Source: a virus
Taxonomy: Duplodnaviria; Caudoviricetes
Direction: 5' to 3' (one strand)
Length of the DNA stretch: 57,928 nucleotides
Virus record (IMG/VR): IMGVR_UViG_3300038312_000096
Coordinates: 1-57,928 of that record
Positions 1 to 57,928 of the stretch are shown here, piece after piece. A program made the translations under genes and the position numbers. Numbering within the stretch: the first letter of the stretch is position 1; the number at the start of each line of letters is the position of its first letter. The notes under the pieces were generated by a model. It saw only the letters and a list, made by a program, of their open reading frames with translations. It was not told the origin of the DNA and ran no database searches.

Positions 1-66
1 GGCTAGCCTAGCCGCTAACCAAGCATCTTCACTAATCAACACATTAATTCTCTTAGTCTTAGCCAT
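1..66 (-). CDS. 5' end of a gene identical to the start of 39675..40373 (MAKTKRINVLISEDAWLAARLA), truncated by window edge
   Basis: Identical DNA; AAGGAGG RBS. Confidence 0.85.
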   Translation of the reverse strand, partial: MAKTKRINVLISEDAWLAARLA

Positions 67-102
67 TGCTTTTCCTCCTTAGAGGGGCGCTAGGCCCCTC
101 GG
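1..102 (+). repeat. Direct repeat copy 1 (partner at 40308-40409)
   Basis: Bases 1-88 identical to 40308-40395; the hairpin that follows has the same stem. Confidence 0.97.
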
Positions 103-103
103 C

Positions 104-958
104 TTAATATGTGTGTACTCGCTCTTCTTTGGTTGTGCCGTCTTGCATTGCATAGACAACGATAATGTCGATTGAGCATTCTTCTCTAGGGTCGTTGCAC
201 TCTTCGCTGTATCTGTATAGTTCGACTGGTTTTCCGGTGGCTTTAGCTTCGTCAAACTTAGCTTGCTTCTCAGTTTCTTTCTCTGCTTTAGCTTTTGCTT
301 TAACTTCTAGTGCTGGCTTTGCGTATTCTTCAGCTTGCTGGTAGGTGAACTCTTCGCCTAGCGCTTCTACTGCATCGTCGTTAACACTTGTTCCCCAACC
401 AGATACTTCGTGAGCCAGGCCTAATTCTATTAGTAGGTCGGCTGCCTTTTCGTTGTAAACTTTCCAACCGCTTAAGTATTCGCCATCATGGTAGGTTGCT
501 TTGATTGTAGTTTTGCCACTCATTAGATTGTCCATTTCTTCTTTGTCTTTGCGTTCTTTCTCCGCGTAGTATTCTTGCTTTAGCTGGCTCTCTAGTTCTT
601 TTAGTTCGGTCAAGAAAGGTTCTGGTACCTTAAGTCCTTTAAGGTCTTTGCCATTTGCTGTAAATTCGAATCTCATTACTCCTCTGTAGCTGTCAAACTT
701 TGCGCCGCAGAAGAAGCCGTCGTTAATCTCGTTTTCTTCAATGCCAACCACTTTGTACTCTGCTTCCAGGATGTACGGATGCCACTCGAAATTCCTAAAC
801 TCAAACACGAAGCCGTTCTTTTCTATTCTCATTTCTGCACCCTCCTTGCGGGCCTCTGCCCAGGCTTCTTTTAGACCGAGGGAGATTCTGGCTCTATAGT
901 GGCCCTCGTATGTTTTTGCTAGTTGATGAGCTCTTTTCATGATTTCTCTTTTAGTCAT
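104..958 (-). CDS. Hypothetical early protein (284 aa), possible internal start at 832
   Basis: RBS GAGGGGG before ATG 958; second RBS AAGGAGG before in-frame ATG 832. Confidence 0.8.
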   Translation of the reverse strand: MTKREIMKRAHQLAKTYEGHYRARISLGLKEAWAEARKEGAEMRIEKNGFVFEFRNFEWHPYILEAEYKVVGIEENEINDGFFCGAKFDSYRGVMRFEFTANGKDLKGLKVPEPFLTELKELESQLKQEYYAEKERKDKEEMDNLMSGKTTIKATYHDGEYLSGWKVYNEKAADLLIELGLAHEVSGWGTSVNDDAVEALGEEFTYQQAEEYAKPALEVKAKAKAEKETEKQAKFDEAKATGKPVELYRYSEECNDPREECSIDIIVVYAMQDGTTKEERVHTY

Positions 959-972
959 TTTTCTTCTCCCCC

Positions 973-1219
973 TCGCTCTTTCTGATTTCATTATAACATG
1001 ACGTGCGTATGTAGTCAAGCACAAATGCACAAATATTTAAAAATAGTTTATATCAAATAAAAAAGCCCCGCGGGTAGGCGGAGCATGTCCTAAAATTTGG
1101 CTATTTACGTGAGGGAAACAAATGTTTTCTGCAATTTCAGAAGCCATCAGGTATAATTACATAGCTTGTACTTTGAAAATGCGTTAAATCGCTTTCTGTA
1201 GCGTATTCCCAGCTAGAAG
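973..1219 (+). repeat. Direct repeat copy 1 (~247 bp; partner at 40670-40916) containing promoter, hairpin and periodic element
   Basis: Near-identical to about 1180, then diverged but collinear. Confidence 0.95.
990..1018 (-). promoter_or_regulatory. Strong sigmaA promoter of the leftward accessory operon
   Basis: TTGACT-17-TATAAT with TG extension; conserved at 40687-40715. Confidence 0.85.
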
Positions 1220-1885
1220 CCCTGATATTCCAAAGGATTGCAAGAGATCGCTGTAAAGATGCCACAAAGTAGACGCAGTTGCCCCTTGTATGTATAACTT
1301 GCCAGACTTTTTAACACACTTCGCTTTTAGAAATAAATTATTGTAAGACGCTTTCCCTAAAAGTGGCTTAACTTGCTCGCAAATATCCTCCCAAACGAAA
1401 GCTACATCTTCTACAGTTTCTGTAATGGCGTTTCTCATGTTTCTAAGCACAGCACAGAAATATCCAACTAAAGAGCGAGGCTTCCTCATTATAGCTATTC
1501 TCGCAGCTTCTTCGATCATAGCAGGATCGTCTACTCTAGCGTTTCTGATAGCTTGCCTTATGCGTTGAGGTGAAGAAGATAGAAGACGAGCCGTTATCGA
1601 TACGACGTTTTCGTCTATAGTATCTATATTATTATATATAGATATATTGATCTGATCTACCGACAATTTTGTCGCAGTTATCAACAAGCCCTCTACACTC
1701 TCAATTACACCGACTGAATACAGTTCTTTTAGCTGACGCTCCACCGTTCGAACCGACTTCCCGACTTCGCCAGCAAGTTCTTCTTTGGTACGCACCCCAG
1801 CATCGATTAGTTGAGCGAGATATGCCGACTGTTGAGAGATACGGCCAGCTTTAACCAATTCTCTAACGGTGTTGAAAAAAGACAC
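1184..1885 (-). CDS. Plasmid-type replication initiator (N-terminal HTH)
   Basis: HTH TKEELAGEVGKSVRTVERQLKEL; next to parA; GTG start with AAGGGGG RBS; internal AT-rich palindromic tract at 1600-1675. Confidence 0.65.
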   Translation of the reverse strand: MSFFNTVRELVKAGRISQQSAYLAQLIDAGVRTKEELAGEVGKSVRTVERQLKELYSVGVIESVEGLLITATKLSVDQINISIYNNIDTIDENVVSITARLLSSSPQRIRQAIRNARVDDPAMIEEAARIAIMRKPRSLVGYFCAVLRNMRNAITETVEDVAFVWEDICEQVKPLLGKASYNNLFLKAKCVKKSGKLYIQGATASTLWHLYSDLLQSFGISGLLAGNTLQKAI

Positions 1886-1915
1886 AAAAATACCCCCTTG
1901 CAATTTAAGAGGGTA
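1886..1915 (-). terminator. Attenuator hairpin that also sequesters the rep RBS
   Basis: TACCCTCTT-aaattgc-AAGGGGGTA followed by TTTTT just before the GTG. Confidence 0.7.
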
Positions 1916-1926
1916 CATGATACAAT
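1898..1926 (+). promoter_or_regulatory. Promoter of antisense (counter-transcribed) RNA
   Basis: TTGCAA-17-TACAAT with TG extension, convergent on the rep leader. Confidence 0.7.
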
Positions 1927-1932
1927 ATCATC

Positions 1933-1994
1933 ACAACTTAGATATTACATCAGTACCAGAACCACCTAGCGGCTAACTAGGTGGTTTTCTCTTT
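1933..1994 (+). ncRNA. Putative copy-control antisense RNA (~60 nt)
   Basis: Promoter upstream; terminator AACCACCTAG-cggctaa-CTAGGTGGTT plus T-rich tail; complementary to the rep leader. Confidence 0.65.
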
Positions 1995-2000
1995 GTCCTC

Positions 2001-2029
2001 ATTTTCCCATTTAAAACTGTCTTTGTCAA
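2001..2029 (-). promoter_or_regulatory. Putative rep promoter
   Basis: TTGACA-17-GAAAAT with TG extension. Confidence 0.5.
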
Positions 2030-2088
2030 GTTGTTTTCTGAATTTATTATACATTAATTAATATATATTAGCTATTACTTATTAGCTA

Positions 2089-2505
2089 TTAACTAATAGA
2101 ACGTAGGTGATTAATTAATAACTTAATCAATTCCTGGTACAATTCTTTCTCCGACAACCCTTTCAGATGGCTCTCCCAGCCGTCTGGCAGAGTTCGCACA
2201 ACCTCTCCTAACACCAACATGGCTATATTCCATATATTGCCTGTTGTCATGTTGCCTCGACGGTATGGTCTATCTAGCTTACTGCTTATCTCATTTAGTA
2301 CATACTCTGCTCCTCGACACACTTCTTGTGAAGTCACTCCCCAGGTTTCGGCTTTGGCCTCAAATAATGTCTGTATGCCAGAGACGGTATCAAACCCTTC
2401 TAGGTGACTCTGTTCCTCTTTTGGGTCATCTTTGCTTAATAAAGCATTTCGATTAGCATTAGCGAATAGTGGATTATTAGAAAGTAGCTCTTTAATATCT
2501 GCCAT
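2089..2505 (-). CDS. Small ParA partner (putative centromere-binding protein)
   Basis: Directly downstream of parA; N-terminal unstructured-looking segment. Confidence 0.55.
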   Translation of the reverse strand: MADIKELLSNNPLFANANRNALLSKDDPKEEQSHLEGFDTVSGIQTLFEAKAETWGVTSQEVCRGAEYVLNEISSKLDRPYRRGNMTTGNIWNIAMLVLGEVVRTLPDGWESHLKGLSEKELYQELIKLLINHLRSIS

Positions 2506-2507
2506 TT

Positions 2508-3278
2508 TTATTGCTCCCTAGAAATTATTTCATCTGCTAGTGCTTGATAGTCTGTTGCCCCATTAGAGCTAGGCTCATAACCAATAACGGACTGGCCTGC
2601 CGAGGGCGATTCTTTCACTTTTACATTCTTTCGCACGACTGACTTAAAAACAATGTCTCCAAAAAAAGCCCTCGTCTGGTCCTCAGTCCCTTTAGTAATT
2701 TTTTCCCTAGAATCATACATAGTCAAAAATACTCCTGTTATAGCCAAATTACGATTGATGGCTCTCTTTACCTGGTCGATCGTGTTAGTAAGCTCGACTA
2801 TTCCTTCTAAGGCGTAGTAAGAGCAATCTACTGGCACATACACATCAGTCGATGCGGCGAAAGCGTTAATAGTTAATAGACCAAGTGACGGAGGACAATC
2901 AATAATAATATAGTCGTACTTTTTGCTCATCCTAGAAAGTGCATCTTTTAACTTTAATTCTCTGCTCATCATCTGAAAAAGGGTGATCTCTGCACCAGAT
3001 AATTGAATGTTGCTTGGTACTATGTCTACGCCTTCTGCTGTGGGTAAGATAGCTTTTTCTAGGGGGAAGTCATCCTCCACTAAAACATGGTACATACTTT
3101 TTTGCAGTTTGTACTTATCAATCCCAAAGCCAGTCGTTGCATTACCTTGGGGATCAGAATCGATCACCAACACCCTTTTATCTCTCTTAGCCAGCCCAAC
3201 AGCGATATTGATCGCACTAGTTGTCTTTCCGACGCCGCCTTTTTGATTGCTAATGGAAATAATTCTCACTGTAGCCAC
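2508..3278 (-). CDS. parA: ParA/Soj partition ATPase
   Basis: Deviant Walker A KGGVGKTT, DSDPQGN, IIIDCPPSLG. Confidence 0.95.
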   Translation of the reverse strand: MATVRIISISNQKGGVGKTTSAINIAVGLAKRDKRVLVIDSDPQGNATTGFGIDKYKLQKSMYHVLVEDDFPLEKAILPTAEGVDIVPSNIQLSGAEITLFQMMSRELKLKDALSRMSKKYDYIIIDCPPSLGLLTINAFAASTDVYVPVDCSYYALEGIVELTNTIDQVKRAINRNLAITGVFLTMYDSREKITKGTEDQTRAFFGDIVFKSVVRKNVKVKESPSAGQSVIGYEPSSNGATDYQALADEIISREQ

Positions 3279-3289
3279 CTCCTAGCAAC

Positions 3290-3396
3290 TATTATATATT
3301 ATCTATTAGCTAATAGCTATTAAATAATAAGAGGGCTTGTATAATAATTAATAACTAATAGGTAATGTATAATAATTAATAACTAATAAATAATAG
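3290..3396. repeat. AT-rich parS-like repeats upstream of parA
   Basis: TGTATAATAATTAATAACTAATA at 3338-3360 and 3366-3388; TATTAGCTA and TAACTAATA motifs also at 2066-2099. Confidence 0.6.
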
Positions 3397-3399
3397 AAA

Positions 3400-3417
3400 A
3401 CCTCCCCGAAGGGAGGC
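3400..3417 (-). terminator. Intrinsic terminator after the small peptide gene
   Basis: CCTCCC-cgaa-GGGAGG stem with T run on the minus strand. Confidence 0.7.
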
Positions 3418-3525
3418 TTATAGTTTATCGAGGTCGTCCTGTTTGATTACCTGGCTACGCTTTTCTTCCTTTTCTATAACAATAATAAGTACACTACACC
3501 CAATAACAACGGAGATAATTTTCAC
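3418..3525 (-). CDS. 35-aa peptide MKIISVVIGCSVLIIVIEKEEKRSQVIKQDDLDKL (not in ORF track)
   Basis: GGAGGTG RBS, GTG start, own promoter and terminator. Confidence 0.65.
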   Translation of the reverse strand: MKIISVVIGCSVLIIVIEKEEKRSQVIKQDDLDKL

Positions 3526-3537
3526 AAGCGACACCTC

Positions 3538-3586
3538 CGAATGTATGTTCGCTTATAATATTCACCTTGGGAACGCTTATTCCTTC
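3538..3586 (-). promoter_or_regulatory. SigmaH-like promoter with LexA (Cheo) box near the start site
   Basis: AGGA-17-GAAT at 3584-3560; CGAACATACATTCG at 3551-3538, close to CGAAC-N4-GTTCG. Confidence 0.65.
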
Positions 3587-3943
3587 TTATATATTATTTG
3601 ACGCCCTCCAAAGCCGTATCACTCTCGCCACTTCTGCTTGGCGATCTTCTGACAAGTCTTTGATCTGGTCCCAAATTGCCTTCATAGCCGGTGTGGACTT
3701 GATCATGTCTAGGAATAATCTATCTTCCCTAACAATCTCTTCTGCCTTAGGTGCGCCAATCAGATATTGCACCGTCACCCCTAGAGCATCGGCGAGTTTA
3801 TTCAAAGTCTCAACCGTCGGTGTCCTTTTTCCGTTTTCGATCTGACTTATATATGCGTAACTGAGATTAGTCTTGTCGGCTAAATCTCTTATAGTCATAT
3901 TCCTTTGTAGCCTTAGCTTTCTGACAATGTCCCCTAGCTCCAT
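3587..3943 (-). CDS. cI: Xre-family phage repressor without S24 autoprotease domain
   Basis: HTH MTIRDLADKTNLSYAYISQIENGKRTP; divergent from the lytic operon. Confidence 0.85.
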   Translation of the reverse strand: MELGDIVRKLRLQRNMTIRDLADKTNLSYAYISQIENGKRTPTVETLNKLADALGVTVQYLIGAPKAEEIVREDRLFLDMIKSTPAMKAIWDQIKDLSEDRQAEVARVIRLWRASNNI

Positions 3944-3965
3944 TTTGTTCACCCCTTGTAAAGTC

Positions 3966-4044
3966 ATTTTACACTAATAGTTATACGAACGCAAGAAAAA
4001 GTTTTATGCTTATAGTTGACATTCAGTTAGCTATGCGTTATAAT
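3966..4044. promoter_or_regulatory. Divergent switch promoters of phage A
   Basis: Plus strand: perfect TTGACA-17-TATAAT at 4016-4044; minus strand: TTGCGT-17-TAAAAT toward cI. Confidence 0.8.
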
Positions 4045-4127
4045 AAAACCAGAGCCGAAAGAAACGGCTATTTTATAACGTTTGATGTTAACTGATAGCG
4101 AACAGAGAGTAAGCAGGAGGGAAAGAA

Positions 4128-4289
4128 ATGTATAAAATTTATCTTACTTGTTCGAGCGGAATTAGAAAGTTTAAAGGTTACGCTAATGACGAAAATGAGA
4201 TGATTCAGAAAGTAGACAAAATCTTGGCAGGTTCTAAAGGTGTAGTTGAGGTTATGAAATTCGGAGCGACAGTCCTATTAGCAGCCTAG
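4128..4289 (+). CDS. 53-aa first gene of the lytic operon, ending in LAA (not in ORF track)
   Basis: AGGAGG RBS; homolog at 45830-46003. Confidence 0.75.
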   Translation: MYKIYLTCSSGIRKFKGYANDENEMIQKVDKILAGSKGVVEVMKFGATVLLAA

Positions 4290-4300
4290 GAGGGGTAAAG

Positions 4301-4573
4301 GTGATTAAGCAATTCAAAGAATCTTTAGAGAAAGAGCTGGGGTGTGAGGTTCGCATAACAATCGACATCTTCGACACTTGTTATAGAGAGGAAGCAAACG
4401 CATCTACTATAGCAGCTAAACTCAAAGATATGTTCGAAGGAATACTCAATAAGCCTAAAACAGTGTTGGAGGTAAGCGGTGATTGCAAAACAAGATGGTT
4501 AAGAGTCCAAGGCGATTACCTTCCAGATGGCGGGGCAGTTGTATTTTTACCCGAAAAGGAGGATATGCAGTGA
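4301..4573 (+). CDS. Hypothetical protein
   Basis: RBS GGAGGGG; in operon. Confidence 0.7.
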   Translation: MIKQFKESLEKELGCEVRITIDIFDTCYREEANASTIAAKLKDMFEGILNKPKTVLEVSGDCKTRWLRVQGDYLPDGGAVVFLPEKEDMQ

Positions 4574-4785
4574 GCAGAGTTTATGTGCAAACAGAGTACC
4601 TTGGCGAAGAAGTGGCTGTCGCCGAGGATAGATGGACTAACGGAGTGTCAGCAATGTTCGGGAACATAGAAATAACAGGCACAGCAGAAGACATTATTCT
4701 GTTGGCCGAAAGACTTAAAACAGGAGCGGAAGCGGTTAAGATTACAAAGCAGGAGCGCAGAGAAAGGCTAGGATTAACGCCCTGA
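4570..4785 (+). CDS. Hypothetical protein; its stop codon lies in the ribozyme core
   Basis: AGGAGG RBS; GTGA overlap with the previous gene. Confidence 0.7.
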   Translation: MSRVYVQTEYLGEEVAVAEDRWTNGVSAMFGNIEITGTAEDIILLAERLKTGAEAVKITKQERRERLGLTP

Positions 4786-4832
4786 TGAGTACCAGTTGGC
4801 AACTGGTCGAAACGCCCTTCGGGGCGTCGGCG
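4778..4832 (+). ncRNA. Type I hammerhead ribozyme
   Basis: CGCC-CTGATGA-stem II (G.ACCAG/CTGGTC)-GAAA-stem III (CGCCC ttcg GGGCG)-TC-GGCG; GUC cleavage after 4828. Confidence 0.9.
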
Positions 4833-4854
4833 AAAGCCAGAGAGGAGAGATTGC

Positions 4855-5490
4855 ATGAACGTATTTGAGAAATTGCAGACAGCAAAAGTTCGCTTGCAGG
4901 GAAAAAACTTGAAGAAAACCGGCAAAAACGCATTCAGCAAATACGATTACTTTGAACTAGGGGACTTCCAGCCAACCGTCAACAGCATCTTCTTAGAGCT
5001 GAAGCTGTTTTCTTACGTAAGCTTCACTAGAGAGCTAGCTACCTTGACTGTAATAAACATCGAAAAGCCAGATGAAGTTGTTGTTGTAACATCACCTATG
5101 GAGGACGCAGACTTAAAAGGATGCCACCCAATTCAAAATCTAGGAGCAGTAGAAACATACCAGAGAAGATATTTATACATGGCAGCACTTGACATGGTTG
5201 AGTCAGATGCAATCGACGCAGGGCAGGCCGAGCTTAGCAAAACTAAAAAAAGAGACTTTAAGCAAGAGTATGTTGATAAAGCCGCTGAAACAGGATTCGA
5301 CCTAGAGGACTTACAAATTCTCGCAGAAGAAACAGCTAAATTCCAACTCAAGAAAGAAACTAAATGGAAAGACATTCCCGACAACGTTTTTAATACTTTA
5401 ATGAAACAGCTGGAGAGCGACGAGAAGATAGCTGGTGCTAGAGCTCTTGTCACTAAGATAAAGGAGGGTCAGAAAGATGGCGTTGCTTGA
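4855..5490 (+). CDS. erf: ERF-family single-strand annealing protein
   Basis: KTGKNAFSKYDYFEL and QNLGAVETYQRRYL motifs. Confidence 0.85.
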   Translation: MNVFEKLQTAKVRLQGKNLKKTGKNAFSKYDYFELGDFQPTVNSIFLELKLFSYVSFTRELATLTVINIEKPDEVVVVTSPMEDADLKGCHPIQNLGAVETYQRRYLYMAALDMVESDAIDAGQAELSKTKKRDFKQEYVDKAAETGFDLEDLQILAEETAKFQLKKETKWKDIPDNVFNTLMKQLESDEKIAGARALVTKIKEGQKDGVA

Positions 5491-6019
5491 GCAAGAATTT
5501 AACGAGTTCCTGGATGAGCAATTTCAGCCTCAAGATGAAAGCTGGCGGGTACGTTCGGATGACGAAGCTAGTTGGTGCCTTAGAAAGATCAAACACCTTC
5601 AAGAACAGCAAGCAGAAAGAGCAGCCTTCGTGCAGAGAGAGATTGACCGTCTTCGCACATGGCAGCAGGAGCAAGACGATAAAGAGGCTTCCTCTGTAGC
5701 GTTCTTCACTGTCAAGCTTCAAGAGTATTACCTCAACCTGGGCGAGAAGTTGAATGGCAAGAAGTCATATAAGTTGCCTTTCGGTACGTTGCAAATGAGA
5801 AAGAAGCCTGCGAAGTTAGAGAGAGACGATGAGAAGTTGATGGAATTAGCCCGGCCTCTAGGACTCGTGAAGGTAAAAGAGTCGCTAGACTGGGCAGAGT
5901 TAAAAAAGCAGTTAGTGATTGATGGCTATAAGGTAGTCAACAAAGAAACTGGTGAGTTAGTCGAAGGCATAACGGTTGTAGAGGCTGAGGGTGACGAGTT
6001 CAGTATCAAAGTAGATTAG
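5477..6019 (+). CDS. Gam-like host-nuclease inhibitor
   Basis: Coiled coil followed by KSYKLPFGTLQMRK and KESLDWAELKK. Confidence 0.75.
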   Translation: MALLEQEFNEFLDEQFQPQDESWRVRSDDEASWCLRKIKHLQEQQAERAAFVQREIDRLRTWQQEQDDKEASSVAFFTVKLQEYYLNLGEKLNGKKSYKLPFGTLQMRKKPAKLERDDEKLMELARPLGLVKVKESLDWAELKKQLVIDGYKVVNKETGELVEGITVVEAEGDEFSIKVD

Positions 6020-6053
6020 GGCGGTCAATCCGCCCTCTTAGGAGGGGTAGAAG

Positions 6054-6317
6054 ATGAGTGTTTTCTTAGGTAATTTATCCATTCACCAAATACAAGAACG
6101 ACTAGGTATAGAGTTGACTGCGGAAGAAGTTAAGTTTTTTGAGTCATCATGGCAAGAGAGAGCATCTGATATAGATCCTAACAAATGGCACTGCTTCGAT
6201 ATGCCTTTTATGCTAGCCTGCGGAAGTAGAGAGTTCGCAATAAAAGTATATGGTATTCTAGGCCAATATTCAGACCAAATGACGACCCAATTACAGGTCG
6301 GAGTAGAGGGGAGTTAA
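6054..6317 (+). CDS. Hypothetical protein
   Basis: Good RBS; in operon. Confidence 0.7.
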   Translation: MSVFLGNLSIHQIQERLGIELTAEEVKFFESSWQERASDIDPNKWHCFDMPFMLACGSREFAIKVYGILGQYSDQMTTQLQVGVEGS

Positions 6318-6355
6318 CGCAGGATAAAACAGTAGATTTCCAGGGAGGGGTAGAG

Positions 6356-6559
6356 ATGGTTATTTCCAAGAACTGCCTAGCCCTTGAAGTAGCGGGGCAG
6401 GTTGTCGCAGTCACTCCTGTAAAGGGCAGCTATGTGTGGGTTACAGAAGGAAGCAGTGGCAAGGAGAGTAATATACTAGAAGCGTTAAAGATGGCAGCAA
6501 TGCAAGCAAGGAGGGAAGAAGATGCGAGTTATAGAGTTCAGAGGCAAGAGGCTAGATAA
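6356..6559 (+). CDS. Hypothetical protein, homolog of 47791..47982
   Basis: EVAGQVVAV versus TVEGQVIAV; shared GKE.N and AA.QA.RE. Confidence 0.7.
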   Translation: MVISKNCLALEVAGQVVAVTPVKGSYVWVTEGSSGKESNILEALKMAAMQARREEDASYRVQRQEAR

Positions 6560-6950
6560 GGGTGGGTGGGTTTATGGCAATTTAGTTAGTGATGGCAAAA
6601 GGTATTTTATTATCTACGATAACGACATAACAGAATGTACTCGATACGGTGAACGATATATCGAAGCAAGCAGATACTTTGAGGTTGACCCCGAAACAGT
6701 AGGGCAGTGTACAGGGTTAAAAGACAAGAATGGTACTAAGATTTACGAGGGCGATATTATTAAAATATTTGGCATAGGATACAACTATGGTTACAGCCAG
6801 CAGATCGTGAGTGTATCTTGGGATGCTGAAAAAATGTGTTTTATGTGTGGCAAAAGCAAGAGTTTATATAATTATTCTACTATTAGTTGGGCAAAGATTG
6901 AAGTTATCGGTAACATTCACGACAACCCCGAACTTTTGGAGGTGGAGTAG
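6522..6950 (+). CDS. YopX-family protein
   Basis: EFRGKR..WVYG, TVGQCTGLKDKNG.KIYEGDI, EVIGNIHDNPELL. Confidence 0.9.
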   Translation: MRVIEFRGKRLDKGGWVYGNLVSDGKRYFIIYDNDITECTRYGERYIEASRYFEVDPETVGQCTGLKDKNGTKIYEGDIIKIFGIGYNYGYSQQIVSVSWDAEKMCFMCGKSKSLYNYSTISWAKIEVIGNIHDNPELLEVE

Positions 6951-7601
6951 ATGCCTAAGCCGATTATATTTAGCACCGAGATGGTGCAAGCAATATTAGA
7001 CAAAGGCAAATCAGTCACTAGGAGAATTGTAAAGCCACAACCACTAAAGTACCAAATCGGAGATATGCTTTATGTTAAAGAAACGTGGCGAATAGATGGT
7101 TGGGATATAGATGAACTAGTAATAGCAGTTGATTACAAAGCAGGAAACTGCAACAAACGAAAATGGATTTGCGTTGAAGACGAAGATATATTTTTAAGGT
7201 ATGTCGAACAATCGGCAGAAGATGCCGAAAAAAAGGGACTCGGTATTAATGAAAATGGAAAATATCATTGGAAACCAGGGGAATCCCCTACAAGATGGAG
7301 ATCGCCAATCCATATGTCTAAAGAACTAGCACGAATCTTTTTGAAAGTTACAGGTGTAAGAATCGAAAGATTACAAGATATAACGGAAGAGGGCGCTAGA
7401 GCAGAGGGGTTTTCTGTAAAAATACGCCATATAAAAACGCACGAAGGAAACAATTTTAACGGTAGCACTACGGCAAGGGAAGAGTTCGTTGGTTATTGGA
7501 ATAGCCTGAACGAAAAATCAGGTTGGGATTGGGATGCCAACCCATGGGTGTGGGTAATCGACTTTGAGAGGATTAGCAAGGAGGAGGCGTTAAATGCCTA
7601 G
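6951..7601 (+). CDS. ASCH/PUA-like phage protein
   Basis: KPIIFSTEMVQAIL..K.VTRR, WRSPIHM, ERLQDITEE.ARAEG, NPWVWV. Confidence 0.7.
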   Translation: MPKPIIFSTEMVQAILDKGKSVTRRIVKPQPLKYQIGDMLYVKETWRIDGWDIDELVIAVDYKAGNCNKRKWICVEDEDIFLRYVEQSAEDAEKKGLGINENGKYHWKPGESPTRWRSPIHMSKELARIFLKVTGVRIERLQDITEEGARAEGFSVKIRHIKTHEGNNFNGSTTAREEFVGYWNSLNEKSGWDWDANPWVWVIDFERISKEEALNA

Positions 7602-8001
7602 AGATTTGAAGAAAGACCTCGAACTTTGTAACAAAGCTACCAAAGGTCCTTGGTACACCGGGGGAATAGACGGAGTACCCAACCGACTTATAGCAACTAC
7701 CTCTTTCTTCGGTGGTGGCAAGGTATACACCAGAGGGCAAGATGCTAGTCCCGGAGCGGATGCAGAGTTTATCGCAGCTGCAAGGGAAGGGTGGCCAGAA
7801 GCGATAGAGAGGGCTATGAGGGCAGAGAAAGCGCTAGAAATAGCTTGCGTTATTCTTGCTGATATTGCAGACAACTGTGCCTTTGACCTCTCCGTCGTGT
7901 GTCGCCAAAACAGTGACTGCGACAAAGACCCCTCGAAGTGTCACCAAGAGTATTTTTTAGAGTTAGCAAGTGAGCTAGAGAGGGAGGATTTAAATGCTTA
8001 A
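7594..8001 (+). CDS. Ead/Ea22-like protein
   Basis: KATKGPW and DAEFIAAAR motifs. Confidence 0.6.
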   Translation: MPRDLKKDLELCNKATKGPWYTGGIDGVPNRLIATTSFFGGGKVYTRGQDASPGADAEFIAAAREGWPEAIERAMRAEKALEIACVILADIADNCAFDLSVVCRQNSDCDKDPSKCHQEYFLELASELEREDLNA

Positions 8002-8245
8002 ACGCTTAGGGCTTCTCCTTCTTCTTTCGCTATTGCTACTGGCAATCTTTTCCAGCACCGCAAAAACAACCTACACCGAGACTGTAACACACGTTGTCGC
8101 ATCTAACGAAACTTTGTGGAGCATAGCGAAGAGTTACAACCCAAACAAAGACATTAGACGAGTAGTTGACGAGATACGGAAGATTAATAATTGTTCGGCG
8201 TTGATACGTATAGGGCAGGAGCTGGAAGTGCCGGTGTGGAGGTGA
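7994..8245 (+). CDS. Membrane-anchored LysM protein (YneA-like)
   Basis: Hydrophobic N-terminus; HVVASNETLWSIA..IRIGQELEVP. Confidence 0.8.
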   Translation: MLKRLGLLLLLSLLLLAIFSSTAKTTYTETVTHVVASNETLWSIAKSYNPNKDIRRVVDEIRKINNCSALIRIGQELEVPVWR

Positions 8246-8249
8246 GGGA

Positions 8250-9166
8250 GTGAAGTTTTTAGACTTCTTCGCAGGTATTGGCGGCTTCCGTCTAGGTATG
8301 GAAATGGCAGGTCATGAGTGCGTAGGTCACTGCGAGATAGATAAGTTTGCTCAAGCTAGTTATACCGCTATGCACAACCCAAAAGAAAGTGAGTGGTTTG
8401 CCGATGACGTCACAACAGTTGACCCTTCTGAATTGCCCGAAGCAGACTGCTGCTGTGGAGGATTTCCGTGTCAGAGCTTTAGCGTTGCTGGAAAGCGGGG
8501 GGGTTCGAGGACACACGAGGCACTTTATTTTTTGAAATCATGCGGTTGGCAAAAGTACGAAACCCTAAATATATTTTCCTTGAGAACGTCAAAGGACTTC
8601 TTTCCCACGATGGAGGACAAACTTTCGGAACAATCCTCTCAACTTTGGGGGAATGTGGGGATGATGTCGAATGGCAGGTGCTTAACAGCAAAGATTTTGG
8701 AGTTCCCCAAAATAGAAAAAGAGTGTTCATTATCGGACATCTTAGAGGGAGAAGTAGACCAAAAGTATTTCCTATCACAGAAACAAGCAATGCAACTCTT
8801 AAGCAACTTGTTGGAGGAAGCCAAGGATACAGAGTGTATGACCCGAGCGGAGTAAGTTGCACCCTAGCAAGTGAAGCTGGTGATATGGGAGCTAAAACAG
8901 GTCTATATTTCGTTAACCAGCCTCGATACGGTAAATATCAAGGAAGCAAAACAAGCCAGACAATTAGAGTTGGTGGAGATATACCATTAGTTCTGGAATC
9001 ATCTTTTGTAAGACGCCTTACCCCCAAAGAGTGCTTCCGCTTGCAAGGCTTTCCCGACGAATATTTCGAGCGAGCTAAAGCGGTTAATAGCGATAGCCAA
9101 CTCTACAAGCAAGCAGGCAATTCCGTTACTGTAAACGTGATATATGAGATTGCTAAGAGATTGTGA
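8250..9166 (+). CDS. DNA (cytosine-5) methyltransferase, frameshifted at a G7 tract (8497-8503)
   Basis: FAGIGG and GFPCQ in one frame; ENVKGL, PQNRKRVFI, RLQGF and QAGNSV in another; one extra G restores KRGGFEDTRGTLF. Confidence 0.88.
8610..8855 (+). CDS. Alternative-frame peptide nested in the methyltransferase (possible beta subunit)
   Basis: Open overlapping frame with ECSLSDILE..VDQKYFLS; start codon uncertain. Confidence 0.5.
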   Translation: MEDKLSEQSSQLWGNVGMMSNGRCLTAKILEFPKIEKECSLSDILEGEVDQKYFLSQKQAMQLLSNLLEEAKDTECMTRAE

Positions 9167-9175
9167 GGTGAAAGC

Positions 9176-9973
9176 ATGGCAATTATACGAGTAGAGAAGC
9201 AACGGAACTTTGTCGCAATAGACAAAACTTGCCTAGAGGACGATCGACTTAGTTTCAAGGCAAAAGGTTTACACTCTTACTTGATGAGCCGCCCCGACAA
9301 TTGGAAACCTATCTTGGAACAATTATCGACAGTTAGCAAGGACAAGCAAGCATCAGTAAGGGCTGGGATGAAGGAGCTCGAAGACTGTGGCTATATTATC
9401 AGAAGACCAGTAAAAGATAATGGCAAAATAGTCGAATGGGAACACATTGTATATGAAAAACCACAAAAGCCCAGCTTGAGTCCACAAGTTGGTTTTCCAC
9501 AAGTGGAAATCCCACAAGTGGAAATCCCACAAGTGGAAAATCGAAGACTAATAAGTAATGAAGTAATAAATAATGATCTAATAAGTAATGAAGTAATAAA
9601 CCTCCTATCTGCTGCCGCAGACGACCCCCCACCAAAATATGATACAGACTCAGAACCCTATAAGCTAGCACATTACCTCAGAGAGCAAATCCTCTTACGT
9701 GACCCACAAACCAAAGTGCCTGCTAATACTTTAGAAGCTTTGCAATCTTGGTCGAAAGACGCCGATCGAATGATTAGACTAGACCACAGAGACTTTGCAG
9801 AGGCTAAAGAGCTTATTAAATGGTGTCAGCAAGATTCCTTCTGGAGTTCCAACATTTTAAGCATGGCGACCTTCAGAAAACAGTATGACAAACTCAAGAG
9901 GCAGAGTGGAGGGAAGAAGAAGTATGACCCAACAGCAGTCGATTGGGAAGCAGAAGCAGCAAAATACCTGTAA
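9176..9973 (+). CDS. Phage replication initiator
   Basis: LSFKAKGL..YLMSRPDNW N-terminus; internal iterons; precedes the DnaC-like loader. Confidence 0.85.
   Translation: MAIIRVEKQRNFVAIDKTCLEDDRLSFKAKGLHSYLMSRPDNWKPILEQLSTVSKDKQASVRAGMKELEDCGYIIRRPVKDNGKIVEWEHIVYEKPQKPSLSPQVGFPQVEIPQVEIPQVENRRLISNEVINNDLISNEVINLLSAAADDPPPKYDTDSEPYKLAHYLREQILLRDPQTKVPANTLEALQSWSKDADRMIRLDHRDFAEAKELIKWCQQDSFWSSNILSMATFRKQYDKLKRQSGGKKKYDPTAVDWEAEAAKYL
9482..9600 (+). repeat. Lytic origin: four 15-bp iterons plus two AT-rich repeats
   Basis: CCACAAGT(G/T)G core four times at 15-bp period; CTAATAAGTAATGAAGTAATAAA twice. Confidence 0.85.
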
Positions 9974-10715
9974 TAAAGCCGGGACATGCCTAAACGGCAG
10001 ATACACGGATGAATGTAAAGACTACAACATGCTACCAGCTAAAGAGTATACGGAATATATGGAAGCAATAAAGAACGGTACTGCACTAGACGGATATAAA
10101 ACATGCCCAAGATGGGAGCTACCTGCTTACTCACTGAATAGTTGCCCCAAGAAAAGCAATAACTGGCAGTATAAGCTAAGGCAAGCAGATATACCTGCTA
10201 GATACGAGTTCGCTAATAGAGGAGTAACGCAAGATTCTAAAAGCTGGCTAGCGTTGAATCAGTACATGGACACTCTCGAAGAAAATATGGACAGCGGACA
10301 AGGGTTGTTGATGTTTGGTAGTTTCGGCACAGGAAAAACCACAGCGGCGGTTGTTGTGGCACAAGAAGCTATAAGTAAAGGCTACTCTGTTAAATTTCTC
10401 GGTGTCGACTACCTAACGGCCGAACTAAGAGGTATGCAGTACGAGCAGGCGGCGATCTTTAGAAACGAGCTAGCAGAGAAAGACTTAATCATCTTAGACG
10501 GCCTAGAGGCAGACGCAGATGGGAAGTGGCTATTAGAAGAAGTTGGAGCAATTATCGCACGTCGATATGACAACAGAAAATCGATAATTGTCACCACTAA
10601 CAGCACTCCAGAGCAGCTAAAAAGCAGCTCCCTACCGCAAAGATACATTGTGAGAATCCTGCACGCCTGTAAAGTCATTCCAATAGTTGGGAAGAATTGG
10701 AGGGAAGGGGTATGA
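9924..10715 (+). CDS. DnaC/IstB-like helicase loader ATPase
   Basis: Walker A GSFGTGKT; DLIILD; IVTTN; RBS GGAGGG before ATG 9924. Confidence 0.88.
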   Translation: MTQQQSIGKQKQQNTCNKAGTCLNGRYTDECKDYNMLPAKEYTEYMEAIKNGTALDGYKTCPRWELPAYSLNSCPKKSNNWQYKLRQADIPARYEFANRGVTQDSKSWLALNQYMDTLEENMDSGQGLLMFGSFGTGKTTAAVVVAQEAISKGYSVKFLGVDYLTAELRGMQYEQAAIFRNELAEKDLIILDGLEADADGKWLLEEVGAIIARRYDNRKSIIVTTNSTPEQLKSSSLPQRYIVRILHACKVIPIVGKNWREGV

Positions 10716-11419
10716 AGTACGATCTTGACGATGAAACGGTAATCCTTAAAGCCCAGACCAATCCTTCTTTTATTGAAGAACTACTCCCCACACTAGAAGC
10801 AATCATAATGTCGGCAACTAAGCAGGTTGTCCCTACCGCACACTATAACGATGAAGATATAATGCAAGATGGTATGGTGGCGGCTATTGAAGCAATATAT
10901 AAATATAAGCCAGGTAGGACTGATTGCATTGCCAAATACATTTGGGTAAGCGTAGCCAACAGAGTGTGGTACGAAGCGGGCAGTGCTAACGCTGTATTGA
11001 AAATCGGCAAAGGTAATCAGCATAAATATTATAGAGCAAAAAAAGAAATAAGAAAAAATCCAAACATAACAAAAAAAGAACTAATGCAACTAGACATAGC
11101 AGAATCAATAGCAGTAAGCGCTCTTATGGAAATGGATAAACTTGTGTCAATGGATAAAGAATATACAGAAAATGGGGAAAATATGTATGGGTTAGTCAGA
11201 AATAATACTAATATAGAGAGCAGAGCATTGACCAATGTGGCATTTTGCAAATGGGCAAAATCATTAACAGAAACTGAAAAATATTATATAAACGGAAGCT
11301 TGCGCGGAATGACATATAAAGAGATGGCAGAAGAAAGAGGGGTTACTCCTTCGGCACCAGAGATGTGTAGGTTAAGGGCAAAGGCAAGGCTTAAAAAAGA
11401 GTTAGGAGTGATAGCGTGA
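10712..11419 (+). CDS. Sigma-70-family sigma factor
   Basis: EDIMQDGMVAAIEAIYKY region 2; C-terminal HTH MTYKEMAEERGVT. Confidence 0.75.
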   Translation: MKYDLDDETVILKAQTNPSFIEELLPTLEAIIMSATKQVVPTAHYNDEDIMQDGMVAAIEAIYKYKPGRTDCIAKYIWVSVANRVWYEAGSANAVLKIGKGNQHKYYRAKKEIRKNPNITKKELMQLDIAESIAVSALMEMDKLVSMDKEYTENGENMYGLVRNNTNIESRALTNVAFCKWAKSLTETEKYYINGSLRGMTYKEMAEERGVTPSAPEMCRLRAKARLKKELGVIA

Positions 11420-11784
11420 ACAAGGTTATTTTAATCGGAAGACTGACACGTGACCCCGAACTAAAACACACACCTAACGGAACAGCCACAACCAATTTCA
11501 CTCTAGCAGTAGACAGACCATTCAAAAACCAACAAGGCGAGAGGGAAACAGACTTTATCGACTGTGTCGCATGGAGGAAACTGGCCGAAACTATAGCAAA
11601 CAACCTCAAGAAAGGCAAGCTTATCGCAACAGAAGGTAGATTGCAAAAGAGAAGCTACGAAGCAAAAGAGGGCGGGAAAAGGTGGGTTACAGAAGTAATC
11701 GTTGATAACGTGCAATTCTTAGAGAAAAAGGATGCGGAAGAACAAGGGCAACCAGAGGGTAGTTTAGAAGAAGTTCCTTTTTAA
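11416..11784 (+). CDS. ssb: Single-stranded DNA-binding protein
   Basis: NKVILIGRLTRDPEL; acidic C-terminus EEVPF. Confidence 0.95.
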   Translation: MNKVILIGRLTRDPELKHTPNGTATTNFTLAVDRPFKNQQGERETDFIDCVAWRKLAETIANNLKKGKLIATEGRLQKRSYEAKEGGKRWVTEVIVDNVQFLEKKDAEEQGQPEGSLEEVPF

Positions 11785-11857
11785 TAGCGGGGGAGGGCAA
11801 ACACCTCCCCAATATATTATATGCACGTAAAAAATATTTATGCAAGGAGGCAAAAGA

Positions 11858-12046
11858 ATGATAGCGTTAGCTTTAGTCACTTTTGTGTTGGTAATAGGCT
11901 CCTACCTACTTGGATATAGTCACGGCGACTCTTCTGGCGAATGGCGAGGATGGTGCTGGGGATATGACAAGGGGCAGAACGATGCTAAAAATGGCGTTAT
12001 ATTCGATTATGAGAAGAACGAGTTAAGACGCAAGGAGGACAAGTAG
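11858..12046 (+). CDS. Small membrane protein
   Basis: AGGAGG RBS; hydrophobic N-terminus. Confidence 0.6.
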   Translation: MIALALVTFVLVIGSYLLGYSHGDSSGEWRGWCWGYDKGQNDAKNGVIFDYEKNELRRKEDK

Positions 12047-12406
12047 ATGCCCTACGGAATCGTTGCTAACCACACAGTCGCTTACGTCGCAGGTCCTTAC
12101 AGGAATTCGCCAGAAGGCAAGGAGCGAGCAAAGCGACTAGCTAAAGTGCTTTGGCGACAAGGGTACGCAGTAATCTGCCCTCACACCAACTCGCTAGACT
12201 TCGAAATAGACATACCCAACGACAAGCTATTCCTAGACGGATACTTAGAGTTACTGACGAGATGTGATGTTATGTATGTTATCGAGGGGTGGAGGGACAG
12301 TGAGGGAACGATGGCAGAGATAGAGCTGGCAGAGAAGTTAGGTATACCCGTAGAGTATGTGAGGGAAACAAGAAATGGAGTCTTCGCTAGTGCGAATCTA
12401 TGCTGA
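12047..12406 (+). CDS. DUF4406/nucleoside deoxyribosyltransferase-like protein
   Basis: YVAGPY, PHTN, CD.MY..GW.DSEG..E...A. Confidence 0.75.
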   Translation: MPYGIVANHTVAYVAGPYRNSPEGKERAKRLAKVLWRQGYAVICPHTNSLDFEIDIPNDKLFLDGYLELLTRCDVMYVIEGWRDSEGTMAEIELAEKLGIPVEYVRETRNGVFASANLC

Positions 12407-12420
12407 AAGGAGAGCAACAA

Positions 12421-12654
12421 ATGAAAATGGATAACCTGCATGTAGCATGTGGACCTATAAATGGAGCGATATACATTGCTAAAGCAAACCCTAAAATGTC
12501 AAAAGGCAACTTGATTGTAGCTGATGACATGATCGACAGGACAGACCAAGTCATCGAGGCAGTAATGATGCACATGGACAAGCAAATAAAAGAAGGCGAT
12601 AACGCACTGGAGATAATTCACCCTAACGGCAAGCTTATATGGGAAAGGAAATGA
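12421..12654 (+). CDS. Hypothetical protein
   Basis: AAGGAG RBS; in operon. Confidence 0.6.
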   Translation: MKMDNLHVACGPINGAIYIAKANPKMSKGNLIVADDMIDRTDQVIEAVMMHMDKQIKEGDNALEIIHPNGKLIWERK

Positions 12655-13064
12655 TTGTATCTTTCACAGTCCCCGGCAAGCCCCATGGGAAGGGTAGAGC
12701 AAGATTCGCAAATGGACACGCTTACACCGATAAAAAGACGAGAGAATATGAAGAATTCGTTGGTTATTGCTACTTAGCAGCTGGCAACAAAATACTAAGC
12801 GGCGACATTAAACTATCCATTAGAGCTTACTACCACATACCTAAGACCATCAATAAAGAAAAAGTTGACGAAAAGACAAAGCAAAAGATGTTAAAAGGAG
12901 AAATAAAGCCCGGCAAACCAGACCTCTCTAACGTAGTTAAAGCGATAGAAGATGGCTTAAACCAAGTGGCCTACGAAGACGATAGTTGCATAACGGACTA
13001 CGGAGAGTCTTTCAAGCGGTACAGCGACAAGCCAAGAGTGGAGGTAACCTTGGAGGTGATCTAG
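12651..13064 (+). CDS. rusA: RusA-like Holliday junction resolvase
   Basis: PGKPHGKGRARF; KPDLSNVVKAIEDGLN..AYEDD. Confidence 0.88.
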   Translation: MIVSFTVPGKPHGKGRARFANGHAYTDKKTREYEEFVGYCYLAAGNKILSGDIKLSIRAYYHIPKTINKEKVDEKTKQKMLKGEIKPGKPDLSNVVKAIEDGLNQVAYEDDSCITDYGESFKRYSDKPRVEVTLEVI

Positions 13065-13354
13065 TGCAGGAACTAGCAGAGCAGTATAGACAATCATGCA
13101 AAGTTATCCGCAAATGCTTACGGAGAGCGAACGAATACGACCGCCCACACCTCTTATCTGCCCTTATCGAGTGTAACACCCTAGCCTCCCTCGCAGACAA
13201 TTATTATGACAGGTCCTATCGACCACCTAGAGCGTACTCAATGTCCCAATGTCACAACCGTTCACCAAAATTCACCTTCTCCTATGCAGTAGAATCCAGA
13301 ATAATCGATGCAGTACACAAGGGGGTGAGCGCTCTTGATGAGCTAGGGCTATGA
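13064..13354 (+). CDS. Hypothetical protein coupled to the sigma region-4 gene
   Basis: GGAGGTG RBS; GTG start. Confidence 0.65.
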   Translation: MQELAEQYRQSCKVIRKCLRRANEYDRPHLLSALIECNTLASLADNYYDRSYRPPRAYSMSQCHNRSPKFTFSYAVESRIIDAVHKGVSALDELGL

Positions 13355-13650
13355 GAGAGAAACCTTTTTCGCCAGAGATGATGGCGACGCTGGGATTAGT
13401 AGCTGGCTTGGACGGTCGAGAGTTGGAAGGAAATTCCAATTCCGATTATGTAAACACACTTAGAGAAGCGCTCCCAAAGGCGATGGAAGAACTGACTGAG
13501 AGGCAGAGGGAAGTTGTCATCTTGTACTACTGGGAGCAAATGACGCAGGAAGAAATTGCAGTTAGACTAAAATTAACACAGCCCACAGTAAACGAACACT
13601 TAAACAGAGCGATAAATAATTTACGAGAAAACATCGAAAAACACCTATAA
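13351..13650 (+). CDS. Sigma-70 region-4 HTH protein (probable late regulator)
   Basis: LTERQREVVILYY..MTQEEIA..L..TQPTV. Confidence 0.8.
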   Translation: MREKPFSPEMMATLGLVAGLDGRELEGNSNSDYVNTLREALPKAMEELTERQREVVILYYWEQMTQEEIAVRLKLTQPTVNEHLNRAINNLRENIEKHL

Positions 13651-13795
13651 TTTCCCGACCTGTCACAGTATATAGGAGATAATATAAGTTAATGCCAAAA
13701 TTTACCCATTATATCATAACACCATAGGCCCCACGAGGGCAACCCCTCCTCTCTTTATAGGCAGGTCACCTAGATGCGGGGTGGCTTGCCACCTA

Positions 13796-13869
13796 GCCTC
13801 TTTAGTTTAACGGTAGAATAACTGCCTTGTAAGCAGTGGGTGTGGGTTCAATTCCTACAAGAGGCTCCA
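13796..13869 (+). tRNA. tRNA-Thr(TGT) with encoded CCA
   Basis: Acceptor GCCTCTT/AAGAGGC; anticodon arm ACTGC-CTTGTAA-GCAGT; T loop TTCAATT. Confidence 0.92.
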
Positions 13870-13891
13870 CCTTCTCACTAGGAGGTATCAC

Positions 13892-15223
13892 ATGGACTGG
13901 AACGAGATAAAAAACAATCCTGATAAATTACAGGATGCTATCGATAAATACGGTGTCCGAGGGTTAGCAAGGAAAGTGGGCGTTTCTCACCCCACCGTCT
14001 TGAACTACCTCAAAAAGGAAGGGCAAGAGGAAGTTAAGCCTGCCTACGAGAAAACACCGACCGGCTATGTAGTCTATTATGGCAAGAAGTACAAAGTGGC
14101 GATAAGTGAAGAGCAACTAGAAGAACTCCTAAGTTTGTACTGCGTAGCTAAACTAACGTTAAACCAGGTAGCGTTAAAAACAGGGTTTACTCGCAAAGAA
14201 GTCTATGCAATCAAGACCGCTTTTTCTATCACAAAAGATTCTCAACCATTCACCCCCGAGCAAGTTAACGCACTTGAGCCAGAGGAAATCGCCGAAAGAA
14301 TACGCATTAAGAAACTGAGATATTCCCTGCAAATATACGAAGCCAATAAATATGCTGATATTGAAACAAGAGTCAAGCAGATGGATAAGGCACACTTCTG
14401 GTATTCTGAGCTCTGCAGGAGTGTTAATAAAATCACACCTAAGCCATACAAGTTAGCCAAGAGAGATGAAGGCGAAACAATTACAGTAGCTTACGTTGCA
14501 GACGTGCACGCAGGGCTAGAGGTGGACAACTATTTCAACAGATACAACATTGACATCATGCACGAACGCTTCGCAGAACTCGCCTCTGAACTAGCTTGTA
14601 GTCAAAGCGAAGAGATTATCATATGCGACCTAGGGGACACGGTACACGGAATCATACACGGAAGCGTTCAGAAATACTCAACATGGGTAACAGACGCTAC
14701 GACTGAGGTCATTAAAGCGTACGAACAATTATTCCTCTCTCTTTTAGAGCAAGGTTATAAAGTTTCGTTTGCCAAAGTGAATGGTTCGCATGAGAGCATA
14801 GAAAAGGTTAAGACCGATAGAACAGAGGAAGAAAACTTAGGCAACTTCATTTACGACATGCTGAAATGGAAGTATTCAGAGTTTGAGAATCTAGTATTTA
14901 TTGACAAAATACACGGCTTAAACGCAACCATAATCCCTATATATAACTACAGTGCGTTATTGATACACGGCGACAACAATTCGCTAAACATGATAAAAGA
15001 CGCCGACCGTGTATTTAGAGGATATAACATCAAAGAAGTAAACGCAGGACACATACACCACCGAAAAGTGGAGGATATGAACGGCTTAGAAGTACATTTT
15101 AACGAAGCTTTTTGTGGAACAGACCAGTACGCAGGAAATAAACTGCTGGATTCTGAGCGCGGGACTAGAATCGTAACATACACAAGAGAGGGCAGAGAAT
15201 CCGAGAGGTTAGCAAGATACTAG
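13892..15223 (+). CDS. HTH plus calcineurin-like metallophosphoesterase
   Basis: N-terminal GVRGLARKVGVSHPTV; D.H (ADVHAG), GD, GSHE, HGD, GHIHH. Confidence 0.8.
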   Translation: MDWNEIKNNPDKLQDAIDKYGVRGLARKVGVSHPTVLNYLKKEGQEEVKPAYEKTPTGYVVYYGKKYKVAISEEQLEELLSLYCVAKLTLNQVALKTGFTRKEVYAIKTAFSITKDSQPFTPEQVNALEPEEIAERIRIKKLRYSLQIYEANKYADIETRVKQMDKAHFWYSELCRSVNKITPKPYKLAKRDEGETITVAYVADVHAGLEVDNYFNRYNIDIMHERFAELASELACSQSEEIIICDLGDTVHGIIHGSVQKYSTWVTDATTEVIKAYEQLFLSLLEQGYKVSFAKVNGSHESIEKVKTDRTEEENLGNFIYDMLKWKYSEFENLVFIDKIHGLNATIIPIYNYSALLIHGDNNSLNMIKDADRVFRGYNIKEVNAGHIHHRKVEDMNGLEVHFNEAFCGTDQYAGNKLLDSERGTRIVTYTREGRESERLARY

Positions 15224-15234
15224 GAGGGGATTCT

Positions 15235-15678
15235 GTGAAGTGTAGACACTGCAACTCTGACTTAGAGCGACAAGGAAAGCTTGCGACAGGTGGCACTCTT
15301 TTCGTATGCCCCAACTGCAAGAGATACCACGAGGGGACAGAGGAACCAGACCTCTCTCCCAACGCACCCACCATCACGAACGAACAAGGCGGTATGCAGT
15401 CCCATGTCCCTTTCGCCTTTCATCTACTAGACGCTAACGCCACAATGGCTATTGCGCGAGTATTCGCAGAAGGAGCATCTAAGTACGCACGAGATAATTG
15501 GCGACTAATAACCTGCGAAGAACATATCAACCACGCACTCACGCACTTATTCGCAGCACTTGCAGGAGACAAGCAAGACGAACACTTAGAACACGCAGGG
15601 GCAAGAATGATAATGGCTATAGCTACTCAGAAAGATGGAAGCTTGGAGAGGAGACTGGAGTATGTTTCCAAAGTTTAG
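15235..15678 (+). CDS. Zn-ribbon plus dATP/dGTP diphosphohydrolase-like (DUF5664) protein
   Basis: CxxC..CxxC; EGASKYARDNWR..H..HL......HLEHA. Confidence 0.75.
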   Translation: MKCRHCNSDLERQGKLATGGTLFVCPNCKRYHEGTEEPDLSPNAPTITNEQGGMQSHVPFAFHLLDANATMAIARVFAEGASKYARDNWRLITCEEHINHALTHLFAALAGDKQDEHLEHAGARMIMAIATQKDGSLERRLEYVSKV

Positions 15679-16090
15679 AGCCTGGTGCAAGCACACAACA
15701 GGTGAAGGATGGTTTATGTGCAGAGAAGTACGCTGGCTAAACCTAGAAACACAAACAATATGTACAGAGAGTGGAATGCAACCCAGCGAGTTTGTGCTTA
15801 TGCAATATACAGGAGTCAATGACTGCAAGCGAACCGATAAATATCCCGAAGGACAACCTATTTATGATGGCGACATTGTGATTGTCAACTATGGCATGAA
15901 GGATAGACAAGGGAATATAATAAACGAGCAAAATTGCGAAGACCGGTTAGCAGTCATTGTGTTTGAAGATGGCATGTTCACTCATGGATGGTGCGAACCA
16001 GATTTAGACGGCGACCTCTTGTTGGTGGTGGGGAACATATACGAAAACAGAGATTTGCTTAAATGGCCTACCCTAAACCCCGACGAGTAG
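15662..16090 (+). CDS. YopX-family protein
   Basis: PKFRAW; LMQYTG; IYDGDIV; VVGNIYEN. Confidence 0.85.
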   Translation: MFPKFRAWCKHTTGEGWFMCREVRWLNLETQTICTESGMQPSEFVLMQYTGVNDCKRTDKYPEGQPIYDGDIVIVNYGMKDRQGNIINEQNCEDRLAVIVFEDGMFTHGWCEPDLDGDLLLVVGNIYENRDLLKWPTLNPDE

Positions 16091-16302
16091 TCGATAAAAA
16101 AGCGATCGAAGAAGCACGCAAACCCTACTGCGAGCTATGCGGTTGCAGAGACGGCATACAAGTACACCACATTAAATCGAAGGGTAGCGGTGGAGGGGAC
16201 ACGCCAGAGAACCTCATATCGTTGTGCTGGGTGTGCCACCGAAAGGTGCACGATGGATTGATAAAGAGAGAGACTTTGAGGAGGGGAGAGAATGAAATTT
16301 AA
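16063..16302 (+). CDS. HNH endonuclease
   Basis: CELCG, HHIKS, NLISLCWVCHRKVH. Confidence 0.85.
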   Translation: MAYPKPRRVVDKKAIEEARKPYCELCGCRDGIQVHHIKSKGSGGGDTPENLISLCWVCHRKVHDGLIKRETLRRGENEI

Positions 16303-16450
16303 GTGGCCCGATTGCCCTGAATGCAAAAGAGATCTAACTGCACATATAGGGCATTACACAACCGACAAGGGCAAAAAAATGCTTTGCTATGTATGTGCTC
16401 TTTGCGGAAAGATGTTTGAAGAGGAAAAACAAGAGGAGGGTGCTAGATGA
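16292..16450 (+). CDS. Small Zn-ribbon protein (52 aa; not in ORF track)
   Basis: CPEC..CALCG; GGAGGGG RBS; ATGA overlap with the next gene. Confidence 0.65.
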   Translation: MKFKWPDCPECKRDLTAHIGHYTTDKGKKMLCYVCALCGKMFEEEKQEEGAR

Positions 16451-16833
16451 AGAAATATCTACTAGTAATATTGGTTGTACTAACGTTCTTCTTTAGCGGA
16501 TGCTGGCGGGAGAGCGAAAGAGTGGCGTATAACATTTCAAAAGAGGCTGATAACTTCAACGTCACACGTAGACTAGCAGTAATTAATGCTAGAACAGATA
16601 AGCCTATCTTTGAATTAGTTGGCAATTTTTCGCTTCAAAATAACTCGTCAAATGAATTAGAAGTAATTTGCGAAGTAGGTAATGGGGTATATAAGAAGCA
16701 TTTTATATACCTTAACGAATGGACTATATACGTAGTAGAAGATGTGAGTGGGGCATACGTAAGTAAGTATCACTACGAAGTAAACTTCCTGCCAGAAATG
16801 ATTAAACCTATAACCTTTACGCTTAAAGATTAG
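16447..16833 (+). CDS. Phage lipoprotein
   Basis: Lipobox FFSGC after a hydrophobic leader. Confidence 0.75.
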   Translation: MKKYLLVILVVLTFFFSGCWRESERVAYNISKEADNFNVTRRLAVINARTDKPIFELVGNFSLQNNSSNELEVICEVGNGVYKKHFIYLNEWTIYVVEDVSGAYVSKYHYEVNFLPEMIKPITFTLKD

Positions 16834-16845
16834 GAGGGGTAGAGA

Positions 16846-17028
16846 ATGAACTGTCACATATGCCAGGGTAAATTGATGGATATATCAGTTAACCCAGACC
16901 AGGAAACAAGGGTAATCTGCGAAGAGTGCGGCACAATAGTTGTCACGCCACATACAGACAAGTGGAAAGACCTCTTGGCAATAGCTAAGCTTTTTAACCA
17001 TGTTAAAGAAGCAAAACGAGGAGGCTAA
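16846..17028 (+). CDS. Small Zn-ribbon protein
   Basis: CHIC..CEECG. Confidence 0.65.
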   Translation: MNCHICQGKLMDISVNPDQETRVICEECGTIVVTPHTDKWKDLLAIAKLFNHVKEAKRGG

Positions 17029-17030
17029 CA

Positions 17031-17213
17031 ATGGATAAAATCACCATGATAGCTTCACTCCCACCTATCCAATCAGCAGTCAACCTAGACGGACAAGAGG
17101 GTAATGCAAGAATTAAGTTAGACGTTCCTCAGTCGGAGCTACCACAAGTTATAAGATTGATGCTGTACAGAGGGCAGGCTTTCAGAGTAACTATAGAACC
17201 ATTGGAGGCGTAG
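17031..17213 (+). CDS. Hypothetical protein
   Basis: GAGGAGG RBS. Confidence 0.65.
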   Translation: MDKITMIASLPPIQSAVNLDGQEGNARIKLDVPQSELPQVIRLMLYRGQAFRVTIEPLEA

Positions 17214-17383
17214 AGGTGGGCATAGCGAGAATATTTTGGTCAATTTATTTTGTTGCTCATTTGCTTTGCCTTAATGAACACAAAAGTGCAAGCGAAAATA
17301 TCAAACATGGAATTTGGGCGATTATAAGTTTAATTATGCTTATTATAAATAGACGCTTGTAATAGAACCATGGGAGGGTTAAC

Positions 17384-17644
17384 ATGAATTACTTAACAAT
17401 AATCACTACTGTTTTAGTCCTAACACAGATTATCAGATTAATACAGAACGCAATTAGTTTAAGAAAGATGCAACAGTTCAATGAAAAAGATGTCGATGTC
17501 CAAGAGATGTGGGAAGAACTAACATACGCACTACACCGCTTTTCAGACACAGTTGAGAAGTGGTACGGAGAAGATGACGAGTTGGAGAACGAAATCGATT
17601 GTAACGGTGGAGATTTATGTGGGTGCGAGGACTGCGACGGATAA
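17384..17644 (+). CDS. Small membrane protein
   Basis: Hydrophobic N-terminus; RBS. Confidence 0.6.
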   Translation: MNYLTIITTVLVLTQIIRLIQNAISLRKMQQFNEKDVDVQEMWEELTYALHRFSDTVEKWYGEDDELENEIDCNGGDLCGCEDCDG

Positions 17645-17650
17645 TAACTA

Positions 17651-17674
17651 GCCCTTCTTCGGAGGGGCTTTTTT
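17651..17674 (+). terminator. Intrinsic terminator before terS
   Basis: GCCCTTC-ttcg-GAGGGGC followed by T6. Confidence 0.8.
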
Positions 17675-17687
17675 GGGAGGTGATCGA

Positions 17688-18179
17688 ATGGCTCGACCAA
17701 GTCTATACGAGACAGAGTGGAAGGAAAAGCTAGTGGTCATTCAAGGTTGGGCTAGAGATGGCCTCACGAATGAACAGATATCTCATAACATGGGGATAAG
17801 CGCAACAACTCTCTACGACTGGCAGAACAAGTACCCTGAGTTTTCTGAGGCCTTAAAAAAGGGCAAAGAGGTTGTTGACAGAGAGGTCGAGAACGCCCTT
17901 CTTGATAACGCCAAAGGCTACTATTACACAGAAGAACAAGCAATCAAGGTCAAGTCCTCTTGGTATGTTGACGGCAAGAAGCACGAGAAGGAAGAAGTGA
18001 ATGTGGTGGAGGTGCGCAGGTTCAAGCCCTCTGATACTACTGCACAGATCTTCTGGCTCAAGAATCGTAAGCCTAGCGAGTGGAGAGACAAACAAGACGT
18101 AGACATCCAAGGCAACATTAACAACCCTTTCGCTGGACTTACTACAGAAGAACTAAAGAAGTTGGTTGAAAGTGAATAA
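17688..18179 (+). CDS. terS: Terminase small subunit
   Basis: HTH WARDGLTNEQI; PSDTTAQIFWLKNR..EWRDK; precedes terL. Confidence 0.85.
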   Translation: MARPSLYETEWKEKLVVIQGWARDGLTNEQISHNMGISATTLYDWQNKYPEFSEALKKGKEVVDREVENALLDNAKGYYYTEEQAIKVKSSWYVDGKKHEKEEVNVVEVRRFKPSDTTAQIFWLKNRKPSEWRDKQDVDIQGNINNPFAGLTTEELKKLVESE

Positions 18180-19587
18180 GCTGATTAAAGCCCACGCTCT
18201 CGCAGAACTTGCTAGACGAGACTTCTTTTATTTCTGCCAAGCCCTAGCACCAGACTTCTATAAGAGCGACAGAGAATACCTAAAAAAGCTATGTAGTGAG
18301 ATGCAAGACTTCTACTTCTCAAACGATGATGTCTTAGTAATCAACATGCCACCAAGACATGGCAAATCAAGAACAGCTTCTCTGTTTGCCGATTGGGTGT
18401 TCGGCAAGAACAAAGAAGAAAAGGTAATGACTGGTTCTTACAATGAAACTCTCTCGACCACCTTCTCTAAGAGTGTCCGAGATACAATCCAACAGATTAA
18501 AGCTGACCCCGAGAAGATAGTGTACTCTGACGTCTTTCCTGGTGTGTGTATCAAAAAAGGTGATGGAGCCATGAACTTGTGGAGTTTAGAAGGTGGGTTC
18601 AACAACTACTTAGCGACTTCTCCAACAGGCACAGCCACAGGGTTTGGTTGTTCTCTCATGGTTATTGATGACCTTATCAAGAACAGCGAAGAAGCTTACA
18701 ACGATGACACACTAGAGAAACACTGGAACTGGTTTACAAACACAATGCTTTCTCGTCTTGAAGAAGGCGGGAAGATAATCATAATTATGACGAGGTGGGC
18801 AACTAAAGACCTAGCAGGGAGAGCGTTAGACCACTTCAAAGAAGAGCGCAAAAAGACTAGACATATCACAATGAAGGCTCTTCAAGATGACGGGACCATG
18901 CTTTGCGGAGAGATACTTAGCAAAGAAAGCTATGACATGAAAGTAAGGGCTATGGGGGTGGACATCGCTTCTGCCAACTACCAGCAGATACCTATCGACG
19001 TCAAAGGGCGTCTCTACAGCACGTTCAAGACTTACGAAGATGTACCTAGAGACCAGAACGGCAACCCTCTCTTCACTCACACTGGAGCTTATATCGATAC
19101 AGCAGACGAAGGGGACGACTTCCTAAGCGGCGCGGTGTACGGAGAGTACAACGGCGAAGCATACATCTTAGACATCATATATACCAAAGACCCAATGGAA
19201 GTAACGGAGCCAGACACAGCTAAGATGCTATATGAGAATAATGTCAACATCGCTGATATAGAGAGCAACAACGGAGGCAGAGGGTTCGCAAGAGCAGTCG
19301 AGAGGATTCTAAGAGAACGATATGGTAGCAACAGGACTGTGATTCGGTGGTTTCACCAGTCAAAGAATAAGAAAGCCAGGATACTTTCTAATGCCACTTG
19401 GGTAATGGAACACATTTACTTCCCTGTGAACTGGCGAGATAGATGGCCAGATTACTACAGGGATATGAACACGTATCAAAGAGAAGGAAAGAACAAGCAC
19501 GACGACGCACCAGACGTGACTACAGGCATAGCTGAGAACTTAACTAAACCAAAGGCAAGGATTCTACAGAAACCGAAGGGGTTCTAG
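18166..19587 (+). CDS. terL: Terminase large subunit
   Basis: MPPRHGKS, VIDD, MTRW, IESNNGG, HDDAPD. Confidence 0.95.
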   Translation: MKVNKLIKAHALAELARRDFFYFCQALAPDFYKSDREYLKKLCSEMQDFYFSNDDVLVINMPPRHGKSRTASLFADWVFGKNKEEKVMTGSYNETLSTTFSKSVRDTIQQIKADPEKIVYSDVFPGVCIKKGDGAMNLWSLEGGFNNYLATSPTGTATGFGCSLMVIDDLIKNSEEAYNDDTLEKHWNWFTNTMLSRLEEGGKIIIIMTRWATKDLAGRALDHFKEERKKTRHITMKALQDDGTMLCGEILSKESYDMKVRAMGVDIASANYQQIPIDVKGRLYSTFKTYEDVPRDQNGNPLFTHTGAYIDTADEGDDFLSGAVYGEYNGEAYILDIIYTKDPMEVTEPDTAKMLYENNVNIADIESNNGGRGFARAVERILRERYGSNRTVIRWFHQSKNKKARILSNATWVMEHIYFPVNWRDRWPDYYRDMNTYQREGKNKHDDAPDVTTGIAENLTKPKARILQKPKGF

Positions 19588-19777
19588 CAGGGAAAACACT
19601 CCTAAACACCACAAAAACGCACTCTAAGCACTCACACGTGTTATTCTTCGTCTTAAAGTATTAGAAAGCGTTATAACGTCAATAAAGGAACCTTCTTTTT
19701 AAGGGGCTTCTTTATTTCTTCGTATAAGATAAGTTATGTTAATTATTAACAGAAAGTTAACATTTGGAGGTGAAAAA

Positions 19778-21184
19778 GTGATACCAGAAGACATTGCTTT
19801 CCTTCAGCCCGGCTCTCTTTGGCCTCCCTCAGATTCCACCGAGCGACTGAAGCAGTATGACGACCATCTAAAGTTGTTCAAAGGCAGGCATGGCGAGATA
19901 GAAGGGTTTAGAGAAGCTTTTAGTCTCCTAAAACGTGATGACGACTCTATTATTGAACTTATAGTCAACTTCCCCAAAGCCCTTTCTTCCCTCTACGCTG
20001 ACCTACTGACAGGGGAAGCACCTAGGTTTAACTCTGCTGACGAGGATTCGCAGGAGTGGCTAGATGCCTTCGTAGATTCTCACAAACTTCAACAAAAAAT
20101 ATATACAGGAGCATTGGCTCAATCATATAGGGGGGAAACGATTCTCAAACTTCGCTTAGTCGATGGGAGGGCGAAACTCTCTCTAGTGCCTGCAAGTTAT
20201 TGGTTTCCTATCCTAGACCCGAACGAGGTCACGGAAGCTTTAGGTCATGTTATAGCCTGGACTATGCAAGTAGGCGACAAAGACTATCTAAGAGCAGAGA
20301 TACACTTCCCTGGGAGCGTACATCAAAGAGTTTACTCGCTGAAGGGTGGAATAATTGACAGCTCGGTCGACTTAAAAGACCTTAATATCGACTTAGAACC
20401 AGACCAAGCCACAGGTGTTGAAGATGTCCTTTTAGCAGTAGTTCCTAACTTAGAGTTAGACGATTCAATATTCGGAGTAGATGATTATGCCGATGTCGAC
20501 ACTTTGTTCCAACAACTCGACCTAAGGCTCGCACAAATAGCCAAGGTCCTAGACAAACACACTTCACCCGGTATGTATGGACCAGACAGTAATATGTTCA
20601 CCGATACAGATGGATCATCTTACGCACGCACAGACGCTTACATCACTGTACCACCAGGAGAGCAACCTCCTGCTTACTTGACATGGGACGCACAACTCGA
20701 AGCTAACTGGAAGTATTTGGAGCAAATATATGATGCGTTATTTATCGTCACAGGTACGAATAAAGCTGCGTTCGGGCTCTTAGACGGAACTAACGCTTTA
20801 AGTGGTGCAGCACTGAAGAAAGTCTTGATGCGTACTCTAGCAAGAACTTCAGTCAAGCGAAACTACTGGGATTCTGCCTTAAAGTATATTATTCCTCTTG
20901 CGGCAAGACTTGAGAAGGCGAACGGTGGAAGTGGCAAAGACTTCTGGCTCGATATTGAATGGCAAGACGGTCTACCGAACGATCCTTTAGAAGATGCACA
21001 AGTCGAGAACATCCGAACAGGTGGCAAAGCTACTTCGAGTGTGAAGTCGGCTATTCGTAGACTTGATGGTGGATCAGACGAGTCTATCGAAAACGAACTG
21101 GCAGACATCGAAGCAGAAGAAGGTCAAGCAACAATGACGCAAACACCTTTCAACTTTTTAGGTGATGACGATGAACAAGATTGA
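19778..21184 (+). CDS. Portal protein (SPP1/A118-like)
   Basis: Position and size; YLTWDAQ, SGAALK, IEWQDGLP; GGAGGTG RBS before GTG. Confidence 0.88.
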   Translation: MIPEDIAFLQPGSLWPPSDSTERLKQYDDHLKLFKGRHGEIEGFREAFSLLKRDDDSIIELIVNFPKALSSLYADLLTGEAPRFNSADEDSQEWLDAFVDSHKLQQKIYTGALAQSYRGETILKLRLVDGRAKLSLVPASYWFPILDPNEVTEALGHVIAWTMQVGDKDYLRAEIHFPGSVHQRVYSLKGGIIDSSVDLKDLNIDLEPDQATGVEDVLLAVVPNLELDDSIFGVDDYADVDTLFQQLDLRLAQIAKVLDKHTSPGMYGPDSNMFTDTDGSSYARTDAYITVPPGEQPPAYLTWDAQLEANWKYLEQIYDALFIVTGTNKAAFGLLDGTNALSGAALKKVLMRTLARTSVKRNYWDSALKYIIPLAARLEKANGGSGKDFWLDIEWQDGLPNDPLEDAQVENIRTGGKATSSVKSAIRRLDGGSDESIENELADIEAEEGQATMTQTPFNFLGDDDEQD

Positions 21185-22253
21185 GTTAGCAACAGAACAA
21201 CTACTCGCGATTTACAGGCAAGCGTCACAGGAACTCTTACTAAAAGCAGTCGAAGCTTCGGCCAGAAATGCAAAAGGAAGTGCAGCCTACTATCGCTCAC
21301 TGTGGGCGCAGGTAGAAGATAAAATACGCACCCTCGACATGGCAGTCGGTTCCTATTCTAAACAAGTAATCCCTCTGGCGTACTCTTACGGAGTGAATGA
21401 AGCTGTTAAAGGTCTACTTCACTTAGGGATTAGGGCTAAGGGATATGACGCTTTTCAGAAGCTACATGAATCCTCCATCAAGATTCTAGCCGAGAACCTA
21501 AACGACAACCTTACAGAAGCCAATCACTTGATGGGTAGACGCATAAAAGACGAATGGCGAAGGGCGCAACTTGAAGCTATCACTCGCAAACAAGCTACTG
21601 GCGAAACTTGGAAGCAGACTCAAAAGTCCTTCACTGAACAAGTGGCAGAGAAAGGGTTAGGGAGTTTCAAAGACTCCATGGGGAGAGTTTGGCAGATAGA
21701 TAGCTACGCTGAGATGGTGTCAAGGAGCGTCACAAGAGAAGCTACCAACAGTGGTCTGATGGCACAGCTCACCTCTCTAGGGTATGACCTTGTACAAATG
21801 TCTTCTCACTCCTCACCTTGCCCAATCTGCGCACCTCTCGAAGGGAGAGTGTACTCGATAAGTGGTGAGAGCAAAGACTACCCAAAGCTAGATAAGGCGT
21901 TTGGGGAGTACGCGAATATCCACCCTTACTGCAAACACGTACTGCTTCCCTATGTGCCAGAGCTCGACGAGAACGTCAAACAAACCAAAGAGCTCTCCAA
22001 CCGACCCTTTGACATTGACCCACGCACCAAGAATAAGATCAACGTCTATAACGCCAAACAGACTGCTGCGAGATGGCAGAGAGCGACCGAAAAGCAGTGG
22101 TGGCAGTATAAACAAAGGCTAGGTGACGTGCCTAGTTTGAAGAAGTTCGCCGAGATGAAAAAAGCCGACAACGAACAATATAAGCAACTGCAAGCACGTT
22201 ATAAAAGTGCTGGCACGTACCAGAAGCAGGCAGCGAGCGCCAAGGAGGTGTAA
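21171..22253 (+). CDS. Minor capsid/head morphogenesis protein
   Basis: GRVW.IDSYAEMV.R; SSH..PCPIC.P.EG; HPYCKH. Confidence 0.85.
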   Translation: MNKIELATEQLLAIYRQASQELLLKAVEASARNAKGSAAYYRSLWAQVEDKIRTLDMAVGSYSKQVIPLAYSYGVNEAVKGLLHLGIRAKGYDAFQKLHESSIKILAENLNDNLTEANHLMGRRIKDEWRRAQLEAITRKQATGETWKQTQKSFTEQVAEKGLGSFKDSMGRVWQIDSYAEMVSRSVTREATNSGLMAQLTSLGYDLVQMSSHSSPCPICAPLEGRVYSISGESKDYPKLDKAFGEYANIHPYCKHVLLPYVPELDENVKQTKELSNRPFDIDPRTKNKINVYNAKQTAARWQRATEKQWWQYKQRLGDVPSLKKFAEMKKADNEQYKQLQARYKSAGTYQKQAASAKEV

Positions 22254-22255
22254 AA

Positions 22256-22420
22256 ATGAGGTTGACATTAAGGATGATAGGTTGGTGCTTCAAACAGCTT
22301 TTCCCTCCTTGCTATCGCTCTGAATACACGCTAAACAACAAGAAATATCTTACTACTTGGCGCATGTGGTTTGGCAAATGCTTCGATATAAAGGTTAGAG
22401 AGATCGTTATTGAGGGCTAG
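22256..22420 (+). CDS. Small hypothetical protein (54 aa; not in ORF track)
   Basis: AGGAGGTG RBS; fills the intergenic gap. Confidence 0.6.
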   Translation: MRLTLRMIGWCFKQLFPPCYRSEYTLNNKKYLTTWRMWFGKCFDIKVREIVIEG

Positions 22421-22498
22421 TTGCCCGCATGTCCGAAACGTGCTTATGACAATAAACTGCGCACGGAAAGCCGACAGGCTCTAAATGGAGGTATGAGA

Positions 22499-23065
22499 AT
22501 GAAAAAGTTTAATTTGCAGTTTTTTGCAGACCCTGACGAGGGGAACAATACGGAACCGACACCAGAGAAAACCTTTACCCAAACTGAACTCGATGCTGTG
22601 ATCTCAAAGAGGCTAGCCAGAGAACGCAAGGCATGGGAAGAGCAACTCGAGGAAGAAAAAAAGAAAGTTGCTATGACCGAAGTTGAAAAGCTTAAAGCTG
22701 AATCAGAAGCCAAGGTCAAGGAATGGCAAGAGAAGTATCAAACAGTAGCCGAAAAAGCTAAGCAGGCTGAAGTTAAGGCAGTTGCCGCTGAGCTGGGAGT
22801 CATTGACCCAGAGGCGGCATTTTTGTTGGTGCAAAACGAACTTACAGATGAAGCTGACCCCAAGGAGGTGCTGACAAAGCTACTTGAGAGTAAACCTTAT
22901 CTAAAGAAAAGAACAGACATTGGCGCACCCTCTAACCCAGGTACGCCACCCGAGGAAAACCCCTTCTTGCCAGAGACTTTCAATCTGAGTAAGCAAGGGG
23001 AAATTTTTAGACGTGACCCTGTAAAAGCAAAAGCTTTGCAAGAGCAGGCGAAAAGGAGGAAGTAG
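22499..23065 (+). CDS. Capsid scaffolding protein (DUF4355-like)
   Basis: MKKFNLQFFA leader; KTFTQTELD..ISKRL. Confidence 0.85.
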   Translation: MKKFNLQFFADPDEGNNTEPTPEKTFTQTELDAVISKRLARERKAWEEQLEEEKKKVAMTEVEKLKAESEAKVKEWQEKYQTVAEKAKQAEVKAVAAELGVIDPEAAFLLVQNELTDEADPKEVLTKLLESKPYLKKRTDIGAPSNPGTPPEENPFLPETFNLSKQGEIFRRDPVKAKALQEQAKRRK

Positions 23066-23067
23066 AT

Positions 23068-23577
23068 TTGGCATGGGCTGATATTATAGCTTACACAAAA
23101 GACGATCTCATCAAAGCCAAAGCGGAGATCGATGCTGTAATAAGCGCAATAGGAGCAAAGTTCATTGACCACCGAAGCCGCAACGGCATAATCACCGATG
23201 AGGAACACTACGCCACATTGTTTAAACAGCAAGTGCTAACTGAGAGGTCGTTAGCACTCGGTGTGGCAATATCTAACGAGACTGATCTAGCAGCCGTCAA
23301 GGCGGCAGTCGAAGGCGCCACCTACACCATGACACAAGCAGAAGCCACTGACGAAGCAGCCGTCAACGCTGTAGTTGGGTCAATCGTGCTCCAGCAAGCC
23401 CTTAAAGGGGCTACGTTCCAGGTAGTAAAGGTGTCCTACACAGCAGCCATAGCTGGTGACGCAGGCGACCCCGACGGCACAGACGGAGTTTATAAATTTA
23501 AGGTTGAGTTATCCATAATGGATAGGATAGCGGTTACATCCGAGCTGACAATGACTATAACCGCTACCCCACAATAA
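23068..23577 (+). CDS. Putative head decoration/accessory structural protein
   Basis: Between scaffold and capsid; Ala/Thr-rich; C-terminal GT.G.YKF.V.L beta motif. Confidence 0.5.
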   Translation: MAWADIIAYTKDDLIKAKAEIDAVISAIGAKFIDHRSRNGIITDEEHYATLFKQQVLTERSLALGVAISNETDLAAVKAAVEGATYTMTQAEATDEAAVNAVVGSIVLQQALKGATFQVVKVSYTAAIAGDAGDPDGTDGVYKFKVELSIMDRIAVTSELTMTITATPQ

Positions 23578-23589
23578 AGGAGAGATAAT

Positions 23590-24549
23590 ATGCCAGCAAC
23601 AAGAATTGCGGACGTAATTGTCCCGGAGGTATTTAACCCTTACGTTATCCAAAGAACTGCCGAGTTATCCGAGCTCTATCAATCTGGTATCATTCAACAC
23701 GACCCTCGCTTTGACGCCCTTGCGTCAAGTGGTGGTCGCCTTTTGAATATGCCCTATTGGAACGACTTAACAGGTGATGACGAAGTTTTATCCGACGCTG
23801 CGCCTCTGCAGGTCGAGAACATCACAGCAGGCCAAGACGTCGCAGCCCTTTTAATGCGCGGTAAAGCTTGGGGCGTCAATGACCTTGCCAAGGCTTTGTC
23901 TGGCGACGATCCGATGGCAGCTATTGGCACTCTAGTCGCTGACTATTGGGCGAGAAGGATGCAAGATGTCCTGCTTGCTACTTTAGCGGGTGTATTTGCT
24001 GACGCGAACATGGCAGATAACACTCTCGACATTTCGGCAGTAGCTAACGCTGACGCAATTAACGCTTCTACATTCGCTGATGCTCAACAACTCTTAGGCG
24101 ATGTTAAGGATCGTCTAACAGGTGTAATGATGCACTCTGCGACCGAAACATCGCTCATCAAGCAAGGTCTTCTCACTCAAGAACTCGAGTCAATTAACGG
24201 ACAGAGCGTAAGAGTCAAGAGATTCAACGGCAAGCGAGTGATCGTTGACGATCGTTGCCCTGCAGCTAATGACATCTATACAACTTATTTGTTTGGCGAA
24301 GGTGCTATAGCATACGGAAATGGTCAACCTCCTGTGCCTACCGAAGCAGGCAGAAACGTCCTTCAGGGCGAGGACATCCTCGTCAATCGCAAGCACTTCC
24401 TATTGCACCCACGCGGAGTAGCTTTCCAAGACGCATCCGTAGTCGGTTCTTCGCCAACTAACGCCGAGTTAGCCAATGGTCTAAATTGGGGCAGGGTCTA
24501 CGAGAACAAGAATATCCGTATCGTATCCTTTGTACACAAAATAGCCTAG
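23590..24549 (+). CDS. Major capsid protein
   Basis: TRIADVIVPEVFNPYV, DPMAAIG, MHSAT, VIVDD, LHPRG. Confidence 0.92.
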   Translation: MPATRIADVIVPEVFNPYVIQRTAELSELYQSGIIQHDPRFDALASSGGRLLNMPYWNDLTGDDEVLSDAAPLQVENITAGQDVAALLMRGKAWGVNDLAKALSGDDPMAAIGTLVADYWARRMQDVLLATLAGVFADANMADNTLDISAVANADAINASTFADAQQLLGDVKDRLTGVMMHSATETSLIKQGLLTQELESINGQSVRVKRFNGKRVIVDDRCPAANDIYTTYLFGEGAIAYGNGQPPVPTEAGRNVLQGEDILVNRKHFLLHPRGVAFQDASVVGSSPTNAELANGLNWGRVYENKNIRIVSFVHKIA

Positions 24550-24582
24550 GGGGGTTAACTCCCCCTTATGGGGGGTGATCGT

Positions 24583-24666
24583 ATCATAGTCCACGATATA
24601 ACAGGCTTCAACCCTAAGCCAAAGCCACAACCTAAAAAGAAAAAGAAAAAGGGTGAGAAGAAATGA
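24583..24666 (+). CDS. Tiny Lys-rich peptide after the capsid gene (start ATC 24583 or ATG 24568)
   Basis: Open frame ending in ATGA overlap; GGGGGTG RBS. Confidence 0.4.
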   Translation: MIVHDITGFNPKPKPQPKKKKKKGEKK

Positions 24667-25067
24667 GATACCTTACCCTGGTTGAAGCTGAGGCTTACTT
24701 TTCCTCTCGCCTACACGCCGAATCATGGAGTGAAGCGAGCGAACTTGACAAAGAGAGAGCTTTAGAAACAGCTACTAGACGAATCGACTCAATGAGGTTT
24801 GCAGGCCGCAAACTCGATCCTAACCAAGAGAACGCATGGCCGAGGAACGTCTTTGATGGCATTCCTCCCCTGGTTAAGCACGCAGTCTGCGAAGAAGCCC
24901 TCTCTCTTTTAGGTGCAGAGGAAGATCGTAAAGGTGTTGTGTCGGTGAGGATTGGTGATGCTGGGGAATCTTACGACGCTATAACAGTAAGGCAAAACCA
25001 GAAGCTTTCTCAGTCTGCAAGGGGATTGCTCGAACCTTTCTTAGCGAAGGTGGTGCCTTTCCGATGA
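24663..25067 (+). CDS. Head-tail adaptor
   Basis: YLTL.EA..YF..R; AL..ATRRID; WPR; VK.A.CE.AL. Confidence 0.75.
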   Translation: MRYLTLVEAEAYFSSRLHAESWSEASELDKERALETATRRIDSMRFAGRKLDPNQENAWPRNVFDGIPPLVKHAVCEEALSLLGAEEDRKGVVSVRIGDAGESYDAITVRQNQKLSQSARGLLEPFLAKVVPFR

Positions 25068-25354
25068 AGCTACGACTAAAGCAGAAGTGTAACTATTATC
25101 CTGCTGTTTCAGACGGTTGGGGAGGCTACACTCAAGGGGAGCCAATCGAAATACCTTGCAGATGGGTAGACAGGCAGAGGCTTATTCGTTCTAAGACTGG
25201 CGAGGAAAAGATGTCTAAAAGCGAAGTCCACACCGAGTACCCTATTGAGATAACAGGCTTTCTCTCTCAAGATGGCACACCAGAGGACATTATGGCAGTT
25301 GATACTCTAGTCGACCTAAACGGCAAGATAGTAGGATACAAGGCATGGCTGTAG
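25064..25354 (+). CDS. Head closure/stopper protein
   Basis: Synteny and size. Confidence 0.65.
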   Translation: MKLRLKQKCNYYPAVSDGWGGYTQGEPIEIPCRWVDRQRLIRSKTGEEKMSKSEVHTEYPIEITGFLSQDGTPEDIMAVDTLVDLNGKIVGYKAWL

Positions 25355-25722
25355 GTAGTTATAAGCTAGAAGGGTTGGCACAAGTACAACGCAAGATGAA
25401 CCAAGCGATCAAAGACATAGCTAAGAAAAATGAACAATCTATCAAAGATGTCTGCCTTGATTTGCTCGGAAAGTCTAAGCAACTCGCACCTTTAGACACT
25501 GGCGAACTGCGAGCGAGTGGCTATACAACCTTCGAGAAGACGCAAGATGGTTTTGTGGGCGAGGTTGGCTTTGGCGAGATTTACGCTGCTGTCCAACACG
25601 AAGAACTCGAATACCAACACACCGACGGTGAAGCGAAGTACCTGGAAAAGCCTTTCAAAGAAAATGCCAGTAAGTACGCTTTGCACATCGCCGAAAAATC
25701 CAAGGTAGGGGGTGGCTCATGA
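25345..25722 (+). CDS. HK97 gp10-like neck protein
   Basis: APLDTGELRAS; YAAVQHE; AKYLEKP. Confidence 0.8.
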   Translation: MAVGSYKLEGLAQVQRKMNQAIKDIAKKNEQSIKDVCLDLLGKSKQLAPLDTGELRASGYTTFEKTQDGFVGEVGFGEIYAAVQHEELEYQHTDGEAKYLEKPFKENASKYALHIAEKSKVGGGS

Positions 25723-26090
25723 GTACGGCTAAATACATTGCCGATCTTTTAATCGCAAAGGGCTATGGGTCATGGGTTGCCTCTAGTGGGTGGAGTATCA
25801 ACGTTGGAAAGGAACCAGACGCACCCGACACAACAATAACTATCTATGACACTGGGGGCTTCTCGCCTGCTTACAATTCTTGCGAGTACCCTACTATTCA
25901 GATTAGAGTACGTGGCAAGCCTTACCCTGTAGGATATGACAAGCTGAGAGAGATTAGAGACTACCTTATTAATTACGAGGGTGCTAATTATCAGATTGAT
26001 TTAATGGGCGATATTCTTCATCTTGCAACAGATGAGCGAGGTCGCTCTATTTTTGTATGCAATTTCCAAGTTTATAAAGGAGTGATTTAA
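25719..26090 (+). CDS. Tail terminator/completion protein
   Basis: IYDTGG..P.IQIRVRG..DERGR...CNF. Confidence 0.7.
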   Translation: MSTAKYIADLLIAKGYGSWVASSGWSINVGKEPDAPDTTITIYDTGGFSPAYNSCEYPTIQIRVRGKPYPVGYDKLREIRDYLINYEGANYQIDLMGDILHLATDERGRSIFVCNFQVYKGVI

Positions 26091-26518
26091 TGGCAGGACA
26101 GAAAAGAGGTCGCATTGCGGCTCTCTATATCGACACTGGCACAACTACACCAACCTGGACAAAGTTAGGCGGTAGACTAGACGCTACTTTCACTATCGCA
26201 ACCGACACTATCGAAGCAACAAACGCCGACTCTGGTCGCTGGAAAGAATATATCGAAGGTGATACTTCTGGAACAATTAACGGCTCTTTCCACTATTTGC
26301 CAGACGACGATGGGCAGACTGCCTTAATGGCAGCTAAAATTGCTGGCGAGTCCGTTTCTGTGCAGTGGGTTCCTGTTGATGAAGCTTCTGGCAAAACTTA
26401 CACTGCTGAAGCTATTATTACAAGCCTAGCACAAGCTGCACCCCAAGGCGATTTACAGAATACATCCTTTGACCTACAGCTTTCTGGTGCGATTACAGAG
26501 GGTACAAAAACTGCTTAA
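26090..26518 (+). CDS. Major tail tube protein
   Basis: IEATNADS..WKEYI.G..SG; SFDLQLSG. Confidence 0.85.
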   Translation: MAGQKRGRIAALYIDTGTTTPTWTKLGGRLDATFTIATDTIEATNADSGRWKEYIEGDTSGTINGSFHYLPDDDGQTALMAAKIAGESVSVQWVPVDEASGKTYTAEAIITSLAQAAPQGDLQNTSFDLQLSGAITEGTKTA

Positions 26519-26532
26519 TGGAGGGGTTTTAG

Positions 26533-26853
26533 GTGGCTAGAATTGCAAAAACGTCTGTAACTGTGGGGGGAGAGGAATTAATCCTCTCTCTCAATTTTAA
26601 TATCATGTGTGACATTGAGGAACATTTTGGGAAATCTTTATCTGCTATCTTTGCCAATGAAGAAACGGTTGGGCTAAAGGTTATCAGGGATTTAATCTAT
26701 CTTACAGCGAAGAAATTACACAAAGACATGACACCAGAAAAAATTGGCGACCTCATGGAGATTGAGGAAATCACAGACTACACCGAAGCAATCGTGAAGC
26801 TGATTACGCTTTTCAATGGTGAACCAAAAAACGTCAAAGAGGGGGAGGAGTAG
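26533..26853 (+). CDS. Tail assembly chaperone (gpG)
   Basis: Between tube and tape measure genes; slippery site near the 3' end. Confidence 0.85.
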   Translation: MARIAKTSVTVGGEELILSLNFNIMCDIEEHFGKSLSAIFANEETVGLKVIRDLIYLTAKKLHKDMTPEKIGDLMEIEEITDYTEAIVKLITLFNGEPKNVKEGEE

Positions 26854-27140
26854 ACCCTTCCCCTCTTACTAACTGGTCGTCTTTGTTGGCTACAGCGTAC
26901 GAGATGGGTATACCTGCGGGTGAGTTCTGGGAGATGACGATGTGGGAGTTTGACGCTTGTCTTGATGGCTACACACAGCGAAAAAAATCATTTCTATATG
27001 ATTTGTTGACTGCTGCTTGTGTTGTCGCTAACAAAATCCCCAACTTTAGCGACCAACCTTCACAATTATTGACACCAGACCGCCTGCTCGGCCTCGAACC
27101 AGATTATAGAGAAATAGAAAGTTTAGACGACTTAGAATAG
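26826..27140 (+). CDS. Tail chaperone gpGT extension via -1 frameshift
   Basis: A AAA AAC at 26826-26832 followed by a strong hairpin; the -1 frame is open into EFWEMT.WEF. Confidence 0.85.
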   Translation, partial: KKRQRGGGVDPSPLTNWSSLLATAYEMGIPAGEFWEMTMWEFDACLDGYTQRKKSFLYDLLTAACVVANKIPNFSDQPSQLLTPDRLLGLEPDYREIESLDDLE

Positions 27141-27150
27141 GAGGTGAATC

Positions 27151-30100
27151 ATGGCATTAGATTTAGGTACTATATTCGTGAAAATCGGCGCGAAAAACGA
27201 CGAACTAATGAAAGCTCTCTCTAAGTCGGAGCAAGCTCTCGAGAAGTTCGGCTCTAAGATGGAGGGAATCGGCAGAACTCTTTCTCTCCGTATCACAGCG
27301 CCTCTTGCAGCGATAGGCTACAAGGCAACACAAATGGCTGGAGAGGTCGTAGAGAGCGAAAACTTATTCTCGGTTGCTATGGGCAAAATGGAGACCGCAG
27401 GCAGGAAGTTCACCAACGCCTATGCTAAGTCACTGGGACTCAACGAGTATGAGATGCGTAAGCAGATGGGTACATTCAAAGTCATGGCTGAATCAATGGG
27501 GCTTACTGAACAAGCGGCTTATGATCTTTCACAAGGCTTTACTACCCTGGCTTATGACCTTGCTTCCTTCTACAACATCTCTTTCGAGTCGGCATTTGAG
27601 AAGTTACAAAGCGGTATGGTTGGAATGGTGATGCCGCTTCGCGAACTAGGCATCAACATCAATGAAACTACAGTCGAAGCGTACGCTCTTAGAGAGGGTA
27701 TCATTAAACAAGGAGAGTCACTTACAGAATCTGGCAAAGTCCTCGCACGTTACGGTGCTATTATGGAGCAAGCACGCAAGGCACAGGGAAACCTCGCTAG
27801 AGAAATAGACAACCCCCTCTCTAAGCAACGTATACTACAAGAACAAGTAAAAGCACTAAAAAAAGAGTTCGGTGATGCCCTCCTACCAATGTTTAATAAA
27901 CTCTTAGACGTTGCAGGCAGAGTGGTCGAGAAGCTAAAAGACATGACCGAAGCGTTTAAGAATCTTTCTCCCGAGGTTCAAGAAACATGGATAAAGGTCG
28001 GTCTTTTTGTTGCCTTGTTAGGTCCCGCGTCCCTACTGATCGGTGGACTAACTAAAACTCTTTCTTCCCTTACAAGCATCCTAAAAGGAGTAGGTGCAGC
28101 TTTCACAGCTGTTGCTGCGTTTGCAGGGAAGGTAGCTTTTGGATTCCAAGCAGTTAAGGCAGGGGCTGCTACAATCGGAGAAGCAATCAGCTTTGCGCTG
28201 GGGCCTCTAGGTCTGTTTATAGCAGGGCTCGGGATTGTGTTCGCACTCTACAAGGCGATCGATTATCTGACATACAAAGTATTTGACGGAGAGATAGTCG
28301 ACGCTAAAGTAAACCAATTCCTAGCTAATATTAATTTTTTAGGCAAGGGCGAGATGTACGCCAGCGCTGCTCAGAAAGCACTTGACGACCTCGAGAAGAA
28401 AAGAAACGGAACTAAAGAAAAATCAAAAAACAGCCTAGCTGCTGTTGGTGAAGAAGTTAAGGGTCTATACAACGAAATCTTGAAGGGTCTTGATTTAGGG
28501 CAATTCGTCAATAACTCGACCAAGGACGCCAAGAAGTCCATTGATGAGATTTATGGTTCCTTGCAAGGTGTCCTCTGGCAGAACTCAGTAGCCGCCAAAA
28601 ACATGGGCAAAGAATTTGACAAGCTTGGCGAAGATGCTAGTGCGTACGAGTCTGCCTTGAGAGAAGCTTTCGCTAATGGCCTCGACCCTTCTAATAGTAG
28701 TGTTGGCAGGAAAATCCTAGACGGCTGGAAGCAAGTGCTAGACGACATCGAGACCCAAGCTAGGGTCGATCTGTTAAATATCTATGACAGCATAGAGATG
28801 TTCCTCCCCACTAAAGACGGAAAACATCAAACTGCTTCTTTCGGCCTTGACTTAGAAGACCTTCTCAATCTCCCCGACGAACAGTTCGGTGAGTTTATTA
28901 GCTCGGTAGGCTTAGCAAAGAAGGCAGCTCAAGAGCTGGACAGCGCTTTCGTCCTCGGGCTTCTCGACGCCACAGATATGTGGGCAGGCTACCAGGATAT
29001 TCTCAAATCTTTGTCAGATAGTCTTCTCGGTGTCTATTCTTCTTTAGGCGAAGGACCTGCAAAAGAAGCCATTGGCGAGCTATTGCAAAACATCAACGCT
29101 AGCTATGGCGATCTTGAGATAAACATTAAAATAGCCAATCAAGATAAGTTCGAAGCTAATTTAAAAGATTCTATCGAGAAAGCTATAAGAAGCAGCATAA
29201 TCATTGACACCAAGACAGGCGAGCAAATACAAAACCCTAGAAACGCTCTAAAAGTCTACTCTGACGCCCTCTCGCAGTATCTAAGCGCAGGCTTCTCTGA
29301 TAGCTCAAACTTCGCTTTAGAGCTGAAGAATAACATCATGGCAGCACAAAAAGAAGTTGGCAAACTAGACTTCTCAGACGCTATCAGAAAAATCGAAGAC
29401 GATCTTGAGGCAGGGTTAAACCAAACCGCCCTTACTGCACGCACTACAATCGCTAAAGGCGGAATGTTTGACTCGCTCAAATATCAAGCTGACTTATATG
29501 AAAAAGCAATCCTCGAGCGCCAATCCTTGATGATCCAAGAAGGGAAATCAATAGGCGAAGTGATGTCTGCCACCTCAGAGTGGACTCAGAAGCTCAGAGA
29601 GCTGAATATCCAAATAGACGCTGCTGCCAAAAAGAAAATATACAAAGACTGGCAGAAGTCGATGCGAGACCAAGCGCTAAGTCAACTGCCGATCGCAGGG
29701 AAGGCTTTCGGTATGTCGGAAAGCACTTCCAAAGCGTTCGCTGCTGGTGGTATGTCTGCCTCTGTGGGTGGAGTAGTCGGTGCGTTGATAGCCTTGGCTT
29801 CAGAGAGCGAATCTTTCAAACAAGCACTAGCTGTTATAAACCCGATCCTTCAATCTGCTTCTGACGCACTTGGCAGACTCCTAGAACCTCTACTCCCTGT
29901 CACGGTAGTTCTCTCAAGCACTCTCTCACCTGTTCTTGATGCGCTCGGAGTTATATTAAGCACAGTCTTAGAGCCTGCACTCGCAGCAATCTTCCCAATT
30001 CTAAAGCTTCTAGGTGTGGCGATGATGAATGTCGCTTATATCTTCAACTGGGGACAATTACAAGTAGCCAAGATGCTAAGCAGTGCCTTCCAGTGGCTAG

Positions 30101-30495
30101 CAAGCCTCCCTCTTGTCGGCAGGTCCTTCCGTGACCTAGCAGAAGCTTCAAAAGCAAAGGTTGACGAGTTGAATGGAAAGCAGACCGACCTTTCTCAGTC
30201 TATGCAAGATTTAATTAATCTAAGCTATGAGGAAGCAAAAGCGAAGGCAAAACTCGCTGACACTGCCAGGGAAGTATCAGAAGCTTTAAGAAACGTACCA
30301 AGCGGCTTTAAGATCGCTCTCAGACGATACCAAGTAAGTGACCCGACAACAGGAAGTTATCAACCTACCTCGCAGACACCTATCTTTGTCAATTTCAACG
30401 CCCCAATCTTCGGTATGGACGACTTCGAGCAAGAAGTCAAGGGAATCATGCGGAACGCTACTAGGTCGAATTCTCTCGCACTTAACGGCATATAG
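27151..30495 (+). CDS. Tape measure protein
   Basis: 1114 aa, helical and Ala/Leu-rich; canonical position. Confidence 0.93.
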   Translation: MALDLGTIFVKIGAKNDELMKALSKSEQALEKFGSKMEGIGRTLSLRITAPLAAIGYKATQMAGEVVESENLFSVAMGKMETAGRKFTNAYAKSLGLNEYEMRKQMGTFKVMAESMGLTEQAAYDLSQGFTTLAYDLASFYNISFESAFEKLQSGMVGMVMPLRELGININETTVEAYALREGIIKQGESLTESGKVLARYGAIMEQARKAQGNLAREIDNPLSKQRILQEQVKALKKEFGDALLPMFNKLLDVAGRVVEKLKDMTEAFKNLSPEVQETWIKVGLFVALLGPASLLIGGLTKTLSSLTSILKGVGAAFTAVAAFAGKVAFGFQAVKAGAATIGEAISFALGPLGLFIAGLGIVFALYKAIDYLTYKVFDGEIVDAKVNQFLANINFLGKGEMYASAAQKALDDLEKKRNGTKEKSKNSLAAVGEEVKGLYNEILKGLDLGQFVNNSTKDAKKSIDEIYGSLQGVLWQNSVAAKNMGKEFDKLGEDASAYESALREAFANGLDPSNSSVGRKILDGWKQVLDDIETQARVDLLNIYDSIEMFLPTKDGKHQTASFGLDLEDLLNLPDEQFGEFISSVGLAKKAAQELDSAFVLGLLDATDMWAGYQDILKSLSDSLLGVYSSLGEGPAKEAIGELLQNINASYGDLEINIKIANQDKFEANLKDSIEKAIRSSIIIDTKTGEQIQNPRNALKVYSDALSQYLSAGFSDSSNFALELKNNIMAAQKEVGKLDFSDAIRKIEDDLEAGLNQTALTARTTIAKGGMFDSLKYQADLYEKAILERQSLMIQEGKSIGEVMSATSEWTQKLRELNIQIDAAAKKKIYKDWQKSMRDQALSQLPIAGKAFGMSESTSKAFAAGGMSASVGGVVGALIALASESESFKQALAVINPILQSASDALGRLLEPLLPVTVVLSSTLSPVLDALGVILSTVLEPALAAIFPILKLLGVAMMNVAYIFNWGQLQVAKMLSSAFQWLASLPLVGRSFRDLAEASKAKVDELNGKQTDLSQSMQDLINLSYEEAKAKAKLADTAREVSEALRNVPSGFKIALRRYQVSDPTTGSYQPTSQTPIFVNFNAPIFGMDDFEQEVKGIMRNATRSNSLALNGI

Positions 30496-30505
30496 GAGGT
30501 GGCTT

Positions 30506-30856
30506 ATGGCTTTCGTTTCATTCGCTGGGATAGACATTCCTAAAGCAAAGAATATTAGAATGACCTACGACACGATCGAAGATTCCGACCGCACAGTCAC
30601 AGGTCGCCTCCGTTCTGATACGATTGCAATAAAAAGGGTGTGGGAGGTTGATACCGCACCCCTTACCCCCCAAGAATATTCGCCTATCCTCTCTTATTAC
30701 GAATCGACAATGGGAGCAGAGGGGGCGTTTATTGTTTACGGAGAACCGACTGCGACTGCAAAATTAAACATACAGTATGACGTAATTAAATTCACGCAAA
30801 ATGGCGTATTTTACCCGAATGGTAAGATTCTTCATATCAGAGCAACGGAGGTGTAG
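30506..30856 (+). CDS. Distal tail (Dit-like) protein
   Basis: GGAGGTG RBS; RT.TG.LRSD...KR.W. Confidence 0.65.
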   Translation: MAFVSFAGIDIPKAKNIRMTYDTIEDSDRTVTGRLRSDTIAIKRVWEVDTAPLTPQEYSPILSYYESTMGAEGAFIVYGEPTATAKLNIQYDVIKFTQNGVFYPNGKILHIRATEV

Positions 30857-30858
30857 GT

Positions 30859-31086
30859 GTGGAGTATGGGCTATCTAGTGTATGGGATAGTGACATGGCG
30901 ATGGGTTCGGAGGCGCTCTTAGATAGCGAGAAAGTGTTCAACTCAGAAGAAAATGCAGTCGATTTCTTCTCTTACCTTTTTCAGAATCTCCCCTTACCCT
31001 CCCTTCTCTTTATAGAAAAAGCGACAGCTAAAATTGTGTCGACTTTGGAGGTGACAGCTTGCAAGCCTACCAAGATACAGATGTGA
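30859..31086 (+). CDS. Small tail-region protein sharing a peptide with 33556..35649
   Basis: WD......SEA.LDSEK.F.SE......YLFQ present in both. Confidence 0.6.
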   Translation: MEYGLSSVWDSDMAMGSEALLDSEKVFNSEENAVDFFSYLFQNLPLPSLLFIEKATAKIVSTLEVTACKPTKIQM

Positions 31087-31379
31087 CTTTGAGAATAAAT
31101 GTTCTTGATGATGTGGGGCAACCTTTACAACTGACAGGCATGGCTCTGAAGTTCTCTTTCGTAAACGGCACTAAAATTATATTCGCTAAAGAAATAGGCA
31201 CAGGGATAGAAGTCACTTCCTGCCCCGAAGGGAAGGTCGAGGTTACTCTCTCAGCAGAAGACTTATCTTTACCTAGTGGCGAATATACAGTAGAACTACT
31301 CGTCACCGACCCAGATGGCAGACGCTTTTTAGCTTTGCAAGAGAAGTTTGAATTGAAAACACGATTCGCCAAGGAGTGA
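31059..31379 (+). CDS. BppU-like baseplate domain protein
   Basis: P..LTG....F; GKVEVTL..EDL...G.Y..E; TTG start. Confidence 0.6.
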   Translation: MQAYQDTDVTLRINVLDDVGQPLQLTGMALKFSFVNGTKIIFAKEIGTGIEVTSCPEGKVEVTLSAEDLSLPSGEYTVELLVTDPDGRRFLALQEKFELKTRFAKE

Positions 31380-31383
31380 TCAA

Positions 31384-31866
31384 ATGGCTAATATTCGTAT
31401 TGGTCGCATAGTAGACGATATATGGCAGAACATCCTAGACCGTATCAACGGAACAGAAGGCAAGGTGCAGGCAGAAGACACTGTACTGCAAGGAAAGGTT
31501 GATACCCTCAACGCCAAAGACTTTGCCACCTCTGCCAAGCAAGATGCTATCAAGACTATATTAGATGCTATCAATGCTAAAGACCTCTCGACAGGTGCTA
31601 AACAAGACGCAATCAAAACAGTTTTAGACCTACTCAATACAAAAGACTACGCCACTAACGCAGAACTTCAAGCGGTTAAAGCAGAACTTGCTACAATCAA
31701 AGCTAACCAGACTAGTGGCAATCAGAAAGTCAAAGACGAAGCTTCTTCCTCTGGACTTTCTGCCAACCGCCCTCAAGCCAACGCAGTCAGAGCAGGGTAT
31801 ATATATTACTCTGTGGATACAGATGTAATGGAGTACTCAAACGGTACTACTTGGATGGTGATGTAG
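31384..31866 (+). CDS. Coiled-coil tail fibre-like protein with 20-aa repeats
   Basis: About three repeats of LNAKDFATSAKQDAIKTILD. Confidence 0.65.
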   Translation: MANIRIGRIVDDIWQNILDRINGTEGKVQAEDTVLQGKVDTLNAKDFATSAKQDAIKTILDAINAKDLSTGAKQDAIKTVLDLLNTKDYATNAELQAVKAELATIKANQTSGNQKVKDEASSSGLSANRPQANAVRAGYIYYSVDTDVMEYSNGTTWMVM

Positions 31867-33411
31867 ATGTTCGATCCTATCAGTTATAAGAAAACTAAAG
31901 ATGTCGATGAGAAGTACGCAGTAAAGACTGCTGTTATAGAGAAAGAGCTCAACGACTTTCAAAACACCATCGCAGGCATCAACATCAACCAAGAAGCTAA
32001 ACAAAGTGTAACAGACTATGGTATTGTTTCCCTTCCTCGCAACTGTGCTAATGGGCAAGTTAGTGCAACTGTAAAAGGAGAAACTTTGACTAACCTAGTA
32101 CCAAAAAACCCTTCTGAGACTGTATTAACCATAGATAATTATTTTGTTCTCCGTAATTCGGCTTATGACCATTTTTTGACAAGAGGTAATATTAATTATA
32201 AGCCTTCTACAAAATATACATTGATTGTGGAAATAAGAAAAAACACATTGAATAAGGATATTACAATAAATTACGCCGATACTCCTATAGCAACACCTAT
32301 TGGCACTATTGTGTCAGGTACTAAAGGGATATTTAAGAAAGCAATGACAACAAAAGAAGACTTTAGTACAGCAAAATATGATTTATGGTTAAGTAAAAAC
32401 ATAACAGGCATTGAGGGAGAAGTTGAGTGTAGGATTGCGATATTTGAAGGAGATTATACAAATAGAGAAATAAAGTATATCAACGGTACTAAATCTACAG
32501 TTAGTGCAGTTAGGGTAAAAAGTGAGTCTGCCGATAAAAAGCAAACTTCCATGTTGTACCTCAACGCAGGACAACCACTTCGCTCGCTACTTAATGGCAC
32601 TAAAGATGAAGTTAGTGCAGGGAAGTTAAATAAGAAGGTTAGCGACGAGTATGTTTTAGATGGCAATAGTGGATTTAAATTCTTGGATGTAAGCTTCACA
32701 AACACTTACAGAATGGTACTCGATAGTTGGTTGGCTGGCAAAAACGCCTTGTTGGGAACGACTGGATCTGGAATAGGTAGATCAGCTGACGGTGATTATC
32801 CGATACAAGGAAACACAGCAGGAACGGATGTGCGATCCCTAGTTTTATACACTAATAATTATTTGTATGTTTATGTTGAAAAAGAAAAAGTGGATGCTAT
32901 GACTGGGGCAACAACAGAAGACAAATTCAAGGCTTACCTAAACAAGTATCCAATCACACTAACTTATCAGTTAGCGACACCTGTAGTGACTGATATACAA
33001 ACATCTGGAAGCTTGTTTGGTTACCCTAGTGGGACAGTTTACGTAGAAAATGTTTTACCTGTAGCAGGTCTTTATGAGGCGACTGGTATTAAGGTTACTA
33101 ATTCAGACTTTCCGATCGCAACGTTGGAGAAAATTAGTAAGATTGATTCTGTTACAGGAGTAGAAACAGAAGTTGCGGTTGCAAACGCAGTTATCTCGGC
33201 CGATAAACTATCCTTTACTCATCCGGGCTTAGTGGCAGGTGATATTGTCTTTTTCACGTACCACCATGCAGTCGAAGGAACGGTAGCAGAGACGATCATA
33301 AACTACTATGACAGCAGGTATACGATAAAGGACGCTGGCAACGGCAAGTTTTATCAATGGAAAGTTACGGCCAATAACGGAGTGCCGACTATTACTCTGG
33401 TGGAGGTGTAA
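31867..33411 (+). CDS. Putative receptor-binding/tail fibre protein
   Basis: Position; KGETLTNL and TYQLATP motifs typical of Firmicutes tail proteins. Confidence 0.65.
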   Translation: MFDPISYKKTKDVDEKYAVKTAVIEKELNDFQNTIAGININQEAKQSVTDYGIVSLPRNCANGQVSATVKGETLTNLVPKNPSETVLTIDNYFVLRNSAYDHFLTRGNINYKPSTKYTLIVEIRKNTLNKDITINYADTPIATPIGTIVSGTKGIFKKAMTTKEDFSTAKYDLWLSKNITGIEGEVECRIAIFEGDYTNREIKYINGTKSTVSAVRVKSESADKKQTSMLYLNAGQPLRSLLNGTKDEVSAGKLNKKVSDEYVLDGNSGFKFLDVSFTNTYRMVLDSWLAGKNALLGTTGSGIGRSADGDYPIQGNTAGTDVRSLVLYTNNYLYVYVEKEKVDAMTGATTEDKFKAYLNKYPITLTYQLATPVVTDIQTSGSLFGYPSGTVYVENVLPVAGLYEATGIKVTNSDFPIATLEKISKIDSVTGVETEVAVANAVISADKLSFTHPGLVAGDIVFFTYHHAVEGTVAETIINYYDSRYTIKDAGNGKFYQWKVTANNGVPTITLVEV

Positions 33412-33414
33412 GCG

Positions 33415-33525
33415 ATGAATGACGTAATTATTCACGCATTAGCTGAACGTATTCTCGCTGGGATGATGCAAGTTGAAGAAGTGCCAGAAGTCTTCAAGGA
33501 AGAAGTAGACAAATTATTAAAATAG
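33415..33525 (+). CDS. CD1375-like small protein (36 aa; not in ORF track)
   Basis: RILAGMMQVEEVPEVFKEEV; GGAGGTG RBS. Confidence 0.65.
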   Translation: MNDVIIHALAERILAGMMQVEEVPEVFKEEVDKLLK

Positions 33526-33555
33526 CGTAGTCGCCCCCGAAAGGCAGGTGATTCC

Positions 33556-35649
33556 TTGTACCCACGTTTAAGGTTAGAAATCCTCAACCCCACGCCGATT
33601 GATGTTTCCGACTATCTACTAAGCCACTCCCTCGACCGAGGCGACGTTTCCCAAGTCGGTGCTAGTGGGGTGGACGGTATTGTGTCCTCTCTTTCCTTCA
33701 CTTTAGGCAACAGTGGACAGTATCAATGTCAGTGGGACCCAGAAGCGGTGGTGGATTCGGAGGCAGTCTTGGACAGCGAAAAGACTTTCGACTCAGAAGA
33801 TGATGTCTGCCTACTGTTAGCTTACCTCTTTCAGGCTGAACCCACTTTGGCACGTGATTCCTTCTCCCCTCGCGACTCTGGTTCAAAATTCAACAACCCG
33901 ACCCCACTTCTCTATCCTAATCGAGAGGTAGTTTTTTATGTCGATGGCGTCGAACGCTGGCGAGGGTATATCAGAGAAATTAAACCAGGTCGCTCGAAGG
34001 TTGATGTAGTAGCCTATGACCCTGCTAAACTCTTGCAAGACGCCTACATCTACACCTCCAAGGAATACGGAAGCGAAGCAGGAGTACCTGCCGAAACGGT
34101 AATACAGCAGATAATCGACGATAGCTTCCCCACACTCTCTGCCTCAGACACAATCATTGCAGAAGCGTACACCGACTATTCCCTTTCGCACAGGTGGTTA
34201 ACGACATACACCGTAAAGCGCCCAAACGAATCAAGTGCGATGACGGATATAGCCAACATTGACTTAGGGGCAGGTATTATATCTTTCCACAACTCAGGCA
34301 CGTACATCGTTGAATATACTTATAGAGATGCGTTTTACGCGCTTCACACTCCTGTTTCACCTTCCTTCCTTGTCACACCATATAAGGTGGAGTATGAAAG
34401 TGTGTGGGACGCGATTCAGAAGGTCGCTTCAATGATCGGCTGGTATTTGGGGTATAGGTACATTGATGGTCAGTTCCGACTCACCTTCCTAGAACCACCT
34501 AGACTGAAAAATACTCCAGACTTCACGCTTGACGCTGATAAGGAAATCTACACCCAAGACCTTGCTATAAGCGATGTCGACGTGCGTAATTTTGTCAAGG
34601 TGACTTATAGAGACAAAGTTTCTAAAACAAGAAAGTTTGTAACGGTGCAAGATAATGATTCTATCGCACAGTTTGGCAAGAGATCGATGGAGATCGAAGA
34701 AGCCGACACATCCCTTATCGACACTGAAGAAGAAGCTTTAAGACTCGCCAACGCTGTCCTACATGACCTCTCCTCCCTCCCTGCCACAACAAGAGTCAAC
34801 CTCCCTTACATGCCCCAAATAGACACCTTCTCGACTGTAGCTATACGCAACCCTCTTATTTCGTCTACAATCGACTTCTATGCAGTTGAGTCAGTGCGAC
34901 ACTACGGAGAACCCACAAGACTTCGGACAGAGATTGTCTGTTCTGGCAAAGTGATTGGTGGGAGAAGCGTTTGGCTTCAGAAGGAAACCAGGAAGGGTAG
35001 ACCTGCCGAGCCAATACGAGGGGGAGAGATAGTACCAGGTGCAGTAGACAAAGATCGGTTGCGAGATGGGGTAGTAGATAATTCCAAGCTTAGCGACGGA
35101 TCTGTTGATGCAAATAAAATAGTTGATGGGGCTATAAATACAGACAAAATAGGTGACAATGCAATTAACTCTGGCAAAATAAGCGACGGGGCAATAGATA
35201 CCAATAAACTAAGCGACGGAGCCACAACAACGGCTAAAATAGCGAAAGGGGCAGTCGGAGCTAACGAGATATATCTTCTTGATGACACAGCAGGATCAAG
35301 CACCACTTCTAAAGAGTGGGTTGACATCCCTGGCTTCGAATTAAACTTTACTCTGGCAGACGAAGCTACTGTCTTAATTTTGTGCAGAATATCAGCATAT
35401 TTAAATGCTATGGGGGGTTTGAGGTGCAAAGGCTTCTACCGGTTGCTTGTAGACGGAGAGCCGAGAAGGACGCAGGCAATACAAGATACTAACACTGGTA
35501 CGTTTTGGGTACCTGTTGTATTAACCGACCTCTTGATTCTCTCTGCTGGGCAACACACGATAAAAGGGCAGATGCGATGTGATGCTGAATTTAGCAACAC
35601 TGTATATGCTTATTTCAGGGAAATTCTCTCTCTAATAATAAAGAGGTGA
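33556..35649 (+). CDS. Baseplate hub/central tail protein with 10-aa GA(V/I)...K(I/L).D repeats
   Basis: DSIAQFG motif; about 8 decapeptide repeats at 35038-35270. Confidence 0.75.
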   Translation: MYPRLRLEILNPTPIDVSDYLLSHSLDRGDVSQVGASGVDGIVSSLSFTLGNSGQYQCQWDPEAVVDSEAVLDSEKTFDSEDDVCLLLAYLFQAEPTLARDSFSPRDSGSKFNNPTPLLYPNREVVFYVDGVERWRGYIREIKPGRSKVDVVAYDPAKLLQDAYIYTSKEYGSEAGVPAETVIQQIIDDSFPTLSASDTIIAEAYTDYSLSHRWLTTYTVKRPNESSAMTDIANIDLGAGIISFHNSGTYIVEYTYRDAFYALHTPVSPSFLVTPYKVEYESVWDAIQKVASMIGWYLGYRYIDGQFRLTFLEPPRLKNTPDFTLDADKEIYTQDLAISDVDVRNFVKVTYRDKVSKTRKFVTVQDNDSIAQFGKRSMEIEEADTSLIDTEEEALRLANAVLHDLSSLPATTRVNLPYMPQIDTFSTVAIRNPLISSTIDFYAVESVRHYGEPTRLRTEIVCSGKVIGGRSVWLQKETRKGRPAEPIRGGEIVPGAVDKDRLRDGVVDNSKLSDGSVDANKIVDGAINTDKIGDNAINSGKISDGAIDTNKLSDGATTTAKIAKGAVGANEIYLLDDTAGSSTTSKEWVDIPGFELNFTLADEATVLILCRISAYLNAMGGLRCKGFYRLLVDGEPRRTQAIQDTNTGTFWVPVVLTDLLILSAGQHTIKGQMRCDAEFSNTVYAYFREILSLIIKR

Positions 35650-35653
35650 TTGT

Positions 35654-35860
35654 ATGGATTACTCTTTTTTGGCTAATACTTTGCAACCTCTCCACGCACA
35701 CTCAGTGCAAGAGGTTCTTGTGGCTGTTTGCCCCAAGGTCGAGGCTGTCACAGTTGCCAATCACTGTAAGCCTGCTGTGATATTTGTTCACTGTTCAGAA
35801 AATTTAACAGAAAATGAATTGATTTTGCTAAAAGATGGTATAATAACCCTAGAGGGGTGA
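35654..35860 (+). CDS. Hypothetical protein
   Basis: GAGGTG RBS. Confidence 0.55.
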   Translation: MDYSFLANTLQPLHAHSVQEVLVAVCPKVEAVTVANHCKPAVIFVHCSENLTENELILLKDGIITLEG

Positions 35861-35864
35861 TGTT

Positions 35865-36365
35865 GTGTATATCTTTTTAGCGATTATTCTGCTATTAGCT
35901 GGGTGCATGGGGCCTAGGCAGGTTATTGTTCCTGATTATATAGCCCAAAAAGCTTTAGCCATAGCTACCGAGCAAATCGATAAACCGTATGTTTGGGGTG
36001 GGCGAGGTCCAGACACTTTTGATTGCTCAGGGATAATAACCTGGTCTTACAAAAAAGCAGGTGTGAAAAATTTCTCTTTGGGAGACACTCTTTGCGATGA
36101 TGTAAACGCAACTCAGTTATATAAATATAATATAGTTTTAGTAGATAACAAAAACGTAAAACCAGGTGACATAGTTTTTATTACGTACGACACAGAGCGT
36201 ATGACTCACTGCGGACTGTTTGTCAAATGGATTGACGATAAAGAGTTCGAGTTCATTAACGCGTCTAGCTATTACGGAGAAGTGGTTATCGACACATGGT
36301 CTATTTCTGAACAGAAAAGGGGGCAGCGGTTCGCTGGATTCGGCCGACTGAAAACATTTTACTAA
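35865..36365 (+). CDS. NlpC/P60 (C40) peptidase lipoprotein
   Basis: Lipobox LLAGC; PYVWGG..FDCSG; PGDIVF; THCG. Confidence 0.9.
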   Translation: MYIFLAIILLLAGCMGPRQVIVPDYIAQKALAIATEQIDKPYVWGGRGPDTFDCSGIITWSYKKAGVKNFSLGDTLCDDVNATQLYKYNIVLVDNKNVKPGDIVFITYDTERMTHCGLFVKWIDDKEFEFINASSYYGEVVIDTWSISEQKRGQRFAGFGRLKTFY

Positions 36366-36386
36366 CAGCCATACGGCTGTTTTTTT
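36365..36386 (+). terminator. Intrinsic terminator
   Basis: ACAGCC-atac-GGCTGT followed by a T run. Confidence 0.75.
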
Positions 36387-36401
36387 ATTGAGGTGATTGA
36401 G

Positions 36402-36656
36402 GTGGAGCAATACCCAGAGAGACTAACCCGAGTCGAGAATCGACTTGACAACGTTGAAGCGAATATTGCAGAGATTAAAGCTGAGGTCAAACAATCTGCG
36501 ACTAAGAGTGACTTGGCAGGACTGAAAGAATACTTTTCCGATAGAGATAAGCAGTATAACGATAAAATGTGGAAGCTCATTTTCGGGCTTCTTCTTTTAT
36601 TTGGCGGGCTTATGGTCGTAATGTTTGGGATCAAAGAAATACCCAAACTTTTTTAG
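36402..36656 (+). CDS. XhlA-like holin/membrane protein
   Basis: ERLTRVE coiled coil plus C-terminal transmembrane segment. Confidence 0.7.
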   Translation: MEQYPERLTRVENRLDNVEANIAEIKAEVKQSATKSDLAGLKEYFSDRDKQYNDKMWKLIFGLLLLFGGLMVVMFGIKEIPKLF

Positions 36657-36669
36657 GAGGTGGTGACTT

Positions 36670-37089
36670 ATCAAGACTATTGAGGAGCAACTTGTCCTGC
36701 ACGAAGGGCTAAGAGCTAAAGTCTATAAATGCCCTGCTGGCAAATGGACTATCGGAGTGGGCAGGAACTTGGAAGATCGAGGTATCACCAATGACGAAGC
36801 ACTCTATCTGCTACGTAACGACATTTATCAGATTATCGACTCCCTAACCGCTAAATACACATGGTTTACGTACCTTGATCCAGTGCGTCAAAAAGTATGT
36901 ATCGACATGGCTTTCAACCTGGGCATGGGTGGCTTCTCCAAGTTCAAGAGCATGATTCGTGCGTTAGCGGTCAAGGACTATCAAAAAGCGGCGAAGGAAA
37001 TGGAAGATTCTGCTTGGTTTAGGCAGGTCGGACAGCGAGGTCGCAGGCTGGCTGAGATGATGCGGACAGGCGAAGATTATAAGGAGTGA
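36670..37089 (+). CDS. Endolysin, T4-lysozyme-like (GH24), apparent ATC start
   Basis: HEG...VYKCPAGKWTIGVGRNL lies upstream of the ORF-track start; MAFNLG; DSAWFRQVG.R. Confidence 0.88.
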   Translation: MKTIEEQLVLHEGLRAKVYKCPAGKWTIGVGRNLEDRGITNDEALYLLRNDIYQIIDSLTAKYTWFTYLDPVRQKVCIDMAFNLGMGGFSKFKSMIRALAVKDYQKAAKEMEDSAWFRQVGQRGRRLAEMMRTGEDYKE

Positions 37090-37093
37090 TTAA

Positions 37094-37417
37094 GTGAAAG
37101 TATTTAAGATTATAGGGTTTATCCTCTCTTTGGCACCTGTACAGGGTGCTATTGTTACGCTATTTTTGTTTTACCTAGGCAAGTTATTTGTTAAGCACAA
37201 GTGGCTGAAAGGAATTGCTGAAATAGCTGTCGATTCGTACGAGTTCGCCGAGGAACAGGGGAAGGCTCAATTACTGAAGGGTTATGAAAAGTTCGATCCG
37301 TTCATGGATCGGTTTATTAAGCAATTTAGAGAGAAATATGGCTATGACCCTTTGCCTGGCGACAAAGGCATGGCTGTTGCAGTAATGGAAGAACAAGTAA
37401 AGAAGGAGCATCTTTGA
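37094..37417 (+). CDS. Holin-like membrane protein (LL-H-like) with candidate +1 frameshift extension to 37532
   Basis: N-terminal transmembrane segment; AEEQG..G.EKF; ends AAGGAG CAT CTT TGA. Confidence 0.65.
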   Translation: MKVFKIIGFILSLAPVQGAIVTLFLFYLGKLFVKHKWLKGIAEIAVDSYEFAEEQGKAQLLKGYEKFDPFMDRFIKQFREKYGYDPLPGDKGMAVAVMEEQVKKEHL

Positions 37418-37518
37418 GGTAGCCAAAAAGGAAACAGACGCAATATTTGATAAGTGGATTGCTGAAGGGAAAACACAGAGAGATGAATTATTAAACAAAG
37501 TTATAGAAGATATGAAAC

Positions 37519-37548
37519 GGAGACATCCTTAGGGGTGTCTCTTTTTTT
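37519..37548 (+). terminator. End-of-late-operon terminator
   Basis: GAGACATCC-ttag-GGGTGTCTC followed by T7. Confidence 0.85.
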
Positions 37549-37685
37549 GTTCTACTCTTTGGGTAGATTACATAGTTTAAAACGAGGTTGAAAATAGGTA
37601 GAATTGTAGGTTATCTCATTCAACCAGTAAACGTTGATTTTATAACGTTTAAGAGAAGTATTAAAAAAGTATAGGAGGATGGAGT

Positions 37686-38292
37686 GTGGATGAAAATAAT
37701 TTATTTGAATTAGGAGTAAGCTTGTTGGGGCTGGGAGTGGGTACGAGCATTCTCTTCCCTCAATCCTCAACACTGATTTATACCTCATATTTATTCGGTG
37801 TTTCTGCAATACTATACAAAGTATTGAATCTAAATAAGTGGCCTCGATTCTTTCGTGCCTGTGGATTATGTGTAAAAGAAGATAAAGATATTCTCTCCCC
37901 CCTCGCTCATAGAGCGAACTAAGACTAGTTACGGTTACTGTTTACGTTTTAAGCCTGTTGCTGGGCTAACCACTAAAGATTTGATTGCCAAGCAAGATAA
38001 GTTTGAGGAATTCCTTAATGCCAGAGTTGAAATTAGTTATTGGAATAAGAATATCTTTGTCAAAGTGTTTGACTCCAACTCGCTAGAAAACGACTTTGAA
38101 CTCGTTGACACCAAAGGAATAGTGGAGCTAGTGATCGGTCGTGGCTACCGAGGCGTAGAAACTCTCGACCTGTCCGCATCAGAAAGTAACGTCCACCTGC
38201 TTATAGCAGGGACGACAGGAGGAGGGAAGACCTCTCTACTGAGGTCTATTATAACCACTCTAATAGCTACTAAAGACCCTAAAGAGTTAAAG
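37686..38292 (+). pseudogene. FtsK/SpoIIIE-like ATPase, frameshifted near 37900 and truncated
   Basis: Transmembrane N-terminus; HLLIAGTTGGGKT; stops before Walker B at the junction. Confidence 0.8.
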
Positions 38293-38666
38293 CAATTCCT
38301 TTTCTCGACTAACTCAAGAAGCACAAAGTTTAAGCTTAATGACGCAGATAGGCTTTCTATGCCGGCAATATAAATATCAACGTTCCAATCTTTGATTCCA
38401 GATGTATTTACAAGCTCATAAATCGCACCGGGCAGATGCTTATTTACTTCGTCAGCGATAGTCCTTTTAACCGAAACAGGACATAGCCACAATATACAGT
38501 CTGCTTTTTGGTCTTGTATTCTTGTCACGGCTAAATCTAATGCAGTTCTGGTTTTCCCTGTCCCCATATCCATATACAAGGCACCAACTTTAGTCTTTGA
38601 TAACTTATCAATAGCCTTTTGTTGATGTTCCATTGGTTTAGTCGTAAAGGTCAGCAAGATTATCAC
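38289..38666 (-). pseudogene. SNF2-like helicase N-terminal fragment
   Basis: HQQKA, MDMGTGKTRT, LCPVSV; lost just before the DEx motif. Confidence 0.8.
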
Positions 38667-39246
38667 TTTCCTTTACACTTTCCAAGTCTGCAATAACTTC
38701 ATCTATCTGTTGCACTCTTTTTAGCAAGGCGACTTTTTCTTGTTTTAATTTCTCAATATCTATGTCGCCTAAAAGCTCAATCCCTTCTTTGTTCTCCGCC
38801 CATGTTTTCACAGCTATTTCTTGTGGAATATCCCTTACTTCGATAATTGTACCTTTTTCTGGGTTTATCTCTGGGTATCTACGACTGCCACCTGTAGCCG
38901 GAAACCCTCCACTTACCACTACTACTCTAGCGTCAATGTCAACTCGCCTGTCAGTATATCTACGCCGCAATAGTTGAAGCCCAAAAAGAACAAATTCATC
39001 AGATATTTTAAAGTGGTCTAAACTAATACGGACATCAACCTTCTTGCACGATCCATAGTCGTCTGTACCAAAGATGTCAATAAGTGCTGCTCTAATAGCA
39101 AATTCATCTCTTGGGTCAAACAACCACGCTTTCCCACTATCGCTCCACTTGCCGCCCCTCATTCTAGCAAAAGAAACAAGTTCTTTGTTGTAGGGAGAGA
39201 TAACTTTTAACACTCCTTCTCCCACTATAACAGCTATTTCCGACAT
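38638..39246 (-). CDS. Hypothetical protein with HARP-like N-terminal motif
   Basis: SPYN......R..GGKW.....W.F; AAGGAGG RBS before ATG 39246. Confidence 0.65.
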   Translation of the reverse strand: MSEIAVIVGEGVLKVISPYNKELVSFARMRGGKWSDSGKAWLFDPRDEFAIRAALIDIFGTDDYGSCKKVDVRISLDHFKISDEFVLFGLQLLRRRYTDRRVDIDARVVVVSGGFPATGGSRRYPEINPEKGTIIEVRDIPQEIAVKTWAENKEGIELLGDIDIEKLKQEKVALLKRVQQIDEVIADLESVKESDNLADLYD

Positions 39247-39271
39247 ACTAGCCCTCCTTATCCTTATTTTT

Positions 39272-39661
39272 TTAATACCAGGCTTCGGTTCTTGTATCGT
39301 AATGCCACCAGTCGCCATTTTCGAAGCGGACGATGTAAACCTGCTCTTCCTGGTCCCACTCCACACTCGAGATTTTTCCCTCGTACCTAGCCCTTTCATT
39401 GGCGCCCATGCTCGCCATATGGAGCTGGTAAACTTTTTCTACTGAAGGCGTTAAGTTTTCCATACTCAAGCCTTCTACCCACTCCTGTCTTACCACATCC
39501 CACTCAGCTCTAGAGCCATCGTCAAACACGACTAGCCACCAACCGCCGTCATCGTGAACTAATATTTCGTTAGCCTTATTCTCGTCCTCCACGTTTGTAT
39601 AAAACTCTTTTCCTTCATGCTCAACAACGCGGTTATAATCTGAAAGGTCAATCTTCTTCAT
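39272..39661 (-). CDS. Hypothetical acidic, Trp-rich protein
   Basis: AAGGAGG RBS; in operon. Confidence 0.75.
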   Translation of the reverse strand: MKKIDLSDYNRVVEHEGKEFYTNVEDENKANEILVHDDGGWWLVVFDDGSRAEWDVVRQEWVEGLSMENLTPSVEKVYQLHMASMGANERARYEGKISSVEWDQEEQVYIVRFENGDWWHYDTRTEAWY

Positions 39662-39674
39662 TTTTTAACCTCCT

Positions 39675-40373
39675 TTATTCTTGTTCACAGATTCTAGAAA
39701 GCCCGAAATGCACATAAAACTCCAGTAAATCCCGTAACTTTTCATCTGCTTCGTAGTAGTATTGTTCGAACTCTCTGCCACCATTTACACCAGAAATTTT
39801 CTTGTAATTCTCTTCCAAGTGTTTCTTTACTATCTCGTAAATCTCGTTTCTGTCGTCGCTGTCCTCGAGCGCAAGAGGCTCAGTTTCAGCTATGACAGCA
39901 TCAATATCGTTCCCTGGCCCATCGGAATCGTCTACATAGTGCTGTTCGGCCATCAGCTGCTCAACTTTATTTATGATTTTTTCGACCAGGCTTATATCAG
40001 CAGAAAGCTTCGTATAAGCCATGTAGCCGGCATCCGCGAGACTGTCTATTGAGATAGAAGCGGTGTTTTTGTCGTGCATGGTTAGCTTGTACTCCCGTTC
40101 GTCCTCATCTGCGCTGGCCAGTACTTCTCTTAGTTCCACATAGCCAGTATCGTCTTTGAGGTAGTAAAAGCCTTTGTTGTTTAGATGCTCAAGAATCTCG
40201 TTTAGCTTGCCGTAATCCATCTTTTCTTCCTCCATCCATCTTGATTTTATTTGCTCTTCGAGAAGTTCGCCCAAAGTCGCTTCCATCTTAAAATTCTCTT
40301 TGACACTGGCTAGCCTAGCCGCTAACCAAGCATCTTCACTAATCAACACATTAATTCTCTTAGTCTTAGCCAT
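39675..40373 (-). CDS. Acidic protein with possible N-terminal ribbon-helix-helix
   Basis: TKRINVLISED pattern; RBS. Confidence 0.7.
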   Translation of the reverse strand: MAKTKRINVLISEDAWLAARLASVKENFKMEATLGELLEEQIKSRWMEEEKMDYGKLNEILEHLNNKGFYYLKDDTGYVELREVLASADEDEREYKLTMHDKNTASISIDSLADAGYMAYTKLSADISLVEKIINKVEQLMAEQHYVDDSDGPGNDIDAVIAETEPLALEDSDDRNEIYEIVKKHLEENYKKISGVNGGREFEQYYYEADEKLRDLLEFYVHFGLSRICEQE

Positions 40374-40410
40374 TGCTTTTCCTCCTTAGAGGGGCCCAGC
40401 GCCCCTCGGT

Positions 40411-40653
40411 TTATTTATTAACTACTGTTCTGGCTACTTGCTGAAGAATGTTTTGCTGTGTCTCTCTCCTGCGGTCTAGGAACCATTGTGGGTCGTTATT
40501 TTCTTCTAGGAACACCAAAACTTTTTCAAACAATGCTGCTTGCGGGTGGTTCATTGCTTTTGCTTTATTTATAAACTCAGTCGTTACTTCTATTAAACTG
40601 TTTTTTATTGTTCTGGCGTGGCTCAATTCTAGCTGGCTTAACTCTTTAGTCAT
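40411..40653 (-). CDS. Hypothetical protein (80 aa) in the slot occupied by 104..958 in phage A
   Basis: GGGAGG RBS; same promoter and downstream hairpin. Confidence 0.75.
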   Translation of the reverse strand: MTKELSQLELSHARTIKNSLIEVTTEFINKAKAMNHPQAALFEKVLVFLEENNDPQWFLDRRRETQQNILQQVARTVVNK

Positions 40654-40928
40654 TTTGTTAGCCTCCCTTTCGCTCTTTCTGATTTCATTATAGCATGACG
40701 TGCGTATGCAGTCAAGCACAAATGCACAGATATTTAAAAATAATTTATATCGAATAAAAAAGCCCCGCGGTTAGGCGGAGCATGTCCTAAAATTTGGCTA
40801 TTTACGTGAGGGAAACAAATGTTTTCTGTAATCTCAGAAGCCATCAGGTATAATTACATAGCTTGTACTTTGAAAATGCTTTAGAAAGCAAATGTGAAGG
40901 TATTGCCTGCTAGAAGTTGGTGCGGTTA

Positions 40929-41381
40929 TTATTTTGCCGGCAAGTTAGTTAGTTTAGCCGACCTAATGCTTTCGTTATATCCTTTAAAAGTAATGCGGGA
41001 AGCATTAACGCTTGTCCCTTCTGGCACGTGGAAATAAATGTCACCTGTCCTCGATTCTTGTGGCGGGTACGCTCTCGGTAATTCGCCTGTAATTCCTTCG
41101 TAAAGCAGTTTCATATCAAAAGCGTTGCCGTTAGCTGTAATGAATTCGAACTTGTCCATAAACCAGTTAAGGGATTGATCTTTCTTTGTATTATTTTTCG
41201 CAGTTACATTGATTACGAGCCACTTATAGCCAGGATCGGGCCTATATTCAGAATAGCCATCAGTAAGAACATCTTTAAACGTGTAGTTATTAAAAACAAA
41301 AGACATCTTATAAAGTGAGCCAAGGCATCCAGTCAGAAGTAGAAGGCTAATAAAAAATAAAGCAATATTTTTTGTTTTCAT
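40929..41381 (-). CDS. DUF4352-like lipoprotein (possible superinfection exclusion)
   Basis: Lipobox LLTGC; G.KWLVINVT.KN; G.IYFHVP. Confidence 0.75.
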   Translation of the reverse strand: MKTKNIALFFISLLLLTGCLGSLYKMSFVFNNYTFKDVLTDGYSEYRPDPGYKWLVINVTAKNNTKKDQSLNWFMDKFEFITANGNAFDMKLLYEGITGELPRAYPPQESRTGDIYFHVPEGTSVNASRITFKGYNESIRSAKLTNLPAK

Positions 41382-41475
41382 AGCATAATTCTCCTTTTTA
41401 TTATAGTAAGGCATATCTTCTGTGGCTGGTAAAAATATCCTTCTTTTCCATTTAACATACCTGGAATTGCGGGTG

Positions 41476-41704
41476 GTAGCCACCTCGTAGCCTACAAAAT
41501 CAGTCTCAAACATTGTTATTACATGTAGAGTGCTTGACTACGAATCAAGAGGCCGCAGGTTCGAGTCCTGCCGGGCGCACCACTAAGAATATTGATAAGA
41601 CTGCTTTTAGCAGTCTTATTTGCTTATGATGCTCTTTTTAGAAATCGTTAGAAATCACTTTAATTTGGAGGCGTAGCCTACAGGTAGCCTACAGGTAGCC
41701 TACA
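41476..41704 (+). repeat. attP arm-type integrase sites
   Basis: GTAGCCTACA at 41487, 41673, 41684 and 41695 (11-bp period); degenerate copy at 41476; TTAGAAATC twice at 41638 and 41648. Confidence 0.8.
41526..41582 (+). other. attP core: 3' part of tRNA-Arg(ACG)
   Basis: CTTGA-CTACGAA-TCAAG anticodon arm; GGTTCGAGTCC; ends GCACCA; 5' acceptor strand absent; terminator follows. Confidence 0.9.
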
Positions 41705-41716
41705 AAAACAACAAGC

Positions 41717-42742
41717 TTATATCTTTTCTATAGCTTGCCTTAACTCTTCTAAGTCTGTGTGTGTATAGATATTTGCTGTAGTAGAGTAATCTGCATGTCC
41801 AATTATTTCTTGGATTGCTTTAGTATTAGCTCCGGCTTTACTAAGGAGACTTGCAAATGTGTGCCTAGTGGAGTGAGGTACCAAATTTCTTACCCCTGCT
41901 TTTTCAAGAGTAGGGTAATAGAGTTGAGTTCGGTAGTAATCCACCAGTATTCTTTGACCGTTTCGATTAATAATATAGCTGCCATCCGTGTTATACCACT
42001 GTCTAATATAATTTTGTATTTTAGGGTGAATAGGTATAGTTCTGTTCTTACCAGCTTCTGTTTTGCTTCCACCTGTGATAGTCATCGCTTTAAGGTCTAT
42101 GTTAAATTTTGTGAGCTTCAGAAGCTCGCCAATTCGCATTCCAGTATATATTAGTATCAGTATGCTATTAGCCCACTGATCATCCTCAGCTAATTTCTCT
42201 ATAGCTTTTATTTCGATCTCAGTGAAGCATTCGCGTCCTTTTGCAGTTTCTTCTGGTAATTTAACTAACTCTGCGTAGTTCTTGCTAACTATATCATCAG
42301 CCATCGCATATTGGTACAGCAACCCAGCAAGCACCTTGACTTTGTGACAAGACGACTTACTTAATCCCGCTTTACTCATGCTAGTTATAACATCTTGCAA
42401 ATGTGATGTCTTAATATCTTGAAATTGCATATCTGACAGTTTGGAGAGATGCTTCCAAGCGGCATTATAGGTTTCCCTAGTGCTTTTGCTTATGGTTTCG
42501 TATTTTAGGTTAACCCATTCCTCAAAGAGCGCACTAAGGGTTATCCCTGAGCGCTCTCCGATGGGGTTCTTGTTATATTCAGTAAGCGCTGATATAGCCT
42601 CCGCTCTTGTTTTGTAGCTTCCTACGTAATACTTTAGTTGCTTGCCATCTTCTGCCCAGCCCGTAGTCACGCGAGCAACCCACGAGTTGCGGCGATTACC
42701 CTTTACTTTGTATACGCTACCAAATCCATTTGGCAACTTCAC
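41717..42742 (-). CDS. int: Tyrosine integrase
   Basis: KLPNGFGSV; TGMRIGE; K; HSTRH; GH; Y catalytic residues. Confidence 0.95.
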   Translation of the reverse strand: MKLPNGFGSVYKVKGNRRNSWVARVTTGWAEDGKQLKYYVGSYKTRAEAISALTEYNKNPIGERSGITLSALFEEWVNLKYETISKSTRETYNAAWKHLSKLSDMQFQDIKTSHLQDVITSMSKAGLSKSSCHKVKVLAGLLYQYAMADDIVSKNYAELVKLPEETAKGRECFTEIEIKAIEKLAEDDQWANSILILIYTGMRIGELLKLTKFNIDLKAMTITGGSKTEAGKNRTIPIHPKIQNYIRQWYNTDGSYIINRNGQRILVDYYRTQLYYPTLEKAGVRNLVPHSTRHTFASLLSKAGANTKAIQEIIGHADYSTTANIYTHTDLEELRQAIEKI

Positions 42743-42755
42743 GAGGATCAACCCC

Positions 42756-43364
42756 CTACAACATACTTTGAAAGAATATAGCTTTGCCCAAAATCTTTAT
42801 TTCAGCAAAATCTTCTGCTGTGTAATACCGCGGTTGGTAGTTAGAATTTTCGGGCTTAAGGATAATGCCGCCATTGTTCTTATAAAACCTTTTAAGAGTA
42901 GCTTCGTTATCTAGTAGTACCACAGCTATTTCTCCATCGTCCACAGCTGACTGTTTTCTAACAAACACTACATCGCCATTGTTTATTCTGGCATCGACCA
43001 TACTGTCACCCTTTACCTGCAAGCAGAAATCAACATCTAGGCATTCATCCACCTCTACATATGTTCGGCAATCCTCGTACGCATAAATTGGTTCTCCTGC
43101 GGCTATAGTTCCGAGCAGGGGGACCTTTTTTGTTTTAAGTGAAAGGATGCTTTCAGGCTCGTCCATCCCCATGATCCACAGTGGTGATACCCGCAACGCC
43201 TTTGCTAAAAGGGCCACGTTATCCCTTCTCATGTTTTCGATAAAACCTGTTTCCCATTTCATAACTGTGCTTTTACTAACACCAACTAAATTTCCTACAT
43301 CTTCTAAGGTTAATCCTAACTCTAATCTTCTTTTTTTTAATTTGCCTCCCATTTCCATGCACAA
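42756..43364 (-). CDS. cI: CI/LexA-like repressor (HTH plus S24 peptidase)
   Basis: IAAG cleavage site; VKGDSM; ATLKR. Confidence 0.92.
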   Translation of the reverse strand: MCMEMGGKLKKRRLELGLTLEDVGNLVGVSKSTVMKWETGFIENMRRDNVALLAKALRVSPLWIMGMDEPESILSLKTKKVPLLGTIAAGEPIYAYEDCRTYVEVDECLDVDFCLQVKGDSMVDARINNGDVVFVRKQSAVDDGEIAVVLLDNEATLKRFYKNNGGIILKPENSNYQPRYYTAEDFAEIKILGKAIFFQSML

Positions 43365-43401
43365 TCACCTCATCCTTTGTAATACTATTATAAACATATT
43401 T

Positions 43402-43745
43402 GTTTCATATATGCAACAATTTGTATCAATATTGAGGTAAAAGTTTCCGAAAGTGCTTGCATGTGTTTCAAGCATGTGCTAGACTAAAAGTAGCCTAAAG
43501 GAAACATAAGAAAGGAGTTATAAACATGAGAGTAAACGAACTAAAAGCAGAAGCAGTACGTAAAGGGTTGACTATAGACGAAGTAGCTGAAAAAGCAGGC
43601 ATCAAAAAAACTACTATGTGGAGAAGGATACAGGACTCGGGTAATTTCACGATTAAAGAAATCGAAAGTATTGCTAATACTTTAGATTTAAGTGGGATTA
43701 AGATATTGGAAATTTTTTTTGACGAGAAAGTTTCCTAAAGGATAC
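43402..43745. promoter_or_regulatory. Palindromic operators of the phage B switch
   Basis: GTTTCATATATGCAAC (43402), GTAGCCTAAAGGAAAC (43490), GTTTCCTAAAGGATAC (43730); cro promoter TTGCAT-17-TAGACT at 43457-43485. Confidence 0.7.
43526..43738 (+). CDS. cro: Cro-like HTH protein
   Basis: Divergent from cI; HTH; FTIKEI..IFF. Confidence 0.85.
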   Translation: MRVNELKAEAVRKGLTIDEVAEKAGIKKTTMWRRIQDSGNFTIKEIESIANTLDLSGIKILEIFFDEKVS

Positions 43746-43762
43746 AGAGGAGGTGTTCGCTC

Positions 43763-43984
43763 GTGACTTTGCAAGAGCTGGAGGCAAAAAGGCCGCCCAA
43801 GATAACAGTCCAGGAAGCGGCAAGAATCATGGGGGTAACGCCAAGATTTATTCACATGGGCCTTCAGTATAATAAGTTCGGTTTTGGTACTGCGATTAAA
43901 ATGTCGAAGCGCTGGAGCTATTACATTAATACAGAGAGATTCTTGCAATACATGGCCGGTGATGACTTAAAAAAGGAGGCTTAA
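43763..43984 (+). CDS. Excisionase-like HTH protein
   Basis: ITVQEAARIMGVTP..FG.A..W.YYI. Confidence 0.7.
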   Translation: MTLQELEAKRPPKITVQEAARIMGVTPRFIHMGLQYNKFGFGTAIKMSKRWSYYINTERFLQYMAGDDLKKEA

Positions 43985-43986
43985 GT

Positions 43987-44773
43987 ATGAACGAATTACA
44001 AGAAAAGAAAGTTTTGACTCTTGATAGTCGAGAAGTCGCGGACATGGTAGAGAAAAGACACGATCATTTAATGAGGGATATTGAAACCTACATTGATTAT
44101 TTAGGTCAAACCCCAAGTTTGGGTTCTGATGCTTTCTTTATTGAAAGTAGCTACAAAGCCGGCACAGGTAAGGAATATAAATGTTATCTAGTCACCAAAA
44201 AAAGGTTGCGAGTTTATTGCTCACAAACTCACCGGCCAGAAAGGAGCAATCTTCACAGCGACATACATTAACCGCTTCCACCAGTTAGAACAAAGCTTAG
44301 AACAAGCTGTTACAATGCTCACCGAAGAGCAGAGATTACAGCTGGCTATCTTCCAGGCCAGGACAGCAGAGGAAGCAGGAGTGGCGGCGGCTAACCTCGA
44401 CAGATACAGACGCAAGCAACTAGAAGAAACCAAGAAAGCACTGGACCATAAGACCGAAGTCATTAAAGGCGTAACAGAAGACATTGACATCTACACAAAA
44501 CGCAATGTTCTCAACAAAGTTGTTCGCTATAAAGGAGCTAACTTCTCGGAGCGCTGGAACGAGCTTTACGACCGTTACAAAGAAGTTTATTCGGTTGATT
44601 TAAGAGCCAGATGCGAGGGCTACAATTTGAAGCAAAAAATAGGCAAGGACAAGCTGTCGGTAGTTAAGTATGCTGAAAAGTTTGGTCACATAGATAATCT
44701 CTATAAGATAGCACTGAAACTTTACGAAACTGATATCAAAGAAATTTTGGAGCATCTAAAAGAGATAGCTTAA
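43987..44773 (+). CDS. Rha-family antirepressor, split by an A7 tract (44197-44203)
   Basis: LDSREVADMVEKRH; removing one A restores LVTKKGCEFIAHKLTGQKG..FTATYI. Confidence 0.82.
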
Positions 44774-44785
44774 GGGGTTGATGTT

Positions 44786-44992
44786 GTGCTTACTGGTTAC
44801 GATAAGTACCTTTTCCTTCTTCGAATAGACTTTGAAATCTGGTCTTATTATGGGACGCAAGATAACGCCTTGATGGTATTAAAAAGAATGGCAGAAGCAG
44901 ATGGTTACAAAATTGAAGACGGAGACATTTATGTCGGAAACTTAAGCGGTTCTAGGGCTATATGTTTAGAAGAGATTGTAAAGGTAGGCTAG
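44786..44992 (+). CDS. Hypothetical protein
   Basis: RBS; in operon. Confidence 0.55.
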   Translation: MLTGYDKYLFLLRIDFEIWSYYGTQDNALMVLKRMAEADGYKIEDGDIYVGNLSGSRAICLEEIVKVG

Positions 44993-44994
44993 GA

Positions 44995-45549
44995 ATGGAA
45001 GAAAAGGGCAGTAAATACGATTCGTCCGAAAGCATCTTACTGAAATACAGCGAGCTATTCGAAAAAGCAGTTTACGACATTTTGTTTGAAATGCTAGAAG
45101 AAGAAACGGCTTCAGCCAGAGATGCGGCAGAACGCCTGAAACAAATTATTGAAGCAGAAAAGGAAGGACGGCTTGTAATACTTCCAAGCGAAAGCGAGGA
45201 AATTGTCAACGCTATTGAAGTCGCATTAGGACTAAAGCTTTATGACTGGCAAAAAGCTTATATGTTCGGATGTGGTGGCTACCTAGCGCCAGGCCGGCAA
45301 ACCGGCAAAACTCTTGCATGGATACTAAAAATACTGCTATCAGAAGGCCCTCCGCTTCATCTATATAATCCGGCCGTGTTGCGCGAGGCTTGTGACTCTA
45401 CTGCGCATGGTAATCAATATTATATCTGGTTTAAGGATCAGCTAAGAAAGGTGTACTGTACGTTGCTATATGATTATTGTTTAAGGCCAAAGCTCAGAAA
45501 AATATATTTTACCGAAGGCGAAGCTCGGAACGATGAGTATTCAAAATGA
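44995..45549 (+). CDS. Hypothetical protein with P-loop-like GRQTGKT
   Basis: LYDWQ..GRQTGKTLA. Confidence 0.6.
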   Translation: MEEKGSKYDSSESILLKYSELFEKAVYDILFEMLEEETASARDAAERLKQIIEAEKEGRLVILPSESEEIVNAIEVALGLKLYDWQKAYMFGCGGYLAPGRQTGKTLAWILKILLSEGPPLHLYNPAVLREACDSTAHGNQYYIWFKDQLRKVYCTLLYDYCLRPKLRKIYFTEGEARNDEYSK

Positions 45550-45570
45550 CTAGAACAGGGGGGAGTAACC

Positions 45571-45804
45571 ATGGAAGAAAACATTTTTGAAATCATTGAA
45601 GGAACTCTAGATAACTTTGATGCTGCATTCGACAAAGCGGTTAACCAGATTATTTTTACACTCAAGAAAGACGCCAAGAATTATGGCGAGGTTATACGAA
45701 ATCTTCTCAAGTTCAGGATGAGACTTTACAATTCTCGTGGCATAAACAGCAAATATACGATCTTACTTGATGCTGTAACCAGAACAATGCTGGACGAGAT
45801 GTAG
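45571..45804 (+). CDS. Hypothetical protein
   Basis: RBS. Confidence 0.6.
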   Translation: MEENIFEIIEGTLDNFDAAFDKAVNQIIFTLKKDAKNYGEVIRNLLKFRMRLYNSRGINSKYTILLDAVTRTMLDEM

Positions 45805-45829
45805 AGTCTGCAGATAAAGGAGGATTAGC

Positions 45830-46003
45830 ATGTATACCATCTACATCACCAGAGCGGATGGGATCAGAAGACAGGTCTGCCGGTTGAGTTCTAAAGATAA
45901 AGCAGTAGACCTAGCGCACCGGCTACTGGATACTGCACCGAAAGGGTTTCCGATTGTTGTAGAAGTTTGTAGAGGTAGTTTTCAACTAATGGTAGCGGCA
46001 TAA
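45830..46003 (+). CDS. 57-aa protein ending in VAA, homolog of 4128..4289 (not in ORF track)
   Basis: MYTIYIT...GIR versus MYKIYLT...GIR; AAGGAGG RBS. Confidence 0.75.
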   Translation: MYTIYITRADGIRRQVCRLSSKDKAVDLAHRLLDTAPKGFPIVVEVCRGSFQLMVAA

Positions 46004-46015
46004 GGAGGTTTATGA

Positions 46016-46963
46016 ATGGCTCAAATACTTGTAGCCACTAAAGAAATGACGCGTGATGAATGGCTAGACTGGCGCAAACATGGCATAGGTGGATCAGACG
46101 CCTCGGCAGTAGCTGGGCTCAATCCTTACAAGTCACCGGTGCAAGTTTACCTAGAAAAAATAGGTGATATGGAGATAGAAGAAGCTGGGGAGTCGGCCTA
46201 CTGGGGAACAATGCTAGAAGACATGGTAGCTCAAGAATTTAGTAAACGTACCGGCATGAAAGTGCAACGCAAAAACGCTATACTGCAACATCCAGAATAT
46301 CAACACATGATAGCTAACATTGATCGGCTTATCGTTGGCGAGGACAAGCCTGGAATCCTTGAGTGCAAGACAGCTAACGCTTGGTCTGGCAAGGATTGGG
46401 AAGAAGGTAAAATACCTCCTCAATACATCATTCAAGTTCAGCACTATCTAGCAGTAACTGGTTATGAATACGCATATATAGCTGCGTTAGTTGGTGGTCA
46501 GAAATTCTTTTATTACAAGATTGATAGAGATCAAGAGCTCATTGATTATCTGGTAAAAATTGAATCTGTTTTCTGGCAAATGGTGCAGGATAGAATGCCA
46601 CCGGAAGTTGATGGTAGCGAAGCCAGCAGTGATCTTTTAAAAAAACTCTATCCCATTGCAGAAGATCGCAAAGAGATAGACATGCCTGCTGAAGCAAGTT
46701 TGCTTCTGGATGCTTACGAACAAGTTAAAGCAGAGATTAAAGAACTAGAACAGCGCAAAGATGAACTGGAGAACAAGTTAAAAGCAATGATGGCAGATGC
46801 CGAAATTGGCAAAGCTGGCAAGCGAATAGTTGAATGGAAGAACGTTAATGCAAATCGTTTTGATAGCAAATCGTTCCAAAAAGATATGCCTGGACTTTAT
46901 GAAAATTATGTAAAGCTTTCTCCATATCGAAAATTTAGTATTAAAACCTTAAAGGGGGATTAA
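46016..46963 (+). CDS. YqaJ-like viral exonuclease
   Basis: WR..GIGGSD; ANID; ECKT; QVQHY. Confidence 0.93.
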   Translation: MAQILVATKEMTRDEWLDWRKHGIGGSDASAVAGLNPYKSPVQVYLEKIGDMEIEEAGESAYWGTMLEDMVAQEFSKRTGMKVQRKNAILQHPEYQHMIANIDRLIVGEDKPGILECKTANAWSGKDWEEGKIPPQYIIQVQHYLAVTGYEYAYIAALVGGQKFFYYKIDRDQELIDYLVKIESVFWQMVQDRMPPEVDGSEASSDLLKKLYPIAEDRKEIDMPAEASLLLDAYEQVKAEIKELEQRKDELENKLKAMMADAEIGKAGKRIVEWKNVNANRFDSKSFQKDMPGLYENYVKLSPYRKFSIKTLKGD

Positions 46964-46965
46964 TA

Positions 46966-47760
46966 ATGGCCACAGATGTTAAAGCCGCCTTGAAAGAAAA
47001 AGCTACCGGAGTGCAAGAAAAGCCAAAGTCGCCAGCCCAAAGAGTGAGAGACTATCTTGAACGAATGAAGCCAGAGCTAAACGCAGCTCTACCCAAACAC
47101 ATGAACCCAGACAGAATGGCGAGAGTAGCATTAACAACCATAAGGACCAACCCAAAGCTACTTGAATGCTCAATAGAATCATTAATGGGAGCAGTTGTGC
47201 AAGCTTCACAGCTGGGCCTAGAACCCGGCCTGCTTGGACATTGTTATCTGATACCCTTCCGCAATGGTAAAACAGGTAAAACAGATGTTCAATTCATTAT
47301 CGGCTACAAGGGTCTGCTCGACCTGGTACGCAGAAGTGGCGAGATTGAATCAATAGCTGCTCATGTAGTGCACGAAAAAGATACTTTTGAGTTTGAGTAC
47401 GGCTTAGATGAAAAACTACGTCATGTACCATGTCTAGTCGCAGATAGAGGACAAGTAACTTTAGCTTATGCTTACGCAAAATTTAAAGATAATGGTGGCT
47501 ACCAGATCATGGTAATGACTAAGCCAGAGATAGAAGCAATCAGAGAGCGGTCAAAAGCAAAAGATAACGGGCCTTGGGTTACAGACTGGGAGGAAATGGC
47601 TAAAAAGACAGTCCTTAGAAGATTGTGTAAATATTTGCCTATGAGCATCGAAATAGCTGGAGCAATCGAAAGAGACGAGCAGACAGTTTCAGACCTACCA
47701 ATTATAGAAGACGAAGGAACCATAATTATTGATGTTTCAGAGGTTGAGCAGGGGGCTTAA
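46966..47760 (+). CDS. recT: RecT recombinase
   Basis: LGLEP..G.CYLIPF; IGYKG; PW..DWEEMAKKTV. Confidence 0.95.
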   Translation: MATDVKAALKEKATGVQEKPKSPAQRVRDYLERMKPELNAALPKHMNPDRMARVALTTIRTNPKLLECSIESLMGAVVQASQLGLEPGLLGHCYLIPFRNGKTGKTDVQFIIGYKGLLDLVRRSGEIESIAAHVVHEKDTFEFEYGLDEKLRHVPCLVADRGQVTLAYAYAKFKDNGGYQIMVMTKPEIEAIRERSKAKDNGPWVTDWEEMAKKTVLRRLCKYLPMSIEIAGAIERDEQTVSDLPIIEDEGTIIIDVSEVEQGA

Positions 47761-47790
47761 TGCCTCCTGCGATTAAAGGGAGGGCTGAAA

Positions 47791-47982
47791 ATGGTTGTCA
47801 TTGACCACATCTTTTATATAACGGTAGAGGGTCAGGTAATAGCAGTAGCCCAAGCAGGTGATGGCTACTACTGGGCGACAGGAAAAAAGACCGGCAAAGA
47901 AGATAATTCGATGATGGCAATTAAAATAGCCGCACGACAAGCAACCAGAGAAGCTAAGAGAGAGGAAATCTTAGTAGGATAG
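47791..47982 (+). CDS. Hypothetical protein, homolog of 6356..6559
   Basis: Sequence similarity within the window. Confidence 0.7.
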   Translation: MVVIDHIFYITVEGQVIAVAQAGDGYYWATGKKTGKEDNSMMAIKIAARQATREAKREEILVG

Positions 47983-47993
47983 GAGGTGATAGC

Positions 47994-48215
47994 GTGAAAG
48001 CCCTACAAACAACGAGAGAGCGTGCGACTAAACACGCTCTCCACAGGGTAGACTGCAGCCTTTGTAAAGCTAGAGCTAAGAGCTGGCTAGAAAAGGCCGC
48101 AGATATAATATTCTTCAGTGAAGCGTTTGAATCCTTCATGGCAGCATTGATTGTGGTGGGAGGCCTTTATTTCTTGGCCCATTTAGCTATAGCAATTTTC
48201 AGAGGGTGGTTATAG
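47994..48215 (+). CDS. Small membrane protein
   Basis: C-terminal hydrophobic helix; AGGAGGTG RBS. Confidence 0.6.
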   Translation: MKALQTTRERATKHALHRVDCSLCKARAKSWLEKAADIIFFSEAFESFMAALIVVGGLYFLAHLAIAIFRGWL

Positions 48216-49036
48216 TGGACAAGCTACAAGACAAAAGGCGAGCAGGTTGGTTTTGGGATTCGAATACGATATTTGATTCAGGGTTATCAGCTTACGCGAT
48301 ACTAGTAAGGCTTTATCTTGCTAGATGCGCAGATAGTGACGGTGTAAGCTTCCCGGCAATAGCTACTATAGCAAATAAGTGCAATATAAGCAGGGCTTCT
48401 GTTGTCCGAGCTCTCAAAGAGTTAGAGGCAAAAGGCTGGCTATGCAGAAAGCCGAGGATAATACCAGGAACAAAGGCAAAAGCAACAACAATTTACACAC
48501 TCATAACACCTAGTGAAGAAGCAGCATCAACGTCAGAAACTGCTGACCTAGGTTCACACAGAACCGAGGGTAGGTTCTCACAGAACCTAGGGTCGGCTCA
48601 CACAGAACCGAGGGTAGGTTCTCACAGAACCAGAGAAGGACTACCCATAGAAGGACTACCTAATAAAGGACTACCCATAGAAGGACATATGTGTGCATCA
48701 GAACCAGAACAGCAAGATAAATATACTGCCGAGTTCGAATCATTTTGGCAAGAGTATCCAAGGAAAAAAGAAAAGAAGCGAGCTTACCGAGCGTGGAAAG
48801 CTGCTCTCAATAAAAAAGCAGAACCGCAACAGCTGATAACTGCCGCTAAACATTACTTCTACCACACTACAACAGAGCGAACAGATCAGAAATATATAAA
48901 ACACCCTTCGACATTTTTAGGACCAGACGAACCGTGGCGAGAGTGGCTAGAACCACCGAAGATTGGAGGCGGTAAGAGTGGAAAGTACGATCCAACAGCA
49001 GTCGATTGGGAAGCTGAAGCCGCAAAGTACCTGTAA
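48206..49036 (+). CDS. Replication initiator (HTH_36-like)
   Basis: FPAIATIA..C.ISR.SV..L.ELE; FW..YPRK; KHPSTFL; internal iterons. Confidence 0.85.
   Translation: MVIVDKLQDKRRAGWFWDSNTIFDSGLSAYAILVRLYLARCADSDGVSFPAIATIANKCNISRASVVRALKELEAKGWLCRKPRIIPGTKAKATTIYTLITPSEEAASTSETADLGSHRTEGRFSQNLGSAHTEPRVGSHRTREGLPIEGLPNKGLPIEGHMCASEPEQQDKYTAEFESFWQEYPRKKEKKRAYRAWKAALNKKAEPQQLITAAKHYFYHTTTERTDQKYIKHPSTFLGPDEPWREWLEPPKIGGGKSGKYDPTAVDWEAEAAKYL
48548..48686 (+). repeat. Origin iterons of phage B
   Basis: CACAGAACC units four times at 21-22 bp period; AAGGACTACC three times at 15-bp period. Confidence 0.85.
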
Positions 49037-49793
49037 TAAAGCGGGGACATGCTTAAACGGCAAGTACATGGATGAATACGTGGACTATAATATGCTACCA
49101 GCTAAAGAGTATACGAAATACATGGAAGCAATGAAGAACGGCACTGCACTAGACGGATACAAAACATGCCCAAGATGGGGGTTACCTGCCTACTCCGAAC
49201 TGGCTTGTATCAGAAAAAGAGATACTTGGCCCGCTAAACTTAGGCAAGCTGATATACCTGCAAGATACGAGTTTGCAAATAGAAGCGGCATAGAGCTAGA
49301 TCAAACAGCGATAAAAAGCTGGAAGATAATTAATAAATACATGGATAATTTAGAGACATATATGGGCGCTGGGCAAGGATTGATAATGTTTGGTAGCTTT
49401 GGGACGGGCAAGACTACAGCGGCGGTAGTGGTGGCACAAGAGGCTTTAAGCAAAGGCTACTCTGTAAAGTTCCTGGGTGTCGACTACCTCACGGCTGAAC
49501 TGCGAGGTATGCAATACGAGCAGGCGGCAATCTTCAGAAACGAGTTAGCGGAGAAAGACTTGATTATTCTTGATGGCCTAGAGGCAGACGCAGATGGAAA
49601 GTGGCTATTAGAAGAGGTCGGAGCAATAATTTCTAGACGATATGACAACAGAAAAGCAATAATAATTACTACTAACAGCACACCAGCACAATTACAAAAC
49701 AGCTCTTTACCCAAGCGTTATGTTGAGCGCATACTGCACAGTTGTAAGGTTGTCCCACTCACTGGGAAAAATTGGCGAGAAGGAGCATTGTAA
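48978..49793 (+). CDS. DnaC/IstB-like loader, close paralog of 9924..10715
   Basis: GSFGTGKT; long identical protein stretches. Confidence 0.9.
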   Translation: MESTIQQQSIGKLKPQSTCNKAGTCLNGKYMDEYVDYNMLPAKEYTKYMEAMKNGTALDGYKTCPRWGLPAYSELACIRKRDTWPAKLRQADIPARYEFANRSGIELDQTAIKSWKIINKYMDNLETYMGAGQGLIMFGSFGTGKTTAAVVVAQEALSKGYSVKFLGVDYLTAELRGMQYEQAAIFRNELAEKDLIILDGLEADADGKWLLEEVGAIISRRYDNRKAIIITTNSTPAQLQNSSLPKRYVERILHSCKVVPLTGKNWREGAL

Positions 49794-49794
49794 A

Positions 49795-50478
49795 ATGAAA
49801 ATTACCTTACCGGACCTTCCGGTCATTGCAACATCAGACTTTATGACACAGATGGTCAAGGTAGAAGAAGAAGCTAGGGAGCTCGTTGAGTCTATTGAGT
49901 TATTTCAGCCAGGGAGCGATTCATCACTCTGCGACATGCTGGGCGAGGCACTAGACACGGTTCAAGCGATTGCTGGATTATTAGAAATTCTTGATGATGA
50001 TGTGTTAGAAACAGCGATAGAATATCACACAGAAAAGTTACAAAGAAAGTATGCCGCTAAAGGTTATACAGTGGTAATACGCAGGGGAGGTAAGATAATG
50101 AATAAAGCGATTTTGATAGGCAGGCTTACACGTGATCCAGAGCTTAAGCATACCCAAAACGGCAACCCGGTTGCCAACTTTACGCTAGCAGTAGACCGAG
50201 GATATGGAAAAGAGAAAGAAGCGGACTTTATAAATATCGTTGTTTGGAACAAAGCGGCCGAGGCTGTTGAAAAGTATCTTGGCAAAGGCAGTCTTGTTGC
50301 TGTTGAGGGAAGCATTAGGGTAAGGAGTTATGAGGCCAAAGATGGCGGGCGCAGATATGTGACTGAGGTAGTTGCCAATAACGTCAAATTCTTGGAGAAA
50401 AAAGGACAATCTGAAGCGAGCGACCAGGAGCATTACGACAATAGGCCAGATCCATTTGAAGAAGAGGCGCCATTTTGA
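49795..50478 (+). CDS. ssb: MazG-like domain in frame with SSB (SSB start at 50098)
   Basis: KVEEEARELVE..EALD helical motif; internal GGAGGT RBS then MNKAILIGRLTRDPEL. Confidence 0.8.
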   Translation: MKITLPDLPVIATSDFMTQMVKVEEEARELVESIELFQPGSDSSLCDMLGEALDTVQAIAGLLEILDDDVLETAIEYHTEKLQRKYAAKGYTVVIRRGGKIMNKAILIGRLTRDPELKHTQNGNPVANFTLAVDRGYGKEKEADFINIVVWNKAAEAVEKYLGKGSLVAVEGSIRVRSYEAKDGGRRYVTEVVANNVKFLEKKGQSEASDQEHYDNRPDPFEEEAPF

Positions 50479-50663
50479 TGGGTTCAACAAAAAAAGCGAA
50501 AGAGATTAGAAAGTGGAGAAAGAAAGCTGGCTTGAAACAGATAGAACTGGCCGAACTAATCAAAACAAGTCAGCAAAACATTTCACGAGCAGAAAACAAT
50601 TACTTTGTTAGTCGTGAGATGCAGGAGAACATCCTACAAGCCATTCGAAGGTCGAGGTGGTAG
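50475..50663 (+). CDS. Small Xre HTH protein
   Basis: LKQIELAELIKTSQQNISRAE. Confidence 0.75.
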   Translation: MMGSTKKAKEIRKWRKKAGLKQIELAELIKTSQQNISRAENNYFVSREMQENILQAIRRSRW

Positions 50664-50670
50664 TGTGCGA

Positions 50671-51039
50671 ATGACTGAAGAAGAGTTCCTGGGCCTGACT
50701 GGTGAAAGCAAGCCCAAAAAAACTAAGTACAACAACAAAAAGACCTGGGTTGATGGAATTTGCTTCGATTCAAAGAAAGAAGCAGAGTGCTACGAAGGAT
50801 TAAAGCTACTGCTTAAAGCTGGAGAGATAGCTGGTTTTTGCAGACAACCGCAGTTTATCCTGGTAGAAGGCAACGCAGAGGAAAGAGCCATCACATATAA
50901 AGCTGATTTTATAGTGTTCAACAAAAATGGTACGTATGAAATTATAGACGTTAAGGGCTTTGAGTCTCAACAGTGGAAGCGCACATTTAAGCAGTTCCGA
51001 CTGAAATTCCCGAGCTTAGATATAAAAATAGAAAAGTAA
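50671..51039 (+). CDS. DUF1064 PD-(D/E)xK nuclease
   Basis: KY.NKK..VDGI.FDSKKEA; Y.ADF; DVKG. Confidence 0.85.
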   Translation: MTEEEFLGLTGESKPKKTKYNNKKTWVDGICFDSKKEAECYEGLKLLLKAGEIAGFCRQPQFILVEGNAEERAITYKADFIVFNKNGTYEIIDVKGFESQQWKRTFKQFRLKFPSLDIKIEK

Positions 51040-51051
51040 GGGGGACGGCAA

Positions 51052-51300
51052 GTGGACGAGGACTTTATGGCCATGCTTGATGAGTTCAAAAAAGTTCTAG
51101 GTGAAGAATTAAGCGAAGAACATGTCTATCAGCTTAAAAGATTAATAAGCTTCGACCCGCCTGCATTGATAATTAGATTTGTTTCCCTGATAGATATAGC
51201 GTTATGGGTGATAGCTAAAAGTATTAAGCCGTCATTCACAAGTTCCACCGGCAGACGTCACAGCTTGTATGCTACTAGGCATTACACTCTGCCTCCTTAA
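51052..51300 (+). CDS. Hypothetical protein
   Basis: RBS; in operon. Confidence 0.5.
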   Translation: MDEDFMAMLDEFKKVLGEELSEEHVYQLKRLISFDPPALIIRFVSLIDIALWVIAKSIKPSFTSSTGRRHSLYATRHYTLPP

Positions 51301-51337
51301 GCCGGAGGCTAATACATACAAAAAAGGAGGGCATAAA

Positions 51338-51892
51338 GTGGAGTTAAAGCCATTATTGCAACCGCCGAACAACGAAACGCCAGAGCATTTTTATCTTAAG
51401 CAAATTGCCAAAATCTGGCTAAAGGTGCAGCAACAATGCCAGTATGTAGCAAACGAGATTTATATACCTGGTGATAGATATGAGGGGAGAGAAGAAAGAA
51501 GTATTAGCGATGCTGCAGGAGTGAAAAAAAGGCATATAAAAGGGCCGGTTTACGACTACACCGTTTTTAATATTGAAGTAAAAGTTTCAAAGTCTGATTA
51601 TCTAACTGGCTATTGCACAGGAGGTCATTATAACTGGGTAATGACACCAAAGGGGTTGCTGAAGCCAGAGGAACTGCCTACAACAATAGGCTTGATTGAA
51701 GTTGATTTAGATAAATGCAAGATTGAACAAAACGTAAAATATGCAAAACCTGTTTTTTGTGGACTAGAGACAGCAAAAAAACCACGCAAACGAATGGTGG
51801 AATACGGAACTGCTTTAGAAGTTGTAGACAATATATGCAGGCGCTTAACTAATCAAGATGTTTACAATAACCCCTGGGTAAAAATTGGTTAA
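51338..51892 (+). CDS. MmcB-like PD-(D/E)xK nuclease
   Basis: E..D..IEVKVSKSDY..P...ELP..GLI. Confidence 0.65.
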   Translation: MELKPLLQPPNNETPEHFYLKQIAKIWLKVQQQCQYVANEIYIPGDRYEGREERSISDAAGVKKRHIKGPVYDYTVFNIEVKVSKSDYLTGYCTGGHYNWVMTPKGLLKPEELPTTIGLIEVDLDKCKIEQNVKYAKPVFCGLETAKKPRKRMVEYGTALEVVDNICRRLTNQDVYNNPWVKIG

Positions 51893-51907
51893 GCATATTA
51901 GGAGGGT

Positions 51908-52144
51908 GTGAAGATGAAAAATATATCACTGGTATTAATAATCATTATGATTATATACACGCTAGCAGTTCTCTTTTTGAGGTCCGATCAAATGCTAGCA
52001 GAAAGCAAGCTTAACTTAATATATGTACTGCATGAGAACCGCCTTGAGCTGATAGCTGAAAATGAAAATACCTACACTGTCAGAGATACAACAAACAACC
52101 ACTTTTACGAGATACCGAAGAATGACTTGTTAGTTAAATTGTAA
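51908..52144 (+). CDS. Small membrane protein
   Basis: Hydrophobic N-terminus. Confidence 0.6.
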   Translation: MKMKNISLVLIIIMIIYTLAVLFLRSDQMLAESKLNLIYVLHENRLELIAENENTYTVRDTTNNHFYEIPKNDLLVKL

Positions 52145-52165
52145 AGGAAAAGAGGGGAAGGCAAG

Positions 52166-52930
52166 ATGGCAGACACCAAGATAGAGTGGGCGGATAAAGT
52201 ATGGAATCCGATTACAGGGTGTAGCAAGATTAGCGAAGGATGCCAGAACTGTTATGCAGAGAGAATGGCCAACAGACTAAAAGGCAGATATGGCTACCCC
52301 GAAGACAATCCTTTCGAAGTAACGGTGCATGAAGATAGGCTTGAAGAGCCGCTAAAATGGAAGAAACCAAGCAGGGTGTTTGTTTGTTCGATGGGTGATT
52401 TATTCCATGAAGATATAGATCCTTCAGTTATCCAAGATGCCCTATGGTGCATGGAAAAAGTACCACAACACACATTCCTAATACTAACTAAACGGCCAGA
52501 TACTATGCGAAAATACTTGAGGGTGTTTTACCATCAGAAAAAGATACCGGGAAACATCTGGTTTGGCGTAACAGTAGAGAACCAACAACGCGCAGATGAA
52601 CGAATACCAATCCTTTTACAAATACCAGCTGCAGTTAGGTTTGTAAGCGTTGAGCCAATGCTAGGATTCGTGGATTTAGAACGTTACCTTGGGCGCAAAG
52701 CTGTTTCAGAAGGTATAGACTGGGTTATCTGCGGCGGAGAAACAGGACCAGGAGCAAGACCAGCTCAACAAAAAGCCATTGTTGATTTATATAAACAAGC
52801 AAAGGCAGCTAATATCCCTTTCTTTTTCAAAAAGTGGGGAAGTTCTACAAGCTTAAGCACTGTTGCTAGTTTTCCAATGGTAGAAAAGTGCAGAGAGTTC
52901 CCGAGGGAGGGGCGAGCATATGGAAACTGA
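52166..52930 (+). CDS. DUF5131 (Gp37/Gp68-like, radical-SAM-like) protein
   Basis: IEW...WNP.TGC.K.S.GC.NCYA; SM.DLFH; LTKRP; WVI.GGE; PFFFK. Confidence 0.9.
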   Translation: MADTKIEWADKVWNPITGCSKISEGCQNCYAERMANRLKGRYGYPEDNPFEVTVHEDRLEEPLKWKKPSRVFVCSMGDLFHEDIDPSVIQDALWCMEKVPQHTFLILTKRPDTMRKYLRVFYHQKKIPGNIWFGVTVENQQRADERIPILLQIPAAVRFVSVEPMLGFVDLERYLGRKAVSEGIDWVICGGETGPGARPAQQKAIVDLYKQAKAANIPFFFKKWGSSTSLSTVASFPMVEKCREFPREGRAYGN

Positions 52931-53150
52931 TTATATTGCTAAAATTATTGGTTTCTACAGAAAAGAAGCGACTAAAATACCTCTCAAATGCGAACATCCT
53001 ACATGCTTATTTGATATTACCAACATCCATATAGAAGCCACAAAAAAATTATATGCCAAATGGAAAGCAGAGTGCCCACATATATGCCCTAAGTGGAGAG
53101 AAGAAGAATTTGATAAGAATAATACCAAAAATGCTAATCCAGACGAATAG
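52920..53150 (+). CDS. Hypothetical Cys-containing protein
   Basis: RBS; overlap with the previous gene. Confidence 0.55.
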   Translation: METDYIAKIIGFYRKEATKIPLKCEHPTCLFDITNIHIEATKKLYAKWKAECPHICPKWREEEFDKNNTKNANPDE

Positions 53151-53183
53151 GATATCCCTAATGCAAAAACGGAGGGGTAGAAG

Positions 53184-53597
53184 ATGAACATTTGCGTAGA
53201 TACAGAGAGAATATTTGCCTATCGTGGCAAGACAAAAGACAATGGTGAGTGGGTTTATGGAGGATATTATTGGATAGAACTTGGAAAAGCACGAAAACAT
53301 TATATTTTTAGTTCTGGAGCTTCTAACGTGTATGACATTGAGATTGAGCCGGGAACGGCCGATAGATGGACTGGTAGAGAAGACAAAAATGACAATGAAG
53401 TTTTTGAGAATGATATCCTGGCAGTAGGTAGCAGCAGAGTTCTTAGCCTCGTTTTTTGGGATCGTGAAAATAGCCGTTTTTCTCTTAAAAATTTAATTCG
53501 TAACGAAATCTATCCTTTCGATAGTCGTTTTGATAAAGAAGATATTGAAGTTGTTGGGGATGCTCACGACAATCCGGAGTTATTGGAGGTGGGATAG
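53184..53597 (+). CDS. YopX-family protein
   Basis: YRGK..NGEWVYG; FENDI; HDNPELL. Confidence 0.85.
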   Translation: MNICVDTERIFAYRGKTKDNGEWVYGGYYWIELGKARKHYIFSSGASNVYDIEIEPGTADRWTGREDKNDNEVFENDILAVGSSRVLSLVFWDRENSRFSLKNLIRNEIYPFDSRFDKEDIEVVGDAHDNPELLEVG

Positions 53598-53801
53598 ATG
53601 GGTAGCAAAATGCTTATTCAAGCATGGCTATACAACGATAACAAGGGGACAAAGCTAGCAACTACAGACAAGAACGTAATGGTAGGAGCTAAGGAAGAGG
53701 ATTGGGAGCAAATATCTTTAGTGATCCCTGTTTCTGTTCTGAAAGAATGGGCCGAAGCTTATCAAGAGGTTGAGGGTGAGGAAGATGAAGGGTACGATTA
53801 A
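53598..53801 (+). CDS. Hypothetical protein
   Basis: RBS. Confidence 0.6.
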   Translation: MGSKMLIQAWLYNDNKGTKLATTDKNVMVGAKEEDWEQISLVIPVSVLKEWAEAYQEVEGEEDEGYD

Positions 53802-54045
53802 TTGCAGTTGTGGCAGTGAAGCAGAGTACATCTATCGAGACGAGTACTACTGCAGTGAATGCTTGCTAAAAGCCTTAGAGAGAGACGAAGAAATAAATTC
53901 TGTAGAAGTAAGTTACAAAACTTATTGGGACAAATATGGTAATTTTGTCGGTGATGACTGTGACGGAGACCAGGAAGTTATTGATAAATGTTTAGATACT
54001 ATACCTTGGTTAGTAGAGGGTGGTAACAATCGCCAAGATAATTAA
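53785..54045 (+). CDS. Zn-finger-like acidic protein
   Basis: CSCG..YCSEC. Confidence 0.6.
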   Translation: MKGTINCSCGSEAEYIYRDEYYCSECLLKALERDEEINSVEVSYKTYWDKYGNFVGDDCDGDQEVIDKCLDTIPWLVEGGNNRQDN

Positions 54046-54334
54046 AAGCAAAGACAAATATTTGTTTTATTGCCCTGGTTGTGAAAGAGAACATGCTTTC
54101 GATTCTACTTGGCGATTTAACAACGATTATGAGAAGCCTACTGTTACTCCTTCTGTATTGGTGCAATATCCTTGGGGTAAAAACAAAGGAATAAAAAGAT
54201 GCCACAGTTTCATTGCTGATGGTAAATTACACTATTTAACTGATTGTTCTCATAGCTTAGCAGGGCAAACAGTGGGCATGGCAGAGATAGACATGGAGCA
54301 AGAAGTATGGGAGGAGGGTGAGGCAAATGCTTAG
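54020..54334 (+). CDS. DUF6527-like protein
   Basis: CPGC...H; W.FN...PT.TPS; CHSFI.DG...L.DC.H.LAGQTV. Confidence 0.75.
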   Translation: MVTIAKIIKSKDKYLFYCPGCEREHAFDSTWRFNNDYEKPTVTPSVLVQYPWGKNKGIKRCHSFIADGKLHYLTDCSHSLAGQTVGMAEIDMEQEVWEEGEANA

Positions 54335-54713
54335 CAACATAAAACTTAAGTTGGCAGAAGAGGCTTCAAGTGAATGGCTAAAAGCTTTAGAGCGAGCAGT
54401 AGTTGCCGAAGCTCAAGTTAAAGAATTAGAAAATAGAATAGATGTTTTATCAACAGTAGTTAATCAATACTGCTCCCCTTACTACGACATGATGGAGCGA
54501 GCAGAGAAAGCGGAGGCGCTGAACAAAAAACTGTTAGACTGCTTGCACAAAGTTATCAGACAAGCCTGCGAAGATAGAAATGGTAAATATGACTCTATGT
54601 GTCTAACCGCTTATGCTGATGCTATGGAGTTGTTAGGTAGGTTCGGTTTGCTTGAGATAAGAATAGCTTATGGTCGTTCGGTAGTAGCAGTTGATAAAAA
54701 AGAGCAGGCTTAG
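54327..54713 (+). CDS. Hypothetical coiled-coil protein
   Basis: RBS; in operon. Confidence 0.6.
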   Translation: MLSNIKLKLAEEASSEWLKALERAVVAEAQVKELENRIDVLSTVVNQYCSPYYDMMERAEKAEALNKKLLDCLHKVIRQACEDRNGKYDSMCLTAYADAMELLGRFGLLEIRIAYGRSVVAVDKKEQA

Positions 54714-54735
54714 CCCTGCTCTAGGAGGTAAAAAG

Positions 54736-55074
54736 ATGCCAGAGACACTTGGGAACATGAAGAAAGTTGTTAGATATGAGTGTCAGTTTTGCAAGAAAGA
54801 ATTCAGAACACCAGGCAGACACCACTGCAAGCGCAATCCCGAACTAAAGAATTGCTTCAGTTGCAAGCATCTAGTAGGGTGGAAAAAATCAGAAGATAGG
54901 ATATATAGCCCAGGTGTTATTTTCCCTAACTATCCGCATTGTGATGCTGGTATGAGCGAGGACTGGGATATAGAAATCATCAAGTCAAAAGGCTATGACA
55001 TGCAGTGCGAATCTTACGAACATGGCCAACATGATGGCCCAACGTGGCTAGACACAATAAGAAACAGAGCTTGA
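54736..55074 (+). CDS. Cys-rich hypothetical protein
   Basis: CQFC..H.C..NP..C.SCKH. Confidence 0.6.
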   Translation: MPETLGNMKKVVRYECQFCKKEFRTPGRHHCKRNPELKNCFSCKHLVGWKKSEDRIYSPGVIFPNYPHCDAGMSEDWDIEIIKSKGYDMQCESYEHGQHDGPTWLDTIRNRA

Positions 55075-55093
55075 TTCTCAAGGAGGTGGCAAG

Positions 55094-55537
55094 GTGCAAC
55101 AAACAAAGACGGACAAGGATTTACAGCGAGCTTATTTCAGGTGCATTGAAGCTGAATTATACCGCTACCAAGCTACTAAACAAGAATTACACGATTTACG
55201 CATGGCGATTATTGAAGGCGGAGGACAGCCAGAACTACCAGTCTACACCGGTCCAGGAGACACAACCGGGAAGAAGGCAGTAAAGCTAGTAACTTCAGTT
55301 GGTATATACGAAATGGAAAGACGAGTTAAAGCGATTGAGAAGGCACTCAAAGAAGCAGAAAGGCTGGAGCCTGGCAGGATGGAGCTAGTAAGGTTAAAGT
55401 ATTTTGATAAGAAACTCACTAACTACGGGATTATAAAGGAGCTCAATATTAGCGAAGCCACTTTCTACCGGTGGAGGCGGGAACTGATTTATAGTATTGC
55501 AGATAAATTGGGATGGGATGCTGGGCAAGGGCTATAA
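55094..55537 (+). CDS. ArpU/RinA-family late transcriptional activator
   Basis: GDTTG.KA..L; LKYF; ISEATFYRWR...IA..LG. Confidence 0.8.
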   Translation: MQQTKTDKDLQRAYFRCIEAELYRYQATKQELHDLRMAIIEGGGQPELPVYTGPGDTTGKKAVKLVTSVGIYEMERRVKAIEKALKEAERLEPGRMELVRLKYFDKKLTNYGIIKELNISEATFYRWRRELIYSIADKLGWDAGQGL

Positions 55538-55555
55538 AAAAGGAGGGGAAAGAAG

Positions 55556-56011
55556 ATGCGAGCTATAGAGTTCAGAGGCAAGAGGCTAGACAATGGTGAG
55601 TGGGCTTATGGCAATTTAGTTAGTGATAGCAAAAGGTATTTTATTATCTACGATAACGATATAACAGAATGTACTCGATACGGTGAACGATATATCGAAG
55701 CAAGCAGATACTTTGAGGTTGATCCAGAAACGGTAGGCATGTCCACAAACCACAAAGATGGTAAAGTTAACGAATTATACGCAGGCGATATAGTTATTTC
55801 TCGCTACAACCATAACTTTATTGGTGTAATAAAGTTTGGCGATCATAAAGCATACTGCCCATTAGATAATTTATGGGTAACATCTACAGGGTTCTATATT
55901 GAAGAGCCTGGTAAGACCAAGGATGCCTATCCAACAGGAGCAACAGAAGGTTGGGCTATAAAAATAGGCAACATCCACGACAATCCAGAGCTGTTGGAGG
56001 TGGAAGAGTGA
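55556..56011 (+). CDS. YopX-family protein; 5' ~180 nt nearly identical to the gene at 6522
   Basis: DNA near-identity up to ETVG, then divergent. Confidence 0.88.
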   Translation: MRAIEFRGKRLDNGEWAYGNLVSDSKRYFIIYDNDITECTRYGERYIEASRYFEVDPETVGMSTNHKDGKVNELYAGDIVISRYNHNFIGVIKFGDHKAYCPLDNLWVTSTGFYIEEPGKTKDAYPTGATEGWAIKIGNIHDNPELLEVEE

Positions 56012-56163
56012 AAATAATAAAGGCTATCTTAACTATATTGTTCATGTTGCAATACTTATATAGCACGTTTAACCTCAAAAAAGAAAATAGTGTTAACAAA
56101 AATGTATACTATGGGATGCAGGCTATTATGGGCTTAATATGGTTTCTTTGGTTCATGAGGTAA
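56008..56163 (+). CDS. Small two-helix membrane protein
   Basis: GGAGGTG RBS; GTG start. Confidence 0.55.
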   Translation: MKIIKAILTILFMLQYLYSTFNLKKENSVNKNVYYGMQAIMGLIWFLWFMR

Positions 56164-56174
56164 GGGGTGAAAAA

Positions 56175-56684
56175 GTGAAGTGTAAGCATTGTGGAGCGTG
56201 TAATAAATGCAAAAAGCATCAAGAGGTAGTAATAGGCATAGACCTGTCTTCTAGAAAAGACTTAACAGCTGTAGTAAGGAGGCCCATAATGAGTGGAGAC
56301 AAAAGACCTCGTAGTTTAGCGGAGGCTTATAAAAAAACAATAGACGAAAACAAAGAAATCAATTTATCTGAGATAGATGAAGCCGCTGATATTACTATAT
56401 ATGATGGCAGGACTGTAGTATCTTTTAATGATGGTAGCAGGTTGACTCGTTTTGCTGACGGAAACACTTATGCGCAAGACGGCTTTGGTGTGTTTTTAGA
56501 TGATGTAATAGAAAGCGCAAAGTTAAAATATGTTTATATAGTCTTAGAGAAGGTAATGGGGCGCCTTGTGATAAGCGGAGTTTTTGACACAGAAGAAAAG
56601 GCAATGGAATACAAAGACTTAAGATATAGATATAATGTTAGTTGCTTTGTTGAAAAGTGGGAGATTAACGGTAAACTTAAGTAA
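56175..56684 (+). CDS. Hypothetical protein
   Basis: AAGGGGTG RBS. Confidence 0.6.
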   Translation: MKCKHCGACNKCKKHQEVVIGIDLSSRKDLTAVVRRPIMSGDKRPRSLAEAYKKTIDENKEINLSEIDEAADITIYDGRTVVSFNDGSRLTRFADGNTYAQDGFGVFLDDVIESAKLKYVYIVLEKVMGRLVISGVFDTEEKAMEYKDLRYRYNVSCFVEKWEINGKLK

Positions 56685-56710
56685 CTACTTATAGACCATC
56701 TACCTGCAAG

Positions 56711-56756
56711 ATGACAGAAAGATGATAGTTTTGAGGGTGGTTTCTGTGATATTGTG
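56711..56756 (+). promoter_or_regulatory. Probable activator-dependent late promoter of phage B
   Basis: ATGACAG/ATGATAG direct repeat where a -35 would be, then TG-extended -10-like TGTGATATTGT. Confidence 0.55.
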
Positions 56757-56987
56757 TTAGTGGGAGTAGATGTCCCGAAGCCTGACCGCAGAGACAGAGT
56801 GTGGCCAGGCTTTTATTATAACCATCAAGCCTTCTAGCAGGCATTATACTTGTAAATGGCTTGTAATCAACGTTTAGACAAGCACTTAAGCATTAACACA
56901 AACAGAGTAACTAGAAAGGCTTATAAACGTTCTAGTAAAGCCATTATTAAGCAGTTAAGATATAAAAAAGTAGGGAGGTAGTTGTAG

Positions 56988-57128
56988 GTGGAAGTTAACA
57001 AAATAGAACTAGAATTAAGCACTACTAAGCTAACAAAGAAACTGCATTTAATTAGCGATTACTTCAAAGCATTAGCTACTGAGCTAGAAGAAGTAGATAG
57101 AGAAGAAGAAGACTCAAAGGCAAGATAA
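56988..57128 (+). CDS. Small hypothetical protein (46 aa; not in ORF track)
   Basis: GGGAGGT RBS; GTG start. Confidence 0.55.
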   Translation: MEVNKIELELSTTKLTKKLHLISDYFKALATELEEVDREEEDSKAR

Positions 57129-57131
57129 CTA

Positions 57132-57887
57132 GTGCAAAAATGGGCAGAGAAGTTTTATAAAGGCAAAGAGTGGATAAAGCTAAGAAACGCTTACTTCGCT
57201 AGTCAGTACGGTATCTGTGAAAGATGCAGTGAGCCTGGATTAATAGTGCATCACAAGATATATTTAACGCCAAAGAATATAGGCAATCCAGAAGTCTCCC
57301 TCAACTGGGACTTGCTAGAACTACTGTGCTTAGAGTGCCACAACAAAGAGCATGGCGGGGATGTTATTGCAGATGGCCTCATGTTTGACGAGGATGGGAA
57401 CCTGGTAAAGGAGAGACAAGCTATGCGAGGCTACAAGTTTGACGCAGAAGGCAACATGGTGCCAGCAGATGTCTATGTCGTTTGGGGAGCACCAGCTAGC
57501 GGTAAGACTACTTACGTCAGAAACCACATGAAGCCTGGTGACCTAGTGATTGACCTAGATTTAATAAAGCAGGCAATCAGTATGCAGGGCAGGGACGAGG
57601 TAGACGGTTCTCTGCTTAATATAGCAATACAAGTAAGAGACATGCTTTATAGCCTGGTAGCTAATAGAAAAGTTAATAGTGATGTGTGGGTAGTAGCTTG
57701 CTTACCTAAGGATGAACAGAGAGATAAGCTTGGGGAACTTCTTAAGACAAGTAAGTTTATATATATCAATGCGACCAAAGAAGAGTGCATACAGAGAGCT
57801 TTATCTGATAGTGATAGAGCAGATAAGGAATTGCAGTTAGAGATAATAGAAACATGGTTTAACAGTCATTGTAGTGGCAACGATTAA
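57132..57887 (+). CDS. Packaging-type HNH endonuclease fused to a P-loop kinase-like domain
   Basis: CERC; VHHK; LC.ECHNKEH; then WGAPASGKTTYV; internal RBS and ATG at 57423. Confidence 0.85.
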   Translation: MQKWAEKFYKGKEWIKLRNAYFASQYGICERCSEPGLIVHHKIYLTPKNIGNPEVSLNWDLLELLCLECHNKEHGGDVIADGLMFDEDGNLVKERQAMRGYKFDAEGNMVPADVYVVWGAPASGKTTYVRNHMKPGDLVIDLDLIKQAISMQGRDEVDGSLLNIAIQVRDMLYSLVANRKVNSDVWVVACLPKDEQRDKLGELLKTSKFIYINATKEECIQRALSDSDRADKELQLEIIETWFNSHCSGND

Positions 57888-57928
57888 CCCCCCCTATCTG
57901 GGTTAAGTGGGACTTATGGCCCGTACCG

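Follow-up and report, generated by a model that had tools for sequence, protein, structure and literature searches.

Two temperate siphophages that share a gene cassette, probably strung together by the assembler in one viral contig

The window (the whole stretch of DNA analysed, 57,928 nucleotides) most likely represents two separate temperate siphophage genomes that the assembler strung into one contig, both from one uncultured Bacillota community (probability about 0.85). The join between the two, which we call A and B, is probably not a real molecule; what is real is the gene cassette that they share, a mosaic unit recombining between two phage lineages. The path of the assembler would have started at the fork behind the shared block S, made a circuit of A, come to S again and left along the B branch into the tRNA-integrating phage, the exit from A into B running through a common stretch of about 0.9-1.1 kb. 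The two genomes and the parts of the cassette (S, X and R2) lie as follows:

1-40307: phage A, a complete circuit of its 40,307-bp circle, after which its first 88 bases are repeated
40308-57928: phage B, with tyrosine integrase, S24 repressor, RecE/RecT and attP
1-88: exact overlap copy, equal to 40308-40395, covering the beginning of the 232-aa gene together with its ribosome-binding site and one half of a hairpin
40389-40407: hairpin
39273-40395, minus strand: S block, common to A and B, with 129-aa and 232-aa acidic near-orphan genes
104-961, minus strand: X_A, the variable gene of the cassette, of 285 aa if read from the likely ATG or 308 aa if read from the first GTG
40411-40653, minus strand: X_B, alternative cassette gene, 80 aa
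962-1186: R2 of A, conserved intergenic region with the X promoter, a minus-strand terminator and a conserved stretch of about 105 nt
40654-40883: R2 of B, with the X promoter TTGACT-17-TATAAT on the minus strand at 40715-40687 and a terminator at 40781-40762

The repeat reported in an earlier note on this DNA, 1-88 against 40308-40395, is exact, with the first mismatch at 89 and similarity running on to 106/40413 at 95%. An exact repeat of 88 bases is far beyond chance; this one stops at a fork, like a graph edge, and would fit k = 89. The match of 973-1219 to 40670-40916 was also recovered, as 210/221 between 966-1186 and 40663-40883 ungapped and as 90.1% between 950-1219 and 40645-40916 with gaps. 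Between the two repeat blocks lie unrelated genes, X_A in one copy and X_B in the other. The shared block described in the earlier note does exist, with a left extent larger than was thought, back to 39273 (exact at k=31 from 39533). Beyond the cassette, the similarity of A and B is confined to a DnaC-like gene (78% nt) and to a portion of a YopX gene (94% nt), and the only other exact stretches of at least 31 bases that A shares with the B-specific part are 57 and 46 nt in R2 and 62 and 31 nt in YopX.

Four runs (X1, X4, X6 and X7) were compared as k=31 contigs, not as reads or read pairs, and their contigs were placed on window positions 30001-50000. X1 is the probable source run of the window, so that its graph and the window are not independent evidence. 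Its depths, given here, are mean word depths of pieces with 0-1 differences from the window:

30001-32618, A side: depth 123.4
32964-33489, A side: depth 117.4
33460-39313, A side: depth 118
39533-40395, A side (S): depth 118.7
40366-40801, B side: depth 16.3
40850-41607, B side: depth 18.7
41578-48583, B side: depth 21.5
48602 onward, B side: depth 23.6

The earlier note had cautioned that a de Bruijn path circling A and leaving into B would give the same contig, and had suggested comparing depths and inspecting the graph. Both comparisons bear the caution out. In the X1 contigs A stands at 117-123x versus 16-24x for B, and one piece terminates exactly at 40395, where the continuing contig, of at least 255 letters, has its first 30 equal to window 89-118, and the B piece begins 30 bases before this fork. 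X1 leaves 40395 both into 89-118 and into the B piece, so S-X_A and S-X_B both exist, at very different depth. The contig crossing 40395 into letters equal to 89-118 supports closure of the A circle, and an independent A-type contig passes through the junction of the circle without entering B; a circular map would also result from a terminally redundant phage genome. Positions 39533-40395 form a single X1 contig (record 4) bounded by forks, with loose ends at 39273 and 40395. Its depth of 118.7 is that of A alone, where about 118 + 20 would be expected if it were common to A and B in X1; the missing B depth may reflect coverage noise, or B allele contigs outside the pieces listed. Contigs of X1 and X6 reach S at 39273 out of a hairpin with a T-run; in X1 this sequence matches the late-operon terminator (6128-6160) of L001, an ENA metagenome contig. 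X7 has contigs at 39725-40387 (1 difference in 663) and 40663-48297, with depths of 3-7.

The same minus-strand cassette stands in A and B between late genes and maintenance genes, laid out as a sigma-70-type promoter in R2, the variable gene X and the two acidic near-orphan genes of S; its position and promoter suggest that it is probably an accessory operon expressed in the lysogen. Searches with the 232-aa S protein found 2 homologues among 5.8 billion clusters and 6 among 1.84 billion representatives. X_A falls in a family of unknown function (phrog_33472, 1.1e-16) and gave no match in Pfam or PADLOC; X_B gave no family match in Pfam, PHROGs or PADLOC. Copies of both were found in the opposite context, X_A (91% aa identical) in the int-type contig L001 and X_B (87% aa) in the par-type L002. 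S is 93% identical at the nucleotide level in L001 and 96% in L002, and R2 of A was aligned with both: in its conserved block A agrees with B and L001 at 98/105 positions and with L002 at 80/105, and 25 of the 43 A/L002 differences over 1040-3472 fall in the 66 nt of 1108-1173.

L002 and L008 are two loci covering 23,040 bp of one IMG/VR contig (IMGVR_UViG_3300029822_000067, 25,194 bp), which carries the head-tail-lysis genes of A (24493-37567) at 92-99% nt. After the lysis genes come a shortened S, X_B and the insertion of an ISL3-like transposase, followed by R2, the winged-helix and 138-aa genes and ParA (99.6%), then repressor and ERF; the integrase, CI and lipoprotein of B were not found there. 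L001 runs from S through X_A, R2, lipoprotein and attP core to a decayed integrase, and the same decayed integrase adjoins a complete tRNA-Arg(acg) in the MAG contig L097. All four combinations of X with maintenance type occur: X_A-par (A), X_A-int (L001), X_B-int (B) and X_B-par (L002). Maintenance type goes with backbone in all four elements, the A-type virion pairing with par and non-A late genes with int. Since X reassorts while maintenance tracks the backbone, it is the accessory cassette that moves between lineages, not the maintenance module.

For phage A, the gene content is as follows:

1184-1918, minus strand: winged-helix protein of 244 aa, candidate plasmid-type replication initiator or regulator
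2089-2505, minus strand: 138-aa gene directly downstream of ParA, by position a candidate ParB-type adaptor
2508-3278, minus strand: ParA partition ATPase (AAA_31 6.9e-66, CbiA 5.2e-25)
2042-2112 and 3273-3395: AT-rich 14-nt-periodic repeats flanking the par genes, 7 copies of one repeat family
3587-3967, minus strand: repressor-type HTH protein (HTH_3 2.3e-20)
4855-6019, plus strand: ERF-type annealing protein and Gam-like protein (ERF 7.5e-07, Phage_Mu_Gam 1.8e-24)
9176-11784, plus strand: replication genes, DnaD-like, DnaC-like, 240-aa sigma-like and SSB (phrog_2514, phrog_50, phrog_44)
17673-37417, plus strand: packaging, head, tail and lysis module (PHROGs matches, lysozyme domain)
37552-39272, minus strand: A-specific decayed cargo, a helicase fragment and an N-terminally short phrog_18108 protein

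In lysogens A most likely persists as a plasmid, because it lacks an integrase and carries ParA with a small partner gene, as well as a winged-helix protein and a repressor. Across 22/22 ORFs of at least 180 aa in A, Pfam and/or PHROGs gave no integrase, recombinase, transposase or telomere-resolvase, and the B integrase had no blastp match in A. The rep-par genes into which A had been said to continue at the right edge of the shared block hold good for ParA; the supposed Rep, the 244-aa protein, has sub-threshold winged-helix Pfam matches only (HTH_24 20.5 bits vs a cutoff of 21.9). An ESM-Atlas lead points from it to HTH_36/DnaA_N/Phage_rep_O-type clusters (score 0.95, 169 shared features), no PDB relative was found by sequence, and its sole homologue found is in L002/L008 (98.8%). 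The 138-aa gene is 100% identical in L002 and had no family match in Pfam, PHROGs or PADLOC; the AT-rich repeats around par are candidate centromere sites. The virion module includes TerS (phrog_309), TerL (phrog_30251, 2.4e-240), portal, major head, tape measure and fibres. The decayed cargo is absent from L002, and its helicase fragment matches ResIII (3.4e-05) and positions 692-796 of 1881 in phrog_62.

Phage B carries its own set of switch, recombination and replication genes, so that the two sets described earlier are both present by Pfam/PHROGs matches:

40929-41382, minus strand: DUF4352 lipoprotein (2.6e-08; lipobox by eye; longest ORF to 41513)
41526-41582, plus strand: attP core, identical over its 57 nt to the 3' end of a tRNA-Arg(ACG) gene
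41487-41704, plus strand: the only four exact copies of GTAGCCTACA in the window, lying to either side of the attP core
41717-42751, minus strand: tyrosine integrase (Phage_integrase 5.1e-25 and SAM-like N-domains)
42756-43364, minus strand: CI/LexA-type repressor (Peptidase_S24 2.3e-30, HTH_3 1.9e-10)
46016-50478, plus strand: RecE-like, RecT, DnaD-like, DnaC-like and SSB genes (phrog_434 2e-114, phrog_148 1.3e-92, phrog_270, phrog_50, phrog_44)
57132-57887, plus strand: small terminase (phrog_4581 7.3e-51), the last gene before the contig end

The right edge of the shared block in B is followed by lipoprotein, attP and integrase, as had been noted, and the lipoprotein is 100% aa identical in L001. 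B integrates into the tRNA-Arg(ACG) gene via its tyrosine integrase, with integration junctions visible in public contigs: the complete tRNA-Arg(acg) of L097 has a 3' part identical to the core, contigs of X4, X6 and X7 enter it at 41526-41536 from tRNA 5' halves, and contigs of all four runs exit at 41566/41582 into diverse flanks. The GTAGCCTACA copies are candidate integrase arm sites. That the window has a single virion module is true of the contig and not of the biology. The small terminase encoded by the last gene of B belongs to another family than that of A (phrog_4581 vs phrog_309); therefore the packaging module of B begins where the contig stops, and the window has one virion module because the contig is truncated.

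We consider it unlikely that the join is a real cointegrate, in which circular A and circular B recombined homologously inside S into a double-size molecule, an intermediate of module exchange. At least 863 bp are common to A and B, identical at k=31 in one sample, and both encode annealing recombinases (ERF in A, RecT with RecE in B); X alleles are reassorted between par-type and int-type elements, so such recombination occurred in the past, and paired-read support may lie behind a join made by the window's original assembler. However, the A side in X1 is about 5.5x as deep as the B side, so at most a minority of A may be joined, both alternative exits from S are present there, the own context of each phage is visible in independent contigs, and a molecule of about 80 kb would exceed a head sized for 40 kb. 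That A and B are tandem prophages, and the contig a true chromosomal stretch, is scarcely credible: B is integrated in several runs, but the window carries its attP form (lipoprotein-core-integrase) instead of a bacterial junction, bacterial genes are absent, A is without integrase and the 5.5-fold depth difference applies here too.

The earlier note had favoured a fixed-point swap of maintenance modules, a lifestyle switch. On that reading A and B would be close relatives that exchanged these modules at the right edge of R2, in a recent change between plasmid and integrating lifestyles. This is weakly supported, and we hold it to be very improbable. The conservation of R2 does end at the stop codon of the winged-helix gene in A and 45 nt before the lipoprotein gene in B, and R2 is finely mosaic, A being like B and L001 at 1108-1173 and unlike its par-type sibling L002. 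However, the likeness of A and B outside the cassette amounts to two short similarities, their TerS families, recombinases and repressors all differ, and backbone predicts maintenance type in 4/4 elements, whereas X reassorts; neither an A-type virion with integrase nor a B-type backbone with par was among the elements found. Because A and B are seldom alike elsewhere, X reassorts and the backbone rule holds throughout, cassette exchange fits better than a maintenance swap.

De Bruijn metagenome assemblies are known to produce repeat-induced chimeric or over-length viral contigs. As two phages strung together by the assembler, the window resembles these in its terminal overlap ending at a graph fork, its unequal depths and its length of about 1.4 genomes, and we saw no difference from that pattern. 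Known phage-plasmids include the P1, N15 and SSU5 types. Like them, A lacks an integrase and adds a ParA partition locus and a repressor to a complete set of virion and lysis genes; however, its plasmid-type Rep and extrachromosomal maintenance are only putative, and its host is not an enterobacterium but an uncultured member of the Bacillota. Relatives of its winged-helix and 138-aa proteins were not found outside one IMG/VR contig. Pfeifer and Rocha (Nat Commun 2024, PMC10879196), in a survey of phage-plasmids, describe gene flow between these and integrative prophages, with type conversion; in contrast, what is exchanged here is an accessory cassette instead of maintenance genes. Temperate siphophages of Bacillota that integrate into tRNA genes have int, CI (S24), cro/ant and RecET modules. 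B is like them in its integrase, S24 repressor, antirepressor, RecE/RecT and DnaD/DnaC-like genes and in an attP that restores the 3' end of the tRNA; no close relative of B was found in IMG/VR, and the closest integrases in the phage collection (Butyrivibrio and gut phages) are 34-39% identical. In the modular mosaicism of temperate phages, modules are exchanged at conserved boundary sequences, and morons are cassettes that bring their own promoter and terminator. S-X-R2 is moron-like: it stands between lysis and lysogeny genes, has a strong promoter and a terminator of its own, and is conserved in its flanks and variable in the gene between them; unlike in textbook mosaicism, a near-identical cassette sits in a par-type and an int-type phage of one community.

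The window, one contig that makes up an entire virus record, appears to join two genomes, a plasmid-type phage with ParA (A, 1-40307) and a tRNA-integrating phage (B, 40308-57928), and we consider the A/B join to be an assembly path, with a probability of about 0.85. The repeat search found five direct-repeat families in the window, two of which frame the join: 1-106 against 40308-40413 (95%) and 966-1186 against 40663-40883 (95%, or 210 of 221 positions identical by script). The repeats claimed in the earlier note were recovered, as bases 1-88 equal 40308-40395 exactly by script, with the first mismatch at 89, and the second block matches over 950-1219 against 40645-40916 at 90.1% in a gapped comparison. 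The two blocks are separated by unrelated genes, X_A (104-961) and X_B (40411-40653), and elsewhere 1-40307 and 40308-57928 resemble each other in DNA only at the DnaC-like gene (78%) and part of the YopX gene (94%). The phage collection contained no close DNA relative: 1-20000 matched only over a methyltransferase stretch (21 Streptococcus phage records), and 37000-57928 matched nothing. The block common to A and B (S, 39273-40395, with genes for proteins of 129 and 232 aa), the alternative gene X and a conserved intergenic block (R2) form a shared cassette, S-X-R2, with these predicted signals:

40715-40687, minus strand: predicted promoter TTGACT-17-TATAAT (11/12, with TG), preceding X and then the 232-aa and 129-aa genes
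40781-40762, minus strand: predicted terminator, closing the upstream operon

Parts of 36000-45999 occur in 15 runs from 7 studies (fermentation, sludge and digester metagenomes), and four of these public runs (X1, X4, X6, X7) were compared over 30001-50000 as k=31 contigs with contig-level depth; X1 is the probable source and hence not independent of the window. On the A side of X1, up to 40395, pieces with 0-1 differences had depths of 123.4, 117.4, 118 and 118.7; on the B side, from 40366, the depths were 16.3, 18.7, 21.5 and 23.6, A being about 5.5 times deeper than B at contig level (117-123x against 16-24x). The piece 39533-40395 stops exactly where the 88-base repeat stops, and two continuations leave 40395, one a contig whose letters equal window 89-118 and the other the B piece, which has a 30-base overlap with the fork. 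Another X1 contig joins at 39273, coming from a hairpin plus T-run that matches the late-operon terminator in L001, an ENA metagenome contig. By these forks, three things are present in the source sample: the junction that closes the A circle, an entry to S belonging to B, and both exits from S. The window contig starts exactly 88 bases before the fork, a graph-edge pattern from which we infer k = 89. The terminal overlap ends where the genomes diverge, the parts are unequally abundant in X1, and each partner is found in its own context elsewhere, the A type in an IMG/VR contig (L002/L008, IMGVR_UViG_3300029822_000067) and the right end of the B type in L001 and in a MAG contig (L097). The caution already raised, that a de Bruijn path could circle A and then leave into B, fits what the X1 contigs display, with the overlap ending at a fork that has both exits.

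At contig level the depths of the two parts differ, but the shared piece has a depth of 118.7, short of the expected sum of A plus B, and this counts against the two-genome reading. A cointegrate of A and B present as a minority molecule is unlikely in our judgement, given the forks and unequal depths. Just as improbable is the proposal that S-X-R2 is a dedicated exchange joint of a plasmid-type and an integrating phage in one host, with the window as a cointegrate intermediate. Recombination in the near-identical S, aided by the phages' own ERF and RecT, would then produce transient A::B cointegrates, and their resolution in R2 would shuffle X alleles between lifestyles and, now and then, entire maintenance modules as well. 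A reading of X7 as 'B without A' (almost no contigs on 30001-39338, B-side pieces present) was dropped, since missing cover is no evidence. With the join taken as an assembly path, the two phages can be described separately. The gene order of A is as follows:

minus strand: X_A, 244-aa winged-helix protein, 138-aa protein, ParA, HTH_3 repressor
plus strand: ERF, Gam, YopX, methyltransferase, DnaD-like, DnaC-like, SSB, RusA
plus strand, after RusA: TerS, TerL, portal, head, tail and lysis genes
minus strand: apparently decayed cargo and the S genes, completing the circle

Phage A has complete packaging, head, tail and lysis genes (TerS, TerL, portal, minor and major head, tape measure and fibres, and a lysozyme domain too) and, in ParA (AAA_31, 6.9e-66), a partition gene. 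The par genes are bracketed by AT-rich 14-nt-periodic repeats, 7 copies in all, which together with a small gene downstream of ParA are consistent with a candidate, though unproven, par locus. The 244-aa protein had winged-helix Pfam matches, all sub-threshold, pointed in the Atlas to HTH_36/DnaA_N/Phage_rep_O clusters (score 0.95, 169 shared features) and had no match among PDB sequences; as a plasmid-type 'Rep' it is a lead only, and in genome contigs 296 pattern matches to it gave 0 confirmed. None of the 22 ORFs of at least 180 aa in A matched a recombinase, transposase or telomere-resolvase family, and the B integrase had no blastp match in A, so A appears to be without an integrase or other integration function. 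Closure of the A circle is supported, as would be expected of an extrachromosomal replicon in lysogens, although a terminally redundant virion genome would look identical. TerL is 72% identical to that of Clostridium and Clostridioides phages, and we regard A as a candidate new phage-plasmid from uncultured Bacillota. Of 80 ParA loci listed from IMG/VR, 79 have 37-47% identity and, among the matches listed, none of these carries A's winged-helix or 138-aa genes; lacking A's neighbour genes, they were rejected as information on A.

Several other observations concern A. Its DNA methyltransferase is split into two overlapping frames, 8250-8855 (matching phrog_116 profile positions 208-302) and 8540-9166 (positions 305-489), which suggests either a frameshift close to 8535 or a mistake in the assembly. 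The sole Rfam match is a complete tRNA-Thr(TGT) gene at 13796-13869, which lies directly upstream of a 443-aa exonuclease-like gene. The minus-strand cargo at 37552-39272 looks decayed: it holds a 173-aa piece from a large helicase (ResIII, with weak PbeA/Cas3 matches) and a phrog_18108 protein missing the first ~45-80 profile positions. This region is missing from L002, and an X4 contig jumps from 38298 to 39294, across part of it. The sole lysozyme-domain ORF (36757-37089, 110 aa, profile positions 34-113 of 125) has 93.6% identity in L002 and is therefore probably genuine, either as an endolysin domain that is naturally short or as one part of a gene that has been split.

Phage B comprises:

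X_B, DUF4352 lipoprotein, tyrosine integrase, S24 repressor
antirepressor, RecE-like, RecT, DnaD-like, DnaC-like, SSB, RusA
far end of the contig: small terminase phrog_4581, different from the phrog_309 of A

Since B ends in its own TerS, it must carry a packaging module separate from that of A, of which the contig end removes the rest; the single virion module that the earlier note had described holds for the contig but not as a biological feature. The tyrosine integrase (Phage_integrase, 5.1e-25) adjoins attP, the core being found 135 nt downstream from the gene end. The segment 41526-41582 is, read by eye, the 3' part of a tRNA-Arg with anticodon ACG, and equals the 3'-terminal 57 nt of the complete tRNA-Arg(acg) in L097, which comes from a MAG titled 'Firmicutes bacterium UBA4881' (taxon: unclassified Bacillota); the attP core thus corresponds to the 3' part of a host tRNA gene. 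Within the window, GTAGCCTACA has four exact copies, and every one falls in 41487-41704, on either side of the core. Contigs with tRNA 5' halves join at 41526-41536 (X4, X6, X7) and contigs exit at 41566/41582 to varied flanks (X1, X4, X6, X7), and these are integration junctions of B, present on both sides of the core. L001 appears to be a junction of the attR type. A frameshifted integrase remnant missing its N-terminus (74% and 56% aa identity to the B integrase) occurs in L001 (9869-10427) and in L097, and in L097 it stands directly behind tRNA-Arg, the trace of an earlier integration at this site. Because the decayed integrase of L001 is the one beside the intact tRNA-Arg in L097, our preferred reading of L001 is the right-hand junction of a B-type prophage that went in beside this older remnant. 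Searches of IMG/VR returned no relatives of the RecE-like gene and, for the integrase, nine loci matched at residues 75-114 only, which were judged spurious on that account. B is an ordinary tRNA-integrating phage.

Four elements carrying the cassette could be compared.

Composition of the four elements on either side of the cassette
A (window): A-type virion; S full; X_A; right of R2, winged-helix gene, 138-aa gene, ParA
B (window): own TerS, rest cut off; S full; X_B; right of R2, lipoprotein, attP, integrase
L002/L008 (IMG/VR, 25,194 bp, 23,040 bp examined): late genes A-type, 92-99% nt; S with 39644-40232 deleted; X_B; right of R2, winged-helix gene, 138-aa gene, ParA (98.8-100% aa)
L001 (ENA metagenome, 26,591 bp, 13,324 bp examined): late genes unlike those of A; S 93% nt; X_A (91% aa); right of R2, lipoprotein (100% aa), core, decayed integrase

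Across these four, the par genes travel with the A-type virion and the integrase with non-A late genes, whereas X_A and X_B are each found with par and with integrase, giving 4/4 allele-by-maintenance combinations. With maintenance type tied to the virion and X alleles mixed, the sequences argue that the exchanged unit is the accessory cassette and not the maintenance module, contrary to the swap of maintenance modules first suggested for this DNA. R2 itself is finely mosaic: A and L002 differ at 43 positions over 1040-3472, 25 of them within 1108-1173, where A instead matches B and L001. In L002/L008, R2 is interrupted by 1.9 kb of inserted DNA with an ISL3-like transposase, the contig runs on to the repressor and ERF, and there was no match to the integrase, repressor or lipoprotein of B. 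At L002 15272-17146, a 440-aa transposase (ISL3-like by eye) and a 114-aa ORF separate the X promoter from the terminator. Three X4 contigs, whose depths add up to 95, meet at 40752, so R2 is present in several elements in that run. At the site corresponding to window 39533/39534, L001 (6856-7081) and L002 (14425-14650) have 226 extra bases, and the window's 129-aa ORF looks like two small genes fused by deletion; as an X1 contig boundary falls exactly at 39533, forms with and without these bases may coexist in that run.

The S proteins of 129 and 232 aa are, by eye, rich in acidic residues. The latter had 2 relatives among 5.8 billion clusters, 6 at E <=0.001 among 1.84 billion representatives and none in IMG/VR, and its Atlas scores (<=0.81) were uninformative. 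A 39-nt stretch of R2 had 0 matches in IMG/VR and 1 among metagenome contigs (L001). PADLOC gave nothing for S, X_A, X_B or the lipoprotein, with weak helicase-fragment matches only, at 38145-38666, and the AlphaFold model of X_A (single sequence, pLDDT 61.4) had 0 Foldseek matches in PDB at E <=0.001; Pfam, PHROG, PADLOC, Atlas and fold searches returned no function for the cassette. Judged only by position, strand and promoter, our best guess is an accessory operon that lysogens express and that acts in superinfection or anti-defence. Where R2 is best conserved, it holds a plus-strand ORF of 21 codons that has a GAGGG ribosome-binding site (1122-1186 and 40819-40883). Read by eye, the frame is open in L001 and also in L002, there with a GTG start and many altered codons; it may encode a small peptide, be an RNA gene or have arisen by chance.

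In practice, the 57.9-kb 'virus genome' ought to be divided into a complete genome of 40.3 kb and a fragment of 17.6 kb, and no hybrid element should be scored on the strength of its seemingly duplicated lysogeny genes. What emerges is a candidate Bacillota phage-plasmid and a tRNA-Arg-integrating phage of the same fermenter communities that swap a promoter-bearing cassette of near-orphan acidic proteins, an exchange of modest biological weight. Gene flow and type conversion between phage-plasmids and integrative prophages have been published (PMC10879196), and A and B offer a concrete natural example of a process which that work describes in general terms.

Follow-up and report, generated by a model that had tools for sequence, protein, structure and literature searches.

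The question raised by this locus is whether the short stretch of DNA between a small early ORF and the recombination gene erf of a phage encodes a self-cleaving RNA, and what a cut at this position would mean for the genes on either side. The window, by which we mean the whole stretch of DNA that was analysed, is a complete viral record of 57,928 bases, and positions 4778-4839 hold its only hammerhead. On the basis of this sequence and its relatives, 4778-4839 on the + strand is very probably a functional type I hammerhead self-cleaving ribozyme, stabilized by a pseudoknot of 4 bp in which loop II pairs with the tail, carried in early RNA and with a predicted cut after C4828.

Anatomy of the predicted ribozyme

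A preliminary description of this DNA had placed a complete type I hammerhead at 4778-4832. All defining parts of the class could be read in the + strand, and the core and stem coordinates were confirmed. The catalytic core segment C3-A9 is the CUGAUGA at 4782-4788, G12 A13 A14 are supplied by 4809-4811 as part of the GAAA at 4809-4812, and position 17 is occupied by C4828, an H17 residue and not a G. The core is flanked by the expected pairs G10.1-C11.1 (G4789-C4808), A15.1-U16.1 (A4812-U4827) and G4829-C4781. The topology is type I, with an open stem I and with loops closing stems II and III. Stem I is formed by CGCC (4778-4781) and GGCG (4829-4832). Stem II and its loop occupy 4789-4808, where the G10.1-C11.1 pair is followed by a bulged U4790, a 5-bp helix (ACCAG/CUGGU) and the 7-nt loop UUGGCAA (4796-4802). 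Stem III (4812-4827) consists of A15.1-U16.1 and a CGCCC/GGGCG helix with a UUCG loop (4813-4826). The weak points of the element are stem I, which has 4 bp only, and the bulged U in stem II beside G10.1-C11.1.

Hammerhead cleavage is Mg-dependent, falls 3′ of position 17 and generates 2′,3′-cyclic phosphate and 5′-OH ends. By the hammerhead consensus, cleavage is predicted here 3′ of C17 (4828), which would leave the cyclic phosphate on C4828 and the 5′-OH on G4829. The start and the parts of the element had been given correctly in the preliminary description, but its end had been set too short. The UGGC in loop II (4797-4800) is paired with the GCCA (4836-4839) in the tail 3′ of stem I through U4797-A4839, G4798-C4838, G4799-C4837 and C4800-G4836, as indicated by the family covariation described below, and this pseudoknot partner extends the element to 4839.

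The expectation by chance was estimated with a descriptor whose required parts are CUGANGA and GAA, a stem II (4 bp or more) and a stem III that are both closed, the A...U pair of stem III, H at position 17 and a stem I of 4 bp or more. Applied to the 57,928-nt window the descriptor gave one match on the + strand and none on the − strand. When the whole window was shuffled with preservation of dinucleotides and both strands were scanned, one of 300 shuffles contained any descriptor match and none of the 300 contained one with stems as long. Folding energy was no better than that of shuffled sequences, the z-scores for the 55- and 96-nt RNAs being −1.36 and −1.04. The MFE structure of both RNAs is a competing fold in which 4778-4782 is paired with 4822-4826; for the 55-mer, the centroid structure is the hammerhead, 0.2 kcal/mol above the MFE. 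Because the hammerhead fold is not the MFE structure and the z-scores are not significant, stability was left out of the evidence.

An Rfam hammerhead search had been proposed earlier as a check of the element, and the site was matched by none of the models. No hammerhead model gave a match at the site at gathering score when the whole window was searched, a search of 4600-5000 (401 nt) with all 4227 families at E up to 10 returned no hammerhead match, and RF00163 alone and RF00008 alone also gave no match at the site. By the gathering threshold the element falls outside RF00163, RF00008, RF02275, RF02276, RF02277 and RF03152. It nevertheless shares with the type I hammerhead RF00163 (clan CL00010) the CUGANGA/GAA/H17 core, the G10.1-C11.1 and A15.1-U16.1 pairs, loop-closed stems II and III and the open stem I. 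The differences lie in stem II, which is longer than in the 45-position model and bulged, and in the tertiary contact, which is the loop II-to-tail pseudoknot. RAGATH-1 (RF03152) is a pseudoknot hammerhead variant in which the pseudoknot supplies the tertiary contact. The pseudoknot is common to RAGATH-1 and the window element, whereas the latter has a full-length stem II and gave no RF03152 match at E up to 10.

Covariation in a family of viral hammerheads

Relatives were collected from viral contigs by two pattern searches, of which the core combined with GUCGGCG returned 49 stretches and the core combined with UGGC in loop II returned 110. Among the 146 loci from both searches (L008-L153), 73 contained hammerheads according to the descriptor, with 125 distinct hammerheads in all. 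A covariance model, R1, was built from a seed of 18 hammerheads of one length class from other viral contigs, leaving out the window, L002 and L009. With filters off and both strands searched, R1 matched the window at 4774-4844 with 64.0 bits (E 2.9e-19), a score in which 18 modelled positions match by selection since the seeds were fetched with patterns taken from the window element (core, UGGC and CGAAAC); the stems, A15.1-U16.1, H17 and the tail lie outside this pattern selection. The second-best R1 match in the 57,928-base window reached 10.5 bits. The matches with this score, at 1093-1158 and 40790-40855, are two copies of a repeat without the GAA core and were rejected as ribozymes. R1 finds a single hammerhead in the window, the second phage-like half included, which agrees with the earlier remark that no equivalent had been spotted before YqaJ/RecT in the second phage.

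Searching the window and the 73 descriptor-positive loci with R1 yielded 153 matches at E up to 1e-3, and 150 of these were aligned (alignment A2). Multiple copies are common in this family: 37 of the 73 contig segments carry at least two hammerheads and the maximum is 11. The densest arrays were seen on the − strand of L103 (11 hammerheads, about 5800-13470) and L153 (nine, about 5080-9610), where within 5-8 kb one hammerhead lies ahead of almost every small gene. At the end of the viral contig L054 a near-identical pair (56-117 and 333-394), 277 nt apart, brackets a short segment. The same pattern applied to bacterial genomes gave mostly chance matches, and R1 confirmed hammerheads in 8 of the 80 loci listed. 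The confirmed bacterial loci include a Moorellaceae bacterium, a Christensenella MAG with four copies, a Clostridia MAG, a Burkholderiales MAG and Gellertiella with two copies.

The stems are strongly supported by the aligned sequences. Among the 150 members, 96.3% of the cells are paired compared with 68.5% in shuffles, and the stems contain 713 compensatory cells compared with 186 in shuffles, counts that lean towards the model as A2 was fitted to the R1 stems; the pseudoknot was not part of this fitting. Pairing amounts to 96.1% in stem I, 98.6% in stem II and 99.0% in stem III, and falls to 32-44% if the stem partners are slid by 1-3 columns. Changes on both sides occur in 16 of the 17 stem pairs, the exception being G10.1-C11.1, which is nearly invariant, and A15.1-U16.1 is changed in one row only. 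All five column pairs of stem I covary and all six of stem III covary or are kept. Apart from H17 (C 127, A 20, U 3, G 0), the core varies only at N7 (U 117, C 26, A 6, G 1), and G12 A13 A14 are conserved in 149-150 of the 150 members. The restriction of core variation to N7 and to an H17 that is never G matches the known rule for hammerheads.

The Rfam hammerhead models also remained silent, at gathering score, on 96,046 bases from 10 loci in which this family is represented by dozens of clear members. Members in L103 scored below the thresholds, with 27.0 and 25.9 bits for RF00163 (cut-off 34) and 28.9 and 28.4 bits for RF03152 (cut-off 56.3). Because clear relatives are likewise missed, the silence of Rfam at the window site reflects the models and not the sequence. 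A large set of type I phage hammerheads with a loop II-to-tail pseudoknot is unreported by the current Rfam models and will be missed by annotation pipelines.

Two loci with closely related ERF proteins keep the ribozyme, namely L002 from the viral contigs (ERF 99% identical; R1 61.4 bits) and L274 from a metagenome search with ERF (96% identical; R1 67.6 bits). Compared with the window ribozyme, a pseudoknot C-G pair is replaced by U-G and loop III is longer by one G in L002, and position 17 is A instead of C in L274. The bases flanking UGGC in loop II vary among the three copies, and a fifth stem I pair (U-A) is present in both L002 and L274. All differences among the three copies are predicted to be tolerated by the fold.

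These data bear on the possibility that the element is a decayed and inactive hammerhead relic, or a structured RNA that does not cut and serves as a 3′ end protector or a protein-binding site. The lack of Rfam matches at the site would fit this explanation, as would the short stem I, the stem II bulge beside the core and the competing fold that forms the MFE structure. We nevertheless consider it quite improbable. All invariant core bases are intact, a one-base bulge after G10.1 as in the window recurs in 15 of the 150 members, and the changes in L002 and L274, among them C to A at position 17, are confined to places that the fold tolerates and leave the structure in place. Rfam also misses the other members at gathering score in the 10 hammerhead-rich loci. 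The competing helix 4778-4782/4822-4826, which was considered as a conserved switch and rejected as such, is paired in 64.6% of the cells in the family and in 63.2% in shuffles. An active hammerhead thus remains the preferred reading.

The pseudoknot was examined in the same alignment. Most family members have UGGC in loop II and GCCA in the tail after stem I. In the corresponding family columns, 31-34 × 123-126, 88.2% of the cells are paired, and slid controls for these columns gave 6-48%. The number of compensatory cells was 29 as compared to 7.1 ± 2.3 in shuffles, and none of 500 shuffles reached 29. Loop II and tail were found to change together, with UAGC accompanied by GCUA, UGGU by ACCA and UGAC by GUCA in different members. 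Since R1 cannot represent pseudoknots, this test is independent of the model fitting. A sub-group of loci comprising L020, L043, L051 (three hammerheads each), L021, L041, L049 and L053 has a UGAAAAU-like loop II and another tail, without the UGGC/GCCA pseudoknot.

In the preliminary description the GCC of the tail had been assigned to a GNRA hairpin, GGC-GAAA-GCC, which after cleavage would form the new 5′ end and which before cleavage could compete with stem I; in such a reading the hairpin would protect the erf mRNA. Its three pairs can be drawn in the window, L002 and L274. Conservation of this hairpin could not be found in the 150 members, where the columns are paired in 49.8% of the cells versus 50.9% in shuffles with no excess covariation, and the same GCC (4836-4838) covaries with loop II instead. 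A 3-bp hairpin would also be marginal in stability. Both the hairpin and its role as a competitor of ribozyme folding were abandoned as highly improbable. Engaged in the loop II-tail pseudoknot, which we favor, the GCC should help ribozyme folding rather than hinder it.

Gene context and placement of the cut site

The ribozyme-carrying transcript likely starts at a predicted sigma-70-like promoter on the + strand (TTGACA-17-TATAAT, 4016-4044) that matches the consensus at 12 of 12 positions. This promoter-like site sits between a divergent HTH repressor gene (3587-3967, − strand) and the first ORF of the + strand, and no terminator-like site was found between it and erf. Both observations agree with the location in an early rightward operon that had been proposed before. 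In the likely early transcript the ribozyme would be preceded by ~740 nt that include three small ORFs without family assignment. Directly after the promoter, at 4053-4069, there is a hairpin with a T-rich run that may be an early attenuator or an operator-like element.

The ORF upstream of the ribozyme (4570-4785, + strand) encodes 71 aa without a Pfam or PHROG match and runs from GTG 4570, which overlaps the previous stop and is the most plausible start, to TGA 4783-4785. Stem I takes its 5′ strand from the last two sense codons of this ORF, whose stop is the UGA of CUGAUGA, so that the stop of the upstream gene indeed lies inside the catalytic core, as was noted earlier. The translation ends in TP followed by two stops, with a second UGA in frame after the core UGA. 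On the downstream side the Shine-Dalgarno region of erf, GAGAGGAGAG (4840-4849, + strand), follows immediately 3′ of the pseudoknot, and the erf gene (4855-5490, + strand) encodes an ERF-family single-strand annealing protein of 211 aa (PF04404, 29.7 bits with a cut-off of 25; phrog_155, E 1.9e-25). The end of erf is overlapped by a Mu Gam-like end-protection gene (5477-6019, + strand; PF07352, E 1.8e-24; phrog_2205, E 6.5e-43). The Pfam and PHROG matches uphold the position that had been assigned to the element, directly upstream of an ERF-family gene that is followed by a Gam-like gene. The erf Shine-Dalgarno region is 11 nt and the ATG at 4855 is 26 nt past the predicted new 5′ end. The Gam protein has relatives in 41 phage records, and where these name a host it is a Firmicute, from which we infer a probable Firmicute host. 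A search of genome contigs with the ERF protein gave no relative.

Homologous erf loci had been suggested as a place to look for conservation of the element. The outcome was divided: the ribozyme is kept at ERF identities of at least 96%, in L002 and L274, but in 10 loci with ERF proteins 48-67% identical R1 found it in none (E up to 1). Among the ERF loci examined it is confined to the three with at least 96% ERF identity. A general link between hammerheads and erf was rejected on these grounds and by the finding that ERF accounts for 1 of 105 ORFs downstream of family members. The window and L002 are identical at 141 of 410 columns upstream of stem I, at 117 of 124 columns from stem I onward, and at 1161 of 1165 columns over erf-gam. 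Their upstream ORFs are distant homologues, and both end in P-UGA-UGA within the core. In this lineage the ribozyme appears to travel with the erf module, and judging from the loci compared its association with erf genes is not an ancient one. Precisely where stem I begins (window 4778, L002 2923), the identity between the two loci rises abruptly from 34% to 94%, a pattern suggestive of recombination at the hammerhead. A more general role of hammerheads as markers of mosaic junctions was considered in an all-against-all comparison of flanks; with 2 clear cases among 32 related pairs, the number is too small for such a claim.

The placement of the element relative to its neighboring genes was compared across the family. 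In 109 of the 150 members the cut site is followed within 120 nt by a start codon that has an SD-like motif, at a median distance of 33 nt (quartiles 29 and 43), as compared to 26 nt in the window. An SD-like motif is present within 60 nt in 111 of the 150 members, with a median of 20 nt past the cut. Upstream of the cut, 39 of 146 members (23 of 73 contigs) use the core UGA as the stop of the longest ORF, and in the family the upstream stop occurs at no other single position as often. In 87 of the 146 the stop starts at most 15 nt before the core, in 16 it lies further upstream and in 4 deeper inside the ribozyme. The window follows this layout, with the stop in the core, the ATG 26 nt after the predicted cut and a ribosome binding site in between. 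The genes downstream of the family members are diverse and mostly unassigned, with 23 Pfam families among 105 ORFs; the ArdC N-terminal domain occurs twice and ERF only in the window.

The overlap between stop codon and core raises the possibility of a translation-gated switch. A ribosome on the last codons of the upstream ORF would unwind stem I and cover the core and part of stem II; cutting would be restricted to those transcripts, or those periods, in which the upstream ORF is not translated, and erf/gam expression would be tied to how heavily the upstream gene is translated. Such gating would fit the identity of the stop with the core UGA in the window, in L002 and in the 39 members mentioned, as well as its being the modal stop position, and in the further 87 members with a stop just before the core a terminating ribosome would reach stem I. 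If true, these phage hammerheads would be translation-sensing processing switches and not constitutive cutters. However, the tight packing of phage genes predicts the same layout without a switch, UGA-UGA may simply be an available stop in a conserved core, and the ORF ends before the core in about 70% of the members. The stop-in-core arrangement is also unmentioned in the accessible portion of the study on prophage hammerheads discussed below (PMC3088659), and a search of papers for this layout of phage hammerheads found nothing relevant. Taken together, we consider translation gating unlikely and prefer a ribozyme that cuts without it. Independent of gating, the stereotyped placement, in which the upstream stop falls within the core or shortly before it and ~30 nt separate the cut from the next start codon, constrains models of the purpose of the cut. 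As descriptive points, the stop-in-core arrangement as the modal layout, the stereotyped start distance and the blindness of Rfam to this subfamily are modestly new.

Predicted cleavage and known phage hammerheads

For the preferred reading, a self-cleaving ribozyme in the early transcript, the following course can be proposed. The early rightward polycistronic RNA that starts at the 4016-4044 promoter would carry the ribozyme, which would fold during transcription and cut after C4828. The upstream piece would comprise the three small ORFs with the stop intact and would end in a compact stem II/III structure with a 2′,3′-cyclic phosphate at the 3′ end. The downstream erf-gam piece would begin with a 5′-OH at G4829, 11 nt ahead of the Shine-Dalgarno region and 26 nt ahead of the ATG of erf. 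The recombination and replication genes could then have their own expression and RNA turnover, separate from those of the upstream regulatory ORFs, and such uncoupling of expression and decay is the likely consequence of the cut. Cleavage in vivo and an effect on mRNA stability or translation are what we infer from this arrangement. A search for sequencing runs that contain this stretch listed no RNA run.

In Firmicutes, work on the glmS ribozyme indicates that a 5′-OH end may attract RNase J1 and not protect the RNA. Because this may also apply in a Firmicute host of the present phage, the effect on the erf mRNA may go in either direction. A ribosome bound near the new 5′ end could protect the erf mRNA.

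Hammerheads between phage genes are an established phenomenon, as the preliminary description had stated. Their occurrence between the genes of phage and prophage operons, with a stem I/II pseudoknot in all three topologies, is described in the available part of Perreault et al. 2011 (PLoS Comput Biol, PMC3088659). According to the same part of that paper, self-cleavage was observed in vitro for clustered hammerheads from prophages and, for one triple arrangement, also in vivo in E. coli; mutation and rescue showed that cleavage at low Mg is fast only with the stem I/II pseudoknot. For these prophage hammerheads it was proposed that long phage transcripts are processed into single-gene mRNAs (PMC3088659). 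The inference in the preliminary description, by which the cut would make the recombination mRNA independent of the upstream genes in its stability or translation, corresponds to this hypothesis. A literature search on the function of phage hammerheads found nothing beyond the part of this paper that was accessible. The window element shares with the Perreault hammerheads, as far as that part describes them, the phage setting, the position between genes of a polycistronic unit, the stem I/II pseudoknot and the proposed cutting of transcripts. The prophage hammerheads described there form clusters, whereas the complete 58-kb record of the window phage contains one copy only; the related L103 and L153 carry arrays. 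The exact loop II UGGC/tail GCCA form may already be present in the figures or supplements of the paper (PMC3088659, Figures S1-S5).

Another relevant case in the accessible text of PMC3088659 is HHphage of the haloviruses HF1 and HF2, for which a 5′ end was mapped close to the site of cleavage. As presented there, HHphage is a core variant from an archaeal virus located 13 nt from the start codon, whereas the window element has a core that follows the consensus, is separated from the start codon by 26 nt and belongs to a probable Firmicute phage. The element is a well-supported addition to a known but functionally unexplained class, the hammerheads inside phage operons, and leaves the current understanding of ribozymes unchanged. 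In this temperate-type phage a single copy separates three small early ORFs from the genes for recombination and replication, a simple setting in which to test whether the cut alters expression.

The window as a whole is made up of two related phage-like units in tandem, which share direct repeats that are 82-95% identical and about 39-49 kb apart. The repeat pairs are 1-106/40308-40413, 966-1186/40663-40883, 9920-10132/48983-49195, 10257-10556/49332-49631 and 6513-6762/55547-55796. The first unit encodes a ParA-like ATPase (2508-3278, − strand) besides the HTH repressor, and an integrase was not found in the part scanned. The second unit, from near 40.3 kb, encodes a tyrosine integrase (41717-42751, − strand) and an S24/LexA-type repressor (42756-43364, − strand). 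The tandem units could be two adjacent prophages or a chimeric assembly. At gathering score, Rfam matches nothing in the window except a tRNA gene at 13796-13866 on the + strand (RF00005, 67.6 bits).

Follow-up and report, generated by a model that had tools for sequence, protein, structure and literature searches.

The stretch of DNA analyzed here, henceforth the window, is a complete viral record of 57,928 bases. Its late region is closed by a lysis cassette on the + strand, of which the ORF discussed in this study is the last gene; the members of the cassette, the elements of the proposed recoding site and the terminator are collected in Table 1.

Table 1 Features of the lysis cassette and the proposed shift site, in coordinates of the window
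Feature	Position	Strand	Remarks
NlpC/P60 protein	35865-36365	+	Upstream member of the cassette
XhlA-like small membrane protein, C-terminal TM	36393-36656	+	First gene of the cassette; weak profile matches
Phage lysozyme (endolysin)	36667-37089	+	Pfam PF00959, E 1.9e-6; directly 5' of the shift-site gene
0-frame gene, short form	37094-37417	+	GTG start; 107 aa; ORF translation
SD-like AAGGAG	37403-37408	+	3 nt 5' of CTT, spacer CAT; prfB-like spacing
Proposed shift site CTT_T with 0-frame stop TGA	37412-37417	+	CTT 37412-37414, TGA 37415-37417; in frame with 37094
+1-frame extension, 38 codons and TAG	37416-37532	+	Translation; predicted long form of 145 aa
Rho-independent terminator of the lysis (late) transcript	37519-37549	+	10-pair stem 37519-37542 and T run

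The first gene of the cassette resembles XhlA only weakly (PF10779, E 0.014; PHROG 689 holin, E 0.0022), and a homologue of it occupies the equivalent place in L022, one of the related loci described below. The frame of the lysozyme, taken from stop to stop, carries no ATG, GTG or TTG at its 5' end, and L003, a second viral contig, has the same start region. The RNA run X13 covered positions 36660-36812 only, and a truncated FtsK-like ORF lies just 3' of the region. The terminator that closes the transcript folds with -17.2 kcal/mol (z -4.9), a stability reached by none of 200 shuffled sequences.

The last gene of the cassette ends in AAG AAG GAG CAT CTT TGA. A sequence-only reading of this DNA had drawn attention to these closing codons as an internal Shine-Dalgarno (SD) sequence just before a shift site, and the SD-like AAGGAG is indeed placed exactly 3 nt before the CTT. 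It is to be noted, however, that AAGGAG cannot be counted as an independent signal, since the codons AAG and GAG also encode a conserved Lys-Glu pair in the 0 frame. The same reading had described a +1 frame that is open for 38 more codons, is devoid of start codons but for a Met five residues before its end, and stops inside the late terminator, and in all of this it proved to be accurate: the frame runs from 37416 to the TAG at 37530-37532, its sole ATG, GTG or TTG is the ATG at 37512, and the TAG falls in the loop of the terminator hairpin. The peptide encoded in the +1 frame after the shift site is EVAKKETDAIFDKWIAEGKTQRDELLNKVIEDMKRRHP. On the 5' side, the +1 frame is closed by a TAA at 37398-37400, five codons before the TGA, and is thus open from 37401 only. 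Since the frame is closed upstream and offers no start codon, the extension can be reached solely from the 0 frame, and only within positions 37401-37417; the zone in which a shift could occur is correspondingly narrow, as the +1 frame opens just four codons before the CTT. The predicted junction of the 145-aa form reads ..KKEHL-EVAKK... The base 3' of the TGA is G, and not the C that follows the stop in prfB-type sites (UGAC).

Within the window, several of these features were compared with what chance would produce. A +1 frame that stays open for at least 38 codons past the stop was found in 49 of the 199 mechanically called ORFs of at least 60 aa. The motif RGGRGNNNCTTTGA occurs twice against 0.12 copies expected, and two copies were reached by 2 of 100 shuffles; the second copy is out of frame. 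An end in CTT TGA was seen in only one of the 82 ORFs of at least 100 aa. On these counts, the sequence of the window is by itself only suggestive, and the weight of the argument lies on the relatives of the gene.

An indel in the underlying reads, making one continuous ORF, had been named as one observation that would overturn the idea of a programmed shift. This was examined on contigs rather than on raw reads. The second viral contig, L003, carries the same site with no indel at 37412-37417, and contigs X6, X9 and X12, from three further runs belonging to three studies, span these positions without an inserted or missing letter. What differences exist are of another kind: the three contigs have G>A at 37419, by which V becomes I in the +1 reading, and their terminator T run is shorter by one T, while L003 has R at the second codon of the extension and ATC in place of ATA, a synonymous difference in the +1 reading. 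The alleles of extension codon 2 (V, I or R) and the synonymous ATA/ATC pair all preserve the +1 frame. With the site intact in all of these contigs, the shifted configuration is not the product of an assembly slip. A related reading is that a fixed frameshift mutation, or an error of assembly, cut off a former C-terminus and left the +1 ORF as a decaying remnant. A single T in the TTT run does make the difference between the two frames, and some decay in the neighborhood is conceivable, given the adjoining lysozyme without a canonical start and the truncated FtsK-like ORF downstream. Nonetheless, this dead-end reading is very improbable in view of the undisturbed site in L003 and in the contigs of three other studies, the presence of the configuration in lineages with as little as 31% protein identity, the purifying selection on the extension that is described below, and the fact that, among the relatives found, none has one continuous long ORF of the +1 type.

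The identity of the 107-aa protein had been given as a holin in the sequence-only reading. The window protein itself matched no profile of Pfam, PHROG or NCBIfam (in Pfam, 0 families at E <= 1), and no release factor family was matched either; the product is a membrane protein and not release factor 2. The AF2 model of the 107 residues has a pLDDT of 91.2 and consists of helices at residues 2-12, 14-58, 63-82 and 88-105, i.e., an N-terminal transmembrane helix that runs on into a three-helix domain. A fold search of the PDB with this model returned nothing at E <= 0.001. In the viral library of Foldseek, 12 of the top 50 entries are named holin (TM 0.45-0.57), three of them of the LL-H family, although all E-values exceeded 0.2 and none reached E <= 0.001. 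The Holin_LLH profile (PF09682) was matched by two of 17 family members (best E 8.9e-5), and 19 of 30 language-model neighbors in the Atlas fall in clusters with 12-25% PF09682 members. An endolysin-type gene precedes the gene in the window, assigned there by Pfam, and in L004, L006, L007, L008, L009, L013 and L022, where it was judged by the appearance of the product. On the strength of the PF09682 matches in relatives, the weak fold and language-model leads and the endolysin neighbor, a remote relationship to LL-H-type holins appears reasonable. With Holin_LLH the window protein shares the length of about 107 aa, the single N-terminal TM helix, the helical C-terminal domain and the place of its gene beside an endolysin, but it differs in lying below the threshold of the family profile. 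The holin assignment can therefore be retained in a reduced form: by sequence and model, the window protein would be a remote relative of LL-H-type holins at best, and the formation of holes by it is putative. We know of no recoding in LL-H-type holins.

Relatives were sought at the protein and the DNA level. A word-indexed protein search gave nine proteins at E <= 0.001 among 19 candidates, and a search of representatives covering 1.84 billion proteins gave 68 at E <= 0.001, 26 of these at E <= 1e-10. The called proteins of the family all stop where the short form stops, many of them in ..GK or ..L; the four that are 66-90% identical to the window protein (P0004-P0007) end in KEHL, KEHL, RERL and LEKK, respectively, and a terminal Leu or Lys is likewise seen in P0021, P0025, P0037 and P0042. 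When the fused form and two family members were used as tblastn queries against 50,697 deposited phage records, no match was obtained. The DNA of 15 loci was taken from viral, genome and metagenome collections, to which were added the viral locus L044 as well as L021 and L022, which came from a search of 401 sampled genomes that gave a match in 21; six genomes of the class and order of the L022 genome added nothing. Left out of all counts were L017, which is truncated at its 3' end, and 18 chromosomal loci that form a distant subfamily (L020 and L023-L039), in which a non-systematic inspection by eye revealed no conserved extension in a shifted frame. The comparison set that resulted comprises 18 close loci with an intact 3' end, the window included.

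Directly 3' of the gene, all 18 of these loci, which form a small set of kin of entirely metagenomic origin, continue with conserved coding sequence in a shifted frame. Three configurations could be distinguished. In the first, represented by eight loci (the window, L003, L009, L010, L013, L014, L021 and L022), the gene ends in CTT TGA and the extension lies in the +1 frame. In the second, represented by four loci with two distinct sequences (L004, L005, L011 and L012; the L004 group), the corresponding stretch reads AAG GAG CGT CTT CAG; the 0 frame continues for eight codons, counting the CAG, and a +1 extension homologous to that of the window starts right after CTT_C. In the third, represented by six loci (L006, L007, L008, L015, L016 and L044), the extension lies in the -1 frame, and an in-frame heptamer of the form X XXY YYZ is found in the overlap of the two frames.

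CTT TGA is thus retained in eight of the 12 +1 loci. An SD-like element stands 3 nt before the CTT in 7/8 loci of the first configuration and in 11/12 of all +1 loci, in the variants AAGGAG (L022 and the L004 group, as in the window), AGGGAG (L009), AGGGAT (L010 and L014) and GGGGAT (L013); L021 has no such element before its CTT. The base after the TGA is C in L009, L010, L014, L021 and L022, G in the window and L003, and T in L013. The protein of L022 is only 31% identical to that of the window, and yet the last 18 nt of the two genes, AAGAAGGAGCATCTTTGA, are identical. This repeated occurrence of CTT TGA is not what codon usage would predict, since CTT accounts for only 12 of the 79 other Leu codons in eight family genes (0 of 10 in the window gene) and TGA for 21 of the 82 stops of long ORFs in the window. 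On the latter count, a reading of TGA as a sense codon was rejected. The extensions each stop just 5' of a terminator, as judged by eye in the relatives and by folding in the window. A comparison of homologous 3' ends for a conserved SD-N3-CTT-TGA and for selection on the +1 frame had been suggested as a check on the original idea, and it turned out largely in its favor, both the motif and the constraint being present in relatives; the exceptions are the L004 lineage, which lacks the stop, L021, which lacks the SD-like element, and the occurrence of some ATG codons in the +1 frame.

In the six -1 loci, the heptamers are G GGA AAG (L006 and L015), G GGA AAA (L016), G GGA AAC (L044), A AAA AAA (L007) and C CCT TTC (L008), and all six are located within the overlap of the 0 and -1 frames. 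As for a hairpin 3' of the heptamer, L044 alone has a significant one (z -6.65), and the values of L007 and L016 are marginal. The -1 extension is a different conserved peptide, ..PLDPRE.PH[VI]K.I..RIRRR, and stops where the SD of the following gene lies. In the representative protein P0034, the -1-type peptide is joined on in frame, from which it follows that an extension encoded in a shifted frame can belong to the same polypeptide.

To assess coding constraint, summed pairwise pN/pS was calculated separately for the two kinds of extension. For the +1 set, which consists of the five loci with the L009 type of extension (L009, L010, L013, L014 and L021; 93 nt), the extension frame had a value of 0.27 and the two remaining forward frames had 1.03 and 1.22; the variable columns at codon positions 1, 2 and 3 numbered 14, 12 and 23. 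The constraint in this set starts at the very first codon after CTT_T, as evident from the alternatives GAC/GAT, AAA/AAG and ACT/ACC. For the -1 set, five of the six loci were used over 45 nt, omitting L016, which has no LDPR start, as well as the last three codons, which overlap the SD of the next gene; here pN/pS was 0.38 in the extension frame against 1.11 and 2.49. An antisense gene was considered as the source of constraint, as one antisense frame has a pN/pS of 0.40, and was rejected on account of stops in that frame in 8 of 10 loci; of the six frames, only the extension frame carries no stop in any of the ten +1 loci analyzed. By these substitution patterns, the +1-frame extension is under purifying selection. 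The L004 group and L022 carry homologues of the extension found in the window (z 15.4, 7.3 and 9.9; the score was reached by 0 of 5000 shuffles), and they are the only ones to share this type with it. Homology of this type with that of L009 (group C) was tried and could not be established (z 0.3-2.1), and because these values are not significant the two types of +1 extension are treated as separate.

A conserved peptide 3' of the gene might also be the product of a separate small overlapping gene with its own initiation, possibly non-canonical or coupled, and thus exist on its own in the cytoplasm at a length of about 40-49 aa. Six codons before the CTT, an ATG stands in the +1 frame of the L004 group and of L022, for which reason the peptide could be a separate protein of 46-49 aa in these loci; in the L004 group, moreover, CAG follows the CTT and no stop is there to be bypassed, and in L013 an ATG is found two codons before the CTT. 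Small ORFs of such kind are indeed called by gene callers (P0080-P0083), and P0081-P0083, which are of the group-C type, have an ATG 16 codons upstream and are called as proteins of 46-47 aa. A +1-type extension fused in frame was seen in 0 of 79 proteins, and a search for longer relatives, which is weak evidence, revealed none. Against these points, the window, L003, L009, L010, L014 and L021 have no ATG, GTG or TTG before the conserved part, and in the window the +1 frame is closed by the nearby TAA. The position of the ATG, where it exists, varies between 2, 6 and 16 codons, and in L010 and L014 an ATG is directly followed by TAG. The SD spacing, as estimated by eye, is poor (in L004, GGAG precedes the ATG by 13 nt; in L022, there is only GGA, at a distance of about 15 nt). 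A gene of its own would leave the conservation of CTT TGA without a reason, and it does not sit well with a constraint that begins at the first codon after CTT_T. On balance, we regard a separate gene as unlikely, though it is the most serious of the alternatives.

A long form could also arise by another route, namely slippage of RNA polymerase on the T run, read-through of the stop, or hopping. The motifs that precede the extensions do differ within the family, and some contain runs, such as A8 in L007 and, just 5' of AAGGAG in the L004 group, A7. In the window, however, the longest relevant run is T3 and A runs are absent, and polymerase slippage normally requires longer runs. Read-through of the TGA in the 0 frame would add just ten codons, which by eye are not conserved, and none of these routes explains the exact match to the prfB cassette. 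We therefore consider them to be about the least probable of all explanations, marginally behind the decaying remnant.

The reading that we prefer is a programmed +1 frameshift of the prfB type, which likely gives rise to isoforms of 107 and 145 aa. This had been the central claim of the sequence-only reading, and the conserved CTT TGA, the selected and start-less extension and the -1 heptamers of the sister loci form the comparative evidence for it. The following sequence of events is envisaged. Most ribosomes would terminate at the UGA and release the 107-aa short form, whereas a fraction would pause with the UGA in the A site, awaiting RF2. In the paused ribosome, AAGGAG, lying 3 nt behind the P site, would base-pair to the 16S rRNA anti-SD and place the P-site complex under strain; the P-site tRNA-Leu could then slip from CUU to UUU, after which 38 codons would be read in the +1 frame to yield the 145-aa long form. 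The tail of this form is predicted to be charged and helical and to end in a basic cluster. RNA structure downstream of the site was considered as a stimulator in the window and discarded (z 0.35). The elements of the site, their conservation, the constrained and start-less extension and the parallel -1 arrangement in sister lineages are observed; that a shift occurs, how efficient it would be, any effect of RF2 on it and a setting of lysis timing by the isoforms are inferred. The small membrane protein gene beside the endolysin thus probably encodes one lysis-linked protein in two lengths.

As a class, the mechanism is well known, +1 frameshifting at CUU UGA with an upstream SD being the textbook case in bacteria. 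The prfB motif has been described as an SD-like element, a CTTT slippery run 3 nt downstream and an in-frame TGA (PMC12421855). The site in the window resembles prfB in its SD-like purines, its 3-nt spacer, the CTT, the in-frame TGA, the continuation in the +1 frame and the dispensability of downstream RNA structure, but differs in several respects. First of all, its product is not RF2, so that no autoregulatory loop would exist. Secondly, the site is found at the 3' end, after a complete protein, and not at codon 26, such that a shift would add a tail of 38 aa in place of the rescue of a whole protein. Lastly, the window has TGA G and AAGGAG, and prfB has TGA C and AGGGGG. According to PMC10885494, the RECODE cases of +1 shifting at CUU followed by a stop are all prfB genes.

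Among phages, +1 shifts at the 3' ends of structural genes are known from Listeria phage PSA, which is thereby similar in that a tailed phage recodes at 3' ends, and different in that the proteins are those of the capsid and tail and the slip codon is another one. In phage lambda, the S105/S107 holin/antiholin pair is made from one gene by means of a dual start. The resemblance is that two isoforms of a lysis membrane protein come from one mRNA in a fixed ratio; in lambda, however, these differ at the N-terminus through two starts, whereas those of the window would differ at the C-terminus through recoding. In the sequence-only reading, the two forms would possibly be holin and antiholin, in a ratio that senses host RF2 or termination efficiency. 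Charged termini are known to tune the timing of holins, and the basic C-terminal tail of the long form may do likewise. Frameshifting has also been tied to phage lysis in MS2, where expression of the lysis gene depends on a frameshift in the coat gene, according to PMC10885494; there, however, the shift ends translation of the coat so that a separate lysis gene is started, and no isoform is made. Full-text searches on frameshifting in connection with phage lysis, holin, antiholin and prfB revealed no paper that describes a recoded holin or other gene of a lysis cassette. Within the reach of these searches, the use of this known class of mechanism at the 3' end of a phage gene for a lysis membrane protein is new, and so is the way in which members of one family seem to have exchanged +1 for -1 devices or the reverse.

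If the frameshift is true, the recruitment of the cassette by an unrelated gene family would make it a portable regulatory module, and the -1 heptamer at the same place in sister lineages would make this recruitment more striking. It would also constitute a third route by which two isoforms of a lysis protein are obtained per gene, besides dual starts and separate antiholin genes. As the ratio of the isoforms would depend on the efficiency of termination, the relation between lysis timing and host physiology would be directly testable. For annotation, small 'hypothetical' ORFs and 'intergenic' stretches 3' of holin genes may be recoded extensions.

A more far-reaching proposal, which we advance tentatively and hold to be rather doubtful as a whole, is that an LL-H-like holin family of uncultured phages has an obligate pair of C-terminal isoforms, that its lineages swap a prfB-like +1 device and a G/GT-like -1 device at the same codon position, and that in the +1 lineages the ratio of long to short form would report the termination capacity of host RF2, by which the timing of lysis would be coupled to the translational state of the host. 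On this proposal, prfB would no longer be the sole gene to use its cassette, and lysis would have a clock of a new kind. The comparison implied here is with the tail chaperones, i.e., G/GT of lambda and E/E+E' of P2, which share with the proposed system a common N-terminus, a shift near the 3' end and a ratio that is set by the efficiency of shifting. The likeness to lambda G/GT extends to the six sister loci, which have an X XXY YYZ heptamer and a -1 shift, and the G GGA AAG of two of them is the heptamer of lambda G/GT. In contrast to the tail chaperones, the gene of the window belongs to the lysis module, encodes a membrane protein, and would shift by +1 at a stop and not by -1 on a heptamer; the P2 shift likewise concerns tail genes, as stated in PMC3091744. 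Between the chaperone ORFs of the window itself, a canonical -1 site, CCA AAA AAC, is present at 26824-26832.

Sister loci that hold relatives of the family gene, i.e., of the remote LL-H-type holin relative, carry a sequence arrangement of their own at its 3' end. In six of them (L006, L007, L008, L015, L016 and L044), which lie in Mu-like prophage contexts, an in-frame heptamer of the form X XXY YYZ was found there, in the versions G GGA AAG/A/C, A AAA AAA and C CCT TTC. It is followed by a conserved peptide without a start in the -1 frame (..PLDPRE.PHVK.I..RIRRR), which terminates at the SD of the gene that follows, a gene for a signal-peptide protein; in L044, a strong hairpin (z -6.65) lies 6-7 nt 3' of the heptamer. 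The combination of heptamer and -1-frame peptide is probably a -1 programmed frameshift. The database entry of L007 names a Halanaerobiales MAG.

Features of the sister loci and of the window
Feature	Location	Strand	Remark
Family gene 3' end with -1 heptamer (example)	L006:3290-3401		
Family gene 3' end with -1 heptamer (example)	L044:2318-2420		
Tail assembly chaperone pair	window 26533-27140		5' of tape measure gene 27151-30495
130-aa ORF	window 37981-38373	+	FtsK/SpoIIIE domain, P-loop part only, E 3.7e-9
173-aa ORF	window 38145-38666	-	convergent, overlaps the 130-aa ORF

Within the window itself, the tail assembly chaperone pair is, judged by its sequence, a canonical G/GT-type -1 frameshift: the first ORF holds CCA AAA AAC at 26824-32, and from this site the -1 frame continues without a stop as far as the second ORF (26883-27140).

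The 3' module of the family gene seems to travel as a unit, as suggested by mosaic joints on its two sides. In a contig from sequencing run X12, of another study, the match to the window begins only at 37385, with 95-99% identity across the shift site, extension and terminator; 5' of this joint it carries a different family-gene body. At the other end, a contig from run X6, likewise of another study, departs from the window after 37566, just beyond the terminator (joint at 37567), as does L003, a second viral contig. Just past this late terminator, the 130-aa FtsK/SpoIIIE ORF looks like a truncated gene.

The lysozyme frame of the window (36667-37089) has no ATG, GTG or TTG at its 5' end (region 36654-36672); it opens with CTT ATC AAG immediately 3' of an in-frame TGA, and AGGAGGTG is located 6-9 nt 5' of the ATC. 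The start region in L003 is identical to the letter, and the lysozyme homolog of L004, a +1-type relative, has an ATG start at the corresponding position (MPSIEEQL..). The window lysozyme may use a non-canonical ATC start or some other initiation oddity.

A distant subfamily of the family protein (..DIVDYIEEHYKEWGIKG..RAEA.VQRARR..; ~115-125 aa) was found at 18 loci (L020 and L023-L039) in 18 of the 401 sampled genomes, all of one phylum. Its genes appear to be chromosomal by position, located 5' of a gene whose product begins MKD(I/V)K...; these proteins had no Pfam or NCBIfam match, and inspection of the 18 loci revealed no shifted-frame extension.

In one relative (P0022, 240 aa), the family protein is joined in frame to a second transmembrane and coiled-coil protein, which is a gene of its own two places 3' in L006 and L007. 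This fusion hints that these lysis-cassette proteins act together. The phage genome carries a single tRNA-Thr (anticodon TGT) at window 13796-13869.
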